From a virus (lineage: Duplodnaviria; Heunggongvirae; Uroviricota; Caudoviricetes): a stretch of DNA of 64,000 nucleotides. The notes under the pieces are model-generated. The model was not told the origin of the DNA, ran no database searches, and saw only the letters and a list, made by a program, of their open reading frames with translations. Shown here one piece after another: positions 1-64,000 of this stretch. The position numbers and the translations under genes are program-made. Where the stretch lies: IMG/VR virus record IMGVR_UViG_3300034107_000364; one strand, 5' to 3'. The first letter of the stretch is position 1, and every line of letters starts with the position of its first letter.

Positions 1-78
1 ATTAATGTTTCTACTGATTTATGGGGAAACACACCACAAGAACTAGAAAAACTATTAGGTATATTTTCGGATTTCTAA

Positions 79-161
79 TTGTTCGTAACTTTTTTAAAAA
101 TACTTGACATAATGCTTTTTTATGTCAAGTTTTTCACGTATATTTACATTATAATTAAAAC
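79..161 (+). promoter_or_regulatory. intergenic terminator/promoter cassette, copy 1 (TTGTTCGTAACTTTT ... TTATGTCAA ... GTATATTTACATTATAATTAAAA)
   Basis: ~80-nt conserved module found 14x in window, each ending 8-15 nt upstream of a + strand start codon; contains TAnnTT(A/T)G -7-like and TATAATTAAAA elements. Confidence 0.6.
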
Positions 162-170
162 AGTTAAACT

Positions 171-527
171 ATGCAGATCAAAATTAATAAAGACCAAGAA
201 CAAGTTTTAAAGGACGCTATTGAACTTTACATCTTAAACCTAGTGGGTAAAGGTAAAAAGTATAACAATGCAGTTGAAATCTTAAATACGATTAATTCAA
301 CCGGATTAGTTACTGAAGAAACTAGAATTCCTAAGGTATTTATAGAAAAGCAATATATGTTCACATTTACTGAAGGTGGTTGGAATACAGTTTGGGCTAA
401 AACTAAACGTGGAGCCATCCGAGCTGCCATGTCAGAGTATAAGGATTCAACTCTTAATCCTATTCCCACATCATTCCATGTAGCCACAAAAGCAGGTTTG
501 AAGTCAGCATTGAGCTTATTTTACTAA
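171..527 (+). CDS. hypothetical protein (118 aa)
   Basis: ORF immediately downstream of cassette copy 1, ATG start; no recognisable motifs. Confidence 0.55.
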   Translation: MQIKINKDQEQVLKDAIELYILNLVGKGKKYNNAVEILNTINSTGLVTEETRIPKVFIEKQYMFTFTEGGWNTVWAKTKRGAIRAAMSEYKDSTLNPIPTSFHVATKAGLKSALSLFY

Positions 528-600
528 TTGTTCGTAACTTTTAGAAAATAAATTTTTTATTGTCAATTATTATTAGTATATTAGCTTTATAATTAAAAAC
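528..600 (+). promoter_or_regulatory. terminator/promoter cassette, copy 2
   Basis: TTGTTCGTAACTTTTAGAAAATAAATTTTTTATTGTCAA...GTATATTAGCTTTATAATTAAAAAC; begins at stop codon of previous CDS. Confidence 0.6.
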
Positions 601-607
601 AAATAAG

Positions 608-787
608 ATGTCAACAACAGAAATTAGAGCAGAACTTGTAGAATTAATCAATAGTGGTATGTTAAACGTTCCTAAACTTGTTAAATTCTTTAAGACAAAT
701 CGACCAACAGCTAACATAGTTACAGTCACAGAAGAAGCAAAGGAATTGGTCGCTGAAGTAAAAATGGTAATAAAAAGAGGTTATTAA
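608..787 (+). CDS. hypothetical small protein (59 aa, below ORF-track cutoff)
   Basis: ATG 8 nt after cassette copy 2; MSTTEIRAELVELINSGMLNVPKLVKFF...; same spacing as other cassette-driven genes. Confidence 0.45.
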   Translation: MSTTEIRAELVELINSGMLNVPKLVKFFKTNRPTANIVTVTEEAKELVAEVKMVIKRGY

Positions 788-789
788 AA

Positions 790-862
790 TTGTTAATAAC
801 TTTTAGAAAATAAATTTTTTATTGTCAAATATTTGTCGTATATTAGCCTTATAATTAAAAAC
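790..862 (+). promoter_or_regulatory. terminator/promoter cassette, copy 3 (variant TTGTTAATAACTTTT)
   Basis: ...TTTTTTATTGTCAAATATTTGTCGTATATTAGCCTTATAATTAAAAAC upstream of sigma factor gene. Confidence 0.6.
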
Positions 863-879
863 TTAAAAAAAACAATCAT

Positions 880-1494
880 ATGTCAAAACAACCAAAACAA
901 CTTAGTTACAGAGAATTATCAGAAAACTTTATTCGTACTAAATCAGAAAAGGACTACAATGCTCTTTATGCACGAGTAAAACCAGGACTTAAAAACTATA
1001 TTGCAAATGTAGTTAAGGATTCTGAAGCTACTGATGATATTCTTACTAATACTCTAACAAAAATGTGGACTAAGATTGATCAATATGATCCATCATACCA
1101 AATCACAACTTGGTTATATCGCATCGCATTTAATGAGTGTCTTGGATGGATTCGTCAACGTAACTCTAAATATAGTATTGATACTATGAAAGAGTATGGC
1201 ATTGAAATCTCTGAACAGTTTGCTCATACTTCTGCTAAAGACTTATTGATCGAGTCAGAATTCAAGACTGAAGCAGATTGGTTATTAGAAGATCAAGATC
1301 TTACTAATCGCTATGAATTAGCTTTGAATAACATCAATGATTTGAAACCAATGTATAAAGAGATCATCGAAGATCGATTACTTAATGACATGAAATATGA
1401 AGATATTGCTGAAAAGTACAATCTTCCATTACAGACTATTAAGAACCGAATTCGTCGAGGTAAGTCTATCATTGCAGAAAATATGGGATATTAA
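880..1494 (+). CDS. phage-encoded sigma-70 family (ECF-like) RNA polymerase sigma factor
   Basis: region-2-like TWLYRIAFNECLGWIRQR and C-terminal region-4 HTH YEDIAEKYNLPLQTIKNRIRRGK; 204 aa typical ECF size. Confidence 0.65.
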   Translation: MSKQPKQLSYRELSENFIRTKSEKDYNALYARVKPGLKNYIANVVKDSEATDDILTNTLTKMWTKIDQYDPSYQITTWLYRIAFNECLGWIRQRNSKYSIDTMKEYGIEISEQFAHTSAKDLLIESEFKTEADWLLEDQDLTNRYELALNNINDLKPMYKEIIEDRLLNDMKYEDIAEKYNLPLQTIKNRIRRGKSIIAENMGY

Positions 1495-1648
1495 TTCTAT
1501 ATTTTTATCAAAAAACAGATGAAACAAAAAATAAAGGGGATATATAAATCTCATGATGACAACATTTACATATAATTTAGACACTGACAGATTACCAGAA
1601 GGTAATTCAAAGGCTCTCTTTATGTAAAGTTAACACAACGCTATCATG

Positions 1649-1681
1649 AAAAAGAGTCTCCGAAAGAGACTCTTTTTTTTG
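1649..1681 (+). terminator. rho-independent terminator
   Basis: AAGAGTCTC-cgaa-GAGACTCTT hairpin followed by T9. Confidence 0.7.
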
Positions 1682-1759
1682 AAACAAACTCAACGCTATC
1701 GGTATAAAGATAGCAAATAACAAAACGAGTTCATTGACATATTGGTAAGAAAGAAAGTT

Positions 1760-1844
1760 GCTCGGGTGGTGGAATTGGTAGACACGCCAGACTTAAAATC
1801 TTGTGGACCTTGTGTCCGTGCGGGTTCGATTCCCGCCCCGAGTA
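1760..1844 (+). tRNA. tRNA-Leu(TAA)
   Basis: acceptor GCTCGGG/CCCGAGT, D-arm GTGGAATTGGTAGACAC, anticodon loop CTTAAAA, long variable arm, T-loop TTCGATT. Confidence 0.8.
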
Positions 1845-1856
1845 CAACAAAAAAAT

Positions 1857-1930
1857 GATTCGATAGCTCAACTGGATAGAGCAACGCCCTTCTAAGGCGT
1901 AGGTTGAAGGTTCGACTCCTTCTCGAATCA
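1857..1930 (+). tRNA. tRNA-Arg(TCT)
   Basis: acceptor GATTCGA/TCGAATC, anticodon stem ACGCC/GGCGT with loop CTTCTAA, T-loop TTCGACT. Confidence 0.85.
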
Positions 1931-1973
1931 CAATCTAAACATGGTGTTTAGAGGTTAAAACAAAAACAAAAAG

Positions 1974-2147
1974 ATGAAAAAAGTATTTTTCGCAGCAGTT
2001 TTCGCAGTGTTGGCTTTGGCCTCATGCAAGAACACATCAACTTCAGAAGAAGCAACTACAACTGATTCAACAACCGTAGTAGTAGACTCTGCAGCAGTAA
2101 CAGTAGATAGTACATTAGTAGATTCTACTGCAGCTCAAGTAAAGTAA
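1974..2147 (+). CDS. small lipoprotein (57 aa) embedded in tRNA array
   Basis: MKKVFFAAVFAVLALASC lipobox-type signal peptide, Ser/Thr-rich tail; sits between tRNA-Arg and tRNA-Thr. Confidence 0.45.
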   Translation: MKKVFFAAVFAVLALASCKNTSTSEEATTTDSTTVVVDSAAVTVDSTLVDSTAAQVK

Positions 2148-2255
2148 GAAGCTTTAAAAAGCTGATCCTAAACCCTATCGAAAGATAGGTAAAATAGAGA
2201 GAACCAGTAATCTGCGGGTAAACCATAAGATTAGAATACGTCATACTCTATTTAT

Positions 2256-2328
2256 GCCTCCATAGCTCAGTTGGTAGAGCAGCTGATTTGTAATCAGCAG
2301 GTCGTTGGTTCGAGTCCGACTGGAGGCT
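2256..2328 (+). tRNA. tRNA-Thr(TGT)
   Basis: acceptor GCCTCCA/TGGAGGC, D-arm TAGCTCAGTTGGTAGAGC, anticodon loop TTTGTAA. Confidence 0.85.
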
Positions 2329-2343
2329 CATTTAATAAAAATA

Positions 2344-3288
2344 ATGAATAAATTTATGAATGGTTATCACACTTATTATAAATTTGAAAATGAATTTAGA
2401 AAGAGCTATCATGAATATGAAGCAATTGATGTTTTAGCTCAATTAACTTCTATTCTATTTTGGAAAAAGAATTACGGTTCAATCAAACTATATTCTAATA
2501 CTGATCATTTAGATCTTATTAAAAAATATGGAATTGATAAAGAATATGATTTTATAGACACTAATTTACTGGATTCAATGCCATATAAAGATAAAGCATC
2601 AAGATATTGGAGTTTCTCTAAGATTCACGCTGCTAAGGAAATATCTAAATATGATAAAGAATTTTGTATAATTGATACAGATCTATGGATTAAAGAACCT
2701 AATCTACTTAATACAGATTCTGATTTTAGTTTATATCATGAAGAGCATTTCGATATAAATATAGGTTTCAATAATTATCATGATCCTATAAATTGGATGA
2801 ATGATATTAAAGAATTTGATTGGACATGTTGGCCCATGAACTGTGCTATTATGTATTTTAATAATAGAACTAAAGAGTTGATAGATTCTTGGTATAATGA
2901 AGTTACTAAAGTAATTGAATTAGACAAGAACCCTGATAATTTAAAAAATAAACGTAATAGTGCTATTTTTATAGAACAGAGACTATTACCTACTATTGCT
3001 AGAAAACTTGCAATAACTTGTAGTTCAATTAAACCAAATGCATTTTTGGTTAGAACTTTTAAAGAGAATATTGAATGGAATGAAAAATGGAAACCTTTTT
3101 TAAATTCATCAGATGAGAGTCTTAAAATTGAACATTCGATTATTCACATTTGGGGTAAAAGAATGAGATATAATGAAGATTGGACTAGAAAAAATGTATT
3201 GAAACAGATTCTAAGAGATTTACAACAATTTCCTAGAATAGAACAAAAATACGAAAAGTTATTTAATGAATGTTATAAATTAATTTAA
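2344..3288 (+). CDS. hypothetical protein (314 aa), possible GT-A-like nucleotide-sugar transferase
   Basis: ORF track start (TTG at 2305) overlaps tRNA-Thr, so first ATG at 2344 used; CIIDTDLW could be a DxD motif; weak. Confidence 0.5.
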   Translation: MNKFMNGYHTYYKFENEFRKSYHEYEAIDVLAQLTSILFWKKNYGSIKLYSNTDHLDLIKKYGIDKEYDFIDTNLLDSMPYKDKASRYWSFSKIHAAKEISKYDKEFCIIDTDLWIKEPNLLNTDSDFSLYHEEHFDINIGFNNYHDPINWMNDIKEFDWTCWPMNCAIMYFNNRTKELIDSWYNEVTKVIELDKNPDNLKNKRNSAIFIEQRLLPTIARKLAITCSSIKPNAFLVRTFKENIEWNEKWKPFLNSSDESLKIEHSIIHIWGKRMRYNEDWTRKNVLKQILRDLQQFPRIEQKYEKLFNECYKLI

Positions 3289-3471
3289 AAAGTGTAGCTC
3301 AGTGACATTAATGAGAGCAATCTTCAGTACTTCGCAATTTGCAAGGAACATAGACGTGACGGTAGGTTGGATTCCTCCCACTTTTTTTATTTAGATGGTG
3401 TCTCGGTACGCTCTGAAGAAATTCAACGACGAGGTCTCGGTAGGCAAAAGGCCTTTGATCCTACCCATATT

Positions 3472-3543
3472 GGTCCTGTAGTTAAACGGCTATAATGCAG
3501 CCCTGTCACGGCTGAGTTCGGAGTTCGATTCTCCGTGGGACCG
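3472..3543 (+). tRNA. tRNA-Asp(GTC)
   Basis: acceptor GGTCCTG/TGGGACC (two G-U), anticodon stem CAGCC/GGCTG with loop CTGTCAC, T-arm CGGAG-TTCGATT-CTCCG. Confidence 0.7.
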
Positions 3544-3912
3544 CAAGTTGATAATGAAAAAGTATTTTACGAGTATGCTAAATGGGACACTGCCAAAACC
3601 CAATAACCCATAGTTTAGCGAAAGTAAGAGAAAGACAATGGCGCATCAGGAACCTTAGAGGCCGCAATCTCAATTGGTATTTAGAAGACGAAGTGATAGC
3701 TTCATTTATCCTGCTCTGGTAAGAAATTTGGTCAATTTATCAATGATTACGCTTAAAACCAGTTCGCGTTAAGGTAACAAGTGGCGGCGTGCGGCGACTA
3801 TGAAACAGTAGTTGAGTCTTTTTAGAACAAGACATAAAAGAATTCGAAACCTTGGAATTATCAAATATTCCTAAAGCCACCACAGAAGGTGCAGTTGGTG
3901 ACCTTCTATTTT

Positions 3913-3984
3913 GGCCCCATCGTCTATCGGTTAGGACGCCAGGTTTTCATCCTGGAAAGTCGGGTTCGACTCCCGGTGGGGCTA
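3913..3984 (+). tRNA. tRNA-Glu(TTC)
   Basis: acceptor GGCCCCA/TGGGGCT, anticodon stem CCAGG/CCTGG with loop TTTTCAT, T-loop TTCGACT. Confidence 0.75.
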
Positions 3985-4235
3985 CTATTATCTTTTCTTA
4001 CTAATATGTCAATAGAACTATTTTTAAATAATTTATAAAAAAACACATAAATCATGAAACTTTTAAAAAGTTAATGATATATACTATAATAATACAAAAA
4101 ACAACAACGATGAAACGCAACAACTTACATATAAAATATTGTCTACAGATGATCAGCTGGATATTTAATCCGGGGGTTAATCATGGGCGTGTCTTATCTA
4201 TAAGTTGATAGTATAATTATTTCAACATTTAGTTA

Positions 4236-4270
4236 AACCAAGCCCATTAAAAAGCTTGGTTTTTTTTTGT
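4236..4270 (+). terminator. rho-independent terminator
   Basis: ACCAAGC-ccattaaaa-GCTTGGT hairpin + T9. Confidence 0.6.
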
Positions 4271-4285
4271 TTAAAATTTTAAAAC

Positions 4286-4356
4286 GTTTGGTTGGCCGAT
4301 CGGTTAGGCGCAGGATTGCAAACTCTGTAAGGTTGGTTCGATTCCAACACTAAACT
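4286..4356 (+). tRNA. tRNA-Cys(GCA)
   Basis: acceptor GTTTGGT/ACTAAAC, anticodon loop TTGCAAA, T-arm GTTGG-TTCGATT-CCAAC. Confidence 0.65.
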
Positions 4357-4394
4357 CAGAACAAAGAGTTCTTTGACATCTTGGTGAAAACGAT

Positions 4395-4467
4395 GGAGCA
4401 GTGGCAGATGAGGTCATTGCGCTGGACTGAAAATCCAGAGGAGTTGGATCGATACCAACCTGCTCCA
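4395..4467 (+). tRNA. tRNA-Phe(GAA)
   Basis: acceptor GGAGCAG/CTGCTCC, anticodon stem CTGGA/TCCAG with loop CTGAAAA. Confidence 0.8.
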
Positions 4468-4473
4468 CAATAT

Positions 4474-4544
4474 TGTCCTTTGGTCTAATGGCAGGACACG
4501 TGGTTTTGATCCACGCGGTGGAGGTTCGAATCCTTCAGGGACAA
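4474..4544 (+). tRNA. tRNA-Gln(TTG)
   Basis: U1-A72 acceptor TGTCCTT/AGGGACA (as in bacterial tRNA-Gln), anticodon stem CGTGG/CCACG with loop TTTTGAT, T-loop TTCGAAT. Confidence 0.75.
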
Positions 4545-4549
4545 CAATA

Positions 4550-4621
4550 CGGGATATAGTCTTGGGGTGAGACGCTTGCTTTGGGAGCAAGAGGCGGCAG
4601 GTTCGACACCTGCTATCCCGA
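4550..4621 (+). tRNA. tRNA-Pro(TGG)
   Basis: C1-G72 acceptor CGGGATA/TATCCCG, anticodon stem CTTGC/GCAAG with loop TTTGGGA. Confidence 0.8.
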
Positions 4622-4627
4622 CAAAAA

Positions 4628-4708
4628 TGTTCGTAACTTTTGAAAAATAATTACGAAAACGTTTTTTAGATTCAAAAACTTTGTGTATATTTACATATAA
4701 TTAATAAC
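4628..4708 (+). promoter_or_regulatory. terminator/promoter cassette, copy 4, inside tRNA array
   Basis: ATGTTCGTAACTTTTGAAAAATAATTACGAAAACGTTTTTTAGATTCAAAAACTTTGTGTATATTTACATATAATTAATAAC; ~35 nt upstream of tRNA-Gly, implying it drives tRNA transcription. Confidence 0.55.
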
Positions 4709-4742
4709 GAAAGTTCTTTGACATGTTGGAAATAACAAATAA

Positions 4743-4814
4743 GCAGATGTCGTATAATGGTCATTACTCCAGACTTCCAATCTGGAGATGAGAGTTCGAT
4801 TCTCTCCATCTGCT
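4743..4814 (+). tRNA. tRNA-Gly(TCC)
   Basis: acceptor GCAGATG/CATCTGC, anticodon stem CCAGA/TCTGG with loop CTTCCAA, T-arm GAGAG-TTCGATT-CTCTC. Confidence 0.85.
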
Positions 4815-5290
4815 CGAGAGAGACTGTTATTAATTCATAGGGCGTATAGAGTCGCTACATAGAATTAGACCTTAATTTTGAGACGTTTATGATTAGGTTC
4901 GCTACCTAATCAAAGATGCGATCCGAAACCTTAGTAATAAGGCAGCTCAAATTAAAAAGTGTTGGCTTCAGACTCCCAGTAGGGAAGTACACTTAAATAA
5001 AACAACAACGGGGAAAGTGTCGACTCGAGAAACGGCAAGTACCAACGACGGGAAGCGGTATCAATCAAACACCTCTACGTGGTGATACTAGAAATTGGTT
5101 ATGAACCTTGCGCAAGGAAAGCAACCAAAACCAAGTTTGAAAATGCATAGGTAACCGAAAGAATGTGGTTCGAGTCCACACCCGTAATAGCCAAAGGGTT
5201 GAAGCATTGAGGATGATGCATAGGTTATAACAGAGCTGCAGCTCTAGGATAGGTCTGGTTAAAGTAGGCAGTGCCAATACAAAAGGTTCG
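4815..5290 (+). other. tRNA-debris region: orphan T-arm/acceptor-like hairpins without cognate 5' halves
   Basis: GATTAGG-TTCGCTA-CCTAATC; TGTGG-TTCGAGT-CCACA followed by CCCGTAA with no pairing 5' acceptor; 59-nt mini tRNA-like GGATAGG...AAAGG-TTCGAAT-CCTTT-CTATCC. Confidence 0.4.
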
Positions 5291-5400
5291 AATCCTTTCT
5301 ATCCACAATTTAATAATTACCCCAGTATGATTGGTAAGCGTCAGAAAGTAACATCTGAGTGGCAGTGTAATTATTAAGAGGTAAGGAAAAGACTAAAAAT

Positions 5401-5497
5401 GATTATGAGGCCATTGGTTGGCGGCACCTCACAAAGGTTGAGTTGAAATACACTCTTTATTGTAAAGCTGAAATTGGTTCGAATCCAATCATAATTA
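5401..5497 (+). tRNA. atypical tRNA-like (type II, 97 nt), anticodon unresolved
   Basis: acceptor GATTATG/CATAATT, clean T-arm ATTGG-TTCGAAT-CCAAT, but ~29-nt variable region and poor anticodon stem; possible pseudo-tRNA. Confidence 0.3.
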
Positions 5498-5625
5498 CAA
5501 ATTCTAAGAGTAATTAACTTAGAACTGTCAGGTTCGAAACTGACGATTGATATTGGTGTAATGGAGCACGGAGGCCGTAATTGGAGCTCAGGTTTAAGGT
5601 TCGAATCCTTTTATATCAGCAATAT

Positions 5626-5699
5626 TCCTCGGTAGCTCAGTTGGTTAGAGCACCTGACTGTTAATCAGGGGGTCGTAAGTTCGAGTCTTACCCGGGGAG
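5626..5699 (+). tRNA. tRNA-Asn(GTT)
   Basis: acceptor TCCTCGG/CCGGGGA, D-arm TAGCTCAGTTGGTTAGAGC, anticodon stem CCTGA/TCAGG with loop CTGTTAA. Confidence 0.8.
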
Positions 5700-5850
5700 C
5701 AAACAAGGAAACAACCCCTGAGTTGATGTGGCCACATCCGGACTCAAGAGAAGTAAAGTTACCAGATGGGTGCGTAACGCCTTGGGTTATTATGACTTAA
5801 CAATGATACGAGCCTCCCAAAGTTCGCAAAATAACATAATAACCAAATTT

Positions 5851-5931
5851 GGGAGTGTTGAGCAACGGTTGCTTAGCGGACTGTAAATCCGTGGCCTTAC
5901 GGCGTTGGGGGTTCGAATCCCTCCACTCCCA
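5851..5931 (+). tRNA. tRNA-Tyr(GTA)
   Basis: acceptor GGGAGTG/CACTCCC, anticodon stem GCGGA/TCCGT with loop CTGTAAA, long variable arm, T-arm GGGGG-TTCGAAT-CCCTC. Confidence 0.8.
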
Positions 5932-5940
5932 CTATAATAT

Positions 5941-6011
5941 ACATATATGGTGCAATGGTAGCATGACGGTCTCCAAAACCGTTGATGGGAGTTCGAATCT
6001 CTCTATGTGTG
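5941..6011 (+). tRNA. tRNA-Trp(CCA)
   Basis: acceptor ACATATA/TATGTGT, anticodon stem ACGGT/ACCGT with loop CTCCAAA, T-arm GGGAG-TTCGAAT-CTCTC. Confidence 0.75.
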
Positions 6012-6205
6012 CAAATAATAAGTTGATATGCTGTGAACATTAATGTAGGCATACATTGATTAGGTGGGTTCGAATCCTGTTCAATAATTCCTATGTGGTG
6101 GAGCCAAGTAACAGATAACATATCATAGCCGGTATGGGTTGTGCACCTCGTCCGAGAAACCCTAATAGTTCCTAATAGTTCGGTATGGAACAACTTATTA
6201 TTAAT

Positions 6206-6279
6206 GGACTTGTAGCTCAGTTGGTTAGAGCACCGCACTCATAATGCGTAGGTCGTTGGTTCGAACCCATCCTGGTCCA
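6206..6279 (+). tRNA. tRNA with CAT anticodon (Met or Ile2), CCA encoded downstream (6280-6282)
   Basis: D-arm TAGCTCAGTTGGTTAGAGC, anticodon stem CCGCA/TGCGT with loop CTCATAA, T-loop TTCGAAC, 3' CTGGTCCACCA. Confidence 0.7.
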
Positions 6280-6283
6280 CCAT

Positions 6284-6355
6284 AGTCGATTAGTTTAACG
6301 GATAGAACACCCGACTACGGATCGGGAGATAAGGGTTCGAATCCTTTATTGACTA
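6284..6355 (+). tRNA. tRNA-Arg(ACG)
   Basis: acceptor AGTCGAT/ATTGACT, anticodon stem CCCGA/TCGGG with loop CTACGGA, T-arm AAGGG-TTCGAAT-CCTTT. Confidence 0.8.
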
Positions 6356-6365
6356 CAAATATATT

Positions 6366-6438
6366 GCGGGTTAAAGTTCTGGTGAACTTATCGGTCTCAT
6401 AAGCCGAATGAAGGGTAGTTCGATTCTGCCACCCGCTA
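6366..6438 (+). tRNA. tRNA with CAT anticodon (second copy; Met/fMet/Ile2 not distinguishable)
   Basis: anticodon stem TCGGT/GCCGA with loop CTCATAA, T-arm GGTAG-TTCGATT-CTGCC; acceptor has G-U at 1-72 and one mismatch. Confidence 0.55.
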
Positions 6439-6443
6439 CTAAA

Positions 6444-6517
6444 TTGCGAAATGGTAGAGTTGGTTTCTTACGGTGCTCTCATAAGGCATAGACACAGGTT
6501 CGAGTCCTGTTTTCGCA
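6444..6517 (+). tRNA. tRNA with CAT anticodon (third copy, weaker)
   Basis: acceptor TGCGAAA/TTTCGCA, anticodon loop CTCATAA flanked by stem with 2 G-U pairs, T-arm ACAGG-TTCGAGT-CCTGT. Confidence 0.5.
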
Positions 6518-6570
6518 ACAAAAGTTTTTAGGGTGGTTCTGGTTCTTCAAAAACGCTATCACCTCCACCA

Positions 6571-6644
6571 GACTTCGTAGCTCAGTTGGTTAGAGCATCG
6601 CACTTTTAATGCGAGGGTCGATGGTTCGAGTCCATCCGGGGTCA
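6571..6644 (+). tRNA. tRNA-Lys(TTT)
   Basis: acceptor GACTTCG/CGGGGTC, anticodon stem TCGCA/TGCGA with loop CTTTTAA. Confidence 0.85.
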
Positions 6645-6744
6645 CTTGCTTCACTCATAATACTGCGATCTCTCAGTTAAAAGCTGTCGTAGAGTAAAGT
6701 TATAGTCCAATATGGCTATAGGTTATGACAAAGTGAAGCTCCAT

Positions 6745-6819
6745 GCTTTCTTAGCTCAGTTGGTTCAGAGCGCCTCGTTTACACCGAGGAGGTCACAGGT
6801 TCGAACCCTGTAGAAAGCA
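6745..6819 (+). tRNA. tRNA-Val(TAC)
   Basis: acceptor GCTTTCT/AGAAAGC, anticodon stem CCTCG/CGAGG with loop TTTACAC, T-arm ACAGG-TTCGAAC-CCTGT. Confidence 0.85.
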
Positions 6820-6888
6820 CAGTCGGCGCCCAAAGGACGCAGGACCTGGCCAGAGATTTATTCTTGCAAACTCGATGCCGAAAGTCGA

Positions 6889-6915
6889 GCTGCCGATCTA
6901 CGGGATCGGCTTTAT
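6889..6915 (+). terminator. GC-rich hairpin + T-run (terminator-like) inside tRNA array
   Basis: GCCGATC-tacgg-GATCGGC followed by TTTAT; lies in an unusual GC-rich 90-nt island. Confidence 0.4.
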
Positions 6916-6997
6916 GCCCGAGTGGTGGAATTGGTAGACACACTAGATTTAGGATCTAGCGCCGAGAGGTTTGAGGGTTCGAGTCCCTCCTTGGGTA
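6916..6997 (+). tRNA. tRNA-Leu(TAG)
   Basis: acceptor GCCCGAG/CTTGGGT, D-arm GTGGAATTGGTAGACAC, anticodon stem CTAGA/TCTAG with loop TTTAGGA, long variable arm. Confidence 0.8.
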
Positions 6998-7000
6998 CTA

Positions 7001-7058
7001 TGTTCATTATAAATGAATGTTCATTGCCAATGAACACATGAAAATAATGAACACACAT
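7001..7058. repeat. cluster of 4 alternating TGTTCAT / ATGAACA heptamers (inverted repeats)
   Basis: tgttcattataaatgaatgttcattgccaatgaacacatgaaaataatgaacaca directly upstream of tRNA-His. Confidence 0.5.
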
Positions 7059-7132
7059 GGTGGTTATAGTGTTAGCGGTTAGCACGTCAGTTTGTGGTAC
7101 TGATAGCATGGGTTCGAATCCCATTAATCACC
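7059..7132 (+). tRNA. tRNA-His(GTG) with encoded G-1
   Basis: G-1 then GTGGTTA/TAATCAC, discriminator C, anticodon stem TCAGT/ACTGA with loop TTGTGGT. Confidence 0.85.
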
Positions 7133-7139
7133 CAAAATT

Positions 7140-7224
7140 GGAAGATTGTCAGAGCGGTCTATAGTGCAACTTTGCTAAAGTTGTGGATGTCACAGTCCCG
7201 AAGGTTCGAATCCTTCATCTTCCG
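7140..7224 (+). tRNA. tRNA-Ser(GCT)
   Basis: acceptor GGAAGAT/ATCTTCC, anticodon stem CAACT/AGTTG with loop TTGCTAA, long variable arm, T-arm GAAGG-TTCGAAT-CCTTC. Confidence 0.85.
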
Positions 7225-7329
7225 CAAAAAATGAAACTTTTTTAATTGATCAAGTATAATTATCAAATTAACAAAGTTCTTTAAAATATTAAAGGTTTCT
7301 TACAGCAATTAAAAAGCAATCAGAACCGG

Positions 7330-7420
7330 TACATTGTAGGTTCGAGTCCTACCTCTCCAACAACACAACTATGAAAACTTGGAGAGTGGTGAAATTGGTA
7401 AACACACTGGTAAGCAAAAA
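7330..7420 (+). other. tRNA halves in permuted order: 3'-half-like (T-arm + acceptor CTCTCCA) ~25 nt upstream of complementary 5'-half-like (TGGAGAG + Leu-type D-arm)
   Basis: GTAGG-TTCGAGT-CCTAC-CTCTCCA at 7336-7359 has no 5' partner upstream; TGGAGAG-TG-GTGAAATTGGTAAACAC at 7380-7406 has no 3' partner downstream; the two pair perfectly with each other; flanked by repeated ACAGCAA(A)T motifs. Confidence 0.35.
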
Positions 7421-7629
7421 CAGAAACCTGTAAATTCTTGGGATACCTACAGCAAATACACATCTTCAATCTATAAACTGAAAACCAACGTGTATCCCGT
7501 ATTTTTAAAATATAAAGGATGCTTCCAGCAAATTTAAAAACTTTTATTGGAAAAAGCAAATCAGCATCCTGTTATTTTATTCATTTAACCAGCCGGCTTT
7601 ATTAGATACATATATAAATATTACAATAA

Positions 7630-8322
7630 ATGAAAACACATATAATTTATCTAAGAGGCAATGAATTCTCAGAGACTATGGTAAAAGATACCATAAAGTC
7701 TTTAAATAAATTCGGTATCGAGTTTGAATTATTTGATGGAGTTGTAGGCAGAAAAGGCATTGAAGTTTTAAAATCTTATAATGCAAAACCTTCAGCGTAT
7801 GTTAATATGGTAGATTGGACCGATGGTACTATAGGTTGTTTAGCAAGTCATTATTTATTATGGGACGAGTGTTCTAAACAAGATCAGCCTTTTTTAATTC
7901 TTGAACAAGATGCAGTTTTAGTTAGAGATCCTAGAGAAATATTACACTTAATAGAAAATGCATGTCATTTAGATGCATATTTACCATTTAATAATTCAGG
8001 TTTTATTACAGAACATGAACACTTTGAAGCGTATAATGATGCTATTAAACTTTATACTAGCGGAGTTAAAAAACACCCTATTAGTAGATTTTATGGAGAT
8101 AAATCTATAACTGGAAGTACTTTTAGAGGTGCATATGGATATATAATAACTCCTAAAGGTGCCCAAGAAATCTTAGATTTTATAAATAAAAAAGGTATAT
8201 TTCCAGCAGATGCATGTTTATGTGAAAATGCCACAGATATTCAAAGAGCAAATAGTACATATGTTAGATTAAATCCATTTTTCGAAACATTGGACTTACA
8301 AAGAAAATTTTCATCAAGATAA
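7630..8322 (+). CDS. glycosyltransferase family 25 (LOS/LPS glycosyltransferase, Lic2B/LgtB-like)
   Basis: HIIYLRGNEFSE...GTIGCLASHYLLW...PFLILEQDAVL matches the GT25 signature. Confidence 0.6.
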   Translation: MKTHIIYLRGNEFSETMVKDTIKSLNKFGIEFELFDGVVGRKGIEVLKSYNAKPSAYVNMVDWTDGTIGCLASHYLLWDECSKQDQPFLILEQDAVLVRDPREILHLIENACHLDAYLPFNNSGFITEHEHFEAYNDAIKLYTSGVKKHPISRFYGDKSITGSTFRGAYGYIITPKGAQEILDFINKKGIFPADACLCENATDIQRANSTYVRLNPFFETLDLQRKFSSR

Positions 8323-8326
8323 CCAC

Positions 8327-8400
8327 AGTCATTTAGCTCAGTTGGTTAGAGCGCCTCGCTGATACCGAGGAGGTCGTAAGTTCGAGTCTTACATTGACTA
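8327..8400 (+). tRNA. tRNA-Ile(GAT)
   Basis: D-arm TAGCTCAGTTGGTTAGAGC, anticodon stem CCTCG/CGAGG with loop CTGATAC, T-arm GTAAG-TTCGAGT-CTTAC; starts 5 nt after GT25 stop. Confidence 0.8.
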
Positions 8401-8403
8401 CAT

Positions 8404-8430
8404 AAAAAAAGCCGCAATTGCGGCTTTTTT
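8404..8430 (+). terminator. rho-independent terminator
   Basis: AAGCCGCAATTGCGGCTT hairpin + T6. Confidence 0.7.
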
Positions 8431-8483
8431 AGTTTTATATATTTAAAAGAATATATAGATTATACTCAAAAATTAAAAACAAT

Positions 8484-9515
8484 ATGAAGATTAAAAGTTA
8501 CGAAGGATTTGTTGCTAATAAAAGATTAGTAGAATCTAGAAGACAAGTAATAATTAATGTGCTTGAACAATTCGAAGAAATTAAACCAATTATGAATGAA
8601 GCTCTACTTATAGTTGAGTTTGGTATATTTGATGAGGGTTTTGATAATCTTAACGAAGAAAACCTAATTAGCAAAATGAAGGCTAAATTTGATGCTGCTG
8701 TAGAAGTTGCAAAAGAAAAGGGTAAACAAGCATTGACAAAATCACAAGAAGTTATCATTAAATTAGGTGGTAAAATTGCTTCTATTATTAAACTTATTGT
8801 TGAGAAATTAAAAGAATGGGTTGACGCTGCATGGACAGCTGCAAAATCAGCATATGCATCAGGAGCACAAGCTAAGGTTAAAGAAATTACAGCTGCAATC
8901 GAAAAGAAATCAGAAGAAAGTAAAAATCTTTTATTAAAAGAAGTTAAACAAGGTAAACAAGTTGTATCTGCAACAGTTGGATGGATTACTAGTGGATTTG
9001 TTAAAGATACTGCAACCGCAGCTCAACAAGCCGCAAGTGAAGATGTTAAAGAAGCCTTTGAAATTGCAATATTAGATTCTATTAATGAAGCAGTTATCAA
9101 TGGAGATATTGATTTTACTGATCTATTAAAAGAAAGTGATGCAAATGGACCAAGTATTCCATTCGTATCAGCAATTGCACATAAAATGCACCATATTCCA
9201 CCATTTAATTTATTAGATAAAGTTAAACAAGCTGCTGAAAAAGTTGCTAAAGGAACTCTAGGTAAATTATCATATTATGCTACTGAATTAGCAGGAGCAC
9301 CAGGACCATTTGAATTTATTGCACTTGCAGGTATTATTGGAATTATTGCTGAAGTTCAAGTTAAAGGAGTTGCAAAGCACGCTCTATTACATGCAGTACC
9401 AGGTTTAGGTACGGTAGCATCTATTATATCAAACGTTGCAATGTTATTAGCTGTAATTGGTATCATTGAGGCTGTTATGGGTAAAGAAAAGGATGATGAG
9501 GAAACTGCACACTAA
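8484..9515 (+). CDS. hypothetical protein (343 aa) with CTS-like N-terminus and hydrophobic C-terminal segments
   Basis: MKIKSYEGFVANKRLVE resembles the MKHxKLFEEFxNE leader family; C-terminus GIIGIIAEV...AMLLAVIGIIEAV predicted membrane-active. Confidence 0.55.
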   Translation: MKIKSYEGFVANKRLVESRRQVIINVLEQFEEIKPIMNEALLIVEFGIFDEGFDNLNEENLISKMKAKFDAAVEVAKEKGKQALTKSQEVIIKLGGKIASIIKLIVEKLKEWVDAAWTAAKSAYASGAQAKVKEITAAIEKKSEESKNLLLKEVKQGKQVVSATVGWITSGFVKDTATAAQQAASEDVKEAFEIAILDSINEAVINGDIDFTDLLKESDANGPSIPFVSAIAHKMHHIPPFNLLDKVKQAAEKVAKGTLGKLSYYATELAGAPGPFEFIALAGIIGIIAEVQVKGVAKHALLHAVPGLGTVASIISNVAMLLAVIGIIEAVMGKEKDDEETAH

Positions 9516-9537
9516 TTAAAATAAATTTAAGGTACAT

Positions 9538-9610
9538 AGCGGGTTGGTAGAAGTGGTATCTCGCGAGCCTCATAAGCTCGAGGTCGGGGGTTCGAGTCCC
9601 TCACCCGCAA
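9538..9610 (+). tRNA. tRNA-Met(CAT), atypical D-arm
   Basis: anticodon stem CGAGC/GCTCG with loop CTCATAA, T-arm GGGGG-TTCGAGT-CCCTC, acceptor GCGGGT/ACCCGC with unpaired A1xA72. Confidence 0.6.
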
Positions 9611-9694
9611 CTAATTTCATAACTTCTTAAAATGAATCACATTCATGATATATAATAAAGTACTTATGTACTGATAAAAATATTATAACATGTA

Positions 9695-10006
9695 ATGAAA
9701 AATCCTTCTCCAAAAATTTTAACGTGGTTGCATAATTTAGCATCTGACGAAAACGGATCTCCATCTTCAAAAAGAGTAGTCGGAATACTGGCTGGTTTAT
9801 CCTTAATTTTCGTTTTAGTTTACAGCAGTTTACAAAAGAATGATATAGTTTTAAATGATACGATTATCAATGCGGTAGCATTACTTGCATTTGGTTGTCT
9901 TGGATTATCTTCTGTTGATAAATTTACAGCACTTAAAAAACAAGTTAAAGAGGGAACTTCTAATACAACAACTGAAACTCTAGTTGAAAATACAGAAACC
10001 AACTAA
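9695..10006 (+). CDS. holin-like small membrane protein (2 TM)
   Basis: 103 aa, two hydrophobic helices (VVGILAGLSLIFVLVY; AVALLAFGCLGLSSV), charged C-tail, immediately upstream of endolysin. Confidence 0.5.
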   Translation: MKNPSPKILTWLHNLASDENGSPSSKRVVGILAGLSLIFVLVYSSLQKNDIVLNDTIINAVALLAFGCLGLSSVDKFTALKKQVKEGTSNTTTETLVENTETN

Positions 10007-10008
10007 TT

Positions 10009-10467
10009 ATGGCAAAAATTACTAAAATAGGCCAAAAAGGTCTAGACTTAATCAAATCATCTGAGGGACTTTATTTAAAACCTTATTTATGCCCAGCAAA
10101 CGTACCGACAATCGGATACGGTAATACGTTTTATGAGAATAAAGCAAAAGTAACTTTAAAAGATCCTATTATTACAGAAAAACGTGCAGTAGAATTATTA
10201 TCATGGTCTCTTTCTAGCTTTGAACAGTATGTTGATGCATATTGTATAGATACTCTTAATCAAAATCAGTTTGATGCACTTGTAAGTTTTTGTTACAATC
10301 TAGGACCTGCTAATTTAAAATCAAGTACTTTACTTAAAAAGGTTAATGCTAATCCAAGTGATCCTACTATTAGAGCTGAGTTTTTAAAATGGAACAAGGC
10401 TGGTGGTAAAGCACTTGCTGGTTTAACTAAGCGTAGAACCGCTGAAGCAAATTTATATTTTTCATAA
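10009..10467 (+). CDS. endolysin, GH24 (T4/lambda-type lysozyme)
   Basis: SEGLYLKPYLCPANVPTIGYGNT ... FDALVSFCYNLG ... AGLTKRRTAEANLY typical phage lysozyme motifs. Confidence 0.8.
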   Translation: MAKITKIGQKGLDLIKSSEGLYLKPYLCPANVPTIGYGNTFYENKAKVTLKDPIITEKRAVELLSWSLSSFEQYVDAYCIDTLNQNQFDALVSFCYNLGPANLKSSTLLKKVNANPSDPTIRAEFLKWNKAGGKALAGLTKRRTAEANLYFS

Positions 10468-10754
10468 TGGCAGAGAATCAAACACCAACTCAAGGATTTA
10501 TAGACGTATTCGTTAGTAAATTAAAAGAACAATCATTTACTATTGTAATTATGCTAGCCGTAATTTGGTATCAAGGTGTGATGATGGAAGAGCGCGTAGC
10601 ATATTGGCAAAAGCTATATGAAGAACAAAAAACATATATTCAGCAAACTGACAAAGAAGATAAACAAATCTTATTGGATCGAATTAAATATCTTCAGGAT
10701 CAACAGGATAAATATACTCAAGATGCAATAGATGAATTAAAATCAAAAAAATAA
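10467..10754 (+). CDS. lysis-associated membrane protein (spanin/antiholin candidate)
   Basis: 95 aa, one TM (FTIVIMLAVIWYQGVMM) then coiled-coil; start overlaps endolysin stop (TAATGG). Confidence 0.45.
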   Translation: MAENQTPTQGFIDVFVSKLKEQSFTIVIMLAVIWYQGVMMEERVAYWQKLYEEQKTYIQQTDKEDKQILLDRIKYLQDQQDKYTQDAIDELKSKK

Positions 10755-10760
10755 TTAATT

Positions 10761-11366
10761 ATGAATTGTTACACTAAAGAGCAGATTGAAAAAGCTGTAA
10801 AATTAAAAAAATACGTTTGGTTTGAAGGTGCAAAAGACTTTGATGTTAATATCGTTGGCGTTAGAAATAATGCGGCAACAATTGCTGATAAAGTAACTAA
10901 TGTATTTGATGATTGTATGACCCTATCTTTTAAAGAAGGTGGTGTATGGAAATTTTATTGTTGGATGATTACAACCGATCCTGGAACAAAGGCAGTTAAA
11001 GAATTTTCAAATCCAAATGGAGTTGCAAGAGTAGTTCCTGGACAATATAGAGGAATGTGGGCTGTTGGTCTACATCAAGGTAAATACGAGGCAATGCGTC
11101 AAGTTAAACCCGTTAAAGTTTATCGTGATAAAAATAAGGATATGTCCTTTAATGAAACTGTCATACAAGAAGGTATTTTTGGAATTAATGGACATAGATC
11201 TAGTCCAACTAGTGAATCCATGTATGTGGAAAACTGGTCAGAGGGATGTCAAGTATTTAAGAAAATAAAGGATTTTAATGAATTTATGGTACTTATTAAT
11301 AAGGCCAAAGCAATTCACGGAAACGCATTTACATATACTTTACTAGAATCAACTGATATAGCATAA
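10761..11366 (+). CDS. hypothetical protein (201 aa)
   Basis: ORF following lysis cassette; no confident motif. Confidence 0.5.
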   Translation: MNCYTKEQIEKAVKLKKYVWFEGAKDFDVNIVGVRNNAATIADKVTNVFDDCMTLSFKEGGVWKFYCWMITTDPGTKAVKEFSNPNGVARVVPGQYRGMWAVGLHQGKYEAMRQVKPVKVYRDKNKDMSFNETVIQEGIFGINGHRSSPTSESMYVENWSEGCQVFKKIKDFNEFMVLINKAKAIHGNAFTYTLLESTDIA

Positions 11367-11415
11367 GATGAAACTAAATTGTAATTTTTAATACAATACC
11401 TAAACTATAGTATAA

Positions 11416-11619
11416 ATGGCTTTACCCTGCCCAAATTGTCAAACACCACTAGGAATAACATTAGATTTTATTGTTAAAAATCCTATGTCAGTTTGTCCAA
11501 GTTGTCAAACTGTATTTAATTTTGCAGTAAGTGAAGAAATCATAGAATCATTTAAAGAAGCTCTACAAGAAATTGAAGACATCAAAAAACAATATAACGG
11601 TTTAGTAAAATTCGGATAA
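11416..11619 (+). CDS. zinc-ribbon protein
   Basis: two CxxC pairs: CPNCQ ... CPSCQ. Confidence 0.5.
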   Translation: MALPCPNCQTPLGITLDFIVKNPMSVCPSCQTVFNFAVSEEIIESFKEALQEIEDIKKQYNGLVKFG

Positions 11620-11671
11620 GCTCTAGGATATATACTATAATAATATAAAACAAAATAAAAAACACTAAATT

Positions 11672-12277
11672 ATGGCAGCAGATATTTCAGCTCAATTCAC
11701 GGGTCTACCAATTGAAGACCTTATCGTTTCACCAATCGTCGGTATGGCGAAAGGTCAAGCAAAATTAAACGATGTAACATGGAAATACATCAACGAAGTA
11801 GCATTCGTAACAGACAAAGATGGTAATACTACCGCTAGATCTTTAGACGTACAAATGCAAAGAGTTATGACAGATCCTACTGATGGATCTCAGTCAGTTA
11901 AAACTCTTTATTCTAAAGTACCTATGTTACCTTTAGTTCCACTTCCAGCATTAGCAATCACATCTGCTGATATTGCTTTCACAATGGAAGTTAAAACATC
12001 AGAAGTTAACAAAGATTCTTCAGATTCTTCTGCAAGTTTTAGCGCTAGCGCATCTGGTGGATTTTGGGGTATGAAATACTCAGCTACTATGTCAGGAAGC
12101 GTTGCAGCTCACCACGAGAATACAAGAAGCACTGATAATTCAGCTAAGTATGATGTAAAAGTACATGCTGAGCAATTACCACCAACTGAAGGTATGTTAA
12201 AGCTTTCTGATTACCTAACTCAAATGTTAGAGCCATCATTGATCGAGCCTTCTAAGAACGCTAACGGTCCAGCATAA
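11672..12277 (+). CDS. hypothetical protein (201 aa), Ser-rich low-complexity centre
   Basis: followed by strong terminator; possibly paired-DUF (DUF2589/2590-like) with next gene - unverified. Confidence 0.55.
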   Translation: MAADISAQFTGLPIEDLIVSPIVGMAKGQAKLNDVTWKYINEVAFVTDKDGNTTARSLDVQMQRVMTDPTDGSQSVKTLYSKVPMLPLVPLPALAITSADIAFTMEVKTSEVNKDSSDSSASFSASASGGFWGMKYSATMSGSVAAHHENTRSTDNSAKYDVKVHAEQLPPTEGMLKLSDYLTQMLEPSLIEPSKNANGPA

Positions 12278-12303
12278 TATTAAAACAAATATTTTTTAAA
12301 TTT

Positions 12304-12333
12304 AAACCCGATTGGAAACAATCGGGTTTTTTT
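12304..12333 (+). terminator. rho-independent terminator
   Basis: AAACCCGATTG-gaaa-CAATCGGGTTT + T7. Confidence 0.75.
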
Positions 12334-12361
12334 GTGTATAATATTAAATAATAAATGTAAA

Positions 12362-12844
12362 ATGTCTAAATTAAATATTGAAGAGCTTCTCGGTGGTCTT
12401 TTAGAAGCAGCAATGGTTGCACAAGGAATTAGTGAAAAACAACACATAAATTCTTTGGCCAATTATTTTGATAATGGTGTTCCAAAAACAATAGATTTTA
12501 AAGTAGGAGAAAAGACTGTTACTGTTCCTCTTTATATTTTAGCAGATCATTCATCGATTGGACTTAGTGAATTAGATATAGAATTTGAAACAAGATTAGT
12601 TTTTGGAAACACTGATGATCCAGTTTCTAAAGTTAAACAATCAATACTAGGTCTTTTTAGAAAGAAAGGTTATAAACATAATCTTGGTGGAATTGAAGTA
12701 GATTCAGGTGCTACAAACACCAATAATTCTGGTATGGCAAAAATCAAAGTTAAATTTACATCAGACGATAAACCAGAAGCGGTTAGTAGACTAGTGGATC
12801 AATATATTCAAAGAATGATTACAAGTGATAATAAAACGGTCTAA
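12362..12844 (+). CDS. hypothetical protein (160 aa)
   Basis: first ATG (MSKLNIEELL) used rather than track start 12332. Confidence 0.5.
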   Translation: MSKLNIEELLGGLLEAAMVAQGISEKQHINSLANYFDNGVPKTIDFKVGEKTVTVPLYILADHSSIGLSELDIEFETRLVFGNTDDPVSKVKQSILGLFRKKGYKHNLGGIEVDSGATNTNNSGMAKIKVKFTSDDKPEAVSRLVDQYIQRMITSDNKTV

Positions 12845-12927
12845 TTGTTCGTAACTTTTTTAAAAATAATTAGCCAAACATTTTTTTGTTTGGCTTTTTT
12901 TGTGTATATTTACTCTATAATTAAAAA
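12845..12927 (+). promoter_or_regulatory. terminator/promoter cassette, copy 5 (hairpin variant)
   Basis: TTGTTCGTAACTTTTTTAAAAATAATT-AGCCAAACAtttttttGTTTGGCT-TTTTTTGTGTATATTTACTCTATAATTAAAAAC. Confidence 0.6.
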
Positions 12928-12937
12928 CAAACAAAAT

Positions 12938-13117
12938 ATGAGCACTAAAAAAGATTATTCAGACAAAATTAGTTACTATCGTTACAAAGTTAATCAAGCA
13001 ATTGAAAACTTAGATATCGAAGATTTGAATTACTATACTGCCAAGTTAAGTTATTTCATGGAACGCGAAAAAGCGGCTAGACGTGAAACTCTTATTTTTG
13101 GTCTTTATCCAGCTTAA
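12938..13117 (+). CDS. hypothetical small protein (59 aa)
   Basis: ATG 10 nt after cassette copy 5; track ORF 12845 start lies inside cassette so trimmed. Confidence 0.45.
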   Translation: MSTKKDYSDKISYYRYKVNQAIENLDIEDLNYYTAKLSYFMEREKAARRETLIFGLYPA

Positions 13118-13137
13118 TTAAATAATTCACATATAAT

Positions 13138-13293
13138 ATGAAAGTAATTTACATGGAGCCTACAATTCAGATGTTGGCATTTTTAAACAAAGAAAATCCT
13201 AATTATGTTAAAACACTTATTGAAAGTGGTACAGTTAAAGAATTAGAAGGTGGTCAAAAATATTTAGTAATCGAAGATAAAACAGAAGAATAA
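13138..13293 (+). CDS. hypothetical small protein (51 aa)
   Basis: MKVIYMEPTIQMLAF...; stop overlaps ligase start (TAATG). Confidence 0.35.
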   Translation: MKVIYMEPTIQMLAFLNKENPNYVKTLIESGTVKELEGGQKYLVIEDKTEE

Positions 13294-14585
13294 TGCAAGA
13301 TTTAAAACAAATACAAGAGTTCGTAGATGCTCAAAATTCTACAAATAGTAATACTGACAAATTGAACGTATTAAAGGCATATGCTGACAATCTGGCAATT
13401 CGCAAAGTATTGGAGTATACATATAATACTTTTAAACAATATTATGTTACTTCAGAAACTTGTAAAAAACGCAGCGACTTGGTTGCTCCAGAAAACATGT
13501 ATAGCAATCTTTTTAGTTTGCTCGACGACCTTAATGATCGTAATATTACTGGCCACTCCGCTATTCAAGCAGTCAATGCGTTTGTTGGCGCATATCCTGA
13601 ATCCGAGGAGCTAATCTTTAATGTCATTGATCGTAATCTTAAAACGAGAGCTACAGCATCCATGATCAATACTGCAATCCCAGGTCTTATTCCTACATTT
13701 GACGTTGCATTAGCAAAAGCTTATGACGAAAAAACTCAAAAGAAAGTTAAATGGTCAGATGGTTGGTTTGTTAGTCGTAAATTAGATGGATGTCGATGTG
13801 TATGCATTATAGATGGTCAAGGTGAACCTAGATTTTATTCTCGTGTAGGAAATGAATTCTTAACACTTGATAATCTTAAGCCTTCTATTAGACAACTTGG
13901 TCTTATTAATACTGTATTAGATGGTGAGATTTGTATTGTAGATGCAAATGGAAACGAAGATTTCACAAGTATTATGAAAGAGATCAAACGTAAAGATTAC
14001 ACAATCAAACAACCACATTATTATATTTTTGACCACTTAACAATCAAAGAGTTTGAATCTAAAGTTTCAACTACTAAATTTGGTCAACGTATCGCAAACA
14101 TTGAAAGCATTGTTCCAGAAGGTTTAACAGGTGTTTCAGTCTTAGATCAATTCATGTGTGCAGACGATATGTTTGCTAGTTTATTAGAGCATTCTAAAAA
14201 CGAAGGTTGGGAAGGACTTATGTTACGTAAGAATACAACTTACAAAGGTAAAAGATCTGACGAAGTACTTAAAGTAAAATCATTCCATGATGCAGAGTAT
14301 ATTGTGGTAGATGTTGAGCATGATATACAGCGAGTTATTGTTGATGGTTCAGAAGTTTCTGAATTGATGTTAAAAAATATTATCATTGAACATAAAGGAT
14401 ACCGAGTTCAAGTTGGTAGTGGTTTTAATCACGAACAACGACGTCATTATTTTAACAATCCTAGCGATATTATTGGTAAACAAGTTACGGTTCAATATTT
14501 TGAAGAAACACATAATCAAAATGGTGGAACTAGTTTAAGATTTCCAACTATAAAAGCTATTTATGAAACTGAAAGAGATTTTTAA
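13293..14585 (+). CDS. ATP-dependent DNA ligase (nucleotidyltransferase superfamily)
   Basis: motif I KLDGCR (KxDGxR), motif IV-like EGLMLRK, motif V LKVK; N-terminal helical domain. Confidence 0.7.
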   Translation: MQDLKQIQEFVDAQNSTNSNTDKLNVLKAYADNLAIRKVLEYTYNTFKQYYVTSETCKKRSDLVAPENMYSNLFSLLDDLNDRNITGHSAIQAVNAFVGAYPESEELIFNVIDRNLKTRATASMINTAIPGLIPTFDVALAKAYDEKTQKKVKWSDGWFVSRKLDGCRCVCIIDGQGEPRFYSRVGNEFLTLDNLKPSIRQLGLINTVLDGEICIVDANGNEDFTSIMKEIKRKDYTIKQPHYYIFDHLTIKEFESKVSTTKFGQRIANIESIVPEGLTGVSVLDQFMCADDMFASLLEHSKNEGWEGLMLRKNTTYKGKRSDEVLKVKSFHDAEYIVVDVEHDIQRVIVDGSEVSELMLKNIIIEHKGYRVQVGSGFNHEQRRHYFNNPSDIIGKQVTVQYFEETHNQNGGTSLRFPTIKAIYETERDF

Positions 14586-14596
14586 ATATAACTAAT

Positions 14597-14833
14597 ATGG
14601 AAGAGCAAGGACTAATTTTAGAAGAGGCAACTTTTAGATTCTCACAAGATTCACATTGTCTAGATGGTAATAATGATTATGAATTCTTAGAAGTTAAAGC
14701 ACAATCAAGTCTTGGTATTGACCGAGATAGTGGATGCTTCTTTACACTAAGTACTGAACAATGGTCATTTGATTCTGAAGAAGATTTAAAGAAAATATTT
14801 GACAGAATTAGACAAGTTATCATAAAAAAATAA
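14597..14833 (+). CDS. hypothetical acidic protein (78 aa)
   Basis: ORF in operon-like string. Confidence 0.45.
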   Translation: MEEQGLILEEATFRFSQDSHCLDGNNDYEFLEVKAQSSLGIDRDSGCFFTLSTEQWSFDSEEDLKKIFDRIRQVIIKK

Positions 14834-14838
14834 AAGGT

Positions 14839-15426
14839 TTGAAAGTATTCGTTGCACCGCCGAAAGGTGAAATAGAAGGAAGAGCATATATTGATTGGAT
14901 TATATCAAAGGGTTTTGAACCTATTATGATAGATCTTAGGTATAAAAAGATAGATGCTCCATTAATGTTATGTGGAGGTGCAGATATTGGTAAAAATCCT
15001 GAAAGAGATCGACGTGAACTTGGTTGGATAAAAATGGCATTAGATGCACAACAACCAATTATAGGAGTTTGTCGTGGCATGCAAATATTGAATCACTATT
15101 TTGGTGGTAAGGTTGAAGATCTAAAAGACAGAATAGCAGAATATCATCAAAGTGATGAATTCTCAGATGATGAGGATCATAGTGAAAGAGAATCACAATT
15201 TCATTACATCAAAAATCTAGACGATGTAATGTTTGAAGTTAATTCTAGGCATCATCAATGGTGCTCAATTATTGCAGATAATTTTAACGTGACTCATATG
15301 TCTTTTGATGGTGGTTGGATTCCAGAAGCCATAGAAGATGAAGAACTTAAAATCATTGCAGTTCAATGGCACCCAGAAAGATTTGAGTGCCCAGAGGTAT
15401 TAAATCTATTTAAATATATAAAATAA
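14839..15426 (+). CDS. class I glutamine amidotransferase-like / peptidase C26 (gamma-glutamyl hydrolase-like)
   Basis: LCGGADI, GVCRGMQ (nucleophile Cys), QWHPE (His); TTG start per track. Confidence 0.6.
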   Translation: MKVFVAPPKGEIEGRAYIDWIISKGFEPIMIDLRYKKIDAPLMLCGGADIGKNPERDRRELGWIKMALDAQQPIIGVCRGMQILNHYFGGKVEDLKDRIAEYHQSDEFSDDEDHSERESQFHYIKNLDDVMFEVNSRHHQWCSIIADNFNVTHMSFDGGWIPEAIEDEELKIIAVQWHPERFECPEVLNLFKYIK

Positions 15427-15428
15427 TT

Positions 15429-15644
15429 ATGAGCGGATATTACGTAAGTGACGAGTTTAGAACAAACAATTTAAGTCTAACTCCAGGCGGTTCAACAGTA
15501 GTTGTAGAATTGTCTAATGGTGAAACCAAGGCATATGATAAGGTTAAAAATCCAACAGCATATATTAATGCAATTCTAAACAAGAATCCTAATGTCATAA
15601 ATGTACATGTGGATGCAAAATTAGTTTGGTCTAAAAATAAATAA
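15429..15644 (+). CDS. hypothetical protein (71 aa)
   Basis: ORF. Confidence 0.45.
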   Translation: MSGYYVSDEFRTNNLSLTPGGSTVVVELSNGETKAYDKVKNPTAYINAILNKNPNVINVHVDAKLVWSKNK

Positions 15645-15649
15645 ATTCT

Positions 15650-16294
15650 ATGGCAGGAAATAAAATACCAAAGAAACTGCATCAAGTTTGGATTGGCTAT
15701 AAAGAAGTACCGGACTGGTGTAAAAGATTTGGTGAAGAGATGCAAGCAATGCATCCAGATTGGGAATATAAGCTGTGGAGTCATGATGATATTTTCAATG
15801 ATCTTTACAAAGATGATCCATTTTTACAAAATTATGTAAAGGAACCAGAAGTTTATAAATGGGCATTTATTGCTGACAGAGTTAGACTTCTTTTACTTAG
15901 AGATTTTGGTGGTGTTTATTGTGATATTGATGCAAAACCTATTAGACCATTTGATATAATATTGGAACAACTTTCAGAGGAACATACATTTTTTGCTGGA
16001 ATGAAACCCACTCAAGAACACAATACTCTTATTGATTGTACTGTATATGGATCTACGCCTCAAAGTAGAATTATCAATGAATGTCTTGGTGTCTATGATA
16101 GAATAACATGGGCACATGGTTGTAAAACATTTAACAATAAGATTATTGAAAAAATGGATTTGGATGTTGCACTATTTAATTATGAATATTTTTATAATGA
16201 TAAGGTAACTGATAAGACTATTATCTTACATGATGTTGAAGAGACTCGTTTATTCTCATGGGTTGATGATGTGAATTACAAGAAAAATTGGTAA
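15650..16294 (+). CDS. glycosyltransferase, GT32-like (DXD sugar-binding motif family)
   Basis: IPKKLHQVWIG ... LLLLRDFGGVYCDIDA (DxD) matches Gly_transf_sug/Och1-type signature. Confidence 0.6.
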   Translation: MAGNKIPKKLHQVWIGYKEVPDWCKRFGEEMQAMHPDWEYKLWSHDDIFNDLYKDDPFLQNYVKEPEVYKWAFIADRVRLLLLRDFGGVYCDIDAKPIRPFDIILEQLSEEHTFFAGMKPTQEHNTLIDCTVYGSTPQSRIINECLGVYDRITWAHGCKTFNNKIIEKMDLDVALFNYEYFYNDKVTDKTIILHDVEETRLFSWVDDVNYKKNW

Positions 16295-16297
16295 AGC

Positions 16298-16558
16298 ATG
16301 AGAAACCGAGGTAAAGCTATTGAAAACAGTTATGAAATCATAAGTGGCAATGTAACACTTATGCAAATATTAACATGTATATGTTTTATTACTGTACATC
16401 AAGGCGGTGATTTTCCAGAAGATTTAATTCCTGAATTTTTTGTAGAAACTGATCAAGAACCAACAGAACATCAAATAGATGAAATGATCAAATACTTTGA
16501 AAAGCAAGAAGAGTACGAAAAATGTCAATATTTAAAGGAATTTAAACTTAGAATGTAA
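16298..16558 (+). CDS. hypothetical protein (86 aa)
   Basis: ORF ends at cassette copy 6. Confidence 0.45.
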   Translation: MRNRGKAIENSYEIISGNVTLMQILTCICFITVHQGGDFPEDLIPEFFVETDQEPTEHQIDEMIKYFEKQEEYEKCQYLKEFKLRM

Positions 16559-16559
16559 A

Positions 16560-16641
16560 TTGTTCGTAACTTTTTTAAAAATAGTTGAGCCCAAATTTTT
16601 TAGTTTGGGCTTTTTTTTGTATATTAGCTTAGTAATTAAAA
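16560..16641 (+). promoter_or_regulatory. terminator/promoter cassette, copy 6 (hairpin variant)
   Basis: TTGTTCGTAACTTTTTTAAAAATAGTT-GAGCCCAAAttttttagTTTGGGCTT-TTTTTTGTATATTAGCTTAGTAATTAAAAG. Confidence 0.6.
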
Positions 16642-16651
16642 GATAAACAAA

Positions 16652-16876
16652 ATGATCAGAGAAAAACAAGAGAAAAACGGACCAATTATTATTGATTTAA
16701 CAGGACCTGATGGTAATGCATTTGCTCTTATGGCTTATGCTAAACGATTTGCAACTCAATTGGGTTGGAAGGACAGAGGTGCTTCACTTATTACCGATAT
16801 GATGTCAAGTGACTATGAACATCTTTTAGAGGTTTTTGATAATGCATTTGGTGAATTTGTAATCCTAGAACGATAA
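16652..16876 (+). CDS. hypothetical protein (74 aa)
   Basis: ORF after cassette 6. Confidence 0.5.
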   Translation: MIREKQEKNGPIIIDLTGPDGNAFALMAYAKRFATQLGWKDRGASLITDMMSSDYEHLLEVFDNAFGEFVILER

Positions 16877-16878
16877 TC

Positions 16879-17223
16879 ATGAAAATTTATACATTTCCTC
16901 GCAGTACTTTTTATGGTGATGTTTTTGCCATAGTTAAGACTCTATCAGGTACATATGTATGTCCAGGCTGGCATCCTGTGCCAGATGGTACTACTAGAGA
17001 GCAAATTAAGTTTGAGGCAGCAGTTAATGTACCTAAAAAAGAAACTCGACCAGAGTCACCTAAAAAAGAATGGCAGGTAAATGGTTCTAAAGCTGGTGTA
17101 ACTTATACAGTTTCAGATACTAATGGATCTTGGAATTGTACATGTCCATCAAAAAGCTTCCACCGAGGTGATTGTAAACACATTAAAGCAAAAAAAGATG
17201 AATTGTTAATAACTTTATCTTAA
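16879..17223 (+). CDS. SWIM-type zinc-finger protein
   Basis: WNCTCPSKSFHRGDCKHI fits CxCxnCxH SWIM pattern. Confidence 0.45.
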   Translation: MKIYTFPRSTFYGDVFAIVKTLSGTYVCPGWHPVPDGTTREQIKFEAAVNVPKKETRPESPKKEWQVNGSKAGVTYTVSDTNGSWNCTCPSKSFHRGDCKHIKAKKDELLITLS

Positions 17224-17225
17224 TA

Positions 17226-17275
17226 TATTTTTTTATATCAAATATTAGTTGTATATTAGCCTTATAATTAAAAAC
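17226..17275 (+). promoter_or_regulatory. promoter element (cassette 3' half only), copy 7
   Basis: GTATATTAGCCTTATAATTAAAAAC 8 nt upstream of ATG 17283. Confidence 0.5.
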
Positions 17276-17282
17276 AAACAAC

Positions 17283-17510
17283 ATGACAGAAGAACTTTAT
17301 TTAACAGAACAAGAGTACAAACAGTATCAAGAGATCATGAATACCAAAGAGTATTTGACTCAAGAAGAGTATGATTTTTGTTTCAATTGGGACCACGAAG
17401 AAACTCGTACCTCAACTAGTAAACTTTCAGAAGGACGATACTTGAATCTTAATGTATATTCTGAGGCTGAAAAAGAAGATTACGATTTTAGAAGAGAAAC
17501 TGGACTTTAA
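17283..17510 (+). CDS. hypothetical protein (75 aa)
   Basis: ORF. Confidence 0.5.
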   Translation: MTEELYLTEQEYKQYQEIMNTKEYLTQEEYDFCFNWDHEETRTSTSKLSEGRYLNLNVYSEAEKEDYDFRRETGL

Positions 17511-17531
17511 TATAAATTTAAAAATAAAAAA

Positions 17532-17888
17532 ATGAGCAAGAAATTAGAAATACTTAGATGTGTTGAAGTAACAAGTCAACGTCAAGCCGATAATGGTACA
17601 GTATGTTATCATGATCCGATTACAAATTGTGATTATATTAGTTATGAAAGTGGTTATGTCCGTCGTAAATATTCTGTTAGGAATTGGAGAGGTCACAAAA
17701 TCACGACCATTTATCAATTAAATAAAACTCAAATGGTGCCAATCGAGTACACCGATTATTATGGTAATGAATACACATCTGAAGCTAAACATAGAATTTT
17801 AGAAATGGATCCAAATAAACGTCTAGAGCTTCTTGCCCGTGCCGTAGTAAATTACAGAAACACTGTAAAATCTTATCAACTTTCTTAA
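17532..17888 (+). CDS. hypothetical protein (118 aa)
   Basis: ORF. Confidence 0.5.
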   Translation: MSKKLEILRCVEVTSQRQADNGTVCYHDPITNCDYISYESGYVRRKYSVRNWRGHKITTIYQLNKTQMVPIEYTDYYGNEYTSEAKHRILEMDPNKRLELLARAVVNYRNTVKSYQLS

Positions 17889-17898
17889 ACCAACAATC

Positions 17899-18141
17899 AT
17901 GTCAAACAACGAAAAAAATCTAACACCGAACGAACGCGAACTTCTAAAAAGTTTAAACGTTAAAGCTAATCTTATTCTTGAATTTGAAACTTTAATGCAA
18001 GGACTTAAATTACCATACGATAAGAATTATATCTATAGTCTTGACGAACAAGTTTTGAGAGATTTTATAATTTCATGGACTCCTGAAAATCAAGAAGAGA
18101 TGAAGAAAAAATTCTATGTTGAAACTAAAAAGCAAAAGTAG
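17899..18141 (+). CDS. hypothetical protein (80 aa)
   Basis: ORF. Confidence 0.45.
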   Translation: MSNNEKNLTPNERELLKSLNVKANLILEFETLMQGLKLPYDKNYIYSLDEQVLRDFIISWTPENQEEMKKKFYVETKKQK

Positions 18142-18177
18142 CATATAAAAAATGTCTCAAACCAAAGGTAAGATAAG

Positions 18178-18453
18178 ATGAAAAAGCCAATAACAGTTTA
18201 CTATTTACATTACTATGATGAGGATCACAAAAATCCTGCATTTAGCAAATATAAAGACTTCGTTACATGTGTAATGGCTGAAGATACCCAAGAGGCAATT
18301 GAAAAAACAAAGATTATCGCCGGAAATCAAAATATCAAAATCATGGGTATTGCTTCTGGTAGAGAAGAAGACGTTAATGAAAAACATCCGTTAGGAACTC
18401 ACGAAGAAATAATGCCACTTGGTGGTTGGAAAAACAAAAACAAAACAATATGA
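18178..18453 (+). CDS. hypothetical protein (91 aa)
   Basis: ORF. Confidence 0.45.
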   Translation: MKKPITVYYLHYYDEDHKNPAFSKYKDFVTCVMAEDTQEAIEKTKIIAGNQNIKIMGIASGREEDVNEKHPLGTHEEIMPLGGWKNKNKTI

Positions 18454-18692
18454 CAGAATTAGAAACATGGCAACTAGTTAATCAAGCCGAAACACAGGAA
18501 CAACTTGCAGTTATTATTAATAAACTTGCAGATGTAGAAGGAATGATCCAAGGTCGCGTAAAGAAACACAATGCTAGCCAAATGATTATTGGTTTAAATC
18601 TTTTTATGAAAGATCAAATAGCGTCTAATATTCTTACAAGAGAATTTGGTATCAGACAGCAAGCGATTTATCTAAAACACTTTATTAACTAA
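18449..18692 (+). CDS. hypothetical protein (81 aa)
   Basis: first ATG (MTELETWQ) rather than TTG 18426. Confidence 0.45.
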
Positions 18693-18696
18693 GATT

Positions 18697-19089
18697 ATGC
18701 AAAAACATTATTTTGAACTAGACAAAGTAGACTCAATTACTTTAACACCCGAAAAGGAAAGCACCAGTTACAAATGGTGGTCTTCTATTCCACCAAGTCC
18801 TAAAACATTCTTAGGAATTAAGTATGGTATGAAACTTGGAATTATTGCAGGTTGGTCAGATTATGATAGCGGCCAGAATCGGAAACCAACTTCATATTTT
18901 GATGATTACACATGGTATAGGGTAGATGATGTAAATAAAAAAGTTTATAGTAGAGCACATGTTGAAATCCGTTTAGGATATAAACAATCTTTCGGTGTTA
19001 ACTTTGAATCTACTGAAGCAGCTCAAGCTTACGTTGATGATTTAATCTTAGGATCAGACAAAAAATTCACAGTAATCATTAACAAATAG
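18697..19089 (+). CDS. hypothetical protein (130 aa)
   Basis: ORF. Confidence 0.5.
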   Translation: MQKHYFELDKVDSITLTPEKESTSYKWWSSIPPSPKTFLGIKYGMKLGIIAGWSDYDSGQNRKPTSYFDDYTWYRVDDVNKKVYSRAHVEIRLGYKQSFGVNFESTEAAQAYVDDLILGSDKKFTVIINK

Positions 19090-19093
19090 GGTC

Positions 19094-19528
19094 ATGGAAA
19101 CTAAAAGTCTAGTAGAAAGATTAAAGGAACATATGGAAAGTCCAGAAGGCCAAAAGGCAATGGAAGAATATTTCCGTAAATTATATGAAAAGGAGAAGAT
19201 TCAATTAGAAAGAGCAAATAAACTATTGCAACGATATGGTGTTTGTGATGATTCGACATTTGATTATTTAATGTTAGATATTCTAGAGAAACAAGAAAAG
19301 TATGATGAGAGACATTACTCAACATACACTGATCGATCTCTTCATATTATGAATTTAATGTGGGAATTGGCATCTATTCATGGAACAGAAATCGAGCCAT
19401 TGGATGGTTTAACAGAGAATTTCTCATCAATGATCTATGATTATTATGGTTATCAATTTGCAATTACACACGGACAAGGATCTGTGTTAAGTGTTTATCG
19501 TCAAAATGAATTAAGATACAGAAGCTAA
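19094..19528 (+). CDS. hypothetical protein (144 aa)
   Basis: ORF. Confidence 0.5.
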   Translation: METKSLVERLKEHMESPEGQKAMEEYFRKLYEKEKIQLERANKLLQRYGVCDDSTFDYLMLDILEKQEKYDERHYSTYTDRSLHIMNLMWELASIHGTEIEPLDGLTENFSSMIYDYYGYQFAITHGQGSVLSVYRQNELRYRS

Positions 19529-19932
19529 TGAAAAGATTTAACGAATGGTGCGATCGAATGGATCAGAACCTAAAGAATTTTGATTGGAAAGAAATATTAT
19601 ATTTTCTTTGGCCAATTTCAATGTTCTTTAAAAGAGAGCGTAAAAATGAAACTGGAAAGGCATTTGTTTACGATACTAAAATAGGAAATCCTATACAAAT
19701 TAGAAGCACTAGAAACATGTCTAATATGGAAATGATGTATGGTACTGATTTTTCTACCAGTGGATCCGGTAATGCATCTACCAGTGGAAATTTTGCAATG
19801 GACATGTATAAGGCTGGAATTGCTAGAGAAATATGTGAACAAATTATGAAAGGTGATCTTATAGATTGGGCCACGGAAGACACTCAAAATGGCACCCAGA
19901 TTACCGGACGTATAATTGTTAACAAGTTTTGA
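19528..19932 (+). CDS. hypothetical protein (134 aa)
   Basis: ORF; start overlaps previous stop. Confidence 0.5.
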   Translation: MKRFNEWCDRMDQNLKNFDWKEILYFLWPISMFFKRERKNETGKAFVYDTKIGNPIQIRSTRNMSNMEMMYGTDFSTSGSGNASTSGNFAMDMYKAGIAREICEQIMKGDLIDWATEDTQNGTQITGRIIVNKF

Positions 19933-19951
19933 TAAAATAGTTGCTCAAATA

Positions 19952-19996
19952 TTGTTTTATGTCAAAACTTTTGTGTATATTTACATATAATTAAAA
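19952..19996 (+). promoter_or_regulatory. promoter cassette (TTATGTCAA variant), copy 8
   Basis: TTTTATGTCAAAACTTTTGTGTATATTTACATATAATTAAAAAG upstream of PRPP-synthetase-like gene. Confidence 0.55.
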
Positions 19997-20007
19997 AGAA
20001 ACAAATC

Positions 20008-20883
20008 ATGGTACAGAAATTAAACTTAGTAGACCTAGAAAATTCAGACATTAAATACAAAATCTCTCGATTTCCTGATGGTCAGCAATCAATCACATTA
20101 GATATGGTTGATGCAGATTTACCAAACAAAATCACAGTAAGTATTACAAGTCGATTTAATTCATTTAAGGATTTAGAAATCATTATTGCTGCTAATCAAG
20201 CACTTCGTGAATTTTCATATGTCGAGAATGTTAAGTTAAATGTACCTTATTTTTTAGGAGCTCGTTCAGATCGTAAATTCGAGGCTGGTACCAGTAACTA
20301 CCTTAAAACAGTTATTTGTCCAATCATCAATGCACAAAACTTCTCAAGAGTGACAGTATTAGATCCTCACTCAGATGTTTTAGAAGCTTGTTTGAATAAC
20401 TATCACAAACACAATAACCATCGTTTGGTTAAAGATGCATTAACAAAGATTGATAATAAAGATGGTGCACAAAGCAGAATCTGTTTAGTAAGTCCAGATG
20501 CTGGCGCTTATAAAAAGATCTTTGATGTTGCAAAAGAATTTAACATTGATAATATTGTTACAGCATCTAAAGTGCGAGATATTAAAACTGGAAAGATTCT
20601 TAGAACTGAGATTCCCACTTTAGATCAACATGCAGATTTAAAGTACGTTATCATTGATGACATTTGTGATGGTGGTAGAACTTTCATTGAATTGGCTAAA
20701 GCTATTAAAGGAAGCCGACCAAGTGCTAAAGTTTATTTAGTAGTAACACATGGTATTTTTAGTGCTGGATTTAAAGAATTATCACAATATTTTGAAGGCA
20801 TCTATACAACAAATAGCTACCGAGAAGTTGCAGATAATGAGTATGGTGAGAACACTAAAACAATTGCATTTAACATATTCTAA
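20008..20883 (+). CDS. ribose-phosphate pyrophosphokinase homolog (PRPP synthetase-like; candidate ADP-ribose pyrophosphate synthetase of NAD+ reconstitution pathway)
   Basis: RFPDGQ..., VPYFLGARSDRK (Prs catalytic flexible loop region), VSPDAGAYKK and IIDDICDGGRTF PRTase type I motif. Confidence 0.7.
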   Translation: MVQKLNLVDLENSDIKYKISRFPDGQQSITLDMVDADLPNKITVSITSRFNSFKDLEIIIAANQALREFSYVENVKLNVPYFLGARSDRKFEAGTSNYLKTVICPIINAQNFSRVTVLDPHSDVLEACLNNYHKHNNHRLVKDALTKIDNKDGAQSRICLVSPDAGAYKKIFDVAKEFNIDNIVTASKVRDIKTGKILRTEIPTLDQHADLKYVIIDDICDGGRTFIELAKAIKGSRPSAKVYLVVTHGIFSAGFKELSQYFEGIYTTNSYREVADNEYGENTKTIAFNIF

Positions 20884-21098
20884 TGTATACAGTTGATTCA
20901 TTATTCACACAACACGGATACGTTATAGAAATAGAAGTGGACCGTACAAGTGCTCCAAAGTTTGCATTCGACATATACAAATATGAACACTTTGGTAACT
21001 ATGAAAAAATTGAAGTAAGAGATTGGTATTTATACCGAACATGGCAAGAAGCATTTGATGCAGCCATTGAAGAACTAACACAATTAAATTTAATATGA
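20883..21098 (+). CDS. hypothetical protein (71 aa)
   Basis: ORF. Confidence 0.45.
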   Translation: MYTVDSLFTQHGYVIEIEVDRTSAPKFAFDIYKYEHFGNYEKIEVRDWYLYRTWQEAFDAAIEELTQLNLI

Positions 21099-21228
21099 GA
21101 AAAAAAGAAGTAGAAGTAGCAAAAGAAGTACAAGAAGTTATTGTACTGGTTCATGATCCAATCTTGGGTTCAAGATATGAATTAAGAGAAGTTGAAGTAG
21201 AAGAATCTGAAAACGAGGAAGCAGAGTA

Positions 21229-21726
21229 ATGGAATCTATTTACAATAGAGAATATCGAATGTATGGATTGGTGCCTTATAATTTAAGCCCAATCCAACAA
21301 GGTATCCAATTTGGACATGCTGTTGTAGAATATGGGCTTGATTTCTTTAATACTCCAGAATACCAAGAATGGGCGAAAATAGACAAAACATTTATTATTT
21401 TAAATGGTGGAACTACTAATGACAGTAGCATGAGATTAGGAACTCTTCAGCAAAACTATTTTGAATTAACAGATCGAGGTATTAAAGTTGGAGAATTTCA
21501 TGAGCCAGATTTGGGAGATCAAATGACTGCTGTGGTTTTCTTAGTTGATGACAGAGTTTTTGACAAAACCCACTGGCCTGATTATGTTGGTCCATATTAT
21601 ATAGATGGTACAACACCAATCGAAATGGATTATTATGAATGGAAGATGAAATTTGCTGAAAGTGAAAAGGAAGCAGATCAGATCATTTTCTTAAGAGAAT
21701 TTTTAAAACGATTTAGACTAGCATAA
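21229..21726 (+). CDS. possible PTH2-family peptidyl-tRNA hydrolase-like protein
   Basis: IQQGIQFGHAVVEYG and EPDLGDQMTAVVFLVD align loosely with PTH2 GKIAAQCSHAA and DAGRTQIAPGSQTVLGIGP; low confidence. Confidence 0.35.
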   Translation: MESIYNREYRMYGLVPYNLSPIQQGIQFGHAVVEYGLDFFNTPEYQEWAKIDKTFIILNGGTTNDSSMRLGTLQQNYFELTDRGIKVGEFHEPDLGDQMTAVVFLVDDRVFDKTHWPDYVGPYYIDGTTPIEMDYYEWKMKFAESEKEADQIIFLREFLKRFRLA

Positions 21727-22247
21727 TGGGACAATTAAATGATTTTATAAAATCAGAGATAGAGGTTGATACAAATTATCAAGAAATTAATGGTGATCTA
21801 ATCAAATTAGCCAACGAAGGTACATTTGATGTTATTACACATGGTTGTAATTGCATGAGCACAATGGGTGCTGGAATAGCACCTCAAATGGCAAAAGCAT
21901 TTGGAGTTGATCAATATCCTCTTGAATCTTTTACTCGTAAAGGTGATATTAACAAATTAGGACAAATTGAATGGCTAGTTGAAAGAGATGGTGCAATACC
22001 ATATGTTGTTAATTCATATACTCAATATAATTATGGTGCAAATCATAAAGATGGAACTGCTAAACCAATTGATTACGAAGCACTAACAATGTGTATGCGC
22101 AAGATAAATCACACGTTCAAAGGCAAACATATTGGATTGCCAAAGATTGGTGCAGGATTAGCAGGCGGAGACTGGAACAGAATTAAAACCATTATCCAAA
22201 CAGAACTAAAAGATATGAAAGTGTCAGTGGTAATTTACAAACTATAA
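21726..22247 (+). CDS. macro domain protein, OARD1/TARG1-Poa1p subfamily
   Basis: FDVITHGCNCMSTMGAGIAPQMAKAFG matches LAHCISxDCRMGAGIA signature; GLPKIGAGLAGGDW second Gly-rich loop. Confidence 0.55.
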   Translation: MGQLNDFIKSEIEVDTNYQEINGDLIKLANEGTFDVITHGCNCMSTMGAGIAPQMAKAFGVDQYPLESFTRKGDINKLGQIEWLVERDGAIPYVVNSYTQYNYGANHKDGTAKPIDYEALTMCMRKINHTFKGKHIGLPKIGAGLAGGDWNRIKTIIQTELKDMKVSVVIYKL

Positions 22248-22248
22248 A

Positions 22249-22320
22249 TGTTCGTAACTTTTTAATAATAAATTTTACCAGATCAATTATTATTAGTATA
22301 TTTACTTTATAATTAAAAAC
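22249..22320 (+). promoter_or_regulatory. terminator/promoter cassette, copy 9
   Basis: ATGTTCGTAACTTTTTAATAATAAATTTTACCAGATCAATTATTATTAGTATATTTACTTTATAATTAAAAAC. Confidence 0.6.
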
Positions 22321-22329
22321 AATCAATAT

Positions 22330-23814
22330 ATGAACCCATTATTTTTAACAGACGGTTACAAAACAGGACATCACCAACAATATCCAAAAGGAACTACGTT
22401 GGTTTATTCTAACTTTACTCCTCGTAGTAACAAGTACGCACCACAAGGTTGCGATCAATTAGTATCATTTGGACAACAAATGGTAGTTAAACAAATTCAC
22501 GAAGCTTTTGAAAAAGATTTCTTTAGTCGTCCTAAAGATGAAGTTTGTGGAGAAATGAAAAGAGAATTGTCAATGTACTTAAATACTGACTATGATGTTA
22601 GTCACTTTGAAGCTTTACATGATTTAGGTTATTTGCCTATTATTGTTAAAACAATCGAAGAAGGTAGTTTAGTACCAATGAGAGTTCCAGTATTGACAAT
22701 CTACAATACACATCCAGATTTTTATTGGATTACAAACTACCTAGAAACAATTATTTCTAACTTGTTATGGAAACCAATGACTTCTGCAACTATTGCACAT
22801 GCATATCGTAAAGTGTTGACTGGATGGCAAGAAAAAACCGATGCTGAAAGATCTTGGTTTATTGATTGGCAAGGACATGATTTCTCAATGAGAGGTCTAG
22901 ATTCTATTGATGCTACTATTAGTTCAGGTCTTGGTCACTTAACAAGTTTCTCAGGTTCAGACAGTTTACCAGCAATCTTCGGAGCTCGTAAGTTTTATGG
23001 AGAAACTGGATTTGTTGCTGGATCTGTGAATGCAACTGAGCACTCAGTTATGTGTGCTGGTAGTAAAGAAGATGAGGTTGGAACATTTAGAAACCTAATG
23101 GAAACATATCCAACAGGAATTCTTTCAATCGTATCAGATACTTGGGACTTATGGAAAGTTTGTACTGAACATATCGTTACATTGAAAGAAGAGATTTTAG
23201 CTCGTGATGGTAAGGTAGTTATTAGACCTGACTCTGGTGATCCAGTTGAAATTATTTGTGGTAAAAAATGGGATGACGAACAAAATCCATATGATGAAAA
23301 TGTAGATGCTATTGAGAAAGGTGTTGTTGAATTATTATGGGATGTATTCGGTGGAGAAATCAATGAACAAGGTTACAAAGTTCTTGACTCTCACATTGGA
23401 GCAATCTACGGAGATTCAATCACAATCGAAAGAGCAAATGAAATCTGTAAGCGTTTAGAGGCAAAAGGATTTGCAAGTACAAATATCGTTTTAGGTGTAG
23501 GTTCATTCACATATCAATTTAATACAAGAGATACATTTGGTTTTGCAATGAAAGCCACTTATGTTGAAGTAAATGGTGAAGGTCGTGAAATCTTTAAAGA
23601 TCCAATCACTGACGATGGTATTAAGAAATCTGCAAAAGGTTTATTGCATGTTGCTAAAATTTTTAATAAAAGTATTAACGATGGTTATATGCTAGTCGAT
23701 CAATGCTCATGGGAAGATGAGAGTAAAGGAATGTTAAAAACTATCTATAAAGATGGAGAGTTTTTAAACCAAACTACCCTTACTGAAATCAGAGAACGTT
23801 TAAGAAATTCATAA
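22330..23814 (+). CDS. nicotinamide phosphoribosyltransferase family (NAMPT/NadV-like; candidate Namat)
   Basis: N-terminal NPLFLTDGYKTGHHQQYP, full-length (494 aa) NAPRTase-fold similarity to NAMPT. Confidence 0.75.
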   Translation: MNPLFLTDGYKTGHHQQYPKGTTLVYSNFTPRSNKYAPQGCDQLVSFGQQMVVKQIHEAFEKDFFSRPKDEVCGEMKRELSMYLNTDYDVSHFEALHDLGYLPIIVKTIEEGSLVPMRVPVLTIYNTHPDFYWITNYLETIISNLLWKPMTSATIAHAYRKVLTGWQEKTDAERSWFIDWQGHDFSMRGLDSIDATISSGLGHLTSFSGSDSLPAIFGARKFYGETGFVAGSVNATEHSVMCAGSKEDEVGTFRNLMETYPTGILSIVSDTWDLWKVCTEHIVTLKEEILARDGKVVIRPDSGDPVEIICGKKWDDEQNPYDENVDAIEKGVVELLWDVFGGEINEQGYKVLDSHIGAIYGDSITIERANEICKRLEAKGFASTNIVLGVGSFTYQFNTRDTFGFAMKATYVEVNGEGREIFKDPITDDGIKKSAKGLLHVAKIFNKSINDGYMLVDQCSWEDESKGMLKTIYKDGEFLNQTTLTEIRERLRNS

Positions 23815-24086
23815 TGAATAGAAAAAACGCAACATTATTAATATTAATCTTTGCAGCGCTTGTAGCCTTTGTGGTTACAGGCTGCGAAGGTAATGTACAT
23901 GTTTCAACTAAATCAAATCCACATAAAATGGAACTTGATAGTAATTCACAATACTCTGATCAAAATTATAGAGTCTACACTCTTGAAGGTTGTGAATATA
24001 TTGTAGTCGGAATGGGTAATAACCAATGGGGATCCCATAAAGGAAATTGTAAAAATCCAATACACAAACAAAATGAAAGTAATTAA
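23814..24086 (+). CDS. small lipoprotein
   Basis: signal peptide LLILIFAALVAFVVTGC lipobox. Confidence 0.5.
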   Translation: MNRKNATLLILIFAALVAFVVTGCEGNVHVSTKSNPHKMELDSNSQYSDQNYRVYTLEGCEYIVVGMGNNQWGSHKGNCKNPIHKQNESN

Positions 24087-24543
24087 ACCACCACAAAAAG
24101 AATCATGGAAACATGATAATGCTATATTCTTAGCAGGTTCTATAGAAATGGGCAAAGCCGAAGATTGGCAAGCTACAATTCCAGCAATATTTAAAGATCG
24201 TAAAGATTTAATATTCTTAAATCCTAGACGTAATGATTGGGATTCTAGTTGGGAACAAACAGAATCTAGTCCACAATTTAGCGAACAAGTTAATTGGGAA
24301 TTAGATATGCTAGATAAATGTAACCTTATTTTCATGTACTTTTCACCAGAAACAAAGAGTCCAATTAGTTTATTAGAACTTGGATTGTATGCTACTTCAT
24401 GTAAAATGATAGTTTGTTGTCCAGATGGATTTTATCGTAAAGGTAATGTAGATATAGTTTGCAGCAGATATAATATCCCGCTTTACAACACAATGGAAGC
24501 TGCGATTGGTAGATTAAGAACAGAATTAAAAGACGTAGAATAA
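24073..24543 (+). CDS. nucleoside 2-deoxyribosyltransferase-like protein
   Basis: IFLAGSIEMG... and ELGLYATSCKMIV match Nuc_deoxyrib_tr fold motifs. Confidence 0.5.
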   Translation: MKVIKPPQKESWKHDNAIFLAGSIEMGKAEDWQATIPAIFKDRKDLIFLNPRRNDWDSSWEQTESSPQFSEQVNWELDMLDKCNLIFMYFSPETKSPISLLELGLYATSCKMIVCCPDGFYRKGNVDIVCSRYNIPLYNTMEAAIGRLRTELKDVE

Positions 24544-24544
24544 T

Positions 24545-24823
24545 ATGAAAAATTCAATAGGACTTATAAATTACGAAGGAGATTGTCTTAAATTAGTTAA
24601 AGACAATGATGCACTTCATGTTAAAGATCAATATGGTCAAACTGTAATGCAGAATATTACAGTAGAAAGGGTATATGAATTCATATCGGGTACTATAAGT
24701 ATCACTGATAGTGAAGGTAAAGGTTGGTGGTTTACATTAGAACACGAGAACGCAAAACCATCACTTTTTAAAATACATGAATTCCTTAAAGATATTAACA
24801 TCAAAATCTGCAAATGTTCGTAA
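24545..24823 (+). CDS. hypothetical protein (92 aa)
   Basis: ORF; stop codon lies inside TTGTTCGTAA of cassette 10. Confidence 0.45.
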   Translation: MKNSIGLINYEGDCLKLVKDNDALHVKDQYGQTVMQNITVERVYEFISGTISITDSEGKGWWFTLEHENAKPSLFKIHEFLKDINIKICKCS

Positions 24824-24895
24824 CTTTTTAAAAAATAATCAGCCAAACATTTTTTTGTTTGGCTTTTTTTTAGTATATTAGCCTTATAATTAAAA
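24815..24895 (+). promoter_or_regulatory. terminator/promoter cassette, copy 10 (hairpin variant)
   Basis: TGTTCGTAACTTTTTAAAAAATAATC-AGCCAAACAtttttttGTTTGGCT-TTTTTTTAGTATATTAGCCTTATAATTAAAAC. Confidence 0.6.
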
Positions 24896-24906
24896 CACTA
24901 ATCAAT

Positions 24907-25230
24907 ATGACAAATTTTAAAAAACTTTCAAGATCAGAAGCTGATGCTTCAGGAACATCATTAAGTGGTTATTTAGACAATGTAACTTACGGTAATTTAT
25001 GTGAAGCCTTCGGAGAGCCTACATGTACACCTGAAGATTCTGGTGACGGTAAAGTTAATTTTGAATGGATCTTTGAATTTAATGGAGAAATCTATACGGT
25101 TTATGATTGGAAAACATATGACCAAGAATATACCATGAATCAATTAACTAGATGGAACGTTGGTAGTAAGTCTCGTGCTACAGAATTCATATCACATGTT
25201 GAATCTACATTAAAATCTAAAGTATCATAA
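24907..25230 (+). CDS. hypothetical protein (107 aa)
   Basis: ORF after cassette 10. Confidence 0.5.
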   Translation: MTNFKKLSRSEADASGTSLSGYLDNVTYGNLCEAFGEPTCTPEDSGDGKVNFEWIFEFNGEIYTVYDWKTYDQEYTMNQLTRWNVGSKSRATEFISHVESTLKSKVS

Positions 25231-25399
25231 TATGAACTACAAGAACTATCTTATCGAAGAAAACGAAAACTATTGGCCATCACACCCTGAATCTAAGTAT
25301 GTGTTTAATAATACTGAAGATTGCGATGAAACAATGGGATGTGGTAGTAGTATAGAGGATTGTATAGAACAAATCAAAGAAAGATTAGAACAATAACAT

Positions 25400-26107
25400 A
25401 TGAGAATAACATTAATTTCAGATACTCACACAAAGCATGATGAGTTATCTTACGATCCTAAAGATCTCCCAGGTGGAGACTTATTAATCCACGCAGGAGA
25501 CATTATGAATTCTGGTAGAAATCCAGTGGATATTAACCAATTTTGTAAATGGTTTGAAGGATTAGAGCAATATAGCAATAAAGTTTTTATTGCAGGAAAC
25601 CACGATAGAATCTTTGAAACTGACCCAGAAATGGCAAGTGAGATTTATACTTCTTATAAGAACATTGATTATCTTCAAGATAATCGATTAGATCTATGGG
25701 ATGAAAATGACCAACAAATTGTTATTTATGGTACGCCTTGGCAACCTGAATTTTATAGTTGGGCATTTAATTTACCAAGATGCGGTCCAGGTTTGATGTC
25801 AAAATGGGAAGCAATTCCAAAAGACACAGATATTCTTATCACACATGGACCACCACAAGATCATTTAGATATGAGTGGACCTCCATATAATGAGCCTCAT
25901 TTAGGATGTGAATTGCTTAGAGAAAAAGTAGACGAGCAACCACCTAAGATTCATGTATTTGGACACATTCATGGTGGATATGGTTACAAATTCCATAATG
26001 GTACTCACTTCTTTAACGCATCAATCTTAAACGAAAGATATGAATATGTAAACAAGCCAGTAACGTTTGATTGGGATCCTGAAACTAATGAAATAACTTT
26101 TATATAA
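25400..26107 (+). CDS. calcineurin-like metallophosphoesterase
   Basis: ISDTHT, GDLLIHAGDI, IAGNHD, ILITHGPP, VFGHIHGG motifs. Confidence 0.7.
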   Translation: MRITLISDTHTKHDELSYDPKDLPGGDLLIHAGDIMNSGRNPVDINQFCKWFEGLEQYSNKVFIAGNHDRIFETDPEMASEIYTSYKNIDYLQDNRLDLWDENDQQIVIYGTPWQPEFYSWAFNLPRCGPGLMSKWEAIPKDTDILITHGPPQDHLDMSGPPYNEPHLGCELLREKVDEQPPKIHVFGHIHGGYGYKFHNGTHFFNASILNERYEYVNKPVTFDWDPETNEITFI

Positions 26108-26112
26108 TTAAC

Positions 26113-26745
26113 ATGAAACAGAAAAGCAAATTTGAATTTAAAGACAATAGACCATTTAGCAAAAAAGCAAAAGACTTTGCTACAATGTTATTGTATTGCG
26201 TGATATTTTGGAAAGGTCGTTCTAAAGGAATGATTGGCACAATGAACATTAGATTCAAAGATGTTTGGGCTGTTTTCTTTCCAAAGAATTTCGGTGAGAA
26301 ATATCGATACTTAGGAACTAGTGTTTGGCGAGAAGATAGTGTATATTATAAAGCATTATTTCCATTAGTACTTGCATTAGATTATGAAGCCAAACCAAAA
26401 TGGTGTCCAAGATGGTTCTTAAGATTCTTGCACTTATTTGGTAGTGATAATTCAATTGTTAGAGTTAGAAATCGCAGACTACACAATCTATCAAAGAAAC
26501 TTACAGGTGGTATTATGTTTGTTGATTGGAAAACCAAATGGTCTAATTATGATTTAAGAATTAGTATTTGGGCACCAGATCATTTACAAGAATTGGCATC
26601 TGCAATCGAAGAAAGATTTTATAGTCGAGGTAGACAAACTGAATTGAGAGATCAAATCATAGCAATAGATCCAACTGCAAATCCAATTTGGGGTAGCATT
26701 TCAAGATTAGAGAAAGAATTAGAGAAATTACAAGATAAACAATAA
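26113..26745 (+). CDS. hypothetical protein (210 aa)
   Basis: ORF. Confidence 0.5.
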   Translation: MKQKSKFEFKDNRPFSKKAKDFATMLLYCVIFWKGRSKGMIGTMNIRFKDVWAVFFPKNFGEKYRYLGTSVWREDSVYYKALFPLVLALDYEAKPKWCPRWFLRFLHLFGSDNSIVRVRNRRLHNLSKKLTGGIMFVDWKTKWSNYDLRISIWAPDHLQELASAIEERFYSRGRQTELRDQIIAIDPTANPIWGSISRLEKELEKLQDKQ

Positions 26746-26774
26746 TTAATTTAACAGTATAACTAAAAAATAAG

Positions 26775-27035
26775 ATGGCTAAACAAGCAAAAATTACAAC
26801 AAGGGCATACATCGAGATGATTTCAAAGGATTATCAATTCGATAAGAACCATGAAAATTATTTAGGATTTATTAATATAGATCCACAAGATGCAATTGAA
26901 CTTGGTACTGATCATTCAGATGCTGCTATTCAAATAGCAATGAATCCTAGTCAGTTTGAAGCCATCTTTAATGAATATGGTTTAAGTATACAAAGTGCTC
27001 ACGAAAGTGAACTTATTATTGAGGAACTAAACTAA
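26775..27035 (+). CDS. hypothetical protein (86 aa)
   Basis: ORF. Confidence 0.45.
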   Translation: MAKQAKITTRAYIEMISKDYQFDKNHENYLGFINIDPQDAIELGTDHSDAAIQIAMNPSQFEAIFNEYGLSIQSAHESELIIEELN

Positions 27036-27041
27036 GAAAAA

Positions 27042-27470
27042 ATGAAACGTATACTCCATTATTTCAAAAGAGCTTTTGTAAAAGCAAAAATCAAAGTTAA
27101 GAAAACTTTTGATCCTGTTGCATATTCTAGTAGAAAATTAGATCCTACTCAACAAAAGGCAAGAACAATTTGTATGAGACTCTTAAATGATCCGGATTCA
27201 GAATTATTATATTCAGGTCCATATTTAGACAGAAGATATGTTAAAAACGGTGATTACTTTATAATTATAGACGAATCAAGTCTTAAAATTGTAAATCATG
27301 TTTATAGTTACGATATATCATTTTATGGCTCACACAATATTAAATTAAAAAACTTTTTCGATTTAAAATTAAATGGAATAAGGTTAGAAATGGAAGATGA
27401 GATCATGGAAAACGTTACACATTCACTAGATAATATTATTGCAAACATTAATTTAAAAACAAAAAAATGA
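27042..27470 (+). CDS. hypothetical protein (142 aa)
   Basis: ORF. Confidence 0.45.
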   Translation: MKRILHYFKRAFVKAKIKVKKTFDPVAYSSRKLDPTQQKARTICMRLLNDPDSELLYSGPYLDRRYVKNGDYFIIIDESSLKIVNHVYSYDISFYGSHNIKLKNFFDLKLNGIRLEMEDEIMENVTHSLDNIIANINLKTKK

Positions 27471-27667
27471 CAAATTTAATAGAATTCGCAAATTTGGTTA
27501 TGACCAAATATCCTCAACTTAAAGAAGAGGTAAAATCATTAGTTCAGTTATGTATTGATGAAATCGAAGAAGGCAGTCCAGAATCACATGAAATTCAATT
27601 ATGTTGGAGTGATATTGAGGAACTAGTAAAAGAGGAAGAGGTTAGTATTTTGTCTAGAAATATATAA
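27467..27667 (+). CDS. hypothetical protein (66 aa)
   Basis: ORF. Confidence 0.4.
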   Translation: MTNLIEFANLVMTKYPQLKEEVKSLVQLCIDEIEEGSPESHEIQLCWSDIEELVKEEEVSILSRNI

Positions 27668-27670
27668 TTA

Positions 27671-27886
27671 ATGAGTACCAAACCTAAATTAGATAAGTTT
27701 CATTATCACGAAATGTTAGACAGATTACATGTTATAATGTGTATGGCTGACGATCATTTACAGCAACATCCAGTCGCAAAAATAGAATCTGAGATTGGCA
27801 AACATATAGATGATGCAGTATCTAGTTTATGGCAAGCATATCAATTAACTGGTAAAATTGACCATGAAAAATTTGACAACAAATGA
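27671..27886 (+). CDS. hypothetical protein (71 aa)
   Basis: ORF. Confidence 0.4.
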   Translation: MSTKPKLDKFHYHEMLDRLHVIMCMADDHLQQHPVAKIESEIGKHIDDAVSSLWQAYQLTGKIDHEKFDNK

Positions 27887-28257
27887 CATACGAAAGATTT
27901 TTAAAAGTAATTCTAAGCCTTCAAAAAGAAGACAGAACCATTAACGCATTATATACGAATGGTGTAGATCTAATTAATTTTGTTGATCCATATCATGAGA
28001 TTATTTCAGAATTGATCAAAGAAATATATGGCGAAGAGGGTTACGATTGGTTTAGTTGGTTTTGTCATGACAGTGAATATGGTCAAAAAGATTGGTCAAC
28101 ATCTGATTCATATAAAATAAACGAAGAGGGTAACATGGAACTTGAACACAAAAGCGGTGAAGTTAGATTCGGAGCACACGACAAAGAAGGTAATCCAATA
28201 TGTTATTCATTTGAATCATTATATGAATATTTAGAAGAAAATCATAAAACAAAATAA
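27883..28257 (+). CDS. hypothetical protein (124 aa)
   Basis: ORF. Confidence 0.45.
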   Translation: MTYERFLKVILSLQKEDRTINALYTNGVDLINFVDPYHEIISELIKEIYGEEGYDWFSWFCHDSEYGQKDWSTSDSYKINEEGNMELEHKSGEVRFGAHDKEGNPICYSFESLYEYLEENHKTK

Positions 28258-28262
28258 TCAAT

Positions 28263-28994
28263 ATGAAACTGGTAGTTATAGGAGATTCAACATCTGGTGC
28301 CAGACTAAAAGATTGCAGTGATGATACGATAGGTTGGGCAGAATATGTCAATGAATATCTAGATACCACTAAATGTATTAGTGAAAATAAATGTATGATT
28401 GGTTGGGGTATTCGTGATTTCTTTAATCGCAAGGCTAAGATCTTAGATTTGATAGTATCTAATCTTAAAGAAAACGATATATTGTTAGCATCTTTTGGTA
28501 CATTAGAAAGATCACCATTATCAAGAACAGATTTTGGTGGATTTGGTGCAAGAGGATCATTACCCGGAAAAGATGATAGATTTGAAATAGTCTATGATGA
28601 ACATTATAAAGTTGAGTATACGGTATATACATTTGGCGAATATCTAAGAAGACTAGCTCAAATGGTAAAAGACAAAGGCGCAAAACTATATTTTTTAAGT
28701 CAAATACCAAGAAATACATGGGAAGATGGTCACCATAAAAGAACTTATTCAATAGAATATGCTAGAATTATGGAAGACATTGCAAATGAAACTAAAGTTG
28801 GTTTTCTAGATACAAATGAAATACTGTCAGTGTTTTTAGAAGAGATTGGACAAGATAAAGCAAAAGACTTTTATTCACCAACTGATAAGTCACATACTAC
28901 ACCAGAAGGTGCTAAAATATATACTCAGATAATCTTGAATGAACTTAAAAAGAAATATTCAAAAGACTTTGATTTTATCATAAACATTAATTAA
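28263..28994 (+). CDS. SGNH/GDSL-type hydrolase
   Basis: block I VVIGDSTS (GDS), C-terminal DKSHTTPEGA (DxxH). Confidence 0.55.
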   Translation: MKLVVIGDSTSGARLKDCSDDTIGWAEYVNEYLDTTKCISENKCMIGWGIRDFFNRKAKILDLIVSNLKENDILLASFGTLERSPLSRTDFGGFGARGSLPGKDDRFEIVYDEHYKVEYTVYTFGEYLRRLAQMVKDKGAKLYFLSQIPRNTWEDGHHKRTYSIEYARIMEDIANETKVGFLDTNEILSVFLEEIGQDKAKDFYSPTDKSHTTPEGAKIYTQIILNELKKKYSKDFDFIININ

Positions 28995-29012
28995 AATTTA
29001 AATATAAATAAG

Positions 29013-29648
29013 ATGGAACCAGAATTAGACGTATTCGACCAATGGGAAGAAGAGAGATCCAAAAAACCATGGATAGTGAGAAAGCTTAGGTTTATACCAC
29101 TTTGGTGGGATCATGAAGGTAAGTATTACCCTAAGATGTTCAAAACCGGAGTTAAGAATATAATTTATTGGTTTCCTATCATTTGGAAAGATCGTAATTG
29201 GGATTCTCACTATATCTTTGAAATCATGATGCACAAAATCAAAGCTCAATCAAAATATATTGGAGCCCGCGATATTCACACAAGAGCTCAAAGAGATGCT
29301 GAAATTATGATGACATGCGTTCGATTAATGAAACTAATTGATGATGATTTTTACAGCTCAGAATACTCTGATTATCATAAAACAAAACATTGGTTTGAAG
29401 ACGTGCCAGGAAAAGAAGGTTATAGCTCATGGGAATCTCGTTTATTAGAAGAGAATTTTGATGATTTCTTTAAGAAATATCCATTGATCTATAAAAGAGT
29501 TTTAGCAGGTGAAGGTCCATTTGGTCGTGATGGTCGTGAAGATGACAAACAAGTTATTGCAATGAATATTGGGCACATCAACCATAATAGAGCAAGCAAA
29601 TTGTTATTTAAGTTAATGGAAGAAAATATTCAAAGATGGTGGGATTAA
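29013..29648 (+). CDS. hypothetical protein (211 aa)
   Basis: ORF. Confidence 0.5.
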   Translation: MEPELDVFDQWEEERSKKPWIVRKLRFIPLWWDHEGKYYPKMFKTGVKNIIYWFPIIWKDRNWDSHYIFEIMMHKIKAQSKYIGARDIHTRAQRDAEIMMTCVRLMKLIDDDFYSSEYSDYHKTKHWFEDVPGKEGYSSWESRLLEENFDDFFKKYPLIYKRVLAGEGPFGRDGREDDKQVIAMNIGHINHNRASKLLFKLMEENIQRWWD

Positions 29649-29771
29649 TACAAAACAATACAGTAGAAGTAATCATTGGTTACTTATTGATAACAGGATG
29701 CTTTATTGCATATCATATGTATAAGGCACCAGAAGTGGACGAAAACGGTAACATAATAAAAAAAGATAAAA

Positions 29772-29933
29772 TTGAGAAGAAGTAAAACAAACAGTTACCT
29801 TGGAGGTGTCTGCGGTGGTATTGCTAAAGCGACCGGAACATCAGCTATAGCATGGCGATTAATATTCCTACTTATACCATATACCTTCTGGATATATGTT
29901 GCATTGTGGATAGGACTATTAGAAGAAGATTAA
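29772..29933 (+). CDS. PspC-domain small membrane protein (53 aa, TTG start assumed)
   Basis: YLGGVCGGIAKATGTSAIAWRLIFLLIPYTFWIYVALWI matches PspC domain; below track cutoff. Confidence 0.5.
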   Translation: MRRSKTNSYLGGVCGGIAKATGTSAIAWRLIFLLIPYTFWIYVALWIGLLEED

Positions 29934-30003
29934 TTCATACACTATTGAAACAAACCAGAACAGCCCAGTATAACATATATAATAAATAAAACAAATATAA
30001 AAC

Positions 30004-30177
30004 ATGGAAACATTAGCACAAATTCAAGAAGTATTAAACGCAGTTCAAGCTGACGCAACAAAATTCTTTGAAAACGGAAACAAAGCAGCTGGAACAAGAG
30101 TTCGTAAAGCTATGCAAGAGATCAAAAACTTAGCGCAAGTTGTTAGAACAGAAGTATCTGAGAAAAACAACGCCTAA
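30004..30177 (+). CDS. Bacteroidetes-type histone H1-like small DNA-binding protein (57 aa)
   Basis: METLAQIQEVLNAVQADATKFFENGNKAAGTRVRKAMQEIKNLAQVVR; KAAGTRxRK core typical of the family. Confidence 0.5.
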   Translation: METLAQIQEVLNAVQADATKFFENGNKAAGTRVRKAMQEIKNLAQVVRTEVSEKNNA

Positions 30178-30400
30178 TTAAACCTTAAAAAACTGTTCGA
30201 GTAGGCATTAAGACTTATTCACTCTGATGCTAAAGTGGTGGACACCATATATACGATAAAGGTTACTAATCAACACATACCAGAATGGTTCTGATACTGA
30301 ACTTGAGATTAGAGCGGTTAGATCCCGAAGTGATATGAGTTTTAAATGGAATAGGCTAGTTTCTCACATCGCTAAAATTAATACGATATATAAGTATCGC

Positions 30401-30474
30401 GGGGGTGTAGCTCAGTTGGCTAGAGCATCTGCCTTGCACGCAGAGGGTCGCAGGTTCGATTCCTGTCACCTCCA
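30401..30474 (+). tRNA. tRNA-Ala(TGC)
   Basis: acceptor GGGGGTG/CACCTCC with G3-U70 identity pair, D-arm TAGCTCAGTTGGCTAGAGC, anticodon stem TCTGC/GCAGA with loop CTTGCAC. Confidence 0.85.
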
Positions 30475-30481
30475 CTAAAGA

Positions 30482-30510
30482 AGACTCATCATTCGATGGG
30501 TCTTTTTGGT
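30482..30510 (+). terminator. rho-independent terminator after tRNA-Ala
   Basis: AGACTCAT-cattcg-ATGGGTCT hairpin + T5. Confidence 0.55.
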
Positions 30511-30521
30511 TTAATATGCAA

Positions 30522-30604
30522 TTGTTCGTAACTTTTTTAAAAATAGTTAAGCCCAGATTTTTTAGTTTGGGCTTTTTTTAGTATATTAGCCTTATAATTA
30601 AAAC
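30522..30604 (+). promoter_or_regulatory. terminator/promoter cassette, copy 11 (hairpin variant)
   Basis: TTGTTCGTAACTTTTTTAAAAATAGTT-AAGCCCAgattttttagTTTGGGCTT-TTTTTAGTATATTAGCCTTATAATTAAAAC. Confidence 0.6.
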
Positions 30605-30612
30605 AGTAGATC

Positions 30613-30756
30613 ATGAAAGAGACTAAAAAAATCAAATTAGAAAAAATTAACATAACATTACAGGAATGGTTTGATGCTCTTAAAGTGCCTGCGCCTTATC
30701 GTAATAAAAAGAAGTATTTTCGTAAAGACAAACATAAAAAGAAAGATTGTTCGTAA
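30613..30756 (+). CDS. hypothetical small basic protein (47 aa)
   Basis: ATG 9 nt after cassette 11; ends in the TTGTTCGTAA of cassette 12. Confidence 0.4.
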   Translation: MKETKKIKLEKINITLQEWFDALKVPAPYRNKKKYFRKDKHKKKDCS

Positions 30757-30822
30757 CTTTATTAAAATATATTTTTTTATGTCGAAAATTATATGTATAT
30801 TTACCCTATAACAATTAAAAAC
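30747..30822 (+). promoter_or_regulatory. terminator/promoter cassette, copy 12
   Basis: TTGTTCGTAACTTTATTAAAATATATTTTTTTATGTCGAAAATTATATGTATATTTACCCTATAACAATTAAAAAC. Confidence 0.55.
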
Positions 30823-30830
30823 AATTAAAA

Positions 30831-31091
30831 ATGAAAAAATTATTCATTATAGCTATCGCAGCTATTTCACTAGCATCTTGTACAGAAAATCAAAGAGCTA
30901 GATCATTTGGTGGAACTGAGGTTATTAACCTAGAAGCTGGAACACGAGTAGTAAATGTTACCTGGAAAGGTAAAGATGCAAGTCTTTGGATCTTGACTAA
31001 AAAAGATACCACTGAAGCATCTACTTATTACTTTACTGAGAAATCTGGTTTTGGAGTAATGGAAGGACAAGTAATCATTAACGAAAAATAA
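30831..31091 (+). CDS. lipoprotein
   Basis: MKKLFIIAIAAISLASC lipobox. Confidence 0.55.
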   Translation: MKKLFIIAIAAISLASCTENQRARSFGGTEVINLEAGTRVVNVTWKGKDASLWILTKKDTTEASTYYFTEKSGFGVMEGQVIINEK

Positions 31092-31297
31092 TGAGATACT
31101 TACTTATACTTTTAATGACGATCCTCTCGTTTTCATGTAAACCCGCAGAGGAAAGAATCAAAGCGTATAGTTATACCAAAGAATGGTATTTTAAAGATGG
31201 TCAAAGGTATCAATTGTATAAAACTAAATATGACAAAAAGTACATTTTAGTTATAAACAAGAAGGAAACCAAAATCATTAGAAAATACGTTAAATAA
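31091..31297 (+). CDS. lipoprotein
   Basis: MRYLLILLMTILSFSC lipobox. Confidence 0.5.
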   Translation: MRYLLILLMTILSFSCKPAEERIKAYSYTKEWYFKDGQRYQLYKTKYDKKYILVINKKETKIIRKYVK

Positions 31298-31326
31298 ACT
31301 TTTTACAATTAACAAGTACAATACAC

Positions 31327-31599
31327 ATGAACTACAAAAATCTATTTAGGGACATTTTAATTATCTTGACAATCACTATTGCGTTATTGCCAGTGGGAGA
31401 TCAGATTTTTAATCTTATGAGTGCAAAATCAGATTTTGCATATTTAGGTCCAATCTTATTATTCAGCGTAGGATTTGCTGCTGGATTATTAATCTATGAG
31501 AGATGCAAATCAATTATTCACAATTATAAACAATCTGAAGAATGTCAGAAAAAAGCTACTGGGAAATCCAGCAAGAACAAAGAGAACAAGAAAAATTAA
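31327..31599 (+). CDS. small membrane protein (2 TM)
   Basis: ILIILTITIALLPV and GPILLFSVGFAAGLLIY helices. Confidence 0.45.
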   Translation: MNYKNLFRDILIILTITIALLPVGDQIFNLMSAKSDFAYLGPILLFSVGFAAGLLIYERCKSIIHNYKQSEECQKKATGKSSKNKENKKN

Positions 31600-31622
31600 A
31601 CAAACAATTAAAAATTAAAAAA

Positions 31623-32465
31623 ATGGTAAAGAAAATTTTAATCGGAGTAGTAGCGTTTATCGCTTTAGTAGTAGTATTTCAATCATGTGAGCGTATTGAC
31701 GCAGGACACGTAGGAGTAAAAGTTAATTTATATGGAAGTGGTAAAGGTGTAGATGATGTAACAGAATGTACAGGTATGGTATTCTATAATCCTATTACTA
31801 CAAAGATTTATGAATTCCCTACTTATATCCAACACAAAGAGTACAAGAAAACCGAAGATATTGATAATTCGTTTATTGTAAACTCTAAAGATGGTTCAGA
31901 GTTTCAAGTTTCACCAATCATGAACTATTCAGTTCAACGTGAAAAAGTACCAGCTATCTTTGCAAAGTATCGTAGATCATTACCAGAAATCGAAGAAGGT
32001 TTCTTAAAGACCGCGGTTTATGATGCATTCCGATTGGCAACTAATAAATATACAGCAGACGAGTTAATTTCAAATCGTGCAGTTTTTGAAGTAGAAGTAC
32101 GAAGACTATTAGAAGGACAATTATTACAAGAAGGATTTATTATTAATCAATTCACATCTAACTTAATCTATCCTGAAACATTTAAGAGATCAATTGAAGC
32201 TAAGAATAATGCAGTACAATCAGCGTTAAGAGCAGAAAATGAAGTTAAAACAGCAGAAGCACAAGCTAAAATTAAAGTTGCAACTGCAAATGGTAATGCC
32301 TCTGCAATGTTAGCATCTGCAAAAGCTGAAGCTGAAGCAAATAGATTAAAACAACAAACTATTACACCAATGTTACTTCAATTAGAATGGATTAACAAAT
32401 GGAATGGTAAATTACCAGAAACTATGCTAGGTGACAAAACCAATGCTATGATCGGTATTAAATAA
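31623..32465 (+). CDS. SPFH/Band-7 domain protein (prohibitin/HflC-like) with N-terminal TM anchor
   Basis: MVKKILIGVVAFIALVVVF anchor; central SPFH core and C-terminal Ala/Glu-rich coiled coil (AEAQAKIKVATANG...AEAEANRLKQ). Confidence 0.55.
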   Translation: MVKKILIGVVAFIALVVVFQSCERIDAGHVGVKVNLYGSGKGVDDVTECTGMVFYNPITTKIYEFPTYIQHKEYKKTEDIDNSFIVNSKDGSEFQVSPIMNYSVQREKVPAIFAKYRRSLPEIEEGFLKTAVYDAFRLATNKYTADELISNRAVFEVEVRRLLEGQLLQEGFIINQFTSNLIYPETFKRSIEAKNNAVQSALRAENEVKTAEAQAKIKVATANGNASAMLASAKAEAEANRLKQQTITPMLLQLEWINKWNGKLPETMLGDKTNAMIGIK

Positions 32466-32484
32466 ACCAAACAAACAATAAACT

Positions 32485-32512
32485 TAAGGGCACTAATTTA
32501 GTGCCCTTTTTT
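32485..32512 (+). terminator. rho-independent terminator
   Basis: AAGGGCACTAatttAGTGCCCTT + T6. Confidence 0.75.
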
Positions 32513-32543
32513 AGTTAGATAAATATTTAAAATAATCTTAAAC

Positions 32544-33245
32544 ATGGCATTCGATCTAACTTCACAATCTGGTCAAAAGTTTTTTTATCAAGTAGGTTCT
32601 GTTACTACAACAATTCCATGGAGTAGACCATCTTTTGAAAAGATAGCAAGATTTTTTCAAGATGAATCAATTTCTCATTTACTTGAAAAATATAATGTAC
32701 ACCTTACTGGAGGATGTTTATGGGATTTTAATACATGGGATATTGATTTAATCTTAATTCATAACTGGAATGAATTTACAAATTGGAATACAATTGAACA
32801 AGATTTGAATACTTTACATGATGCTGCTTTAAACAAACACCACATATTAGTAGATCTTACTATGTTTGATAAAATTGATCATTCATTTCAATTTCCATCT
32901 AAAAGTGAACTAAGAGAATATAATAAAGGAAAAGATGAATCAGAATATGAATGTCAAAGAGGTCCAATAGAAAGTTCAGTATTTGTAAAAATAGGTTACA
33001 TTAAAAAACAAGTCGGTGAAATATCACAAGAAACTGATTTAACATATAATGAAAGAAAACAACCTCTTACAGAAAATTATCTTTATAGAATTAATGTCAA
33101 AGACACTCCTCATAATAATAAAATAGCACAAAAGATATTGAAGTTTGATGAATCAAGTAAATTTATTCATCATTTACACTATAAAGAATTTTTATCTATG
33201 GATGATGACACTTTTTACAAAATACAGAATAAACGAATATTTTGA
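32544..33245 (+). CDS. hypothetical protein (233 aa)
   Basis: ORF. Confidence 0.5.
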   Translation: MAFDLTSQSGQKFFYQVGSVTTTIPWSRPSFEKIARFFQDESISHLLEKYNVHLTGGCLWDFNTWDIDLILIHNWNEFTNWNTIEQDLNTLHDAALNKHHILVDLTMFDKIDHSFQFPSKSELREYNKGKDESEYECQRGPIESSVFVKIGYIKKQVGEISQETDLTYNERKQPLTENYLYRINVKDTPHNNKIAQKILKFDESSKFIHHLHYKEFLSMDDDTFYKIQNKRIF

Positions 33246-33285
33246 AACATTTCAATATTACCTCATATAAAACTAAACATTAGTT

Positions 33286-33504
33286 ATGAATATACAAATT
33301 TGGATACAAGAAGAAGCTATTGAGAACCTTATTAAAATTAGCTCTGAAAAATATCAAGGTGATGCTGAGCAAGCTTTTGAAGATTCAGTAGAATATACTA
33401 AGGTATTAACAATGGAAGGTCAGGTTGCTATTAATATGTCATTGGACACGTTTATTAGATTAACAGACAATGAATTATTAACAGAATGGACATTACAATA
33501 TTAG
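33286..33504 (+). CDS. hypothetical protein (72 aa)
   Basis: ORF. Confidence 0.45.
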   Translation: MNIQIWIQEEAIENLIKISSEKYQGDAEQAFEDSVEYTKVLTMEGQVAINMSLDTFIRLTDNELLTEWTLQY

Positions 33505-33507
33505 AAC

Positions 33508-33792
33508 ATGGAAATTAAAGAACAAATTAAAACAGGAAGAGTACTTGTAGATTTTTACGCAGATTGGTGTGGACCATGCAGAGTCTTAGGTAAAACTCTA
33601 GAGAAATATGAAACTGAAATTACTGATGTAAAAGTAGTTAAAGTAAACGTTGATGAACACCAAGATTTATCAGCAGAATATGGTGTTAGATCAATACCAG
33701 CATTATTGTACATGGAAGATGGTCAATTAATTGACAGAACTACAGGTACAAAAAGCATGGACCAATTAAAAGAATTTACTAAAATTAATTAA
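33508..33792 (+). CDS. thioredoxin
   Basis: FYADWCGPCR active-site WCGPC motif, 94 aa. Confidence 0.8.
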   Translation: MEIKEQIKTGRVLVDFYADWCGPCRVLGKTLEKYETEITDVKVVKVNVDEHQDLSAEYGVRSIPALLYMEDGQLIDRTTGTKSMDQLKEFTKIN

Positions 33793-33793
33793 T

Positions 33794-34282
33794 ATGTGGA
33801 AATCATTTTTAAGTACATTTAGTTTTTGGCGAGAACTCTCCAAAGATGTCAGAATATGGTGGATCTTTCGTAGAACTGCAAATCAATATAAAGATCAATT
33901 GAATAAAGATTTTCAATTGAGAGTTGACTGGTTAGGAAGAATTTATGGTGTAGTTAATTTACCAGAAGAAGTACAAACAGCTTCAGGTGAAATTCAACAA
34001 GCGTATGTTCTTAATAAGATCTCAACTTATGGTAACTATATGTTACAAATTGGTTTAGCAGATATGGTATATCCACAAATTCAAAAGCTACCACAATCAG
34101 CATCATACTTGGTTATATTATGGCCAGTTTTTGACGAACTTGCAATATTGCCTATTCTTGGTAATATTTTAAAATCAGCAATTGTTGGAACTTTATTATT
34201 CTTCATTTATAAATTTATCTTTGTTAATCTAGATCTTTGGGTTGCATTATGGGATAAATTTACACACGTAATCTTAAACTAA
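33794..34282 (+). CDS. membrane protein (162 aa)
   Basis: C-terminal TM helices. Confidence 0.45.
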   Translation: MWKSFLSTFSFWRELSKDVRIWWIFRRTANQYKDQLNKDFQLRVDWLGRIYGVVNLPEEVQTASGEIQQAYVLNKISTYGNYMLQIGLADMVYPQIQKLPQSASYLVILWPVFDELAILPILGNILKSAIVGTLLFFIYKFIFVNLDLWVALWDKFTHVILN

Positions 34283-35044
34283 TTGGATCAGTATAAAATA
34301 GTACGAGTTCATGAAGATGGTCTTAGATTTTATCAAGTTACCGAAGGCGATACAGTAATAGCTAAATTACCATCTGTTACCACAGTTTTAGGTCAAACTA
34401 AAGATCAATCTGGATTGGACAAATGGCGTCAAAAAGTCGGTGAAGCAGAAGCTGATCGAATTTCAACGCTATCTATGAATAGAGGTACTATTATGCACAG
34501 ACTTATAGAACTATATAAGGGCACTTCTGGCGAAGCTAACGAAAGGCTTATTATTCTTAAAGATTTGGCAAAAGAAGATGATGAGTGCAACCAATTCAGT
34601 GATGATGAGAACGGAGCTTTGTACTTAGCAGAAGCTTGGAAATTCTTTTACAAATTCTACTTTAATAGTTCAGATTATTTTGACAGAATTAAAAAAGTAT
34701 TAGAAGCTGAAACATTCTTATGGACTACAAAAGCTGGAGGTTGGGCAGGTACAGTAGATAACATATCTGAAATGACAGATAATTTGATTAAGATCATTGA
34801 CTACAAAAATTCACGTAAACCAAAACAAGAACATTGGATTCAAGATTATTTCATTCAAACAGGTGCTTATTTTATAGCATATTGGGATAGAACTGGTATT
34901 AAGGCAGATGGAGCAGAAATTTGGATCGCAAACGAAGAAGATAATTTACCACAATGTTTCTCATTAACACAACAAGATTTAGAATTCTATTCAAAAGAAT
35001 TCATGAGAAGAAGAAAAATGTTTAAAGAAAAATTTAATATATAA
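34283..35044 (+). CDS. PD-(D/E)xK superfamily nuclease (phage exonuclease/Cas4-like fold)
   Basis: GTVDNISE...IIDYKNS (D...(D/E)xK) arrangement; TTG start. Confidence 0.45.
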   Translation: MDQYKIVRVHEDGLRFYQVTEGDTVIAKLPSVTTVLGQTKDQSGLDKWRQKVGEAEADRISTLSMNRGTIMHRLIELYKGTSGEANERLIILKDLAKEDDECNQFSDDENGALYLAEAWKFFYKFYFNSSDYFDRIKKVLEAETFLWTTKAGGWAGTVDNISEMTDNLIKIIDYKNSRKPKQEHWIQDYFIQTGAYFIAYWDRTGIKADGAEIWIANEEDNLPQCFSLTQQDLEFYSKEFMRRRKMFKEKFNI

Positions 35045-35059
35045 ATAAAACACAAAGTC

Positions 35060-35344
35060 ATGAACAAATTTAATCAATTCCTGGAAAATCACGGTACAAA
35101 GATTGTATTAGTATTACTATTGTTAACTTACATGAAATCATGTAGCATTGATTCTGAAGTCAGCAAATTAAAAAAAGAAGCTAAGGCAAATCAAGAAATT
35201 ATCAATACTTTACCAACCTCGAAGCAATTACAAATCGAAGGTTTAAAGGTTGAAAAAAGAATGATTCAAGCAACTGATCGTAAAATGTTAGATGTTCAAC
35301 GTCAAAATGTAATCGAAAAAGAAATAGAAAAACTTAGCAAATAA
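35060..35344 (+). CDS. hypothetical protein with N-terminal TM (94 aa)
   Basis: ORF. Confidence 0.45.
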   Translation: MNKFNQFLENHGTKIVLVLLLLTYMKSCSIDSEVSKLKKEAKANQEIINTLPTSKQLQIEGLKVEKRMIQATDRKMLDVQRQNVIEKEIEKLSK

Positions 35345-35349
35345 TAATC

Positions 35350-35712
35350 ATGGCATCCGAAGATAAAACACAGAATTTTAACGAAGATCTTAATAAGATA
35401 AACAATACTCCACCACCATCTAGTATTGAGACACCACAAGAGGAAACATCTCAAATTAGTCAAATCCTTTCTGGATGGGGCAATAGGTTTAAAGATGTGT
35501 TTGGTTTACTAGATGCAGAGACTAAAGAGATTAGTCGCTTGCGTTTAATACACTGTAATTCATGTTATATGAGAACTGGTAATTCATGTGATCCAAGGAA
35601 GCAAATGAAAAATAATGTAACTGGCGAAATAGTAAAAGGATGCGGATGTAATATATCTGCAAAATCTATGTCACCACATTCTATATGTCCATTAGGTAAA
35701 TGGGATAAATAA
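35350..35712 (+). CDS. Cys-rich protein (putative metal-binding)
   Basis: CNSCYMRTGNSCD ... GCGCNISAKSMSPHSICP. Confidence 0.45.
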   Translation: MASEDKTQNFNEDLNKINNTPPPSSIETPQEETSQISQILSGWGNRFKDVFGLLDAETKEISRLRLIHCNSCYMRTGNSCDPRKQMKNNVTGEIVKGCGCNISAKSMSPHSICPLGKWDK

Positions 35713-35723
35713 AAACAAAAATT

Positions 35724-36773
35724 ATGAAAGATAAATTAGTAAGAAATTTTGTAGTAGGAACCTTTGTATCTTTATACTTATTGGTTTCTGTGATTTCAAC
35801 AATTCACGTTATTGACTTCTTTGAATTGTCAAATCCATATTGGTTAGCAGTGACTTTAGCAGTCGGATTTGAGGTGGGTGCAGCAGCATCATTAGCATCA
35901 TTAGTTATATTAAAGAAAATGAATAAAACTCTAGTGTGGGCATTATTCATTACAATTACTTTAATGCAGATGCAAGGTAACATGTATTATGCGTTTGTTA
36001 ATTTAAAAGATTACACAAATTGGTCACAATTATTTAATTTAATAGAAGAAGATCCACTTTACCAAAAAAGAATTTTAGCATTTGTTTCTGGAGCTATTTT
36101 ACCATTAATTGCATTAGGATTTATTAAATCACTAGTCGATTATATTAAACCAGAAGAAGATGAACAAGAAGCATTAACAGATGGTATATTAGGTGAAAAT
36201 ATGGAAATGCCCCATGGATTTGATAAAGCACCATCAGAAGAATATTTTGAAGATATTGAGCAATTTGTAAAAGAACCTACTAAAGAAGAAAGAGCAGAAA
36301 TTCTTGCTGAGATGATGAAAAATGATCAAGAGCTTGGATTATATGATGAAATATGGGATCAGACTTTAATGGATGGATTAGAAGATGAAGATTACGATGA
36401 AAAATTAATTGAAGATCTTATTAATGAAACTGTACCAGAACCATTTGCAACTCCAGAAGAATTACAAGAAAAACCATGGTGGGAAGGACCAATAGGTATT
36501 AAAGGTACAGAAGGCCCAGATGATTCAACATTAGAAGAAGTTGAAGTACGTGAAAACGATATGTTAGACATACTTGAATTGGAAATTGATGATGAGAATA
36601 CAAATGTAAATCCAACATCAGTGGGTTCAATAGTACAAAAAATATCTACACCGCATTTACCAACAAATGAAGATCAACCTAAAAGCGAAGACCAACTTTG
36701 GAATGAAGCCATGGCTAAAAAAGCCAAAGAAGAAATGGAAGCTTTTATAAACAATAAAAATGCTAACAAATAG
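35724..36773 (+). CDS. membrane protein with acidic C-terminal region (349 aa)
   Basis: 4 predicted TM helices in N-terminal 140 aa; Glu/Asp-rich tail. Confidence 0.5.
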   Translation: MKDKLVRNFVVGTFVSLYLLVSVISTIHVIDFFELSNPYWLAVTLAVGFEVGAAASLASLVILKKMNKTLVWALFITITLMQMQGNMYYAFVNLKDYTNWSQLFNLIEEDPLYQKRILAFVSGAILPLIALGFIKSLVDYIKPEEDEQEALTDGILGENMEMPHGFDKAPSEEYFEDIEQFVKEPTKEERAEILAEMMKNDQELGLYDEIWDQTLMDGLEDEDYDEKLIEDLINETVPEPFATPEELQEKPWWEGPIGIKGTEGPDDSTLEEVEVRENDMLDILELEIDDENTNVNPTSVGSIVQKISTPHLPTNEDQPKSEDQLWNEAMAKKAKEEMEAFINNKNANK

Positions 36774-37194
36774 ACTTAAGATCAATATTGAAGATCTTTA
36801 TATTTCAAAGCCATTAGAAAAAGAAACTTTCCTCAAAGTTATTAATGAGCATCCTAACACAATTCATTCGTTATATTTAATAACGAATGAATTGAAGGCT
36901 ATGCACTATTTCATTTCATTAGAAGATCATCCGCTATATGACGTAAGTGCATATATTAGTGTCCAACATGGATATTGCGGTAAAGCAAAACAACAAATAG
37001 GTGTTGTTAAATCAATGATCGATAAGTACAAACAAAGACCACTATTTTCAATTTCTTATAAGATAATATTAAAAGAGAATGTCAGGGAAGTCTTTTCTTT
37101 TAGACATGTGTGTTCAAGTAAAAAGGAAATATATATGTTAATAGATAAATTTCACAAAAAAACAGAACAATTATGCAAAGCAAATACATTTTAA
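36760..37194 (+). CDS. hypothetical protein (144 aa)
   Basis: ORF. Confidence 0.45.
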   Translation: MLTNRLKINIEDLYISKPLEKETFLKVINEHPNTIHSLYLITNELKAMHYFISLEDHPLYDVSAYISVQHGYCGKAKQQIGVVKSMIDKYKQRPLFSISYKIILKENVREVFSFRHVCSSKKEIYMLIDKFHKKTEQLCKANTF

Positions 37195-38138
37195 AATTAG
37201 GCCAAACTGGTGATCTAGTAAGAGTTCTTCAAGAACTATTAGATCTTAAAGTAGATGGAGAATTTGGTAACGATACGCATGCTGCTGTAATTAAATTTCA
37301 AAAAGCTAATGGTTTAAAAGCAGATGGTACAGTAGGACCATTAACTTGGAAAACTCTTAAATATAATCCACTTGAATTAGATGCTGATACTGATGTTGCC
37401 ACTGGTGCAACATGGATTCAACAACATCTTTTACCAGAAGGTGAATACCTTAAAGAGACAACTCACAAAGAATGGATATTTTTACATCATACCGCAGGTA
37501 GACATAATCCAAAAGATACAATTGACCAATGGGCTAAGGATCAACGTGGTAGAATAGGAACACATTATGTTATTGGTGGAATTCCATCAACTGTAGATAT
37601 GAATAAACTAACAGAAAAAGAATCTGAATGGGATGGTAAAATTTTACAAGCCATTAAAGATGAATATTGGGGTTATCATTTAGGTGCTGTCAAATCTTCA
37701 AAAATGCATAAGGGTTCTATTAGTATAGAAATCTGTTCTGCAGGATGTTTAACAGAAAAAGATGGTAAATATTACACATGGTATGGTGCTCAAGTTCATG
37801 AATCACAAGTCGCAAGATTAGATTCTGAATATAGAGGTTTTAAATATTATCATAAATATTCACCAGAACAAATTAAAGCTACTAAAGCATTATTGTTATT
37901 AATAGCAGATAAACATGGTATTAATTTAAAATCAGGTATAGTTGAAAAATTAACTAGTTCAACAAAACCAGGTATTTCTCAATATTATCCAATTCCTGGT
38001 AATGCTAATGCTTTTGACTATAGCGAAGATGCAAATCTAGGAAAGATCAAAGGTGTATTAACACATGGTCAAGTTAGAAAAGATAAATCAGATGTATTTC
38101 CACAACAAGAATTAATTACAATGCTATTGGGTTTATAA
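37173..38138 (+). CDS. peptidoglycan-binding domain + N-acetylmuramoyl-L-alanine amidase (Amidase_2/PGRP-like)
   Basis: N-terminal PG_binding_1-like LGQTGDLVRVLQELL...GNDTHAAVIKFQKANGL; catalytic region WIFLHHTAG...THYVIGG. Confidence 0.6.
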   Translation: MQSKYILKLGQTGDLVRVLQELLDLKVDGEFGNDTHAAVIKFQKANGLKADGTVGPLTWKTLKYNPLELDADTDVATGATWIQQHLLPEGEYLKETTHKEWIFLHHTAGRHNPKDTIDQWAKDQRGRIGTHYVIGGIPSTVDMNKLTEKESEWDGKILQAIKDEYWGYHLGAVKSSKMHKGSISIEICSAGCLTEKDGKYYTWYGAQVHESQVARLDSEYRGFKYYHKYSPEQIKATKALLLLIADKHGINLKSGIVEKLTSSTKPGISQYYPIPGNANAFDYSEDANLGKIKGVLTHGQVRKDKSDVFPQQELITMLLGL

Positions 38139-38196
38139 TTAATCCCCAATATAAACTATTAGTATAAATTTGGTATAAGTATTAAACTATTTAAAA

Positions 38197-38403
38197 ATGT
38201 CAGAACAAACAACACAAGAAAAACCACAGGTTTCACCTTTCGAAGAAGTGAAAACTATGACCGATGTACAAGCTCTTAATATTTTAATTCAAGCAGCTAA
38301 TGCAGCTCAAGGAGCAGGAGTATTAAGTGTACGAGATTCAGTATTTGTTGCAGCTGCAGCAGAATTGTTAACAAAACCTTTCACAGATAAAAAAGCTAAA
38401 TAA
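38197..38403 (+). CDS. hypothetical protein (68 aa)
   Basis: ORF. Confidence 0.45.
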   Translation: MSEQTTQEKPQVSPFEEVKTMTDVQALNILIQAANAAQGAGVLSVRDSVFVAAAAELLTKPFTDKKAK

Positions 38404-38792
38404 TGAAAATCGAGGTATCAAACGGAGAGATTATTGATAAATTTACTATTTTAGAAATCAAACTTAAAGAGATTTCTGATCCTGAAAAATTAGCAAACAT
38501 TCAAAAAGAGTATGATTCACTTAAATCTGTCGTAGATCACATCTACAATGAAGCTGATGACTATCGCGAATTAGATGTATTACATAAAGATTTATTTAAT
38601 GTAAATAAAACCCTTTGGAATATTGAAGATATGATTCGTGAATGCGAACGTCGAGAATCATTTGGTGAAGACTTCGTTGAATTGGCAAGATCAGTGTATT
38701 ACACAAATGATGACAGATCTGATGTCAAGAAAAAAATCAATTTGTTAACGGGATCTTTATTTGTAGAAGAGAAATCCTATGAATCATACTAA
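38403..38792 (+). CDS. hypothetical protein (129 aa)
   Basis: ORF. Confidence 0.45.
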   Translation: MKIEVSNGEIIDKFTILEIKLKEISDPEKLANIQKEYDSLKSVVDHIYNEADDYRELDVLHKDLFNVNKTLWNIEDMIRECERRESFGEDFVELARSVYYTNDDRSDVKKKINLLTGSLFVEEKSYESY

Positions 38793-38795
38793 TAC

Positions 38796-41700
38796 ATGTC
38801 AAAACAAGTTGCGATATGTATAGATACACCTGCATTAGGTGACACGATAGCAGCAATTCCTACACTTAGGAAGTTAGCTAAAGCGTGTGAGTCACAACTT
38901 ATAGTATTTTCTAGTAAACCTTTCTTATTTGAGGGTCATCCACTTGTGTCAAAAGCATTAAAGTTGGATGACCCTCTTAGATATGACTCCGACATAAAGG
39001 TTTATCGTACATTTATGCCAATCGTTGGCAAAGCATATGATCTAAGAGGTGAACAAGTAGAATTCAGATCTTCTAATATGGATATTAGACAATTTCATGC
39101 AGTTTCATTAGGGTTTAGTTTAACTCAAGATGAAATGGAAATGGATTTGTATATTGAACGTGAAAGAAATCTTGGATTTGAAAACTATGTTATAATACAC
39201 CCAACTTATACCTGGGCAACTAGAACATGGGATCAAGATAAATGGCAAGAACTTGTTGATAAATTAAATGATAGAGGTATTCCAGTGGTTGCGGTTGGCC
39301 GAGATTCTCATGAATTCGGTACATTCTCAATAGACAAACCCGTAATGGATTTGAATATAAAGCTTGGAGTTAACTTACTTAATGATGCAACAAATGATCC
39401 AGCTGAATTAAGATGGATGATGAATCATAAAGCTAGAGCTATAGTAACTATGGATTCTGGTTTATTGCACATTGCAGGAACTACTGACGTAAATATTATT
39501 CAATTAGGTAGTTCAATAGATCCAAAATTAAGAGCACCTTATAGAAAGGGTTCACAAGATTATAAATACAAATATATTGGTGGAAGTTGCGATATTTTCT
39601 GTTCCAGTAATATGAAATACAATATTATTGAACATGGAACTATTCAAGCTGTTCCGCCACAATTATATTGTTTAGAATATAAACCAACATTCGAGTGTCA
39701 TCCTACAGTAGATAAAACATTCGATGCAGTTATAGATTTGTATAATGACTTATTAGTAGACAATGTCTATATGAAACCTAATACCAAAGAAATGACAAAC
39801 AAAACTAAATTACTATTCTTAGCACCACATTTAAGTACAGGAGGCATGCCTCAATTTGTCTTAAAGAGAGTCGAAGCTATGTTAGATGTAAAAGAATATG
39901 AAATTCACTTAGTAGAGTATACACAATATAGTGATATTTACAATGTGCAACGAGATCAACTTATAGAAAAATTAGGTGCTAGATTTCATTCATTAGGATT
40001 CTTAAATTCAATAGACATTACCGAACGAGGTGAAAGATTAAAGGCAAAGATTTTAGAAATAAACCCAGATATTATTCATATTGATGAATGTCCAGAATCA
40101 TTTGATGGATTTAATAAAATTGATCAAAGTGCAATGGAATGGCTTTACAATAAGCAATGGAAAATTGTAGAAACATCTCACAATATTTGGTTTGATCCAA
40201 ACGATAAGATTAATGATCCAGATATGTACATGATGTGTACTCCATATCATTTAGAAACTTTCGGAAATAGAGATGGTTTAAAACCAGTTGTAGAATATCC
40301 TATATTAAATCAAAAACCTTCAGCGTTTGATAAAGCAAAATCAAGAGCTAAATTAGGTTTAGCCATTGATAAGACACATATATTAAATGTAGGTCTTTGG
40401 ACACAAGGTAAGAATCAAGCAGAAGGTGTTGATATTGCCAGAATAGTTGAAGCTAGATTTCCTGGAAAGTATCAATTTCATTTCGTAGGTAATCAAGCAG
40501 AAAACTTCGAACAATATTGGGGACCAATTATGAAGAAGTTGCCAAGTAATGTTACTGTATGGGGTGAGAGAAACGATGTTGACGTCTTTATGAGTGCATG
40601 TGACGCATTTATGTTTAACTCAACATGGGAGTGTAGTCCACTCGCACTACGTGAAGCAATCGGTCATGGTCTAATCACATTCTCTAGGGACTTAGAGCAA
40701 TATAAAGACATGTTTACACCTTACATTGTCCCATTCACAAACGATCTCCATGAAAATGTTGACCAATTAATCAAAACACTCAAATCATCCGAGGCACAAG
40801 GAAAAAATATCCCAGCTGATGATCTAAAACGTTTCACTGATCAGCATATCCAATGGTACCAACAATGTTTAACTACCCCACGAGGCCCTCAAAAAGCTCC
40901 GATATACAAACAACCTGAATGGACATTAGAATATCAAGATGGTCCGAAATTAACGATCAAGGAAACTGGAGGCACTCAATTACGGGCCGAGTTCTACGAT
41001 CATGAAGATCTAGTATGGAACGCAACAGACTTACAGGCAGGAAACTGGTACAAGCCCGCAAGAAATTGGTGGACTCAGTGGACTGTTAAGGTTTACAGTA
41101 ATGACCAACTAGTTCATTCAGAACGTCTGAGCCTTGAAGGCCAGGAACTTACAGTGGAAATGGCAAGTTCATCACTTGGAGACACATTGAGCTTCATGGG
41201 ACAGCTGCACACAGTGATAGACACACATAAGCTATCACGATTATATGTGAAGACACACAAACCCTGGCTGTTTGACAAAGCATGGTATAGCTCAAAGGGC
41301 ATAGACATCATTGACTGGTCAGTGCCTAACAAGGGTGCGCTAATCACTATCGGAGTCTTTTACACCATGGAAGAACCATGGAAACGTTCAGAACATAAAT
41401 ACGACTGGAGGACTATACCTCTGGGGAAAATCGCCTCAGATCGCTTAGGTACTGAGTACGTAGAACAAAGACCTCAACTAGCGCGCGAATTCTTGATCAA
41501 GTCTACTGCAAAAAAACGCTCTATTGTAATCGCTACCCAAAGTACAGCGCAAGCTAAGTACTGGAATAATCCTACTGGATGGCAAGAAACAATTGACTGG
41601 TGTAATAGTAAAGAGATTAGTGTGTACCATGCTAGTAAAGAAGGTAGTCAATTAAAAGGAGTTAAACAATTGCCAGAAGAGTTGGCATTAGTAGCAGGAG

Positions 41701-42002
41701 CTATTAATGAAGCCGAACTGTTTATTGGAATTTCCTCTGGCTTATCTTGGTTCGCATGGGCACTTGGAGCCAAAGTAATTGTTATTAGTGGCTTTACAGA
41801 TCCTTATGTGGAATTTGAATCAGCTATCTATATTAACAATCATAAAGTATGTCATGGTTGTTGGGGTTGGGATACATTTGACAAAGGTGACTGGAATTGG
41901 TGCCCTTTATGGAAAGGAACACATCGTCAATTTGAGTGTACTAAAACCATTGGATCAGACAGAGTTATTGCTGTCATAAATAAAGAATTATATGGAGAAT
42001 AG
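38796..42002 (+). CDS. giant multidomain glycosyltransferase: GT9(heptosyltransferase-like)-GT4-GT9
   Basis: N-term ICIDTPALGDTIAAIPTLRKL (GT9), middle LFLAPHLSTGGMPQFV ... FMFNSTWECSPLALREAIGHGL (GT4 E-x7-E region), C-term MASSSLGDTLSFMGQL ... GISSGLSWFAWALGAKVIV (second GT9). Confidence 0.6.
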   Translation: MSKQVAICIDTPALGDTIAAIPTLRKLAKACESQLIVFSSKPFLFEGHPLVSKALKLDDPLRYDSDIKVYRTFMPIVGKAYDLRGEQVEFRSSNMDIRQFHAVSLGFSLTQDEMEMDLYIERERNLGFENYVIIHPTYTWATRTWDQDKWQELVDKLNDRGIPVVAVGRDSHEFGTFSIDKPVMDLNIKLGVNLLNDATNDPAELRWMMNHKARAIVTMDSGLLHIAGTTDVNIIQLGSSIDPKLRAPYRKGSQDYKYKYIGGSCDIFCSSNMKYNIIEHGTIQAVPPQLYCLEYKPTFECHPTVDKTFDAVIDLYNDLLVDNVYMKPNTKEMTNKTKLLFLAPHLSTGGMPQFVLKRVEAMLDVKEYEIHLVEYTQYSDIYNVQRDQLIEKLGARFHSLGFLNSIDITERGERLKAKILEINPDIIHIDECPESFDGFNKIDQSAMEWLYNKQWKIVETSHNIWFDPNDKINDPDMYMMCTPYHLETFGNRDGLKPVVEYPILNQKPSAFDKAKSRAKLGLAIDKTHILNVGLWTQGKNQAEGVDIARIVEARFPGKYQFHFVGNQAENFEQYWGPIMKKLPSNVTVWGERNDVDVFMSACDAFMFNSTWECSPLALREAIGHGLITFSRDLEQYKDMFTPYIVPFTNDLHENVDQLIKTLKSSEAQGKNIPADDLKRFTDQHIQWYQQCLTTPRGPQKAPIYKQPEWTLEYQDGPKLTIKETGGTQLRAEFYDHEDLVWNATDLQAGNWYKPARNWWTQWTVKVYSNDQLVHSERLSLEGQELTVEMASSSLGDTLSFMGQLHTVIDTHKLSRLYVKTHKPWLFDKAWYSSKGIDIIDWSVPNKGALITIGVFYTMEEPWKRSEHKYDWRTIPLGKIASDRLGTEYVEQRPQLAREFLIKSTAKKRSIVIATQSTAQAKYWNNPTGWQETIDWCNSKEISVYHASKEGSQLKGVKQLPEELALVAGAINEAELFIGISSGLSWFAWALGAKVIVISGFTDPYVEFESAIYINNHKVCHGCWGWDTFDKGDWNWCPLWKGTHRQFECTKTIGSDRVIAVINKELYGE

Positions 42003-42879
42003 AAAAGCTGTAGTTACAGGTGGAGCTGGTTTTATTGGTTCATATCTGGTTAAAGAATTACTAAACAATGGATGGTCAGTAATTGTACTTGATAATTTTA
42101 GTACTGGTGACATGGACAATTTAGAACCACATCCAAATTTAATTATTGAAGCTACTGATATTATTAGTAGTAAATTGCCAACTTATAAATTTGATACTCT
42201 ATTTCATTTAGCTGCACCGATTAGTGTACCTGAAAGCATAGAACAACCAATGAAATATTGGAATGGCATATGTGTTGCAAGTAGAAGAGTTATGAGTTGG
42301 GCTTATGAAATGGGAGCTACTTCAATGGTAGCTGCATCCACTGCTGCGGTCTATGGTGATTCAGAACAAGTGCCATTAAAAGAGAGTGATACACCTAATC
42401 CGATGAGTCCTTATGCCGAATTTAAATTGGAAATGGAACACATGATGATGAGTTATAATAAACCTCAGTTTAAGTGTACAGCTCTAAGATTTTTTAATGT
42501 CTTTGGTGAAGGTCAAAGGGCTACTGGTGGATACCGAAGTGCAGTGCCCATATTCTTACAACAATATGAATCTTATCAACCTATTACCGTAACTGGTGAT
42601 GGCACACAAACTAGAGATTGGATTTATGTTAAAGATGTGGTAAATGCTATTATAATGAGTAGTCAGGCCGAATTTAAGACCACTATGCCAATTTATAATG
42701 TTGGATCTGGTACAGAAACTCAAGTTATTGAAGTGGCTGAGGCATTTGGTGGTGAAATCAAACATGTAGAAAAAAGAGAGGAACCTATGCGTTCCGCTGC
42801 AGATATTACAAAAATCACTAGGCAATTAGGTTGGAAACCAGAAACAAACCTATTATCCTGGATAAAATCAATTAAATGA
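41992..42879 (+). CDS. NAD-dependent sugar epimerase/dehydratase (SDR family, UDP-sugar 4-epimerase-like)
   Basis: VTGGAGFIGS Rossmann motif, YAEFK (YxxxK). Confidence 0.7.
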   Translation: MENRKAVVTGGAGFIGSYLVKELLNNGWSVIVLDNFSTGDMDNLEPHPNLIIEATDIISSKLPTYKFDTLFHLAAPISVPESIEQPMKYWNGICVASRRVMSWAYEMGATSMVAASTAAVYGDSEQVPLKESDTPNPMSPYAEFKLEMEHMMMSYNKPQFKCTALRFFNVFGEGQRATGGYRSAVPIFLQQYESYQPITVTGDGTQTRDWIYVKDVVNAIIMSSQAEFKTTMPIYNVGSGTETQVIEVAEAFGGEIKHVEKREEPMRSAADITKITRQLGWKPETNLLSWIKSIK

Positions 42880-43481
42880 AACAAATAAAAAACATAATTG
42901 CAATAACGTTCCTAACATTATTGTTAATTACAAGTGCAAATGCACAAACAGGTCTTGCAAATGTTAAAATCAAAACGAGTATATTTGAAATTGAATATTC
43001 TCAAAGATTTCAACAACCTTTGGTTATTAAATATAAAGTTCAATGCCCAACTGGTGATGAAGAAAGAGATGGTATGTCATTTAAGAAATGGACAGGTGTT
43101 GTAACAAGTGACGATGATGACTATGTTGATAATATATGGGACAAAGGTCATATGGCACCTGCTGGTGCATTTACATGTAATATAACTAATTTACGAAATA
43201 CATTCTCTTATTTAAATTGTGCATTACAACATGAATCATTAAATAGAGGACCATGGAAAGAACTAGAACATTTTGAAAAGGATTTATCAAAAGTATTTTC
43301 AAATGTAACTATAGAAATTAGAGTACATTTTCTAGATAAACCTCAAAATTGGTTAAGTACTGGAGCATTAGTACCAATAGGATTTACAAAAATAATTAGA
43401 GTTAATAATAATAAATTTGAATTTTATTTTCCAAACATTAACTCAACTGGACATGACTGGATTGAATATAAAATCAATTAG
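42876..43481 (+). CDS. secreted DNA/RNA non-specific endonuclease (Serratia/EndoG family)
   Basis: signal peptide IIAITFLTLLLITSANA; DKGHMAPAG (DRGH motif) and NCALQHESLNRGPW (Mg-binding Asn region). Confidence 0.6.
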   Translation: MKQIKNIIAITFLTLLLITSANAQTGLANVKIKTSIFEIEYSQRFQQPLVIKYKVQCPTGDEERDGMSFKKWTGVVTSDDDDYVDNIWDKGHMAPAGAFTCNITNLRNTFSYLNCALQHESLNRGPWKELEHFEKDLSKVFSNVTIEIRVHFLDKPQNWLSTGALVPIGFTKIIRVNNNKFEFYFPNINSTGHDWIEYKIN

Positions 43482-43554
43482 TGATAGAGTTAAAGAAAAA
43501 TATAAACTCGATATATAAGTTATAAGTGTTTAAATTAAAAACATAAAAAACATC

Positions 43555-43845
43555 ATGAGCACTACAGAAAAATTTCTAATGCTATTTTCAGACTTCGAGA
43601 TGATCGTTGTTGAAAAAACGAATGAGGTAAAAATAGACAAGAGTAATACTCAACATTCGATTGGCGCTAATCAAACAAAGAGTGAACTAAAGAAAGTACT
43701 TAAGCGATTGACTGAAGAATACAGCAGAGCTAAAAAGTCATTTAAACAAAATAAATTAAGTCGTCAAGAATTATTTGATTTCGAATGGAGATTATTTGAA
43801 ATACAAGAAGAGATTAAAAGATTAGATGACGAAACTGCGGCATAA
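43555..43845 (+). CDS. hypothetical coiled-coil protein (96 aa)
   Basis: ORF. Confidence 0.45.
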   Translation: MSTTEKFLMLFSDFEMIVVEKTNEVKIDKSNTQHSIGANQTKSELKKVLKRLTEEYSRAKKSFKQNKLSRQELFDFEWRLFEIQEEIKRLDDETAA

Positions 43846-44333
43846 TGAAACACCTAAAAAAATATGATCAATTTATCAACGAGAAATATCTAGACACTAG
43901 ATATTCAGCTGGTCTTGCGATTGTGTTTGATGGTAAAATTTTGTTAGGTCAATCTAGAGGTAGAAAAGAAGGAACTGGTTATGGTATATCTAAAGGTGGC
44001 ATCGAAGAAGGTGAATCACATTTAGATGCTGCTATCAGAGAAACTTATGAAGAGTTCGGTATTAAAGTTCCTAAATCTTTAATAAGTAAAATTGAACGTA
44101 CATTTGTTTTAACTTCTAGAAAGTATAAGTATAATAAAGTTATTTATTATTTTATAGTTGAAATAGATGACCTGTCTAAAATAGGACTTAAAGATCTAGT
44201 GGTACCTAAAGGGCAATTACAGCGTGAAGAAATTGATAATGCCAAATTTATGGACAAAATAGAAGCTTCACAAGTTATAATGTTAAGTCAACAAGTGGTT
44301 CTACAAAATTTAAGTGCAATGGGACTAATATGA
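43845..44333 (+). CDS. Nudix hydrolase with CTS-like N-terminal leader
   Basis: Nudix box GGIEEGESHLDAAIRETYEEFGI; N-terminus MKHLKKYDQFINE. Confidence 0.65.
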   Translation: MKHLKKYDQFINEKYLDTRYSAGLAIVFDGKILLGQSRGRKEGTGYGISKGGIEEGESHLDAAIRETYEEFGIKVPKSLISKIERTFVLTSRKYKYNKVIYYFIVEIDDLSKIGLKDLVVPKGQLQREEIDNAKFMDKIEASQVIMLSQQVVLQNLSAMGLI

Positions 44334-44653
44334 AAGAGTTAATAGGACAATACATATCAGAATGGGGTTGGGTGACAGCAGTAGCTATAATTTCATTTAC
44401 ATTCAAAGACATGATTGCTAATCTTGTTATTGGTATGCAGTTTTTATGGGGCAATGATTTTAATGTAGATGATATAGTTTATATTAAAGGCGCAAAGAAA
44501 GCTAGAATAGTTAGACAAAATATATACAAAACAACTTTTTATGTTTTTGGACATGAAAGAAAATTCGTAGTACCTAATAATAGACTATGGACTCTAGAAA
44601 TAGAAAAAGAAATACCAAAAGATGAAACACCTGAAAACTTTCCAATTATTTGA
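44330..44653 (+). CDS. hypothetical protein (107 aa)
   Basis: ORF; 3' end overlaps next gene by 30 nt in another frame. Confidence 0.4.
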   Translation: MKELIGQYISEWGWVTAVAIISFTFKDMIANLVIGMQFLWGNDFNVDDIVYIKGAKKARIVRQNIYKTTFYVFGHERKFVVPNNRLWTLEIEKEIPKDETPENFPII

Positions 44654-44885
44654 GGATGCTCAAAAAGTAGCTGACCTAAATCTTAAAGTTAGAGAATTAG
44701 ATTCTAAAAGAAACGAGATTAAAACTAAAGCTGCTGAAACTGCAAAAGCAATGAGAAACGAAGAGGATCCATTAAAATCTGAAATGTTAGCATTAACTGC
44801 ACAGAAACTTTCCATGCAAGCAGAAATATCAAAAATTGATATAAAACTTACTGCATTGAAAATAAAAATAGAATCTAATAAATAA
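44622..44885 (+). CDS. hypothetical coiled-coil protein with CTS-like leader
   Basis: MKHLKTFQLFEDAQK. Confidence 0.45.
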   Translation: MKHLKTFQLFEDAQKVADLNLKVRELDSKRNEIKTKAAETAKAMRNEEDPLKSEMLALTAQKLSMQAEISKIDIKLTALKIKIESNK

Positions 44886-44915
44886 ACATTATTAGATTTT
44901 TAAGTATAAGCTAAG

Positions 44916-45515
44916 ATGAAACACGTTAAAAATTACACAGAATACCTAAATGAGGTAAACAGAGCTGGAAAACCATATCATGGTTCCAAGATTCTTGTGT
45001 TTGATCTTGACGATACTTTAGTAATTTCATCAGCAAAAATAAAGGTTTGCAATAAGAAAACAGGAGAATGTTATTCACTGACTCCAGAAGAATTTAATAG
45101 TTATGAAAAACATGCAGATCATGAATTAAACTTTGATGAATTTAAATCATTAGAGATTATGAAAGCTGGTCAAATGATTGAACATTACTTAGACATATTT
45201 AAAGAAGCTTATAAATCACGCATCGCAGTTGGAATTGTTACAGCAAGAGATGATAGAGAAATGATTTATAGATGGTTAAGAGAACATGTTGGATTTAGAA
45301 TCGACAAAGATCTTATTTTTGCAGTGAATGATTCAGTACATAAATTCAAAGGTAGTATATCGGATCGTAAAAAACAAGCGTTTAGAGAATTGATCGATAT
45401 GGGTTACAGTGACCTACAATTTTACGATGATGATGAGGCTAATTTAGTATTAGTAAAATCATTAGAACAAGAACATGAAGGAATACAAATATCAACAATT
45501 AGAGCATACAAATAA
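44916..45515 (+). CDS. HAD-superfamily phosphatase with CTS-like leader
   Basis: leader MKHVKNYTEYLNE; HAD motif I FDLDDTL, motif II VTAR, motif IV YDDDEAN. Confidence 0.6.
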   Translation: MKHVKNYTEYLNEVNRAGKPYHGSKILVFDLDDTLVISSAKIKVCNKKTGECYSLTPEEFNSYEKHADHELNFDEFKSLEIMKAGQMIEHYLDIFKEAYKSRIAVGIVTARDDREMIYRWLREHVGFRIDKDLIFAVNDSVHKFKGSISDRKKQAFRELIDMGYSDLQFYDDDEANLVLVKSLEQEHEGIQISTIRAYK

Positions 45516-45517
45516 AT

Positions 45518-47059
45518 ATGAGTACATTTAAAGACATTAGAAATAATTTTCAAATAGCAATGGATAAAGCTATTCATGAATCAAAACAACCAACTAAAAA
45601 AGCAATTGAAGAGTTTTGGCTAGAAGGTTTTAAAAAGTTTATGAATTCTAAAGATTTTGCTGGTGTTTCCAGTAGAATAAGTGGAACAGGTGAAGTGTTA
45701 AGAGCAAATTTCGGCGCAAATGACGGAACGGCAGAAACTAAAATTATAGAATTTCTTAAAGAAGTAGGTGGTATTGATCCATCGTCTTATAGTATAGAAT
45801 TTAAACAACAAGGAATTGTTTCTAGTGATTTCGCAGGATATACAATAATTTTCAATACTAAAGTATCAGATGCTTTAGGTAAAGATTATAAAAAAGGAGA
45901 CTTTATAACAATTACCAATAGATTTAAAGTTAATAAAAAAGGAGAGCAGGGTGTTGTTGGTAGAAAAGATCTTACACCTGATAATCTAGGTATAACAAAA
46001 AACATATATCAATCAGCTGAAAGTTTATTTGCAGTTGTCTCTCCGGCTATATCTAATAGCAGTTTACCAGAAAACTATAAAAAATGTTTTATTACAGTAA
46101 CTGAATCTATTATGAATAATTCATCAAATAAAAATAAATTTAAAGATTTTGATGCTTATTTAGCAGCTGGAGTACATGACATATCTTATAGTGTTGACAA
46201 TAATATATTTGAGGGTATTGATCCTATTTCAATCCAACATTTCCAAAATGATTACGGAGAAATATTAGGAGGCTTTATGTTTTTTAATATACTTCAATCA
46301 TATGGTGTGGGATTATCTTATCCAAAATCATCTAATGAAAAATTAGTAGATTTTTATTTTAGCGGATATTCTATTTCTTCAAAAGGCGGAAAAGGAGGAA
46401 CACCGAGTGGAGATACTATAATTCAAAAAATATACCAAGCCAAACAAGATTCTTTAATACAAGCAGAAACTGCACTAGAATCAGATTTCCTTACTAATGT
46501 TGTAGAGCAGTGGGTTAATCCTCCTAAATTAGCTAGAAGTGGTACTTATGACAATATAATGAATTTGTGTAATGTTAATATAAAAGATCATTCAAATTCA
46601 GGATATTGGCTTCTTTGTTCAGAATCTAAATTAGATCCCTCGATGCTAACTCAAGATGCTGTTGTTAGTTTTCTAGATATATTATACGATTCTAATGTAG
46701 ATGAATTTAGCAATTTCATATCTAAATTATGGGATTTGAGTAAAATGCAATGGAATAAAGCTAAATTAAATGAGATGATAAAGTCATATCCTACAATGGG
46801 TAAAAACAAAATTGGAATAGTATTTTATGCTTTAATGGTTGAAATAGCTACATTATTAACTAATACGTATTCTAATGAATTATCTAAATTTGGAAGAATG
46901 GTAACAGATGTAAAACAATTATATTTAGATGTTTCTGTAAACAAAGGAACTCTTATATTTAAAACAATACCATTTAAATCAGCTAACTTTCAATTTGAAC
47001 AAAAAGGAAGTATGCCTAACCCATTTAATGCTAATATGGGAATAAAAGTAATTAAGTAA
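45518..47059 (+). CDS. hypothetical protein (513 aa)
   Basis: ORF. Confidence 0.5.
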   Translation: MSTFKDIRNNFQIAMDKAIHESKQPTKKAIEEFWLEGFKKFMNSKDFAGVSSRISGTGEVLRANFGANDGTAETKIIEFLKEVGGIDPSSYSIEFKQQGIVSSDFAGYTIIFNTKVSDALGKDYKKGDFITITNRFKVNKKGEQGVVGRKDLTPDNLGITKNIYQSAESLFAVVSPAISNSSLPENYKKCFITVTESIMNNSSNKNKFKDFDAYLAAGVHDISYSVDNNIFEGIDPISIQHFQNDYGEILGGFMFFNILQSYGVGLSYPKSSNEKLVDFYFSGYSISSKGGKGGTPSGDTIIQKIYQAKQDSLIQAETALESDFLTNVVEQWVNPPKLARSGTYDNIMNLCNVNIKDHSNSGYWLLCSESKLDPSMLTQDAVVSFLDILYDSNVDEFSNFISKLWDLSKMQWNKAKLNEMIKSYPTMGKNKIGIVFYALMVEIATLLTNTYSNELSKFGRMVTDVKQLYLDVSVNKGTLIFKTIPFKSANFQFEQKGSMPNPFNANMGIKVIK

Positions 47060-47261
47060 TTGATGAATCCTCAAGAGTGGCAACATTATGTAGACAAAGG
47101 TGAGGTTCCAATGCATTTTTTCAAATCAATGGTAGAATCTCTTAAGAAAGGTGAAAGGCTAAATGGTCAACATTTAGCGGTTTACCAATCTCATGGACCA
47201 ATCATTGAAATGATGTTACGCAAAAAATAAACTATTTCTACCATTTTCATATAAATTATAA

Positions 47262-48008
47262 ATGGAAAATTACACATATATTTTAGGTCCTTGTAGCATT
47301 GAAAGCGAGGACAACTTCACAGAAGTAGCAAATGCACTATATCCTATAATGCAAGGAAAAGATTGGTATCTTAAAGGTAGCTTTGATAAAGCCAATCGAA
47401 CTTCAATTCATTCTAATCGAGGTCCGGGTTTAGACGAAGGTATCGAGATTATGCGAAATGTCAAAGCTAAATTTCCAGGTCTTAAAATCGTTACAGATAT
47501 TCACACAGCAGATCAAGCATTACCATTATCAGATGTAGTAGATGTGATTCAAATTCCAGCATTCTTATGTAGACAAACAGATCTTCTTATAGAATGTGCA
47601 AAACACTTTAATATTATCAACGTTAAGAAGGGTCAGTGGTTATCTGCTGATGCAATGAAACATGCTGTTACCAAGATTAAAGAAGTAAATCCAACATGTC
47701 AAGTATGGATTACTGAACGTGGTACTCAATTTGGTTTTGATAGGTTAATTGTAGATTTCAGAGGAGTTGATGTAATGAAACAATTTGCAGATAAAGTTAT
47801 CTTTGATTGTACGCACTCAACTCAAATGTCAGGTGATGGTATTACAGGTGGAAGTAGAAAACTTGCAAAGCAATATTCTTTAGCTGCACGTATTTTTGAG
47901 TATGATGGAGTATTTATTGAAACACATCCAGATCCTGATAATGCCATCTCAGATGCAGCTAGTCAAGTAGAATTGGATTGGATGGTAGAAAATCTAAAAA
48001 ACATTTAA
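47262..48008 (+). CDS. kdsA: 3-deoxy-D-manno-octulosonate 8-phosphate synthase-like (KdsA/DAHP synthase family)
   Basis: LGPCSIESE, KGSFDKANRTS, IQIPAFLCRQTDLL, NVKKGQ, FDCTHSTQ conserved blocks. Confidence 0.7.
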   Translation: MENYTYILGPCSIESEDNFTEVANALYPIMQGKDWYLKGSFDKANRTSIHSNRGPGLDEGIEIMRNVKAKFPGLKIVTDIHTADQALPLSDVVDVIQIPAFLCRQTDLLIECAKHFNIINVKKGQWLSADAMKHAVTKIKEVNPTCQVWITERGTQFGFDRLIVDFRGVDVMKQFADKVIFDCTHSTQMSGDGITGGSRKLAKQYSLAARIFEYDGVFIETHPDPDNAISDAASQVELDWMVENLKNI

Positions 48009-48078
48009 ACTATTTTTTAAAAAAGGTGTTTTTTTAAAAAACTAAATGAATTGCCCAGATATATAATCAGAGCGCAAT

Positions 48079-48282
48079 ATGCCTTACCCTTTAAAAATAT
48101 CTAGTTTTACAATGGCAGAATTTATCCCAGAAGTTGTTCCTGCTTCTGAGCATGATTCAAAGACCGTAGAAGTTACAAGTGTTAAAAACGATTACATGTT
48201 CCAAATCACATTGGACGATCTTTATGACATAGCAGATGATTACGCTAATTGGGTCTATTTCGGAGTCGGTGGTCCAGCTTAA
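48079..48282 (+). CDS. hypothetical protein (67 aa)
   Basis: ORF followed by terminator. Confidence 0.45.
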   Translation: MPYPLKISSFTMAEFIPEVVPASEHDSKTVEVTSVKNDYMFQITLDDLYDIADDYANWVYFGVGGPA

Positions 48283-48291
48283 ACAGAACAA

Positions 48292-48320
48292 AGAGCAGCT
48301 TTTTTAGCTGCTTTTTTCTT
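48292..48320 (+). terminator. rho-independent terminator
   Basis: AGAGCAGCTtttttAGCTGCTTT + T-run. Confidence 0.65.
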
Positions 48321-48383
48321 TTATGAAACAAAATGAAGATAAATAATATAAATATATAATCTAAAATAATAAAAAACAAAATT

Positions 48384-48815
48384 ATGAGTACAACAATCAT
48401 CGCAGTAGCATTAGTCTCTTTAGTAGTTATTATAACTATTTTTAAAGCAATTGCAAAAAAAGAGAAAGAAGATTCTAAAAGAGGTTCAGTACTTGATCCT
48501 ATTGTAGAACCTACAGTAAAAAAACCTACTAAAATTAAAGCTGCTAAACCAGCAAAAGAAGTAGCACCAATTGCTAAAGAAGCAAAAGCTAAAAAACTTA
48601 CACCTAAAAAACCAAAAACAGGTAAAAATGCTACCAGTGGTTCAGGCTCTGGATCAGGATCAGGCTCTGGAAGTGGATCAAATGTAGGTGGAACAGGATA
48701 TGCTTATGGTACAGGTTCTGGCCGTTCAAGTGGTAAAGGTTCAGGTTCTGGAAGTGGAAGTGGTTCAGGTTCTGGAAGCGGAAGCGGTAAAGGTTCCGGT
48801 GCTGGTAAAAAATAA
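48384..48815 (+). CDS. membrane-anchored Lys-rich protein with (GS)n low-complexity tail
   Basis: N-terminal TM IIAVALVSLVVIITIF, Lys/Pro-rich linker, two (SG)6-9 runs. Confidence 0.5.
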   Translation: MSTTIIAVALVSLVVIITIFKAIAKKEKEDSKRGSVLDPIVEPTVKKPTKIKAAKPAKEVAPIAKEAKAKKLTPKKPKTGKNATSGSGSGSGSGSGSGSNVGGTGYAYGTGSGRSSGKGSGSGSGSGSGSGSGSGKGSGAGKK

Positions 48816-48847
48816 GAATATATAAAGTAAAATATACAAACAAACAT

Positions 48848-51800
48848 ATGTCATCATTTATTAATTTCAATAATAAAGAAGTTACGACTGGAGCAAGCTA
48901 TACTGCTGAAGCGGTTAAAATAGCTTTATTAAAGTCAGAGACTAAAAGCTCTATAAAAGCTGAAACGCTTACAAAAAATATCAAAGAACCTTTGTCTTTA
49001 AATGAGGCTTTAGTATTTTTTACTGATAAATTATCAGCCATGAAATCATTATCTCTTGCAAATGCAGAGATCAATGAAGGAAAGATCAAGCAATTCGAAA
49101 CGGATTACAAGGATATGGAAACCAGTATCAAGAGAGGTATTGGTTGGATTGATCCAGAATATGTAGCAGATACTTGGGAAAATTCATCAGACTCTATTGA
49201 TTTTGAATTAGTTAAAACCGAGCTTTATAAGAGATTAATTGCTGCAGGTTTATTAGCATTTTCAAATCCAGAAGATGGTGAAACAAAAGGTGTACCTGTT
49301 AGAAGTTTAAAAGACTTAAGTATTAAAGAGTCTTTAGAAGCAAATAAGGTTAACGAAACTTTATTCTTTGCATTCTTTAATAACAAGAAAATCGAAGTAG
49401 AAGGTAAAGATCTTTGGGATGCTAAACAAAAAGCAATCATCGAATTAAAGGTACCTAAATCTAAAGTTGGTTTATTAGCTGTAGTAAGTGCTGAATCACA
49501 AAAGAATCAAGATTTTAAATTTGAATCTTTTGTAGGTGAAAGTGAAGTCATCACTGTTGAGGTTGATATGGCATGGGATGATTTAGACAAAGAAGAAGAC
49601 AAAGCAGCTAAAGCAGCTTTCAAGAAATATAAGATCAAAGTTGAACCAATGAGTCTGGGTCGCGGTAGTCAGGACATTCGTCAAGAAGGAACTTTCGAAG
49701 TAACTGGTAAGAAAAAAGACATTCTTGCATATCTTAAAAGTGATTTCTATGAAATGGATCAAGAAACTATTGAAGAATACTATCCTGAACTTTTAGAATC
49801 TTCTAAAAAACCAGCAGGTCTTACATTAGACGATACAAAAAAGGTTGCAGAATTATATGCTAGCGCTCTTTCTAAAGCAGATGGTGTTAAAGCTACTGTT
49901 AATAAAAAATCACTAGAAGAAGATTCATTTGATTTAGATGTAGATGGCGAAGAATATGCAGGTGGATCTTACAATATTTATCATAACGGAGAAGTAGTTA
50001 ATCATGCAGTTCCAGGATCACCGGTATATGGTTATTTTGATGATAAGCTTGATACTATTGTAAAAAACATAAAAAATCCAAAATTACACGAGAGTGCAAT
50101 GTCAGATATTGATATTATGGCTCAAGAAGCAAAAGATTTTAAATCATTTGTAAAAGAGTTTAAAAAAGAACATCATGACTTATCTAGTGCTGGTGAACCA
50201 GGTCAATTTGAAGCATGGTTACAAACAATTTACGATACTGCTAAAGAAAACATGGACGAGTCAGTAGTTAACGAAGGTCAATTCTCATGGATGGCTCAAG
50301 ATACTGGAAATCAAATTGGTTCTGAAAAACAAAATACCATTACTATTACAATGTTTGATGACAAAGGTAATAAATGGGAAGAAAAGAAATATGACGGTTA
50401 CGGTGAATTCGGTGGTAAAGATTACTACGAATTATTAGCTCAAATGAATGGAATTGAAAATCCTAATAGACAAGATGGTATTGATATTGCATTTGATAAA
50501 AAGAAAGTTAGTGGAAAAGTTCTTTTCCCAGCTTTAGTTGAAGATCCAAAACGTTTCAACTTCAAAAAGCACGATTTTACACAAGAAGCAGAACATGATC
50601 CAAATCAATCATGGTACCAAGAAGAAGAGTACGATGATGATTATGAAGAGTATGATGAATCTAAAGTTACTGAAGCAGCAAGAGTACCTTCTAATGTTTT
50701 AGATTTTGCTAAAAGAAAAGGAAGTTATGCAACTTCATTGGTTAAGAAAGCTGCTACATGGGCTGAAAAAGCTGGTAAGTATATTAGCGGTGGTACTGCA
50801 ATTGGTAAAGATTATATGACTATAATTTTAGACATGAAACATCAAGGTTCTGAAATTTATATTAATCTAAATGACGAAACAATTGAATTATTTGGCGAAG
50901 AAGTTACTGATGCTAAATCATTCCAAAAAGTATTAGATGCAAATATGTCAGAATCTAAAGTTAATGAATCTGCGGCTGATCTAATAAAATATGTTGAAAC
51001 CGCATCTGAAAAAACTTTCAAAGGTGGTGGTAATGGTCAAAATCTATTAGATAATGCAATGGAACTTGCTTCACACATTGGAGACTATGAAATGGGCAGA
51101 CCTACTAGAGGATATGAAGAAGATGGTTTTTATGGTCCAGCTACAATAACTTTATTTAAAAGATTAGTTGATCAAATGTCAGCAGATGATATTAAAAATA
51201 ATCAAGCTGATAAATATGAATCTAAAGTTACTGAATCACATTTTAAAGTTGGCGACAAAGTAAAAATGTCACATGGTGGAACTGGTGTAATTGTTTCTTT
51301 AGATAAAGAAGATGGCGCAGAGGATGAAAAATACTATAATGTAGAATTACCAAACGGAGAAATGCACAAGCACGCACCTAATGAATTGACTAAAGAATCA
51401 GTAGTTATTGAAGGTATATCTGTTACAGACGAGAGAGTTTATGGTAAAAAAGGTATTATCATTATGATTGATGATAATGGTAAACAAGTATCTGCGATAT
51501 TCAAAGATAAAAAGAATGCTGACAAATACAATAGAAATAAGGCAGAAGATATTAAAGCTCTTTTAGATTTAGCTAAAGATACTAAATATCCAAATGCTAT
51601 TGATGAATCTGTTGTTAATGAAGGTAGATCAATCAATAAAATCCAAAAAGAATGGAGTGAAACTACTACTAAAATGCAACAAAAAGCAGGTGAGTGGAAA
51701 GTAGCTGAAGGCGATAGAAAATCTGAATTGTTGGATGAAATGAAAGCATTGACAGCTAAGAAAAGAGAATTAGAAGCAGAATTAGACGCAGCTGTTGCTG

Positions 51801-52426
51801 GTAAAGATAAAGATCTTGAATTAGTAGTATCTGAAGGAAATGCATTCGGTGCCGCAAGAGCTAAAGCAATTGCAGATGGTGCTAAAGAATTTGAATTTGA
51901 AGGTGAAACTTATAAAGTTGAAGATGTTGGAGCAGACGATAAAGAAAATGCAAAAGAATTCGTAGAAGAAGGAAATGCATTCTTGGCTGCAAGAGCTAAA
52001 GCAATCGAAGAAGATGCTGAAGAATTTGAATTTAATGGTAAAACCTTTCCAGTTATTGAAGAAGGAAATGCATTCGGTGCAGCAAGAGCAAAAGCTATTG
52101 CAGATGGTGCAAAAGAATTTGAATTTGAAGGCGAAACTTATAAAGTAGAAGACGCTGGACCAGACGATAAAAAAAATGCTAAGGAATTCGTAGAAGAATC
52201 TAAATTAACGTTAGATGCTTTAGTAGAAATGTTTGAGGTAAAGGTTAACGAAGATTTAAGATCTGATGTTAAGAAATTTATCAAAGACAATGCAAATGAA
52301 TTAAACACTTTAGCTGATAAAGACGAATGGGACTTAATGTATACAAAACTATACAATGAGTTCAATGTTGAAGCAAATTCAACAAAAGGAAAAGACTTAT
52401 TAAAGACATTCCAGTTCGTATTCTAA
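48848..52426 (+). CDS. large acidic protein (1192 aa) with 3x ~33-aa internal repeats and recurrent ES(V/K)V(N/T)E motifs
   Basis: repeats EGNAFGAARAKAIADGAKEFEFEGETYKVED x3 near C-terminus; motifs DESVVNEG (x2), ESKVTE (x2), ESKVNE. Confidence 0.55.
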   Translation: MSSFINFNNKEVTTGASYTAEAVKIALLKSETKSSIKAETLTKNIKEPLSLNEALVFFTDKLSAMKSLSLANAEINEGKIKQFETDYKDMETSIKRGIGWIDPEYVADTWENSSDSIDFELVKTELYKRLIAAGLLAFSNPEDGETKGVPVRSLKDLSIKESLEANKVNETLFFAFFNNKKIEVEGKDLWDAKQKAIIELKVPKSKVGLLAVVSAESQKNQDFKFESFVGESEVITVEVDMAWDDLDKEEDKAAKAAFKKYKIKVEPMSLGRGSQDIRQEGTFEVTGKKKDILAYLKSDFYEMDQETIEEYYPELLESSKKPAGLTLDDTKKVAELYASALSKADGVKATVNKKSLEEDSFDLDVDGEEYAGGSYNIYHNGEVVNHAVPGSPVYGYFDDKLDTIVKNIKNPKLHESAMSDIDIMAQEAKDFKSFVKEFKKEHHDLSSAGEPGQFEAWLQTIYDTAKENMDESVVNEGQFSWMAQDTGNQIGSEKQNTITITMFDDKGNKWEEKKYDGYGEFGGKDYYELLAQMNGIENPNRQDGIDIAFDKKKVSGKVLFPALVEDPKRFNFKKHDFTQEAEHDPNQSWYQEEEYDDDYEEYDESKVTEAARVPSNVLDFAKRKGSYATSLVKKAATWAEKAGKYISGGTAIGKDYMTIILDMKHQGSEIYINLNDETIELFGEEVTDAKSFQKVLDANMSESKVNESAADLIKYVETASEKTFKGGGNGQNLLDNAMELASHIGDYEMGRPTRGYEEDGFYGPATITLFKRLVDQMSADDIKNNQADKYESKVTESHFKVGDKVKMSHGGTGVIVSLDKEDGAEDEKYYNVELPNGEMHKHAPNELTKESVVIEGISVTDERVYGKKGIIIMIDDNGKQVSAIFKDKKNADKYNRNKAEDIKALLDLAKDTKYPNAIDESVVNEGRSINKIQKEWSETTTKMQQKAGEWKVAEGDRKSELLDEMKALTAKKRELEAELDAAVAGKDKDLELVVSEGNAFGAARAKAIADGAKEFEFEGETYKVEDVGADDKENAKEFVEEGNAFLAARAKAIEEDAEEFEFNGKTFPVIEEGNAFGAARAKAIADGAKEFEFEGETYKVEDAGPDDKKNAKEFVEESKLTLDALVEMFEVKVNEDLRSDVKKFIKDNANELNTLADKDEWDLMYTKLYNEFNVEANSTKGKDLLKTFQFVF
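51820..52200 (+). repeat. in-frame tandem coding repeat (3 copies, ~100 nt unit)
   Basis: gaaggaaatgcattcggtgc(c/a)gcaagagc(t/a)aaagc... repeated. Confidence 0.6.
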
Positions 52427-52427
52427 A

Positions 52428-52510
52428 TTGTTCGCAACTTTTATGAAAATAATTAAGCCCAAATTTTTTAGTTTGGGCTTTTTTTTGTATATTAGCTCTA
52501 TAATTAAAAC
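52428..52510 (+). promoter_or_regulatory. terminator/promoter cassette, copy 13 (hairpin variant, TTGTTCGCAAC)
   Basis: TTGTTCGCAACTTTTATGAAAATAATT-AAGCCCAAAttttttagTTTGGGCTT-TTTTTTGTATATTAGCTCTATAATTAAAAC. Confidence 0.6.
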
Positions 52511-52568
52511 AAAATTAGAAGCTTTCATATAAATAGTATGAATAAATTGAAAATAAACGATAAATAGT

Positions 52569-52622
52569 TTTTTATGTCGTTTTTTTCGTGTACATTAACA
52601 ATATTAACCAATTAAATTTAAA
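52569..52622 (+). promoter_or_regulatory. promoter cassette variant, copy 14
   Basis: TTTTTATGTCGTTTTTTTCGTGTACATTAACAATATTAACCAATTAAATTTAAAAC upstream of ATG 52626. Confidence 0.45.
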
Positions 52623-52625
52623 ACT

Positions 52626-53213
52626 ATGTTATACACTTATTGTAAAGACTCGTTAACTTTTAAACGAATTAATCCCCGAAAAATGCTTAAAGCCATAGGA
52701 GCATCTTTGCTCTTCTTAGGCATTACTTATTATACCACATACAATGTGGCCACACAGAAAGCTTCCGCTAAATCCATGACTAACATGTCATATGAACAAA
52801 AAGTCTTAATAGTTAATGAAATATCCAAGAATGAGTTTTCAAAAGAAGCTGTGGTAGAAGAACTTAAGCGACTTAATGTAAAATACCCACATATTGTATT
52901 AGCTCAAGCTCTTATAGAAAGCGGCCATTTTCAAAGTAATATCTTTAGATCTAATAATAATTTGTTTGGTATGAAAGAAGCTAAACAAAGAACTACTACT
53001 GCACGTGGAACTAATTTAGGTCATGCTTATTACGATAATTGGAAAGAATCAATCTTAGATTATGCAATATTTCAATCAGCTTATCTTAGAGACCTTAATA
53101 CAGAAGAACAATATTTAAGTTATTTGGGTGCAAATTATGCAGAGGCTAGTAATTATGAATTAGCTGTAACAAATATGATAAAAAACGAAAAACTAAAAGA
53201 GCTTTTTAATTAA
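52626..53213 (+). CDS. membrane-anchored mannosyl-glycoprotein endo-beta-N-acetylglucosaminidase-domain protein (FlgJ/LytD-like glucosaminidase)
   Basis: TM LKAIGASLLFLGITYY; LAQALIESGHFQSNIFRSNNNLFGMK matches Glucosaminidase domain core. Confidence 0.6.
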   Translation: MLYTYCKDSLTFKRINPRKMLKAIGASLLFLGITYYTTYNVATQKASAKSMTNMSYEQKVLIVNEISKNEFSKEAVVEELKRLNVKYPHIVLAQALIESGHFQSNIFRSNNNLFGMKEAKQRTTTARGTNLGHAYYDNWKESILDYAIFQSAYLRDLNTEEQYLSYLGANYAEASNYELAVTNMIKNEKLKELFN

Positions 53214-53246
53214 GATATATAATATAATTAAAAAAATATTTATAGT

Positions 53247-53516
53247 ATGAAATACGCAAAACCTTTCGAAGCTTTCGCAAATAAAATTGAATTACCTAAG
53301 ACGATTACTGAAAAGAAATCTGATGGTACTATTTCAGATGACGAAGAAGCAAGAGAAGAAGATTTAATGGCTAACGTTGAAGTTGCTATCGATGACTTAA
53401 TCACTTTAATTAAAAAAGAAGCTAACGAAATAGGTGGTTCTTTTAGATCTCCTGGAATTGAATCTAGAGTTGGTAAACTTTTAAAAGCAAAATTAGCAAA
53501 AGCAAAATTAATTTAA
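53247..53516 (+). CDS. hypothetical protein with weak CTS-like N-terminus (89 aa)
   Basis: MKYAKPFEAFANKIE. Confidence 0.45.
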   Translation: MKYAKPFEAFANKIELPKTITEKKSDGTISDDEEAREEDLMANVEVAIDDLITLIKKEANEIGGSFRSPGIESRVGKLLKAKLAKAKLI

Positions 53517-53521
53517 TAATT

Positions 53522-53851
53522 ATGAAACACATTAAACTATTTGAACAATTTATCAACGAAGGTAAATTCATTGACTTTAAATTTAATTCTAACAAGGATC
53601 ATAATCCTTGTTGTGATATTTTAGAAGGTCACTTAGACGGTGATACATTTATCACATATGGTATTTATGTTAAAGCTGATGGTGATAAAAAAGTTGGAGA
53701 TGAATTCATGGAACAATACACTGGTTCAAACTATAAAGTAGGATCAAGCAAAAGATCAAATTCAAGAATTTATGAACCTTCTAAAATTCCTGCTAAATAC
53801 AAAGCAGCTTGGGAAGAATTAAAAGCTAAATACGAAAAAGAATATAAATAA
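53522..53851 (+). CDS. hypothetical protein with CTS-like leader (109 aa)
   Basis: MKHIKLFEQFINE|GK. Confidence 0.55.
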   Translation: MKHIKLFEQFINEGKFIDFKFNSNKDHNPCCDILEGHLDGDTFITYGIYVKADGDKKVGDEFMEQYTGSNYKVGSSKRSNSRIYEPSKIPAKYKAAWEELKAKYEKEYK

Positions 53852-53857
53852 GATATT

Positions 53858-54196
53858 ATGAAACACACTAAATTATTCGAAGAATTCTTAAATGAAGCTA
53901 AATCACCTAAACCAGAGATTTTAGTAAAATTATTTAAAGAACTTGCTAAAGCCAAAAATGTAGAAAAACTTATTTGGGGACATGACGATCAAGAAGAATT
54001 TCCACATATTGTACACTTTGCAAATGGATTAGAATCTGAAGCTCCAAGACACGAAGGTGACATGGAAGAATTTTCATTCTATTTAAATGACGATGGTCAA
54101 ACTATCTTAGGTATTTATGACTTAAGTGGATATGATGAAGAGTTAAAAACTCCAAAAGATGCAGTAGTTTGGTGCAGAGCTAACGAAAAACAATAA
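53858..54196 (+). CDS. hypothetical protein with CTS-like leader (112 aa)
   Basis: MKHTKLFEEFLNE|AK. Confidence 0.55.
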   Translation: MKHTKLFEEFLNEAKSPKPEILVKLFKELAKAKNVEKLIWGHDDQEEFPHIVHFANGLESEAPRHEGDMEEFSFYLNDDGQTILGIYDLSGYDEELKTPKDAVVWCRANEKQ

Positions 54197-54209
54197 AACA
54201 ATACACACG

Positions 54210-54401
54210 GTGGCACTCTTTAAATTGGTTAAATTTTTTGAATCCGAACTAGAAAACTTAGAAGCAAATAAATCTAAATGTTTTATAGTTAGAAAATGGC
54301 ATAATTATAGAATTATGATTATCAAAGATAGGATCAAAGAATTAAGAGACGAAATTAATTTAAGAAAGAGACAACCTCGTGAAAAACAAGATTACAAATG
54401 A
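54210..54401 (+). CDS. hypothetical small protein (63 aa, GTG start)
   Basis: ORF with non-ATG start; weak. Confidence 0.3.
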   Translation: MALFKLVKFFESELENLEANKSKCFIVRKWHNYRIMIIKDRIKELRDEINLRKRQPREKQDYK

Positions 54402-54736
54402 AACACACTAAATTATTTGAAGAATTCGTAAACGAAGGTAATGAAATGCCAATCGGTTTAGAAGCTTTTACTAAAGACGAAAAATCAGAAGGTAAACCTG
54501 CAGAAATTTATTTAGCAACCTTTAGTGGTAAAACTTTCAAAGCACAATCTACTGATAAAACATGGGACGACGGAGTTCCTGTAACAAAGAACTTTACAAG
54601 AGGTGGTTACAAAGACGTAACTATTAAAGGACAACACTATATCATTGACACACCAACATTCTGGTATTTCAGAGTAGGTCGAGTTTGGTATGCTGTTAAA
54701 CGTGCTGATTATGGTACACCACCATTTGAATATTAA
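54398..54736 (+). CDS. hypothetical protein with CTS-like leader (112 aa)
   Basis: MKHTKLFEEFVNE|GN. Confidence 0.55.
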   Translation: MKHTKLFEEFVNEGNEMPIGLEAFTKDEKSEGKPAEIYLATFSGKTFKAQSTDKTWDDGVPVTKNFTRGGYKDVTIKGQHYIIDTPTFWYFRVGRVWYAVKRADYGTPPFEY

Positions 54737-54750
54737 ATAAAATACAAATC

Positions 54751-55716
54751 ATGAAAATAGTTAAATTATTCGACGATTATCTAAATATTGCTGCTTCTCA
54801 GCAGAATATGTCAAGAGAACAGTATGCTGCATTTTATATGTCAGAAAAATCAATTACTGAAGAAGGTGATACTCTTACTGAATTAAATAATATGACTTTA
54901 GGTCAATTAGAAAGAATTGAAGATTATGCTGAAATGATCGGAGATCGCATGAAAGGCGGTCAAAAATTAGAATCTTGGATGTTTTCTCAAATCACTGGAG
55001 CGGTGGACAATCTAAACGCAGTTCATGATGCAATGGATGGTGTTGATGGTATTAAAGAAAAGAAAATCACAGTTGATTGGGAAGATGATGAAAATGCATT
55101 TATATTCTCAGATGATGGTATGGTTAAAGTTGATTATGATGGAGATTTTCAATACAGAGGTAAATGGTTTTCAACAGCAGAACACACTGGACCAGAAGAT
55201 TTACTTAAAGATTTAAATAAAGCATTCAAAGGCGATAAATTCGTTTATATTAGTGAATCTAAAAATTCTGATGCATTAGCAAAAGGAATTGATTCAGCAA
55301 TTATTAAAATTGATGACTCTTTGTCATACACTGATTTTGCATTAGCAGTTGCTAAGGTATTGATCGATGAATACGGTACACATAATTTTGGACCATTCAT
55401 GTCAGTATTACACAAAGAATTAGGTTTAAAAGAAAGCGTAGTTAATGAGAAGAAAGATGACTATCCAGTTTATCACAATCTCTATTCCTCAGCTATTAAT
55501 GCAGTTGAAATATATGCTAATTCTCAAGGATATACATTAGATCCTAAAGAATACGGTGATGCTTATATAGATGCATTCTTTAAACCAAATGATGGTAAAA
55601 CCAAAAAAGATACCTTAACACTTTTTAAAAACGATAAGGAACAAAAGAAATCTTTACATGTTCAAATTTATAATAGAGGAAACGATAAATTTGAATTGAA
55701 TATGTATATTAACTAA
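54751..55716 (+). CDS. hypothetical protein with CTS-like leader (321 aa)
   Basis: MKIVKLFDDYLNIA; internal ESVVNE motif. Confidence 0.55.
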   Translation: MKIVKLFDDYLNIAASQQNMSREQYAAFYMSEKSITEEGDTLTELNNMTLGQLERIEDYAEMIGDRMKGGQKLESWMFSQITGAVDNLNAVHDAMDGVDGIKEKKITVDWEDDENAFIFSDDGMVKVDYDGDFQYRGKWFSTAEHTGPEDLLKDLNKAFKGDKFVYISESKNSDALAKGIDSAIIKIDDSLSYTDFALAVAKVLIDEYGTHNFGPFMSVLHKELGLKESVVNEKKDDYPVYHNLYSSAINAVEIYANSQGYTLDPKEYGDAYIDAFFKPNDGKTKKDTLTLFKNDKEQKKSLHVQIYNRGNDKFELNMYIN

Positions 55717-55733
55717 TATGGAAGCAGACAGTC

Positions 55734-55973
55734 GTGAGTATAACGAAAAAACTAAAAAGCCGTCTATCAACATGGAGCATGATGGTAGCCCTATTTTTCA
55801 ATCCGCTTGGGTTCGACGTAATTCAGTACTGGTTGATCCAGACGACTGGAAGTCTTTGGCGCGCCAATTTCGTTATGTATTTTATTGCGGCGTCGTTCTT
55901 TGGGCTATCCATATTATTTCGCTGGCAATTAAAGCGTAAAGAGAATGAAACACATGATAGTTTAGATGTATAA
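55734..55973 (+). CDS. small membrane protein (2 TM) in GC-rich island
   Basis: MMVALFFNPLGFDVIQYWLI and FVMYFIAASFFGLSILF helices; preferred over overlapping 55718-55939 ORF, but frame choice uncertain. Confidence 0.35.
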   Translation: MSITKKLKSRLSTWSMMVALFFNPLGFDVIQYWLIQTTGSLWRANFVMYFIAASFFGLSILFRWQLKRKENETHDSLDV

Positions 55974-55986
55974 CTAATAAACGTTT

Positions 55987-56790
55987 ATGTTATTAATATC
56001 GAACAAAGGTAATATTACAGGACCTAACGTATTATTAGAAAATACACCAGATTATATAGATTTCGCAATTCAACAAGGATACAATGTCAAAATAGATTTT
56101 TGGTATCAAGACAATAAATTCTTTTTAGGTGCAAATGGACCAAAAACCCAAATAGATTGGGATTGGCTTACAAATATAAAACGTTTAGAATATCTATGGA
56201 TTAATTGCATGGATACTCAAACGTTTTCTTTTTTATTAGAGAATGCTCCATCTCTTAATTTCTTCTATAACAAAAGTGATAATATTACAATAACTTCTAA
56301 GGGTATTCCTTGGTCTAATATCACAAATCAATACACTTCTAATACTATTTCATGTAATGACACGAACATCGATAAGGTTGTGGGTGTGTGTTCTGATTGG
56401 GTTTCTAAATGGTCTAAACAGATAGCCATTTGTTTTTATGGAAACGCTGGTCTGCCTAGTAAGCGTATCATTAAGAATCATAAGTTAAATTTAATTAAGC
56501 CTTTAGAAGAGCTGGGATTTCATTTGGAGTACTATGGTTCCAAGATAATGAATTACAAAGAGACTGATCTTAAATACAACGAGATATATAACTTCAGAGG
56601 ATTAATATCCCATTTAAAAGATTCTGATAAAGATCAAGAAGAATTTGAATTAATACAACTCAAATCAATGTATGACATGATGGGAGATAATGTATATGAA
56701 ACCATATTCTTTATAAAATGGGATCAAGAATTAAAAGAAGAAGAAATAAAGAATCATATAAAAACATTTAAAACAAATGAAGAAAGTTAA
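55987..56790 (+). CDS. hypothetical protein (267 aa)
   Basis: ORF. Confidence 0.5.
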   Translation: MLLISNKGNITGPNVLLENTPDYIDFAIQQGYNVKIDFWYQDNKFFLGANGPKTQIDWDWLTNIKRLEYLWINCMDTQTFSFLLENAPSLNFFYNKSDNITITSKGIPWSNITNQYTSNTISCNDTNIDKVVGVCSDWVSKWSKQIAICFYGNAGLPSKRIIKNHKLNLIKPLEELGFHLEYYGSKIMNYKETDLKYNEIYNFRGLISHLKDSDKDQEEFELIQLKSMYDMMGDNVYETIFFIKWDQELKEEEIKNHIKTFKTNEES

Positions 56791-59212
56791 ATTATTTGAA
56801 GAATTCATAAGCGAAGTTTCAAAGCAAATGATTTCTGGAACAAGCGGTAGAACTATCACCACTTTAGATAATCGTAAATACGAATTAAAGAAGGATGTCA
56901 AAGATGCTAAGATTGGTAATTATATTAATGTAGTTTTACCAAAGGGTACTATTATCACTAATTTACCAGGTGGTGTTTTTGCAAATCATAAAGATCTTAA
57001 AGACAAATATTGTACAGGATATAAATCTGAAAGATGGGATGAAAAATTCGGAGTGGGAATTAGAACAATGCCAGATACATTAGAAGCTATTGAAGATAAT
57101 TCTAAAGTATTGGAATCAATTAGCCTTGAAGAAACTTTAAATGAATTACATTTAAGTTCTGCTGGTGTTAAAGATTTTTTAAGAGCTATTTATAATAGCA
57201 ATACTAATATAATACAGAAGTTAAACTTTAAAAATTTTAGAGGTTTAACAGATTATATCAAAGGAAGTGATATAGAAGAATTTGATGAATTACGAGATGA
57301 AGCAAAGGCAGCTGGATTAATATTGTTAGAATCAACCCTTAATGAAGCTAAAAAACAAAAATTTGTTTTATATACAAATCCTGGAAATTCAACCAGTGCG
57401 GGTTATATTGCAATTGGAGCAGCAGATGTAAGAGAAGTTCTAAGTGACGCAAAAAACTATTCTGATAGTTGTAAAATATTATATCAAGGAACGGGTACAC
57501 AAGATGATCTTGTAAAAGCTAAAAACATGTTTAGTGGTTATAGATTCGGTGATGAATCAATCGATGAAGCAGTTGAGTTAGTACATGTTTATGATACTAA
57601 AGGTGAATTACAAGGAACTGGTGAGTTAGTAAAAACTAGAGCTAATAAATCTCTAATTAGATGGGATGGTTCTAGTGAAGAATGGATCGATTCGAAATTG
57701 GTGAAATTAGTTGAAGGAATGATTAGTCCTAAAATGGCAAATGGTTTTAAAATTGGAAACAAAATTAAAACTCAAAAAGGAACTTACACAATAACTGGAT
57801 TTGGTTCAAAAACTGGAGCAACTAGAGATTTTGAAGCTGAAAATGAAAATGGAGATAAATTCAATTTAAGAGTTTCATTAAGAGGTGCTACGGGTATTCA
57901 AGTTGCAGCTGGTAAAAGTTTAAACTTTCCAGAGCAAGAAGAAATGTTAGAATCTACAATTAATGAAGATGCTGCAACCACATTTTTAATACTAATGCAA
58001 TCTGCCATGGTTATGGGACAATTAGCATTATTAGGTAATAAAATAAGTGCAGGTGGTGGTACTACTCCAATTGAAGATTTAAAAAATTGGTGGCAAAAAA
58101 GAAAATCTGATAAAGCTGTAAAATCAATCATTGATAAAATTAAAGATGACAAAGATATTGTTGAATTTATGAAGCTTACGCCTTCTCAACAACGTGGTAA
58201 ATTTAGATCATTAGTTGCAACTAAATTAAATGACGAAGAATTAAATTATTTGAATAAGATTAATAGAAATCATTTTCAAACTGAATCTTTAGATGAAAAC
58301 TTTCCAGGTCCTGGCGAAACAGTAGATGCTAAAGATCTTGATTACGATATGTTAGATTATTTTAGCAGAACTAATAAAGTATTATCAATCGATACAAAGT
58401 CCAAAAAAGGAATTAAAGGTTCTGTTGGTAAAATGTATAATGATTTAGTTTTTAACGGAGATAGTATTGCCAAAAAAGACATCGTACGTGTAAAGATCTT
58501 AGAAGGTACTTATAATAACGATAGAGAAATTGCAATCTACGACGGTGAAGATGGATTAACTTACATTGAAAAACGTGGTAAAGGATACTATGGTTACAAT
58601 GATGAGTTTGATTTTGAAGCAGAAGATAAAGCTGAATTAGAAAAGAAACTAAAATCATGGAAATATAAATTAATGTCAGGTTCTATTGACGAGGCATTTG
58701 TAGGACCATTTTTCTTTAGTAATTCAACATCTGATGAAGATCTAAAGAAAATGTATGATGACGCATTAAGTGGATATGCTAATTGGTTAAAAGGATTTGA
58801 ATATCCAAAAGCAGATTATAAGAAAGCATATCAAGAAATTGAAAAACTTCTTAAGAAAAGAGGAATTAAGGTTGATGAGTCTATTGTTAACGAGCATTCT
58901 TTACAGGAATCTAAGTACTTGAATGAAGCTAAGATTTTATCAAGAGTAGAAATGAAAAACGTAATGGTTACTAAATATGGTCTTAGTTTCGTAAAAAATT
59001 CGGAAGAGTTTGACGGTGAAGAAGGTGGTATTTGGTTAGGTGGTAACGACGGTTTATTAATGCCAAATGCGAAAGATGAAATGTTTAACTATTACCATGG
59101 AGGATCTAAATTTCCACAAGGTATTCACAAAGATCTTGCTAAATTTTTAGATAAGTGTGGATGGTATGGTCAATTTGCAGATCCAGGAACAGTAATGCTT
59201 TGGCCAAGATAA
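56777..59212 (+). CDS. large protein (811 aa) with CTS-like leader and internal (L/I/V)xE motifs
   Basis: MKKVKLFEEFISE|VS; internal DESIVNEH and SKYLNE|AK. Confidence 0.55.
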   Translation: MKKVKLFEEFISEVSKQMISGTSGRTITTLDNRKYELKKDVKDAKIGNYINVVLPKGTIITNLPGGVFANHKDLKDKYCTGYKSERWDEKFGVGIRTMPDTLEAIEDNSKVLESISLEETLNELHLSSAGVKDFLRAIYNSNTNIIQKLNFKNFRGLTDYIKGSDIEEFDELRDEAKAAGLILLESTLNEAKKQKFVLYTNPGNSTSAGYIAIGAADVREVLSDAKNYSDSCKILYQGTGTQDDLVKAKNMFSGYRFGDESIDEAVELVHVYDTKGELQGTGELVKTRANKSLIRWDGSSEEWIDSKLVKLVEGMISPKMANGFKIGNKIKTQKGTYTITGFGSKTGATRDFEAENENGDKFNLRVSLRGATGIQVAAGKSLNFPEQEEMLESTINEDAATTFLILMQSAMVMGQLALLGNKISAGGGTTPIEDLKNWWQKRKSDKAVKSIIDKIKDDKDIVEFMKLTPSQQRGKFRSLVATKLNDEELNYLNKINRNHFQTESLDENFPGPGETVDAKDLDYDMLDYFSRTNKVLSIDTKSKKGIKGSVGKMYNDLVFNGDSIAKKDIVRVKILEGTYNNDREIAIYDGEDGLTYIEKRGKGYYGYNDEFDFEAEDKAELEKKLKSWKYKLMSGSIDEAFVGPFFFSNSTSDEDLKKMYDDALSGYANWLKGFEYPKADYKKAYQEIEKLLKKRGIKVDESIVNEHSLQESKYLNEAKILSRVEMKNVMVTKYGLSFVKNSEEFDGEEGGIWLGGNDGLLMPNAKDEMFNYYHGGSKFPQGIHKDLAKFLDKCGWYGQFADPGTVMLWPR

Positions 59213-59232
59213 TAACAAAAGTACATTAGATT

Positions 59233-59610
59233 ATGAGACACGTTAAAACATATGAAGACTACAACAATTTAAATGAATATAATGATTTAAAGGGATCAGA
59301 AGTATGGAGACATATTAAAGATATTACACCTGAAAAAGAAAATATTCCAAATGGATTTAAAAAAGATATTGTTGGTAGAACATTTGCAAACGTAGATGAT
59401 TTTGATATGAAGTCTTTATTAAAAACCGATCCTGATTTTAAAGAATATTATGATTCAGGAGAAGAACGTTACACTGATGACGATGTAAGTCCAAGAGATC
59501 TTTCATTAGAAATAGTTGTCGTTGATGGTGTTTTATTAGATGGATATTCTAGAGTTGCTAATCTTTTAAGAAATGGTGAAAAAACAACTTCGGCTTTTAT
59601 AGCAAAATAG
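59233..59610 (+). CDS. hypothetical protein with CTS-like leader (125 aa)
   Basis: MRHVKTYEDYNNLNE|YN. Confidence 0.5.
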   Translation: MRHVKTYEDYNNLNEYNDLKGSEVWRHIKDITPEKENIPNGFKKDIVGRTFANVDDFDMKSLLKTDPDFKEYYDSGEERYTDDDVSPRDLSLEIVVVDGVLLDGYSRVANLLRNGEKTTSAFIAK

Positions 59611-59634
59611 TTAGATATATTAAATAATATTTCA

Positions 59635-59668
59635 AAGGAGGTACTTTTAAAGTTACCTCCTTTTTTAT
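59635..59668 (+). terminator. rho-independent terminator
   Basis: AAGGAGGTACttttaaaGTTACCTCCTT + T6. Confidence 0.7.
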
Positions 59669-59701
59669 TTTGATATATAGTATATAAATAAATTTATAAT
59701 C

Positions 59702-60430
59702 ATGAAATATATCAAATTATTTGAAGAATTTGTAAGCGAGGGCGTATATGATCCAGGAATCCTTAAGGCATTCTTTATGGCAGGTGGACCAGGAAGTGGT
59801 AAATCTTATGTTGCAACAGAACTTTTTGATTTTCCAAAAGGAAAAGTAGGTTCAGTGTCTTATGCAACTGGACTTAAATTAGTTAATAACGATAATGCAT
59901 TCGAAAAAGGCTTAAAAGATGCTGGATATAATGCAGGAGATCTTGCAGATTTAGCAAAAGATCCTGAAAAATGGGCTGAAGTTATGGTTATTAGAGATAA
60001 AGCTAAAAACTTGACCAGAGGACTTCAAAATAACTATTTAAATTCTAGATTAGGTCAAGTAATTGATGGAACTGGTAAAGATTTTGATAAGATTAGTAAA
60101 ACTAGAGATATTTATCAAAACTTAGGTTATGATACATATATGGTTTTCGTTAATACATCATTAGAAGTTGCATTAGAGCGAAATCAAATGAGAGAAAGAA
60201 AGTTAGAAGATAAAATGGTTGAAAAAATGTGGAAAGAAGTTCAAAATAACTTAGGTCACTTTCAAAAACTATTTGGATCTGATAAAATGTTAATTGTTGA
60301 TAATTCAGCATATGGTGAAGATCTATTAGATCAAGCCGAAAAGCAAATTAACAGAAACTTGGGTACACCAGTTCAAAATCCATTAGGTAAACGTTGGATT
60401 CAAGAACAACTAGCAGCAAAAAAACAATAA
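59702..60430 (+). CDS. P-loop NTPase (kinase-like) with CTS-like leader
   Basis: MKYIKLFEEFVSE|GV then Walker A GGPGSGKS; adenylate/polynucleotide-kinase-like size (242 aa). Confidence 0.55.
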   Translation: MKYIKLFEEFVSEGVYDPGILKAFFMAGGPGSGKSYVATELFDFPKGKVGSVSYATGLKLVNNDNAFEKGLKDAGYNAGDLADLAKDPEKWAEVMVIRDKAKNLTRGLQNNYLNSRLGQVIDGTGKDFDKISKTRDIYQNLGYDTYMVFVNTSLEVALERNQMRERKLEDKMVEKMWKEVQNNLGHFQKLFGSDKMLIVDNSAYGEDLLDQAEKQINRNLGTPVQNPLGKRWIQEQLAAKKQ

Positions 60431-60437
60431 TATAGCA

Positions 60438-60824
60438 ATGTCAGACAACAGATCAAATAGCGAATTAGTTAGAGAATTACTCGAAGCATTCTCTGCACTT
60501 AAACATAAAATGGAAGATCCAAATTATGTTCAATTAGAAGGATCCATTAAACAACTTATCGATAATCAAAATAGCATGAAAGATGATATTGGTGATCTTA
60601 AACAAAGATTACTAAATCCTTATGATGGTGTTATTGTTGAGATCAGAAAGAATACTGAGTTTAGACATGAATGGGAAAGAAAACAAAAAGAACTAGAAAA
60701 ACTTCAAGAAGAGCATAGAGATCTTTTGAAGTGGAAAACTGGCTTTGTTAAAATCTTTTGGACAATATTTACAACAACTGTAGGTGTAATAGCTTATATG
60801 ATAACTAATACATTTAAAAAATGA
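60438..60824 (+). CDS. coiled-coil protein with C-terminal TM (128 aa)
   Basis: IFWTIFTTTVGVIAYMITN helix. Confidence 0.45.
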   Translation: MSDNRSNSELVRELLEAFSALKHKMEDPNYVQLEGSIKQLIDNQNSMKDDIGDLKQRLLNPYDGVIVEIRKNTEFRHEWERKQKELEKLQEEHRDLLKWKTGFVKIFWTIFTTTVGVIAYMITNTFKK

Positions 60825-61375
60825 TATTTGATAGAATCTCTTTAGTATCTGCTTACAAAGCTCTTAAATATGTAAATGACAATGACGGTAGAGTCACTGA
60901 AATTTTATTTAATAGACAAGCTTTCTATGGTACAAAAACCAGTTTAAGATTTAAAGACATAGCTGAGTTAAAAGCATATATCACAAATGAATTTCCTTAT
61001 CAATATTTCGATCCTGATTGTGATTGCGGTACTGGAGTAGAAAGTATACAACGTTTACTATCATTTAATGTGTATTTAAAAGATTTAAAAACTCAAAAAG
61101 AATCCAAACATGCAATTTTTGTTAATAATCTAAGAAGAGATTTTGAATCAATTAAAGAATTACAATTAAATAATTTAAGTGTTAAAAAGGTACAAGAGGT
61201 TTTTGAAGGTAACTTAAGATTAGATTTTCTTAAAGAGAATTATATCTGTGAAAGTTATATTCAACGACAAGGTAACTATGTAAATCCATGTGACTATATA
61301 GAGATAGTTTCCAATGATTTTTATAAAGAACTAATAGCTAATCATTATTATCTAACACAAAACTATGATATTTGA
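60821..61375 (+). CDS. hypothetical protein (184 aa)
   Basis: ORF. Confidence 0.5.
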   Translation: MIFDRISLVSAYKALKYVNDNDGRVTEILFNRQAFYGTKTSLRFKDIAELKAYITNEFPYQYFDPDCDCGTGVESIQRLLSFNVYLKDLKTQKESKHAIFVNNLRRDFESIKELQLNNLSVKKVQEVFEGNLRLDFLKENYICESYIQRQGNYVNPCDYIEIVSNDFYKELIANHYYLTQNYDI

Positions 61376-61421
61376 TACTAAGTAATAAAAATTGAATATA
61401 TAAAAAAAAGAAAAGTATCAA

Positions 61422-63101
61422 ATGGATATCGGTAACATCGAAAATTATAGTTTTATACACGGACTTCATAGAAACATGGTTAATGGAAAATGGTTTCCAT
61501 TACATCCGCATACTTTAGGAAGACCACTAACCCATTCTGAAATGGACTATAATTTGTTGTATTCTCAACAAACTATGGCAGGTTGGAGAATATTTGGTCA
61601 GAATACTAATTTAACTCTTTCTGATAATGAATTAGAAAAATCATTAATATTTTGGAAAATTAGTGCATTAGATACTGATTACGACAGATATGTAGCCGCT
61701 GGTTATACTTCAGGTCAATATATTTGGATTACGCCTCAATATGATTGTAATGATTTTTATGTTAATTTTGCATCTAAAACAGATGCAATCGATAATTGTG
61801 GAGGATTTATTATTACGTTAGCATCAACTACAAATGCAACGCAAATTCCAGATCCAACACCAATACCAACTACTGTATATAGCAGTGGAAGTGGAAGTGG
61901 TGGAGGTTCAGGTATAACACCGACTGCAACACCAATTCCACCAACTGCAACACCAATTCCACCAACTGCAACTGCAATTAGTTCAGGTGGAGGTTCAGGT
62001 GATGGAGGTGCTGGTATAACACCAACATCTACACCAGATAGTGGTAGTGGAGGAGGAAGTGGAGGAAGTGGTTTACCAGATCCTACTGCAACATTAGATG
62101 AATCTATTAGACCTACACCGACTGCAACATTAGATGAATCTATTAGACCTACACCAACACCAACAGATGTTGAAGTTTTACCAGATCCAACTGCAACTGA
62201 AGTGATCCCAACTGCAACGCCAGTTCCAGATCCTACTGCAACAGAAGCAATAAGACCTACCGCAACACCAATTATAGATGGTCGATTAAATTATGAATTT
62301 ATAGTTTGCTTTAATCCTGAAGGAAAAGCACAACCTAATTATATATGTACAGCTGAAACATTAACTGAAGCTGGATTTACTATTATACCACCAACTCTTG
62401 ACGATACAATTACAATAGAAGGTGAATTAAATACAGGTGCTGTTTACATTTTTAGAAGTGTAACACCGAGTACTGATTTAAGTCTTGAGAGAATATTAAC
62501 ACATAATATATTTGGATGCGAAGGTGTTAGAACACCAGATCCAGATCCAATTGAGGGAAGACCAACTGCAACACCAGTTCCTGCACCGACTGCAACGCCA
62601 GTTCCTGCACCGACTGCAACAGCTATTCCTGCACCGACTGCAACACCAGTTATTCCAACTGCAACACCAGTTCCTGCACCAACTGCAACGCTAATTCCTG
62701 CACCAATTGCAACTGAGATACCAATAGAACCAACATCTACACCAGATAGTGGTAGTGGAGGAGAAGCTATAAGACCTACTCCAACACCTGAAGATTTAGG
62801 TAAAACAGGTTTTTGTCATTTCATATTCGTACCAGAAACTGAACAAACAGAAGGTTTCGGTTTAAATTATAATCTTAATGGAATACAAAATACACTATTC
62901 AGTGAACTTATGTCTGCACCAGCTGAAATAAATGGAACACGAGGTATTGTATATAATATATGTAGCACATTGCAACCTAATTATTGGGATAGCATAAATA
63001 ACTTTATAATGGCATATCCAGAAGGCGTATATGCATTACCGATGGGCGGAGAATGTGCATCAAACTTTGAATGTCGATATGAAGGCGAACCTTTTAGATA
63101 A
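61422..63101 (+). CDS. Pro/Thr-rich repeat protein (559 aa), putative fibre/adhesin
   Basis: PTATP(I/V)P(A/P/D) octapeptide tandem repeats and GSG runs between globular segments. Confidence 0.55.
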   Translation: MDIGNIENYSFIHGLHRNMVNGKWFPLHPHTLGRPLTHSEMDYNLLYSQQTMAGWRIFGQNTNLTLSDNELEKSLIFWKISALDTDYDRYVAAGYTSGQYIWITPQYDCNDFYVNFASKTDAIDNCGGFIITLASTTNATQIPDPTPIPTTVYSSGSGSGGGSGITPTATPIPPTATPIPPTATAISSGGGSGDGGAGITPTSTPDSGSGGGSGGSGLPDPTATLDESIRPTPTATLDESIRPTPTPTDVEVLPDPTATEVIPTATPVPDPTATEAIRPTATPIIDGRLNYEFIVCFNPEGKAQPNYICTAETLTEAGFTIIPPTLDDTITIEGELNTGAVYIFRSVTPSTDLSLERILTHNIFGCEGVRTPDPDPIEGRPTATPVPAPTATPVPAPTATAIPAPTATPVIPTATPVPAPTATLIPAPIATEIPIEPTSTPDSGSGGEAIRPTPTPEDLGKTGFCHFIFVPETEQTEGFGLNYNLNGIQNTLFSELMSAPAEINGTRGIVYNICSTLQPNYWDSINNFIMAYPEGVYALPMGGECASNFECRYEGEPFR

Positions 63102-63126
63102 AAAATTAAAATAAAAATATAAACAA

Positions 63127-64000
63127 ATGGCAAACATTAATAATGGAACAGTTACAGTACAAGTAGTTGGAGGAGTCGGACCTTACCAATATACTTTACT
63201 GAACGCAGGTACAAATCAACCGATACCTAACAATGCATATCCGACATTTCAAAATCCTGTCAATAACATTGTATCCAATACGTTTACATTTGGTAATGCA
63301 ACCGATAATACGGGTAATAGTGGTTTAGCACCGGGTCAATATAAAGTTAAAATAATTGACTCTAATTTATGTGAAACCGTTTCAAATACTTTATTTGTTA
63401 CTGATATTACACCTATACCACCTACTGCAACACCAGTTCCTGTTCCTACGGCAACAATTTTGCCAACTGCGACTGCGATTATTCCGACTGCAACACCAGT
63501 TCCAGATCCTACAGCAACTGAAGTGATCCCGACTGCAACGCCAGTTCCTGCACCTACAGCAACAGCTATACCAGATCCAACTGCAACGCCAGTTCCAGAT
63601 CCTACAGCAACTGAAGTGATCCCGACTGCAACGCCAGTTCCAGATCCTACAGCGACTGAAGTTCCTGTACCTACAGCAACTGAAGTGATCCCGACTGCAA
63701 CGCCAGTTCCAGATCCTACAGCGACTGAAGTGATCCCAACTGCAACGCCAGTTCCAGATCCTACAGCGACTGAAGTTCCTGCGCCTACAGCGACAGCAAT
63801 TCCAGATCCGACTGCAACGCCAGTTCCTGCACCTACAGCGACAGCTATTCCTGCACCGACTGCAACGCCAGTTCCTGCACCGACTGCAACTTCAATTCCA
63901 GAACCGACTGCAACGCCAGTTCCTGCACCGACTGCAACTTCAATTCCAGAACCGACTGCAACGCCAGTTCCTGCACCGACTGCAACTTCAATTCCAGAAC
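63127..64000 (+). CDS. SprB-repeat-like domain + long PTATPVP(A/D) tandem-repeat protein (3' partial, runs off window)
   Basis: NGTVTVQVVGGVGPYQYTLL resembles SprB/gliding-adhesin repeat (G.GPYxY); then >20 copies of PTATxxPx; no stop before window end. Confidence 0.5.
   Translation, partial: MANINNGTVTVQVVGGVGPYQYTLLNAGTNQPIPNNAYPTFQNPVNNIVSNTFTFGNATDNTGNSGLAPGQYKVKIIDSNLCETVSNTLFVTDITPIPPTATPVPVPTATILPTATAIIPTATPVPDPTATEVIPTATPVPAPTATAIPDPTATPVPDPTATEVIPTATPVPDPTATEVPVPTATEVIPTATPVPDPTATEVIPTATPVPDPTATEVPAPTATAIPDPTATPVPAPTATAIPAPTATPVPAPTATSIPEPTATPVPAPTATSIPEPTATPVPAPTATSIPE
63410..64000 (+). repeat. 24-nt periodic in-frame tandem repeat (actgcaacgccagttcctgcaccg variants)
   Basis: direct reading of sequence; encodes PTATPVPA/PTATEVIP units. 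Confidence 0.8.

Follow-up and report, generated by a model that had tools for sequence, protein, structure and literature searches.

An uncultured large phage carries, 5' of many of its genes, a repeat unit of 80-90 bases that in our judgement is probably a self-contained expression unit, combining a promoter for the host sigma-A with a leader, adding a terminator in six copies, and serving as a point of gene exchange. The phage, represented here by a 64,000-nucleotide stretch (the window), looks lytic, and its host is probably a member of the Bacteroidota, likely of the Flavobacteriia (Flavobacterium-like).

The repeat unit itself is real. A sequence-only reading of this DNA had described fourteen terminator-promoter cassettes, and all fourteen positions hold a copy, twelve full and two partial, all on the + strand; as a whole, that first interpretation is partly supported. 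The pattern GTATATTWRC has 15 matches in the 64-kb window, all on the + strand, where 0.84 are expected; thirteen are in cassettes, and the two at 50779 and 55704 are accompanied by none of the remaining cassette elements. The 23-mer GTATATTAGCCTTATAATTAAAA is matched nine times with up to three mismatches (none expected), and TGTTCGTAACTTT, representing box A, has 13 matches with up to two mismatches on the + strand and three weak ones on the - strand. The unit is also present in dozens of uncultured viral contigs in IMG/VR, our family set comprising 41 stretches from about 27 contigs and, in a separate count, 142 non-redundant instances. Not one of 185,579 bacterial species genomes contains it.

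Anatomy of the cassettes

The elements are ordered as box A (TTGTTCGTAACTTTT, 15 nt, adjoining the stop codon of the upstream gene), an AAAATAA tract, an optional hairpin with a T-run, box B (G-TATATT[AG/TA]-C), an A-rich leader (box C, TAATTAAAA) and the ATG. Box A, box B and the leader are all present in twelve of the 14 copies. Box B holds a fixed position relative to the gene, 32-36 nt from the ATG, and lies 46-69 nt from box A. Copies had been described as ending 8-15 nt before an ATG; the distance is 9-19 nt in twelve of them, while the copy at 4628 is followed by tRNA-Gly instead of an ATG, and the one at 52428 has no ORF 3' of it, merely a 9-codon remnant. A stop codon within TTCGTAA is seen in two copies (24814 and 30747) and not in the rest; in six others the upstream stop ends 0-2 nt 5' of box A.

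Six copies are of the long form. Cassette 1 (79-170) has box A at 79-93, a hairpin at 98-134 with arms CTTGACATAA and TTATGTCAAG (dG -13.0, then a T-run), box B at 138-147 with the -7-like sequence TATATTTA, box C at 150-160 and its ATG at 171; here TTATGTCAA is itself a hairpin arm. In cassette 5 (12845-12937), box A (12845-12859) is followed by a hairpin at 12872-12895 (AGCCAAACA/TGTTTGGCT, dG -12.9, plus T7), box B (12904-12913), box C (12916-12926) and an ATG at 12938, and in cassette 6 (16560-16651) box A (16560-16574) by a hairpin at 16587-16612 (GAGCCCAAA/TTTGGGCTT, dG -14.6, plus T8), box B (16619-16628), the leader AGTAATTAAAA (16631-16641) and an ATG at 16652. Cassette 10 (24814-24906) contains the upstream TAA stop (24821-24823) within box A (24814-24828), with a hairpin at 24841-24864 (dG -12.9, plus T8), box B at 24873-24882, box C at 24885-24895 and the ATG at 24907. 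The hairpin of cassette 11 (30522-30612), at 30549-30574, pairs AAGCCCAGA with TTTGGGCTT and includes G.U pairs (dG -14.3, plus T7); box A is at 30522-30536, box B at 30581-30590, box C at 30593-30603 and the ATG at 30613. Cassette 13 (52428-52515) is 'empty', with a box A variant TTGTTCGCAACTTTT (52428-52442), a hairpin within the copy (dG -14.3, plus T8), box B at 52487-52496 and box C at 52499-52509.

The short forms are cassettes 2, 3, 7, 9 and 12. Cassette 2 (528-607) lacks a stable hairpin; its box A (528-542) directly follows a stop at 527, with box B (TATATTAG) at 576-585, box C at 588-598 and an ATG at 608. Cassette 3 (790-879) precedes the sigma gene and has a box A variant, TTGTTAATAACTTTT (790-804), box B at 838-847, box C at 850-860 and the ATG at 880. 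The box A variant of cassette 7 (17203-17282), TTGTTAATAACTTTA at 17203-17217, overlaps the 3' end of ORF 16879-17223, and is followed by box B (17251-17260), box C (17263-17273) and an ATG at 17283. Cassette 9 (22248-22329) has boxes A, B and C at 22248-22262, 22296-22305 and 22308-22318, with the ATG of a NAMPT gene at 22330, and cassette 12 (30747-30830) has the stop of ORF 30613-30756 inside box A (30747-30761), box B at 30795-30804, the leader AACAATTAAAA at 30810-30820 and an ATG at 30831.

Cassette 4 (4627-4742) lies 5' of tRNA-Gly (4743), with box A at 4627-4641, box B at 4685-4694 and the leader at 4696-4706. The two partial copies are those reported at 19952 and 52569. In the former, cassette 8 (19916-20007), box A is degenerate (TTGTTAACAAGTTTT, 19916-19930) and lies within the 3' end of the upstream ORF; it is followed by TTTTATGTCAA (19955-19965), box B (19975-19984), box C (19986-19996) and the ATG (20008) of a PRPP-synthase-like gene. 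The latter, cassette 14 (52565-52625), is decayed, with TTTTTTATGTCG, GTACATTAAC at 52590-52599, an A-rich leader and the ATG of a glucosaminidase gene at 52626.

Probable promoter, terminator and translation signals

Comparison with real Flavobacteriaceae rRNA promoters, and between phage lineages, supports the proposal that box B is a sigma-A -7 box of the Bacteroidota type. Box B differs by one base from the -7 box of those rRNA promoters (GTATATTTGC; compared were Aquimarina TTGTATATTTGCACCCGC and Tenacibaculum CTTGTATATTTGCAGTCCG, with the general form (T/G)T(G/T)TAYWTTTGCA), and shares with them the bases on either side, G/T at -13 and C at -4. As in Bacteroidota sigma-A promoters, T-12, A-11, T-8 and T-7 are present and there is no G at -10 or -9, T/A-rich tracts lie one and two helical turns upstream, and the predicted leader is about 20 nt. 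Every window copy matches TAnnTTTG (TAHHTTTG) at five of the six fixed positions; in contrast to those promoters, each allele departs from one of the 'nearly invariant' positions, with A in place of T-6 in TATATTAG and of G-5 in TATATTTA. None of 88 box B instances in the window and other cassette-bearing loci reaches the perfect TAnnTTTG consensus, which counts against our reading. Upstream of sigma orthologues, variation in box B is confined to TA(T/G)ATT(T/A)(G/A), and the exact consensus TATATTTG is present in seven lineages; such perfect boxes are found solely at that position, in lineages other than this one.

The TAnnTTTG -7 box of F. psychrophilum and F. johnsoniae lies at -12 to -5 with AT-rich motifs at -18 and -28, and the -33 element is only weakly conserved (PMC9723704; PMC6847099). 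The cassette T-runs occupy positions equivalent to those -18/-28 motifs. A -33 TTTG about 19 nt 5' of the -7 box was not found in the cassettes, where a T-run takes its place. In the cassettes TTG lies 12-14 nt 5' of the -7 box, and the -33-like TTG of TTATTGTCAA is 14 nt from it versus about 19 nt in a Polaribacter rrn promoter, a difference that counts against our reading. A scan for sigma-70 promoters (TTGACA-N17-TATAAT) gave no enrichment, with 94 sites versus 102.6 expected. The cassette driving tRNA-Gly is followed by a canonical rRNA-operon-type boxA (GTTCTTTGACATGTTGG, 4713-4729, 3' of the leader), a likeness to host rrn leaders, which carry GTTCTTTGAC and GCTCTTTGAAA 3' of their promoters.

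We infer promoter activity, start site, sigma-motif pairing and temporal class from these comparisons. Host RNA polymerase with the primary sigma-A (of the Bacteroides/Flavobacterium type) would bind box B, consisting of the -7 element TATATTAG or TATATTTA with G at -13, C at -4 and T-rich tracts upstream, and transcription would start about 5 nt 3' of box B, at the A of 'TATAAT'. The resulting A-rich leader of 19-23 nt would supply Shine-Dalgarno-independent signals, with A at -3 and -11 to -13. The description of the leaders as short and without Shine-Dalgarno sequences is upheld, the core being present in two of 101 CDS versus 8.8% of random windows, and A is most frequent at -3 (0.71) and from -11 to -13 (0.64-0.68), a Bacteroidota-like translation signature (A at -3 and -12/-13). 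The TATAAT in box C does not hold up as a conserved -10 hexamer, the family variants being AGTAAT, TCTAAT and TAACAT, and box C would be better read as the transcript start plus an A-rich translation leader.

Hairpins followed by a T-tract had been ascribed to half the copies, with every cassette thought to terminate upstream transcription and restart it. Strong hairpins (dG -12.9 to -14.6, then T7-8) are present in six of the 14 copies (79, 12845, 16560, 24815, 30522 and 52428), each a GC-containing stem-loop plus U-tract as in an intrinsic terminator, and these six are terminator-capable; the other eight have no such feature and are presumably promoter-only. A terminator scan ranks the cassette hairpins near the top. 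Family-wide, a folding energy of -8 kcal/mol or better is reached by 32% of cassettes versus 3.7% of shuffles, and at least ten unrelated stems occur in the same register, with both sides changed in seven of nine pairs, so that sequence differs and pairing is kept (covariation). The + strand RNA is the more stable in 38 of 46, with G.U asymmetry, and these data support selection on the hairpins as + strand RNA structures. In the long form the GC-containing hairpin ends at the promoter's upstream T-run, and this one T-run would therefore also provide the U-tract that terminates the upstream transcript.

Genes behind the cassettes include small ORFans, nucleotide and NAD genes, a tRNA operon and the ECF-type sigma gene, and because of this gene content the cassettes are probably early promoters. 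Box A is an optional, lineage-specific upstream module; it and the TGTCAA element are missing or replaced in many cassettes and lineages. The box A consensus is identical even between lineages with no more than about 67% DNA identity in their genes, which is beyond what a plain promoter model explains and counts against our reading.

The phage sigma factor and a putative second promoter class

The gene at 880-1494 (+ strand, 204 aa) does encode an ECF-type sigma factor, as the sequence-only reading had it. It has Pfam Sigma70_r2 and Sigma70_r4_2 domains and scores 67 bits with the ECF superfamily model TIGR02937 (cut-off 42.9), so that it has the make-up of an ECF (group 4) sigma, with regions 2 and 4 only. 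Its best family model is Sig70_bacteroi1, under that model's cut-off, and its best PDB matches are SigW (8e-10) and RpoE. At least 80 orthologues are present in IMG/VR, with identities of 53-100% and invariant DNA-reading regions 2 and 4.2, and nearly all have a cassette-type (host-type) promoter 5' of the gene.

A better candidate target for this sigma than the cassette may be R-ATATATAA, a separate invariant and strand-biased motif. In the window, ATATATA[AGT] occurs 19 times on the + strand and three times on the - strand, with 16 of the 19 lying 10-47 nt 5' of a start, and RATATATAA has 15 matches versus 6.1 expected; sigma loci totalling about 490 kb contain the motif 78 times on the + strand and three times on the - strand. 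All of the following sites are on the + strand. An R-ATATATAA site at 1539-1547 falls after the sigma gene and before the tRNA array. ATATATAA is found at 7610-7617 (20 nt 5' of ORF 7630) and 29975-29982 (29 nt 5' of ORF 30004), and ATATATAG, each time after a terminator hairpin, at 8451-8458 (hairpin ~8404-8430; 33 nt 5' of ORF 8484) and 59673-59680 (hairpin ~59634-59666; 29 nt 5' of ORF 59702). GATATATAA sites are at 9647-9655 (47 nt 5' of ORF 9695), 30385-30393 (ending 7 nt 5' of tRNA-Ala at 30401), 43510-43518 (44 nt 5' of ORF 43555), 48058-48066 (20 nt 5' of ORF 48079) and 53214-53222 (with TATAATTAAAA directly next; 32 nt 5' of ORF 53247). Those with AATATATAA are at 15413-15421 (15 nt 5' of ORF 15429), 35036-35044 (23 nt 5' of ORF 35060), 48351-48359 (after a hairpin at ~48294-48311; 32 nt 5' of ORF 48384), 48817-48825 (30 nt 5' of a 1192-aa ORF at 48848), 61395-61403 (26 nt 5' of a 559-aa ORF at 61422) and 27659-27667, where the ATG is 11 nt from the start of ATATATAA and the transcript could be leaderless.

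We infer the link between sigma and ATATATAA from their co-occurrence and shared invariance; once made, the phage sigma would most likely redirect polymerase to R-ATATATAA promoters, acting without a -35 element. No -35 element is seen beside the motif, and ECF sigmas normally need one, which counts against the pairing. Protein scans assigned no virion function to the genes behind ATATATAA sites, and this too counts against our reading.

The cassettes could instead be read by the phage sigma itself, with box A (GTAAC)/TGTCAA as the -35 element, box B/C as the -10 and self-activation through cassette 3, as had been suggested. We consider this unlikely, although the sigma gene is real and sits behind a cassette, box B never reaches the perfect host consensus in its 88 instances, a few lineages (L069, L070, L116-118) have the ATATATAA motif within the sigma leader, and box A contains GTAACTTTT, which resembles ECF -35 elements (those of the sigma-W, sigma-X and sigma-E consensus sequences). 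An ECF promoter would have AAC at -35 and CGT at -10, 16-17 nt apart; box A does have GTAAC, but nothing is conserved 16-17 nt 3' of the AAC, and box B is 46-69 nt away. Orthologues of the sigma gene almost always lie behind a host-type promoter, and sigma regions 2 and 4.2 are invariant, yet box B varies and box A and TGTCAA often vary, drop out or are replaced. Box B, flanking bases included, corresponds to the host rrn -7 box with one base off, and the first transcript of an injected genome cannot need a protein encoded by that transcript.

It is also improbable that each cassette holds two overlapping promoters, box B being used early by the host sigma-A and box C (TATAATTAAAA) later by a phage-modified polymerase, in which case the cassette genes would stay on throughout infection. 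TATAATTAAAA is close to both ATATATAA and the T4 late promoter TATAAATA, GATATATAA and TATAATTAAAA adjoin at 53214-53233, some lineages have ATATATAAA at the box C position, and box C is conserved beyond simple A-richness. Against this, box C holds only 0.2-1.1 bits per position versus 1.4-2.7 for box B, its spacing from box B shifts by 0-3 nt, its hexamer varies as described above, its A-run coincides with the A-favoured -12 and -13 of Bacteroidota mRNAs, and a start 6 nt past it would leave a leader of merely ~2-8 nt. That the unit is a non-regulatory miniature mobile element or recombination scar, resembling a promoter incidentally, seems very unlikely: copies do lie at gene-content junctions between relatives, the copy at 52428 has no gene behind it and that at 52569 is decayed, but strict orientation and a fixed distance to start codons, compensatory evolution of the hairpins in the RNA sense, a position 5' of the sigma gene kept across orthologues of 53-100% identity, the absence of terminal inverted repeats and target duplications, and absence from bacterial genomes all argue otherwise.

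Probable gene exchange and comparison with known systems

The cassettes most likely also mark gene-swap points between related phages, to judge from synteny with relatives about 90% identical, which is interrupted within or next to a cassette at five or six places. Of 32 breakpoints, five are no more than 30 nt from a window cassette, versus 1.7 expected (P ~0.02). In L034 and L035 cassettes 2 and 3 are replaced by one hybrid of the two and ORF 608-787 is missing, and in L026 and L033 synteny breaks at 19949, in cassette 8. Homology to L001 and L012 begins exactly at box B of cassette 9 (22296), the upstream half there being different and of the long form; at cassette 11, L012 shares the upstream flank and box A and differs in the hairpin and the downstream gene. 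Further breaks are at 30603 and 11366/13130; at the latter junction a cassette is present in L036, L028 and L018. About half of the breaks are away from cassettes, all within the tRNA array, and count against our reading. Because the cassettes are near-identical repeats abutting stop and start codons, modules could be inserted, deleted or swapped by homologous recombination, and such recombination would move gene modules as PeSL cassettes do in T4-type phages.

Phage sigma cascades are known from SPO1 (gp28, gp33/34) and T4 (gp55, with the late promoter TATAAATA). As in these, early genes here would use the host sigma, the phage sigma would itself be expressed early, and the later promoter class would be a single A/T-rich box without a -35 element. 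Unlike gp55 or gp28, the protein is a two-domain ECF-type sigma with Bacteroidota affinities, and its assignment to ATATATAA is, in contrast to theirs, a proposed one.

The closest known system is the promoter-early stem-loop (PeSL) cassettes of the T4-type phages RB49/phi1, T4/PST and KVP40/nt-1 (Arbiol et al. 2010, PMC2839356; Comeau et al. 2014, PMC4122927). No cultured or close relative of this phage was found, and no T4 core gene was recognised among about 60 proteins scanned, the window being 64 kb of a genome of ~165 kb or larger. The sigma-70 -35/-10 pair and Shine-Dalgarno sequence of PeSLs are absent, their places being taken by a Bacteroidota -7 type box and an A-rich leader only; further differences are an additional conserved element of 15 nt, box A, next to the upstream stop codon and the overlap of the terminator U-tract with the promoter's upstream T-run. 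Like PeSLs, the unit described here is a small composite in many near-identical copies (PMC4122927), with an AT-rich upstream part and a stem-loop (strong in six copies) just 5' of what is probably an early host-type promoter, after which come translation signals and the start codon. It clusters among small ORFans and accessory genes, includes decayed 'half' copies and sits at junctions of insertion, deletion or replacement between close relatives. Both kinds of phage also have a second composite in which a terminator precedes a non-early promoter, PmSL there and terminator plus ATATATAA here (~8404-8458, 48294-48359 and 59634-59680). The cassette is a Bacteroidota-style variant of the PeSL in an unrelated-looking phage.

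Cassette copies and their family-wide anatomy

The sequence-only reading had named fourteen copies of the cassette, a repeated unit of box A, an AAAATAA tract, an optional hairpin with T-run, box B and a leader (box C), and the motif is present at all fourteen of these positions. The box B decamer GTATATTWRC occurs 15 times in the window where 0.84 are expected, every one on the + strand; a 23-mer core has 9 matches with 0 expected, and box A occurs 12-13 times, on the + strand only. Twelve of the fourteen copies are complete; in copy 19952 (copies are named by start coordinate) box A is degenerate and buried within the end of the upstream ORF, and copy 52569 has decayed. Box A contains the upstream stop codon in two copies, and in six more the stop codon ends 0-2 nt 5' of box A; box B is 32-36 nt from the ATG in most copies. 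The exceptions to this spacing are the phage sigma factor gene, with box B 42 nt before the ATG, cassette 4628, which precedes tRNA-Gly, and cassette 52428, which has no downstream gene. Exact box B decamers also occur within coding sequence at 50779-50788 and 55704-55713 with no other cassette element, and are probably chance matches.

A consensus was derived from 75 non-redundant instances in the window and related loci, anchored on box B with its G as position 0. Box A, TTGTT(C/A)(G/A)TAACTTT, is variable in position, is found in about half of the instances and is lineage-specific. The other elements are AAAATA (-41 to -36), ATTTTTT (-24 to -18), T(G)TCAA (-15 to -10), TTTTT (-6 to -2), box B itself, GTATATT(AG/TA)C (0 to 9), and TAATTAAAA (14 to 22). 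Conservation of box C, the A-rich leader, is well below that of box B, and its register slips by 0-3 nt; across the family, the TATAAT within it is often replaced by AGTAAT, TCTAAT or TAACAT, so TATAAT does not count as a conserved -10 hexamer.

The cassette pattern has zero matches in 185,579 bacterial species genomes, and a host repeat or prophage element was rejected on these grounds. Literature searches for the motif strings and for Flavobacterium or Bacteroidetes phage promoters returned no relevant prior description. The cassette is a real, family-wide regulatory repeat, and the structure first described for it is borne out.

Predicted terminators and box A

Six copies (79, 12845, 16560, 24815, 30522, and 52428) carry a strong hairpin (dG -12.9 to -14.6) with T7-8 after it, whereas folding of the other eight window copies gave no stable structure, and the earlier suggestion that each copy terminates the upstream transcript does not hold. 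Among 142 non-redundant cassettes in an expanded set, folding at ≤ -8 kcal/mol is seen in 46 compared with 3.7% of shuffles, and at ≤ -12 in 30 compared with 0.1%. At the same point in the cassette, at least ten unrelated stems are found, all of them ending at a T-run; in some relatives the hairpin lies elsewhere in the cassette, once enclosing box A, but still ends at the promoter T-run. A one-register set of 16 sequences shows double-sided changes in seven of nine pairs, with 96.5% of cells pairing; because the set had been selected for folding, the informative figure is the number of double changes and not the percentage paired. The more stable strand is the + strand RNA in 38 of the 46, a bias expected from G.U pairs in a transcript. 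The cassette hairpins are predicted intrinsic terminators that reuse the promoter T-tract. Outside the cassettes, at ~8404-8458, ~48294-48359 and ~59634-59680, a terminator hairpin has ATATATA(A/G) within 20-45 nt downstream; these pairs form a second type of terminator-promoter composite, similar to the PmSL of phage nt-1.

Lineages that share only ~67% DNA identity in their genes have an identical box A consensus. Box A is on the + strand in every case, never occurs apart from a cassette, and always lies on the upstream transcript immediately 5' of the hairpin. Many functional-looking cassettes lack it. Its distance from box B is only ever 46-48, 56-58 or 68-69 nt, which is suggestive of helical phasing, but we do not claim this because the presence or absence of the ~11-nt hairpin 5' arm explains the distances equally well. 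We also rejected box A as an ECF promoter, since it has the wrong spacing and lacks a -10 partner. Box A (TGTTCGTAAC) and the 16S-proximal boxA-like ACGTTCGTAGAC of Flavobacterium rrn leaders share GTTCGTA, but identity with rrn boxA was rejected too, as this 7-mer with one indel is the only likeness and the phage has the canonical GTTCTTTGAC at 4713. Box A, a 15-nt consensus recurring in divergent lineages without a known binding partner, might serve as an upstream promoter or factor site, as a signal in the upstream RNA, or just as the conserved module boundary. A box A variant is tandemly duplicated (ATGTTAATAACTTGTTAATAACTTT, 12-nt period) upstream of sigma orthologues in the related loci L103 and L112-L115.

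The probable reader of box B and the phage sigma factor

The flavobacterial sigma-A box TAnnTTTG has been mapped to -12 to -5, with a weak -33 element and AT-rich motifs at -18 and -28 (PMC9723704, PMC6847099). Promoters in retrieved Flavobacteriaceae rRNA operon leaders read (T/G)T(G/T)TAYWTTTGCA(C/G)CCG (e.g. TTGTATATTTGCACCCGC and CTTGTATATTTGCAGTCCG), and box B differs from this sequence by a single base and retains the flanking G at -13 and C at -4; on this likeness, the original guess of a sigma-A-type element appears to hold. A cassette-type promoter lies upstream of almost all orthologues of the phage sigma (at least 80 loci with ~60 distinct upstream sequences and 53-100% protein identity), and the box variants there are limited to TATATTAG, TATATTTA, TAGATTTA or exact TATATTTG. 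A Shine-Dalgarno core is present in only 2 of 101 genes compared with 8.8% of random windows, and A frequency peaks at -3 and at -11 to -13 of phage genes, the signature reported for F. johnsoniae (PMC6847099). The cassette before tRNA-Gly is followed by GTTCTTTGACATGTTGG, the same boxA type as follows host rrn promoters. Together, the rrn likeness, the boxes of the sigma orthologues, the A peaks without Shine-Dalgarno sequences and the tRNA-Gly boxA suggest that host sigma-A is the most likely reader of the cassettes. Transcription would then start ~5 nt after box B, giving a predicted leader of 19-23 nt. None of 88 box B instances from the cassette-bearing loci and the window has the perfect sigma-A consensus, and the TTG of TTATTGTCAA is 14 nt from box B rather than ~19 nt. 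A sigma-70 reading (TTGACA/TATAAT) was rejected, as there is no enrichment and TATAAT is not conserved across the family.

The phage's own sigma had been put forward as an alternative reader. The protein encoded at 880-1494 on the + strand, behind cassette 790, is an ECF-type sigma; its closest homologues among phages come from huge uncultured phages, Prevotella Lak phages and crAss-like phages. Throughout the family, regions 2 and 4.2 of this sigma do not vary, whereas cassette elements change or drop out, which leaves that alternative unsupported. A second intergenic motif class, R-ATATATAA, is invariant, strand-specific and conserved across the whole sigma-bearing phage family, with sites spanning 1539-61403 in the window. 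ATATATA[AGT] occurs there 19 times on the + strand and three times on the - strand; 16 of the 19 have a start 10-47 nt downstream, and one stops 7 nt short of tRNA-Ala. In cassette loci, the second motif is found 48 times on the gene strand compared with 9 times on the opposite strand, and 78 times on + and 3 on - in ~490 kb around sigma orthologues; no -35 partner was found for it. By analogy with T4 and SPO1, we propose that R-ATATATAA may be the target of the phage sigma. Genes driven by ATATATAA were also considered as virion genes, and this was rejected because PHROGs and Pfam gave no structural annotation.

A more elaborate reading makes the cassettes programmable switch points in a three-tier programme: box A would act as a nut/boxA-like signal or phage-factor site that renders the cassette terminators conditional, and the ECF-type sigma would read R-ATATATAA promoters lacking a -35 element. 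We regard this combination as improbable. If true, the single-box specificity would be unusual for a two-domain ECF sigma, and such a three-tier programme is so far undescribed for Bacteroidota phages.

With host sigma-A as the most likely reader of the cassettes, the programme we propose would run from host-type early cassettes through an early phage ECF sigma to R-ATATATAA promoters; we know of no Bacteroidota phage of this size in which the transcription programme has been mapped.

Relatives of the window and cassettes at junctions

The window is ~32% G+C, with all genes on the + strand and 25 tRNA genes, and its accessory genes encode NAMPT, a PRPP-synthase-like protein, an ATP-dependent DNA ligase, several glycosyltransferases, a KdsA-like enzyme, an epimerase, a NUDIX protein and lysozymes. 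A DNA search of 50,697 deposited phage genomes gave no close relative, with matches to tRNAs only, the best of them in Flavobacterium phages. IMG/VR holds contigs ~90-96% identical and more distant ones at ~67-80% DNA identity, and these relatives reach 165 kb and 256 kb. An 811-aa protein had no phage match in the search, NAMPT and the ligase have database matches only 30-53% identical, and Rfam reported tRNAs and no other known RNA family in the window. The window is a piece of a large uncultured phage genome, and the sigma affinities, the Shine-Dalgarno/A-3 signature, the rrn-promoter likeness and a weak SprB-domain match in the neighbouring repeat protein point indirectly to a Bacteroidota host.

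Canonical rRNA-operon-type boxA (GTTCTTTGAC...) is found in the tRNA array at 4713-4729, between the cassette promoter and tRNA-Gly where relatives have GCTCTTTGACATGTTGG, and at 4368-4376. Three stretches of the array (3289-3471, 4816-5547 and 7226-7629) have no ORF or called tRNA; two hold tRNA-like pieces (e.g. GTGTAGCTCAGTGAC...GGTTGGATTCCTCCCAC; GGTTCGAGTCCTACCTCTCCA then GGAGAGTGGTGAAATTGGTAAAC) that ARAGORN and Rfam do not call and that may be interrupted, permuted or decayed tRNAs. A 950-bp insertion at 2331-3279, directly 3' of tRNA-Thr and absent from the ~95% identical L034 and L035, carries an ORF of 327 aa (2305-3288, TTG start) with no Pfam match and has no flanking cassette; the insertion may be a mobile or homing element. 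At the end of the window, G+C jumps to 42% and the GC skew is negative, both due to a Pro/Thr/Ala-rich repeat protein of 450 aa (TPVPAPTATAIP...) at 63127-64000, running off the end; its full-length copy (L242, 7709-9061) has weak Pfam matches to SprB-repeat and Cornifin, and the next proteins downstream are 1294 and 906 aa long.

Comparison with relatives ~90% identical places several cassettes at junctions. In L034 and L035, ORF 608-787 and one cassette are missing, and the one hybrid cassette present joins box A of copy 528 to the 3' half of copy 790. The window block 11367-13130 is missing from L036, L028 and L018, which carry a cassette at the corresponding junction; within the block are two adjacent DUF2589 paralogues (11672-12277 and 12362-12844). 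Homology to L026 and L033 begins at 19949, and that to L001 and L012 exactly at box B of copy 22296. At copy 30522, the upstream flank and box A are shared with L012, which has another hairpin and another downstream gene. Of 32 breakpoints, five are no more than 30 nt from a window cassette compared with 1.7 expected (P ~0.02); indels in the tRNA array show no relation to cassettes. A small gene (MENSIKVGY...) is found with its own cassette beside different upstream neighbours in L009, L012, L014, L016 and L038, as if cassette and ORF travel together as a module.

The putative strong promoter, leader and overlapping terminator are compact natural parts that could serve genetic tools for Flavobacteriia. 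To our knowledge, T4-type phages of Proteobacteria and cyanobacteria are the only ones in which repeated regulatory cassettes doubling as recombination handles have been described. The promoter-early stem-loop (PeSL) cassettes of T4-type phages show junction behaviour like that described here (PMC4122927, PMC2839356), and several window cassettes likewise sit at gene-content junctions. The cassette is best classed with the PeSL kind, as a Bacteroidota-style variant rather than a new category, and it extends the PeSL idea to an unrelated-looking, uncultured Bacteroidota phage family with different promoter and translation rules.

What the first reader, a model, noticed from the sequence alone, without database searches (positions are those of the whole stretch)
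7330..7420. Orphan tRNA halves in permuted order (3' half before its complementary 5' half)
At 7336-7359 there is a perfect T-arm (GTAGG-TTCGAGT-CCTAC) followed by acceptor 3' strand CTCTCCA, but nothing upstream can pair with it. About 20 nt downstream (7380-7406) lies TGGAGAG-TG-GTGAAATTGGTAAACAC. This is a perfect complementary acceptor 5' strand with a Leu-type D-arm, and it has no 3' partner downstream. The halves are flanked by repeated ACAGCAA(A)T and AAAGCAA(T)CAGAA(A)CC motifs. One reading is a circularly permuted tRNA gene, known from a few algae and archaea and processed through a circular intermediate. The alternative is the product of a tandem duplication and deletion that left a pseudogene. 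Either would be unusual in a phage array.
Basis: seen in the sequence. Interest (0 to 1): 0.55.

Follow-up and report, generated by a model that had tools for sequence, protein, structure and literature searches.

The report
Phage Y-RNA-like tRNA mimic
The two "orphan tRNA halves" are one conserved small RNA, a tRNA look-alike with a closed acceptor end held in a hairpin that carries an ACAGCAA motif; its family sits beside genes for an uncharacterised Ro60-like protein in hundreds of phages and bacteria.

Summary
7336-7359 is a T arm plus acceptor 3' strand. 7380-7405 is the matching acceptor 5' strand plus a Leu-type D arm.

It is not decay debris and not a permuted tRNA gene. The whole of 7294-7428 folds into one RNA:
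- an 8-bp terminal helix, with UACAGCAAU next to its 5' strand;
- a 6-bp anticodon-stem-like helix with no anticodon loop;
- a T arm, a D arm, and a 7-bp acceptor stem closed by a 20-nt loop.

Nine related phage contigs keep every pair, with compensatory changes. Two simple hairpins with the same motif follow at 7440-7498 and 7517-7569.

The same design recurs in many unrelated large phages. In 35 of 120 loci retrieved by the RNA pattern alone, it lies on the same strand as a DUF2828/vWA gene. The predicted fold of that protein matches Ro60 (TROVE).

A covariance model built from the phage RNAs hits 43 of 80 independently retrieved bacterial DUF2828 loci, always on the gene strand. It also hits a mycobacteriophage and a Felix-O1-like phage.

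The best reading is a Y-RNA/YrlA-like tRNA mimic for a Ro60-like protein. It has a new binding motif, and no Rfam family reaches threshold. The partner gene is not in this window. A resemblance to Dictyostelium Class I RNAs is striking but unproven.

The parts
7293..7300 (+). 5' strand of the terminal helix P (A-GGTTTCT). It pairs with 7422-7429.
   Evidence: The RNAfold minimum-energy structure contains it. All 7 pairs covary in 29 family members and 91.8% of cells are paired. GGTTTCT/AGAAACC changes to GGTTCC/GGAACC in L002, L003 and L007.
7301..7309 (+). Conserved single-stranded motif U-ACAGCAA-U, directly 3' of the helix P 5' strand. It is the proposed protein-binding site.
   Evidence: It is invariant in the 9-sequence subfamily. 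Across 80 bacterial DUF2828 loci retrieved without using the RNA, ACAGCAA occurs 218 times on the gene strand and 35 times on the other strand; 83 of those lie within 250 nt upstream of the gene.
7310..7324 (+). A-rich linker. Its 3' end together with the next bases (AGAACC, 7322-7327) nearly repeats the helix P 3' strand and could pair locally with 7294-7300 instead.
   Evidence: Read from the sequence. The local alternative pairing also changes in step in the L002-type relatives (TTCCTTA/TAAGGAA). Its function was not tested.
7325..7330 (+). 3' strand of the anticodon-stem-like helix (ACCGGT, tRNA positions 39-44).
   Evidence: It pairs with 7406-7411 in the minimum-energy structure. All 6 pairs are kept in 9 of 9 sequences, with one G-C to A-U double change.
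7331..7335 (+). 5-nt variable loop (ACATT; U48 is available for an A15-U48 Levitt pair).
   Evidence: Relatives L002, L004 and L007 have a class-II-like variable hairpin here instead, ATCGAAAGAT or GTCGAAAGAC, which differ by a compensatory change.
7336..7352 (+). T arm: GTAGG, loop TTCGAGT, CCTAC.
   Evidence: Rfam tRNA and YrlA partial matches cover it. The T stem is 99.3% paired across the family.
7353..7359 (+). Acceptor-stem 3' strand (CTCTCCA).
   Evidence: It is a perfect 7-bp complement of 7380-7386. L011 has CTCCTCA/TGAGGAG, which is two compensatory pairs.
7360..7379 (+). 20-nt A/U-rich loop that closes the acceptor stem. It begins with A (the discriminator position) followed by CAA.
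   Evidence: Family loops are 4-29 nt long, and 5 of 38 begin N-CCA (P = 3e-4).
7380..7386 (+). Acceptor-stem 5' strand (TGGAGAG). RNase P is predicted to cleave just 5' of 7380.
   Evidence: Pairing is shown. Cleavage is inferred by analogy with M. smegmatis YrlA, which has a 7-bp acceptor stem, is cut by RNase P and receives CCA (PMC4201824).
7387..7405 (+). U8, G9 and a Leu-type D arm (GTG, loop AAATTGGTAAA, CAC) containing G18 and G19.
   Evidence: It is invariant across the subfamily except for one A/G position.
7406..7411 (+). 5' strand of the anticodon-stem-like helix (ACTGGT, tRNA positions 26-31).
7412..7421 (+). A-rich 3' linker (AAGCAAAAAC).
   Evidence: An A-rich segment precedes the helix P 3' strand throughout the family.
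7422..7431 (+). 3' strand of helix P (AGAAACC-T) and the conserved (C)UGU tail.
7440..7498 (+). Second family member, a simple hairpin: GGGATAC, CT-ACAGCAA, a 36-nt interior, then GTATCCC followed by GT. It has no tRNA-like core.
   Evidence: Script scan. Model R1 scores it 27.5 bits, E = 0.002. The Rfam Class I model gives 16.3 bits. A counterpart with a different, still complementary stem is present in each of the five relatives scanned that are not near-duplicates of another.
7517..7569 (+). Third family member, a simple hairpin: GGATGCT, TC-CAGCAA, an interior, then AGCATCC followed by TGT.
   Evidence: Model R1 scores it 30.5 bits, E = 5e-4. Rfam RF01414 gives 29.6 bits against a gathering score of 41.5. 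RNAfold z-score is -2.29.

Best explanation
Window 7294-7431 encodes one structured non-coding RNA of about 135 nt. It is a tRNA mimic built like the bacterial Y RNA YrlA. The two simple hairpins at 7440-7498 and 7517-7569 are its YrlB-like companions.

Anatomy (shown):
- The RNA's ends pair in a 7-8 bp helix P.
- The motif UACAGCAAU lies single-stranded next to the 5' strand of helix P.
- A 6-bp helix takes the place of the anticodon stem.
- On top of it sit a canonical T arm, a Leu-type D arm, and a 7-bp acceptor stem closed by a 20-nt loop.
- The nucleotides needed for the tRNA L-shape are all present: U8, A14, A15-U48, G18 and G19, and the T-loop UUCGA.

Family (shown): this RNA belongs to a large family found in phages, bacteria and some archaeal metagenome-assembled genomes (MAGs). 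Its constant part is helix P plus ACAGCAA. Family members lie next to, and on the same strand as, genes for DUF2828+DUF7788 proteins. These are remote structural homologues of Ro60 (a TROVE ring plus a vWA/MIDAS domain).

Mechanism (inferred):
- The helix P/ACAGCAA module binds the Ro60-like ring, as the Y-RNA stem binds Ro60.
- The tRNA-shaped domain recruits tRNA-recognising enzymes or a nuclease or ligase. The resulting ribonucleoprotein would act in tRNA or RNA quality control or repair during infection.
- The RNA is co-transcribed with the tRNA array.
- Because its acceptor stem is 7 bp, RNase P probably nicks it 5' of 7380. The 3' end may then be trimmed and given CCA, leaving a two-piece molecule held together by base pairing.
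For: 1. Structure.
- The minimum-energy fold reproduces all five helices.
- In 9 related sequences, 21 of 21 pairs are 100% paired and 3 pairs carry double changes.
- The terminal helix and the variable arm show further compensatory changes.

2. Family.
- A pattern scan found 48 matches (43 distinct sequences) with a downstream acceptor complement, from many unrelated 30-420 kb phage contigs.
- On 29 of them the covariation score is 0.808, against 0.215 when shuffled (0 of 500 shuffles reach it) and 0.08-0.20 when the partners are slid. All 7 helix P pairs and all 7 acceptor pairs covary.

3. Partner gene.
- DUF2828+DUF7788 was the most frequent Pfam match among neighbouring genes.
- 35 of the 120 loci fetched by the RNA pattern alone carry the gene within the few kb held. 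The RNA is always on the same strand and mostly 20-700 nt away.
- An AlphaFold model (pLDDT 87) matches Ro60/TROVE structures over its full length. These were the top 10 PDB hits, with E down to 2.5e-8.

4. Independent test.
- In 80 bacterial and archaeal DUF2828 loci retrieved by protein only, ACAGCAA is 6-fold strand-biased and piles up just upstream of the gene.
- Model R1, built only from phage RNAs, gives 65 hits at E <= 0.01, all on the gene strand; the hits in bacterial loci fall in 43 of the 80.
- R1 also hits directly after the 'Ro-like RNA binding protein' of mycobacteriophage JoeDirt (65 bits) and inside the tRNA array headed by the DUF2828 gene of Felix-O1-like phage warpig (74 bits).

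5. Precedent.
- YrlA has the same order: stem, variable region, T arm, closed acceptor stem, D arm, stem. A partial YrlA model match covers 7334-7405.
- YrlA lies beside rsr, and its 7-bp-acceptor variant is cut by RNase P and receives CCA (PMC4201824).
- Phage Ro60 with its own Y-like RNAs is established for Thermus phage phiLo (PMC12135203).
Against: - No DUF2828, TROVE, RtcB or RNA-ligase gene lies in the 64-kb window, and no DUF2828 gene in the parts of the closest relatives that I could fetch. For this phage the partner is therefore assumed to be elsewhere in the genome or supplied by the host.
- No binding, expression or processing data exist. The role of ACAGCAA as a protein site rests on position and conservation only.
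- Thermodynamic support alone is weak (z = -1.37).
- The 29-sequence family set was selected for a perfect acceptor complement, which inflates the paired percentage for that helix.
- The RNA fails the curated YrlA model (16.5 bits against 69) and lacks its GNCGAAN0-1G motif.
Confidence: 0.7

Rival explanations
1. It is a genuine circularly permuted tRNA gene. The leader and trailer would be cut, the ends ligated into a circle, and RNase P and RNase Z would then open the acceptor end to give a decoding tRNA.
For: The gene order is that of permuted tRNAs. Re-permuting the halves in silico gives a cloverleaf that ARAGORN accepts. Many family members, though not this one, keep a canonical 7-nt anticodon loop, and 5 of 38 acceptor loops begin N-CCA. 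An RNA ligase gene lies near one partner locus.
Against: This member has no anticodon loop. The helix 7325-7330/7406-7411 runs straight into the linkers and the terminal helix. There is no bulge-helix-bulge motif, and bacteria are not known to have the splicing endonuclease (textbook knowledge). The same module also occurs as simple hairpins with no tRNA part, and as a closed hairpin inserted in unpermuted tRNA-like genes. Ligating the ends is therefore not needed to explain the family.
Confidence: 0.03
2. It is decay debris. A tandemly duplicated tRNA-Leu gene lost its outer halves and the remnant is a non-functional pseudogene.
For: Tandem duplication plus deletion is the accepted origin of permuted tRNA genes and may well be how this RNA arose. 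7412-7450 aligns loosely with 7313-7352 (read from the sequence). The CCA-like starts of some acceptor loops fit an origin from an inter-tRNA spacer.
Against: All 21 pairs are kept in 9 diverged relatives, with compensatory changes. The terminal helix covaries. The architecture recurs in unrelated phages and in bacteria next to one particular gene.
Confidence: 0.03
3. It is a free-standing tRNA mimic that works without a Ro60-like partner. It could be a decoy or sponge for host tRNA-binding enzymes or tRNA-targeting defence nucleases. After an RNase P nick and CCA addition it could instead be a two-piece, leucine-chargeable molecule acting on the translation machinery.
For: No partner gene lies in the window. 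The RNA sits in a 25-tRNA array. It has a perfect 7-bp acceptor stem, A at the discriminator position, a Leu-type D arm and A15-U48; from general knowledge these are the main E. coli LeuRS identity elements, and LeuRS does not read the anticodon. Related phages carry genuine two-piece, permuted tmRNA genes, so this gene layout is processed in these systems.
Against: Most family members close the acceptor stem with 4-8 nt and vary in tRNA type, so charging cannot be the family's common function. The invariant part is helix P plus ACAGCAA, which this model leaves unexplained. The association with DUF2828 is very strong wherever enough sequence is available.
Confidence: 0.15
4. It is a degenerate two-piece tmRNA.
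For: It shares the permuted layout with the real permuted tmRNA of relative L008 (5209-5362, RF04321 at 73 bits, tag ANDNFALAA). The spacer is of similar length and composition.
Against: Position 3:70 is G-C, not G-U. There is no tag reading frame, and it has a true D arm. ARAGORN and the Rfam tmRNA models find nothing here. L008 carries both a tmRNA and this element, so they are distinct genes.
Confidence: 0.01
5. It is a processing or punctuation signal, a terminator, or a DNA-level element such as an attachment or recombination site derived from tRNA fragments.
For: It lies at the 3' end of a tRNA array and upstream of a coding gene. The hairpins are followed by U-rich tracts.
Against: Compensatory changes preserve a complex five-helix RNA fold with tRNA tertiary-contact nucleotides. 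Hits are strictly strand-specific relative to the partner gene, 65 of 65. The hairpins have roughly 40-nt interiors, unlike intrinsic terminators.
Confidence: 0.05

Closest known systems
YrlA / bacterial Y RNAs bound by Ro60 (Rsr); Rfam RF02553; Chen et al. 2014, PMC4201824
   Same: - The 5' and 3' ends pair in a stem.
- The domain order is the same: variable region, T arm, acceptor-like stem closed by a loop, D arm.
- tRNA tertiary-contact nucleotides are kept.
- It is encoded on the same strand as, and close to, a Ro60-type ring protein.
- It is usually accompanied by a second, simpler RNA (YrlB).
- The variant with a 7-bp acceptor stem is cut by RNase P.
- It occurs in phages as well as bacteria.
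   Different: - The conserved stem motif is ACAGCAA, not GNCGAAN0-1G.
- The YrlA model scores only 16.5 bits here and 28-33 bits on relatives, against a gathering score of 69.
- The partner is DUF2828/DUF7788. It resembles Ro60 by fold only; a profile search of PDB sequences finds no Ro60.
- Many members keep a real anticodon hairpin.
- The gene occurs in two circular permutations.
- In this window no partner gene is nearby.
Dictyostelium Class I RNAs (Rfam RF01414; Kjellin et al. 2021, PMC7919456)
   Same: - Size of 42-65 nt, matching the simple hairpins here (53-59 nt).
- A 6-7 bp stem joining the 5' and 3' ends, with a 5' G preceded by A's.
- An 11-nt motif, CCUUACAGCAA, directly after the 5' strand. 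L002 has exactly CCTTACAGCAA.
- An A-rich interior.
- An end of CUGU.
- RF01414 is the best Rfam match to all three window elements (29.6, 24 and 16.3 bits).
   Different: - All scores are below the gathering score of 41.5.
- No Class I match was found in nine G+C-richer bacterial loci.
- Class I genes are eukaryotic, have a DUSE promoter, and their known binder is the RRM protein Rnp1A.
- Homology is unproven. I could not test whether Dictyostelia encode DUF2828.
Circularly permuted tRNA genes (Cyanidioschyzon merolae and other algae, some archaea); from general knowledge
   Same: The 3' half (T arm and acceptor 3' strand) precedes the 5' half (acceptor 5' strand and D arm), with a short spacer between them. 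The leader and trailer pair with each other.
   Different: There is no bulge-helix-bulge motif and no anticodon loop. The host is bacterial. Relatives include motif-only hairpins and unpermuted versions.
Two-piece tmRNA from permuted ssrA genes (Rfam RF04321)
   Same: It has the same permuted acceptor and T-arm layout. Genuine examples lie in related phage contigs (L008, L039).
   Different: There is no G3:U70 pair, tag frame or pseudoknots. A complete D arm is present. No model matches it.
Phage Ro60 with phage-encoded Y-like RNAs (Thermus phage phiLo; PMC12135203)
   Same: It is a phage-encoded Ro60-type protein with two adjacent small RNAs that it binds. A proposed role is recruiting host PNPase.
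   Different: It is a canonical TROVE protein, and its RNAs carry the CGAA motif. No tRNA-like module is mentioned in that paper (the term is absent from its text).

Membership tests
YrlA (Y RNA-like tRNA mimic, RF02553) | Reaches the curated Rfam gathering score (69 bits) | tested here: not met
   16.5 bits, covering only model positions 29-81, at 7334-7405. Relatives score 28-33 bits. No YrlA hit at gathering threshold in 15 partner-gene loci.
YrlA (Y RNA-like tRNA mimic, RF02553) | Topology: terminal stem, then variable region, T arm, closed acceptor-like stem and D arm, then back to the stem | tested here: met
   Minimum-energy fold, pair counts, and a YrlA model alignment in the same order.
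YrlA (Y RNA-like tRNA mimic, RF02553) | GNCGAAN0-1G motif near the 5' end (proposed Rsr contact; PMC4201824) | tested here: not met
   No such motif lies in 7294-7335. ACAGCAA occupies the equivalent place. The CGAAAG in the variable hairpin of L002/L007 is a GAAA tetraloop that is absent from the window.
YrlA (Y RNA-like tRNA mimic, RF02553) | Encoded within a few kb of a Ro60 (TROVE) gene and on the same strand | tested here: inconclusive
   Met at family level for a fold-level Ro60 homologue, DUF2828. Not met in this window, where no such gene was found in 64 kb.
YrlA (Y RNA-like tRNA mimic, RF02553) | Bound by the Ro60 protein in vivo; modified by TruB and DusA; cut by RNase P when the acceptor stem is 7 bp | not testable with these tools
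   This needs immunoprecipitation, modification mapping and cleavage assays.
Dictyostelium Class I RNA (RF01414) | Reaches the Rfam gathering score (41.5 bits) | tested here: not met
   29.6, 24.0 and 16.3 bits for the three window elements. 28.7-29.6 bits in relatives. No hit in 9 bacterial loci.
Dictyostelium Class I RNA (RF01414) | A 6-bp terminal stem with a 5' G, the 11-nt CCUUACAGCAA-type motif next to the 5' strand, AAG at the start and CUGU at the end (PMC7919456) | tested here: met
   aaaGGTTTCT-TACAGCAA...AGAAACC-TGT, aaaGGATGCT-TCCAGCAA...AGCATCC-TGT, and ttGGGATAC-CTACAGCAA...GTATCCC-GT.
Dictyostelium Class I RNA (RF01414) | DUSE promoter about 60 nt upstream; dictyostelid genome; binds Rnp1A | tested here: not met
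   The window is a bacteriophage-type genome: a tRNA array, a sigma-70-family factor, and all genes on one strand. The promoter and binding features do not apply.
Circularly permuted tRNA gene | The 3' half precedes the 5' half, and the two reconstitute a full cloverleaf | tested here: inconclusive
   The order and the acceptor, D and T arms are met. The anticodon loop is missing, so the cloverleaf is incomplete.
Circularly permuted tRNA gene | The leader and trailer form a bulge-helix-bulge motif for the splicing endonuclease | tested here: not met
   The ends form a continuous 8-bp helix followed by a 24-nt/10-nt internal loop.
Circularly permuted tRNA gene | A circular intermediate and a mature, joined, aminoacylated tRNA | not testable with these tools
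   This needs RNA-seq or RT-PCR across the junction.
Two-piece (permuted) tmRNA (RF04321) | G3:U70 alanine identity, a tag reading frame, and a match to tmRNA models | tested here: not met
   Position 3:70 is G-C. ARAGORN and Rfam find no tmRNA in the window. The true tmRNA of L008 scores 73 bits.
ACAGCAA/helix-P RNAs next to DUF2828 genes (family defined here, model R1) | A terminal or inserted 6-8 bp helix with NN-ACAGCAA 3' of one strand, an A-rich segment before the other strand, and an optional tRNA-like core | tested here: met
   R1 scores 98.8 bits for 7291-7432, which was in the training set. It scores 30.5 and 27.5 bits for the two hairpins. Independent members score up to 84.7 bits.

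The most novel reading that the evidence does not exclude
Helix P plus ACAGCAA marks a previously undescribed, very widespread class of Y-like RNAs. They would serve the DUF2828 branch of the Ro60 superfamily, which is present in at least 710 cultured phage genomes (including Felix-O1-like, Listeria P100-like and cluster-L mycobacteriophages) and in at least 559 of the bacterial and archaeal genome stretches scanned. The same RNA exists as a permuted tRNA mimic, as an unpermuted tRNA carrying an extra arm, and as a bare hairpin. The Class I RNAs of Dictyostelium share its stem, its 11-nt motif and its AAG/CUGU ends. They would be the eukaryotic members of this class, or convergent ligands of a related protein. 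That would give the long-unexplained Class I RNAs a testable biochemical partner.
Probability: 0.2. Interest if true: 0.9.

Novelty: new variant of a known kind. Interest (0 to 1): 0.72.

Why it matters
- It turns an apparent oddity into a member of a large RNA family with an identifiable protein partner of unknown function.
- DUF2828 proteins are annotated only as 'DUF2828 family', 'vWFA protein', 'RNA-binding protein', or, in mycobacteriophages, 'Ro-like RNA binding protein'. The fold match to Ro60, together with a dedicated, strand-linked tRNA-like RNA, gives a concrete hypothesis: a Ro60/Y-RNA-type particle encoded by many model phages. Felix-O1-like coliphages and mycobacteriophages are tractable systems for testing it.
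- It extends the Y-RNA/tRNA-mimic concept beyond canonical TROVE proteins.
- It shows that tRNA scaffolds are reused in both circular permutations.
- It warns annotators that 'tRNA fragments', and tRNAs with 40-nt insertions, in phage arrays can be functional ncRNAs.
- If the Dictyostelium resemblance is real, it opens an approach to Class I RNA function.

Tried and rejected
- blastn of 7200-7650 and megablast of 1-20000 against cultured phages found no relatives beyond individual tRNAs. tblastn of the 1192-aa ORF found none. The phage is known only from metagenomes.
- The window-wide significance of the short motifs alone is nil. YWCAGCAAWT gave 4 hits against 2.4 expected, and AAGCAAWNCAG gave 11 against 13.6. 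The signal comes from context and comparison, not motif counts.
- I looked for TROVE, DUF2828, RtcB or an RNA ligase among 77 window ORFs and found none. hhalign of the two unannotated ORFs above 500 aa that I tested (45518-47059 and 61422-63101) against the DUF2828 profile was negative.
- A profile search of PDB sequences with DUF2828 found no Ro60. Only the fold comparison did.
- The AlphaFold DB fold library was unavailable, so I could not check whether Dictyostelium has a DUF2828 protein. Literature searches for DUF2828, its InterPro/PIRSF names, and ACAGCAA with Ro60 returned nothing relevant. The 2011 paper on Class I binding proteins is not in the library.
- Walking along the 165-kb relative contig to look for a distant partner gene yields under 1 kb per scan, so I abandoned it. 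Other loci share too little with the window to help.
- The tmRNA, permuted-tRNA and debris readings are rejected as set out under the rival explanations.
- Other R1 hits in the window (1874-1978, 5590-5665, 6225-6327 and others) span a tRNA T arm and the next tRNA's D arm. They are the known tandem-tRNA artefact.
- The five ACAGCAA copies at 63.5-63.8 kb are codons of a Pro/Thr/Ala repeat in a protein.
Full report
**1. The observation**

The window is a phage-type genome fragment. It carries 25 tRNA genes, almost all between 1.7 and 9.6 kb. Genes lie on one strand. It encodes a sigma-70-family factor, an ATP-dependent DNA ligase and NAMPT.

Between tRNA-Ser (7140-7225) and a GT25 glycosyltransferase gene (7630-8322) lie 400 nt with no ORF.
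- T arm, 7336-7352.
- CTCTCCA, 7353-7359.
- A 20-nt A/T-rich spacer.
- TGGAGAG, 7380-7386.
- TG, then a D arm at 7389-7405 that matches the D arm of the window's tRNA-Leu(UAG) at 15 of 17 positions.

Neither ARAGORN nor Rfam calls a tRNA in this order. I joined the halves in tRNA order with an artificial 7-nt loop, and ARAGORN then called a 78-nt tRNA.

**2. What encloses the halves**

An Rfam scan at a permissive threshold gave two sub-threshold leads.
- YrlA (RF02553) aligned 7334-7405 to its T arm, closed acceptor hairpin and D arm, in that order.
- Dicty_Class_I_RNA (RF01414) aligned 7294-7430, 7441-7499 and 7517-7571. Each alignment consisted of a terminal stem, a CUUACAGCAA-type motif and a CUG tail.

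Reading the sequence with this in mind shows two further helices. GGTTTCT (7294-7300) is the exact complement of AGAAACC (7422-7428). ACCGGT (7325-7330) pairs with ACTGGT (7406-7411).

RNAfold's minimum-energy structure of 7291-7432 is exactly this five-helix fold: terminal helix P, an anticodon-stem-like helix, the T arm, the acceptor stem closed by the 20-nt loop, and the D arm. The z-score against shuffles is only -1.37, so thermodynamics alone would not establish it.

Two further hairpins follow, at 7440-7498 and 7517-7569. They have the same stem-plus-(A/C)CAGCAA design but no tRNA-like core.

**3. Conservation in relatives**

A pattern for the permuted junction found 10 IMG/VR contigs. 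Two more relatives came in through the neighbouring GT25 gene.

All keep the order 3' half, spacer, 5' half. On a 9-sequence alignment, all 21 pairs of the four inner helices are 100% paired. Three pairs show changes on both sides. When the partners are slid by one to three columns, pairing drops to 37-49%.

Compensatory changes I read directly from the sequences:
- Helix P changes from GGTTTCT/AGAAACC to GGTTCC/GGAACC.
- L011 has CTCCTCA/TGAGGAG in the acceptor stem.
- Where the window has a 5-nt variable loop, L002, L004 and L007 have a class-II-like hairpin, ATCGAAAGAT or GTCGAAAGAC, which is again compensatory.

This rules out decay debris.

**4. A large family**

I scanned IMG/VR for ACAGCAA followed 18-48 nt later by a T-loop consensus.

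Of 162 matches, 48 (43 distinct sequences) have a 7-nt acceptor 3' strand whose full complement lies 4-29 nt downstream. Only 7 look like ordinary tRNAs. In 41 of the 43 a 7-bp helix joins the ends, 105-155 nt apart, usually followed by YUG(U).

On 29 of them:
- Helix P is 91.8% paired and all 7 of its pairs covary.
- All 7 acceptor pairs covary.
- The covariation score is 0.808, against 0.215 when shuffled (0 of 500 shuffles reach it) and 0.08-0.20 when slid.

One caveat applies: the set was selected for a perfect acceptor complement.

Most members keep a short hairpin between ACAGCAA and the T arm that carries a canonical 7-nt anticodon loop, for example CTTGTAA, CTGTCAA or ATCATAA. In those, the one to three bases after the D arm pair with positions 42-43. 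They are complete tRNAs opened inside the 5' strand of the anticodon stem. The window member instead has the whole 27-31 strand after its D arm and has no anticodon loop, which is the YrlA condition.

Acceptor loops are 4-29 nt long, with a median of about 7. The window's 20 nt is at the long end. Five of 38 loops begin N-CCA (P = 3e-4), and ten begin N-CAA, as the window's does.

The same module also occurs in the other circular permutation. These are tRNA-model hits of 103-143 nt in which a closed 6-7 bp hairpin followed by NN-ACAGCAA is inserted between the D arm and the anticodon hairpin.

**5. The partner protein**

I ran Pfam on 112 ORFs lying near the RNAs. The most frequent families were DUF2828 (PF11443) and DUF7788 (PF25043), the latter a vWA/MIDAS-type domain with a DxSGS motif.

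An HMM of this protein finds it in 35 of the 120 loci that had been fetched by the RNA pattern alone. It is absent from the window and from its close relatives L001-L013. In every one of those loci the RNA is on the gene's strand, mostly 20-700 nt away, and often as a tRNA-like element plus a simple hairpin.

The AlphaFold model (pLDDT 87, pTM 0.81) matches Ro60/TROVE structures over its full length. These were the ten best PDB hits: the Thermus phage phiLo Ro60, D. radiodurans Rsr, Xenopus Ro and human Ro60, with E from 2.5e-8 to 1e-4 and probability 1.0. A sequence-profile search of the PDB does not find them, so the relationship is remote.

Database names for the protein are uninformative:
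- NCBI calls it 'DUF2828 family protein'.
- PHROG 850 calls it 'RNA-binding protein'.
- It is not in PADLOC.

It occurs in 710 cultured phage genomes. These include Felixounavirus phages, cluster-L mycobacteriophages (there annotated 'Ro-like RNA binding protein'), Listeria, Staphylococcus, Campylobacter, Vibrio, Aeromonas and Bacillus phages. It also occurs in at least 559 of the 600 bacterial and archaeal genome stretches examined.

**6. An independent test of the association**

I retrieved 80 bacterial and archaeal DUF2828 loci by protein alone.
- ACAGCAA occurs 218 times on the gene strand outside the gene and 35 times on the other strand, where about 25 would be expected.
- It is present in 74 of 80 loci.
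- 83 copies lie within 250 nt upstream of the gene, and 32 lie in the next 250 nt.

Covariance model R1 was built only from the phage RNAs. It gives 65 hits at E <= 0.01, all on the gene strand, scoring up to 84.7 bits; those in bacterial loci fall in 43 of the 80.

R1 also finds the element directly downstream of JoeDirt gp52 (65 bits). And it finds one inside the tRNA array that the DUF2828 gene heads in the Felix-O1-like phage warpig (74 bits).

In the window, R1 scores the element at 98.8 bits, but that sequence was in the training set. The two hairpins score 30.5 and 27.5 bits (E = 5e-4 and 2e-3). The remaining weak hits are tandem-tRNA artefacts.

**7. Most likely mechanism**

Shown:
- The fold and its conservation.
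- Membership in the family.
- The family's linkage to a Ro60-fold protein.

Inferred, by analogy with Ro60 and its Y RNAs:
- In YrlA, the stem binds Rsr and the tRNA-like module is recognised by tRNA enzymes. M. smegmatis YrlA has a 7-bp acceptor stem, is cut by RNase P and gains CCA (PMC4201824).
- Thermus phage Ro60 binds two phage-encoded Y-like RNAs and engages host PNPase (PMC12135203).
- By analogy, helix P plus ACAGCAA would be the protein-binding module and the tRNA-shaped domain the effector-recruiting module.
- The particle would act on tRNA or other structured RNA during infection. This fits its position in tRNA arrays and the RNA ligase gene near one partner locus.
- For this member I predict co-transcription with the array and an RNase P nick 5' of 7380.

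The main weakness is that no DUF2828, TROVE, RtcB or RNA-ligase gene lies in these 64 kb. I could not reach the rest of the genome. A partner-independent role, as a decoy or as a Leu-chargeable two-piece molecule, therefore remains possible.

**8. Comparison with known systems**

The element works like YrlA but is not a YrlA by Rfam's criteria. It scores 16.5 bits against 69, lacks the GNCGAAN0-1G motif, and has a different protein family as partner.

It is not a permuted tRNA gene in the algal or archaeal sense, because it has no bulge-helix-bulge motif and no anticodon loop.

It is not a tmRNA, although relatives do encode genuine permuted tmRNAs.

Its helix P module shares every descriptive hallmark of Dictyostelium Class I RNAs (PMC7919456): the AAG start, the 5' G, the 6-7 bp stem, CCUUACAGCAA, and the CUGU end. 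But all scores stay below Rfam's threshold. G+C-richer bacterial members do not hit the Class I model. I could not test whether dictyostelids have a DUF2828 protein. I treat this as an intriguing lead, not a finding.

**9. Novelty and verdict**

No Rfam 15 family reaches threshold on these RNAs. The searchable literature contains nothing on DUF2828-linked RNAs.

The kind of system is known: a tRNA-mimicking Y-like RNA paired with a Ro60-type protein, including in phages. This motif, this partner family, the two gene permutations and the breadth of distribution appear to be new. Hence 'new variant of a known kind'.

Interest is fairly high, because the locus points to a widespread, experimentally tractable ribonucleoprotein of unknown function.

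Noticed in passing
L049 507-620, L084 4886-5003, L075 11133-11246(-), L067 8080-8193(-), L017 2407-2520 and 3012-3114, L120 176-289, L039 10274-10386 and others: These are unpermuted tRNA-like genes of 103-143 nt that pass the Rfam tRNA threshold. Each carries an insertion of about 40 nt between the D arm and the anticodon hairpin: an A-rich spacer, a closed 6-7 bp hairpin, then NN-ACAGCAA. They are the other circular permutation of the window-type RNA. Most lie next to DUF2828 genes. Whether they are charged and decode is unknown.
   Followed up: partly
window 2331-3279 compared with L012 4713-4853: The close relative L012 (about 93% nt identity) has a second permuted tRNA-like ACAGCAA element after tRNA-Thr (L012 4722-4846, YrlA model 33.5 bits). 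In the window that segment is replaced by a 949-nt insertion carrying ORF 2305-3288 (327 aa, TTG start, no Pfam or PHROG match). It may be a mobile gene that displaced the RNA.
   Followed up: partly
window 6366-6436: An unannotated tRNA-like gene lies between tRNA-Arg and tRNA-Met. It has a 6-bp acceptor stem, a 6-bp D stem with a 4-nt loop, the anticodon loop CUCAUAA (CAU) and a normal T arm. It scores 36 bits on the Rfam tRNA-Sec model (gathering score 47) and ARAGORN misses it. Its RNAfold z-score is -2.87. It would be a fourth CAU species in the array.
   Followed up: partly
L008 5209-5362(-); L039 7967-8218: Phages that carry this RNA family also encode genuine two-piece (circularly permuted) tmRNA genes. 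L008 scores 73 bits on RF04321, has the tag ANDNFALAA, G3:U70, an encoded CCA and a 17-nt A/T spacer. The window itself has no tmRNA.
   Followed up: partly
window 7294-7300 with 7322-7327 (and L002-type TTCCTTA/TAAGGAA): The 5' strand of helix P can pair either with the distal 3' strand (7422-7428) or with a nearby near-copy (AGAACC). Both partners change in step with the 5' strand in relatives. This may be a relic of a simple hairpin into which the tRNA-like part was added, or an alternative conformation.
   Followed up: no
38 distinct family members (loci L001-L130): Five of 38 acceptor-closing loops begin with N73-CCA (P = 3e-4), and ten begin N-CAA, including the window's. This suggests either descent from tRNA 3' ends or real use of the acceptor end after RNase P cleavage.
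   Followed up: partly
window about 5163-5181: There is another isolated T-arm-like hairpin (TGTGG-TTCGAGT-CCACA) in the 730-nt gene-free gap between tRNA-Gly and tRNA-Ile. It has no convincing acceptor partner, and model R1 gives only 19.3 bits (E = 0.1). It may be true debris, since relative L012 has extra tRNA genes in this region.
   Followed up: no
window 63128-64000: An ORF runs off the window end and contains long tandem Pro/Thr/Ala-rich repeats (PTATPVP-type). These repeats account for the five ACAGCAA strings there.
   Followed up: no
L134 466-1572: An RNA ligase gene (PF09414 plus the PHA02142 OB domain) lies 4.5 kb upstream of a DUF2828 gene and its RNAs in a 214-kb phage contig. 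This hints at an RNA-repair context.
   Followed up: no
L141, L144 (Promethearchaeota MAG contigs): DUF2828 genes with upstream ACAGCAA elements also occur on contigs binned as Asgard archaea. L144 2761-2885 is a permuted tRNA-like element whose acceptor loop begins with A-CCA. These could be viral or mis-binned contigs.
   Followed up: no
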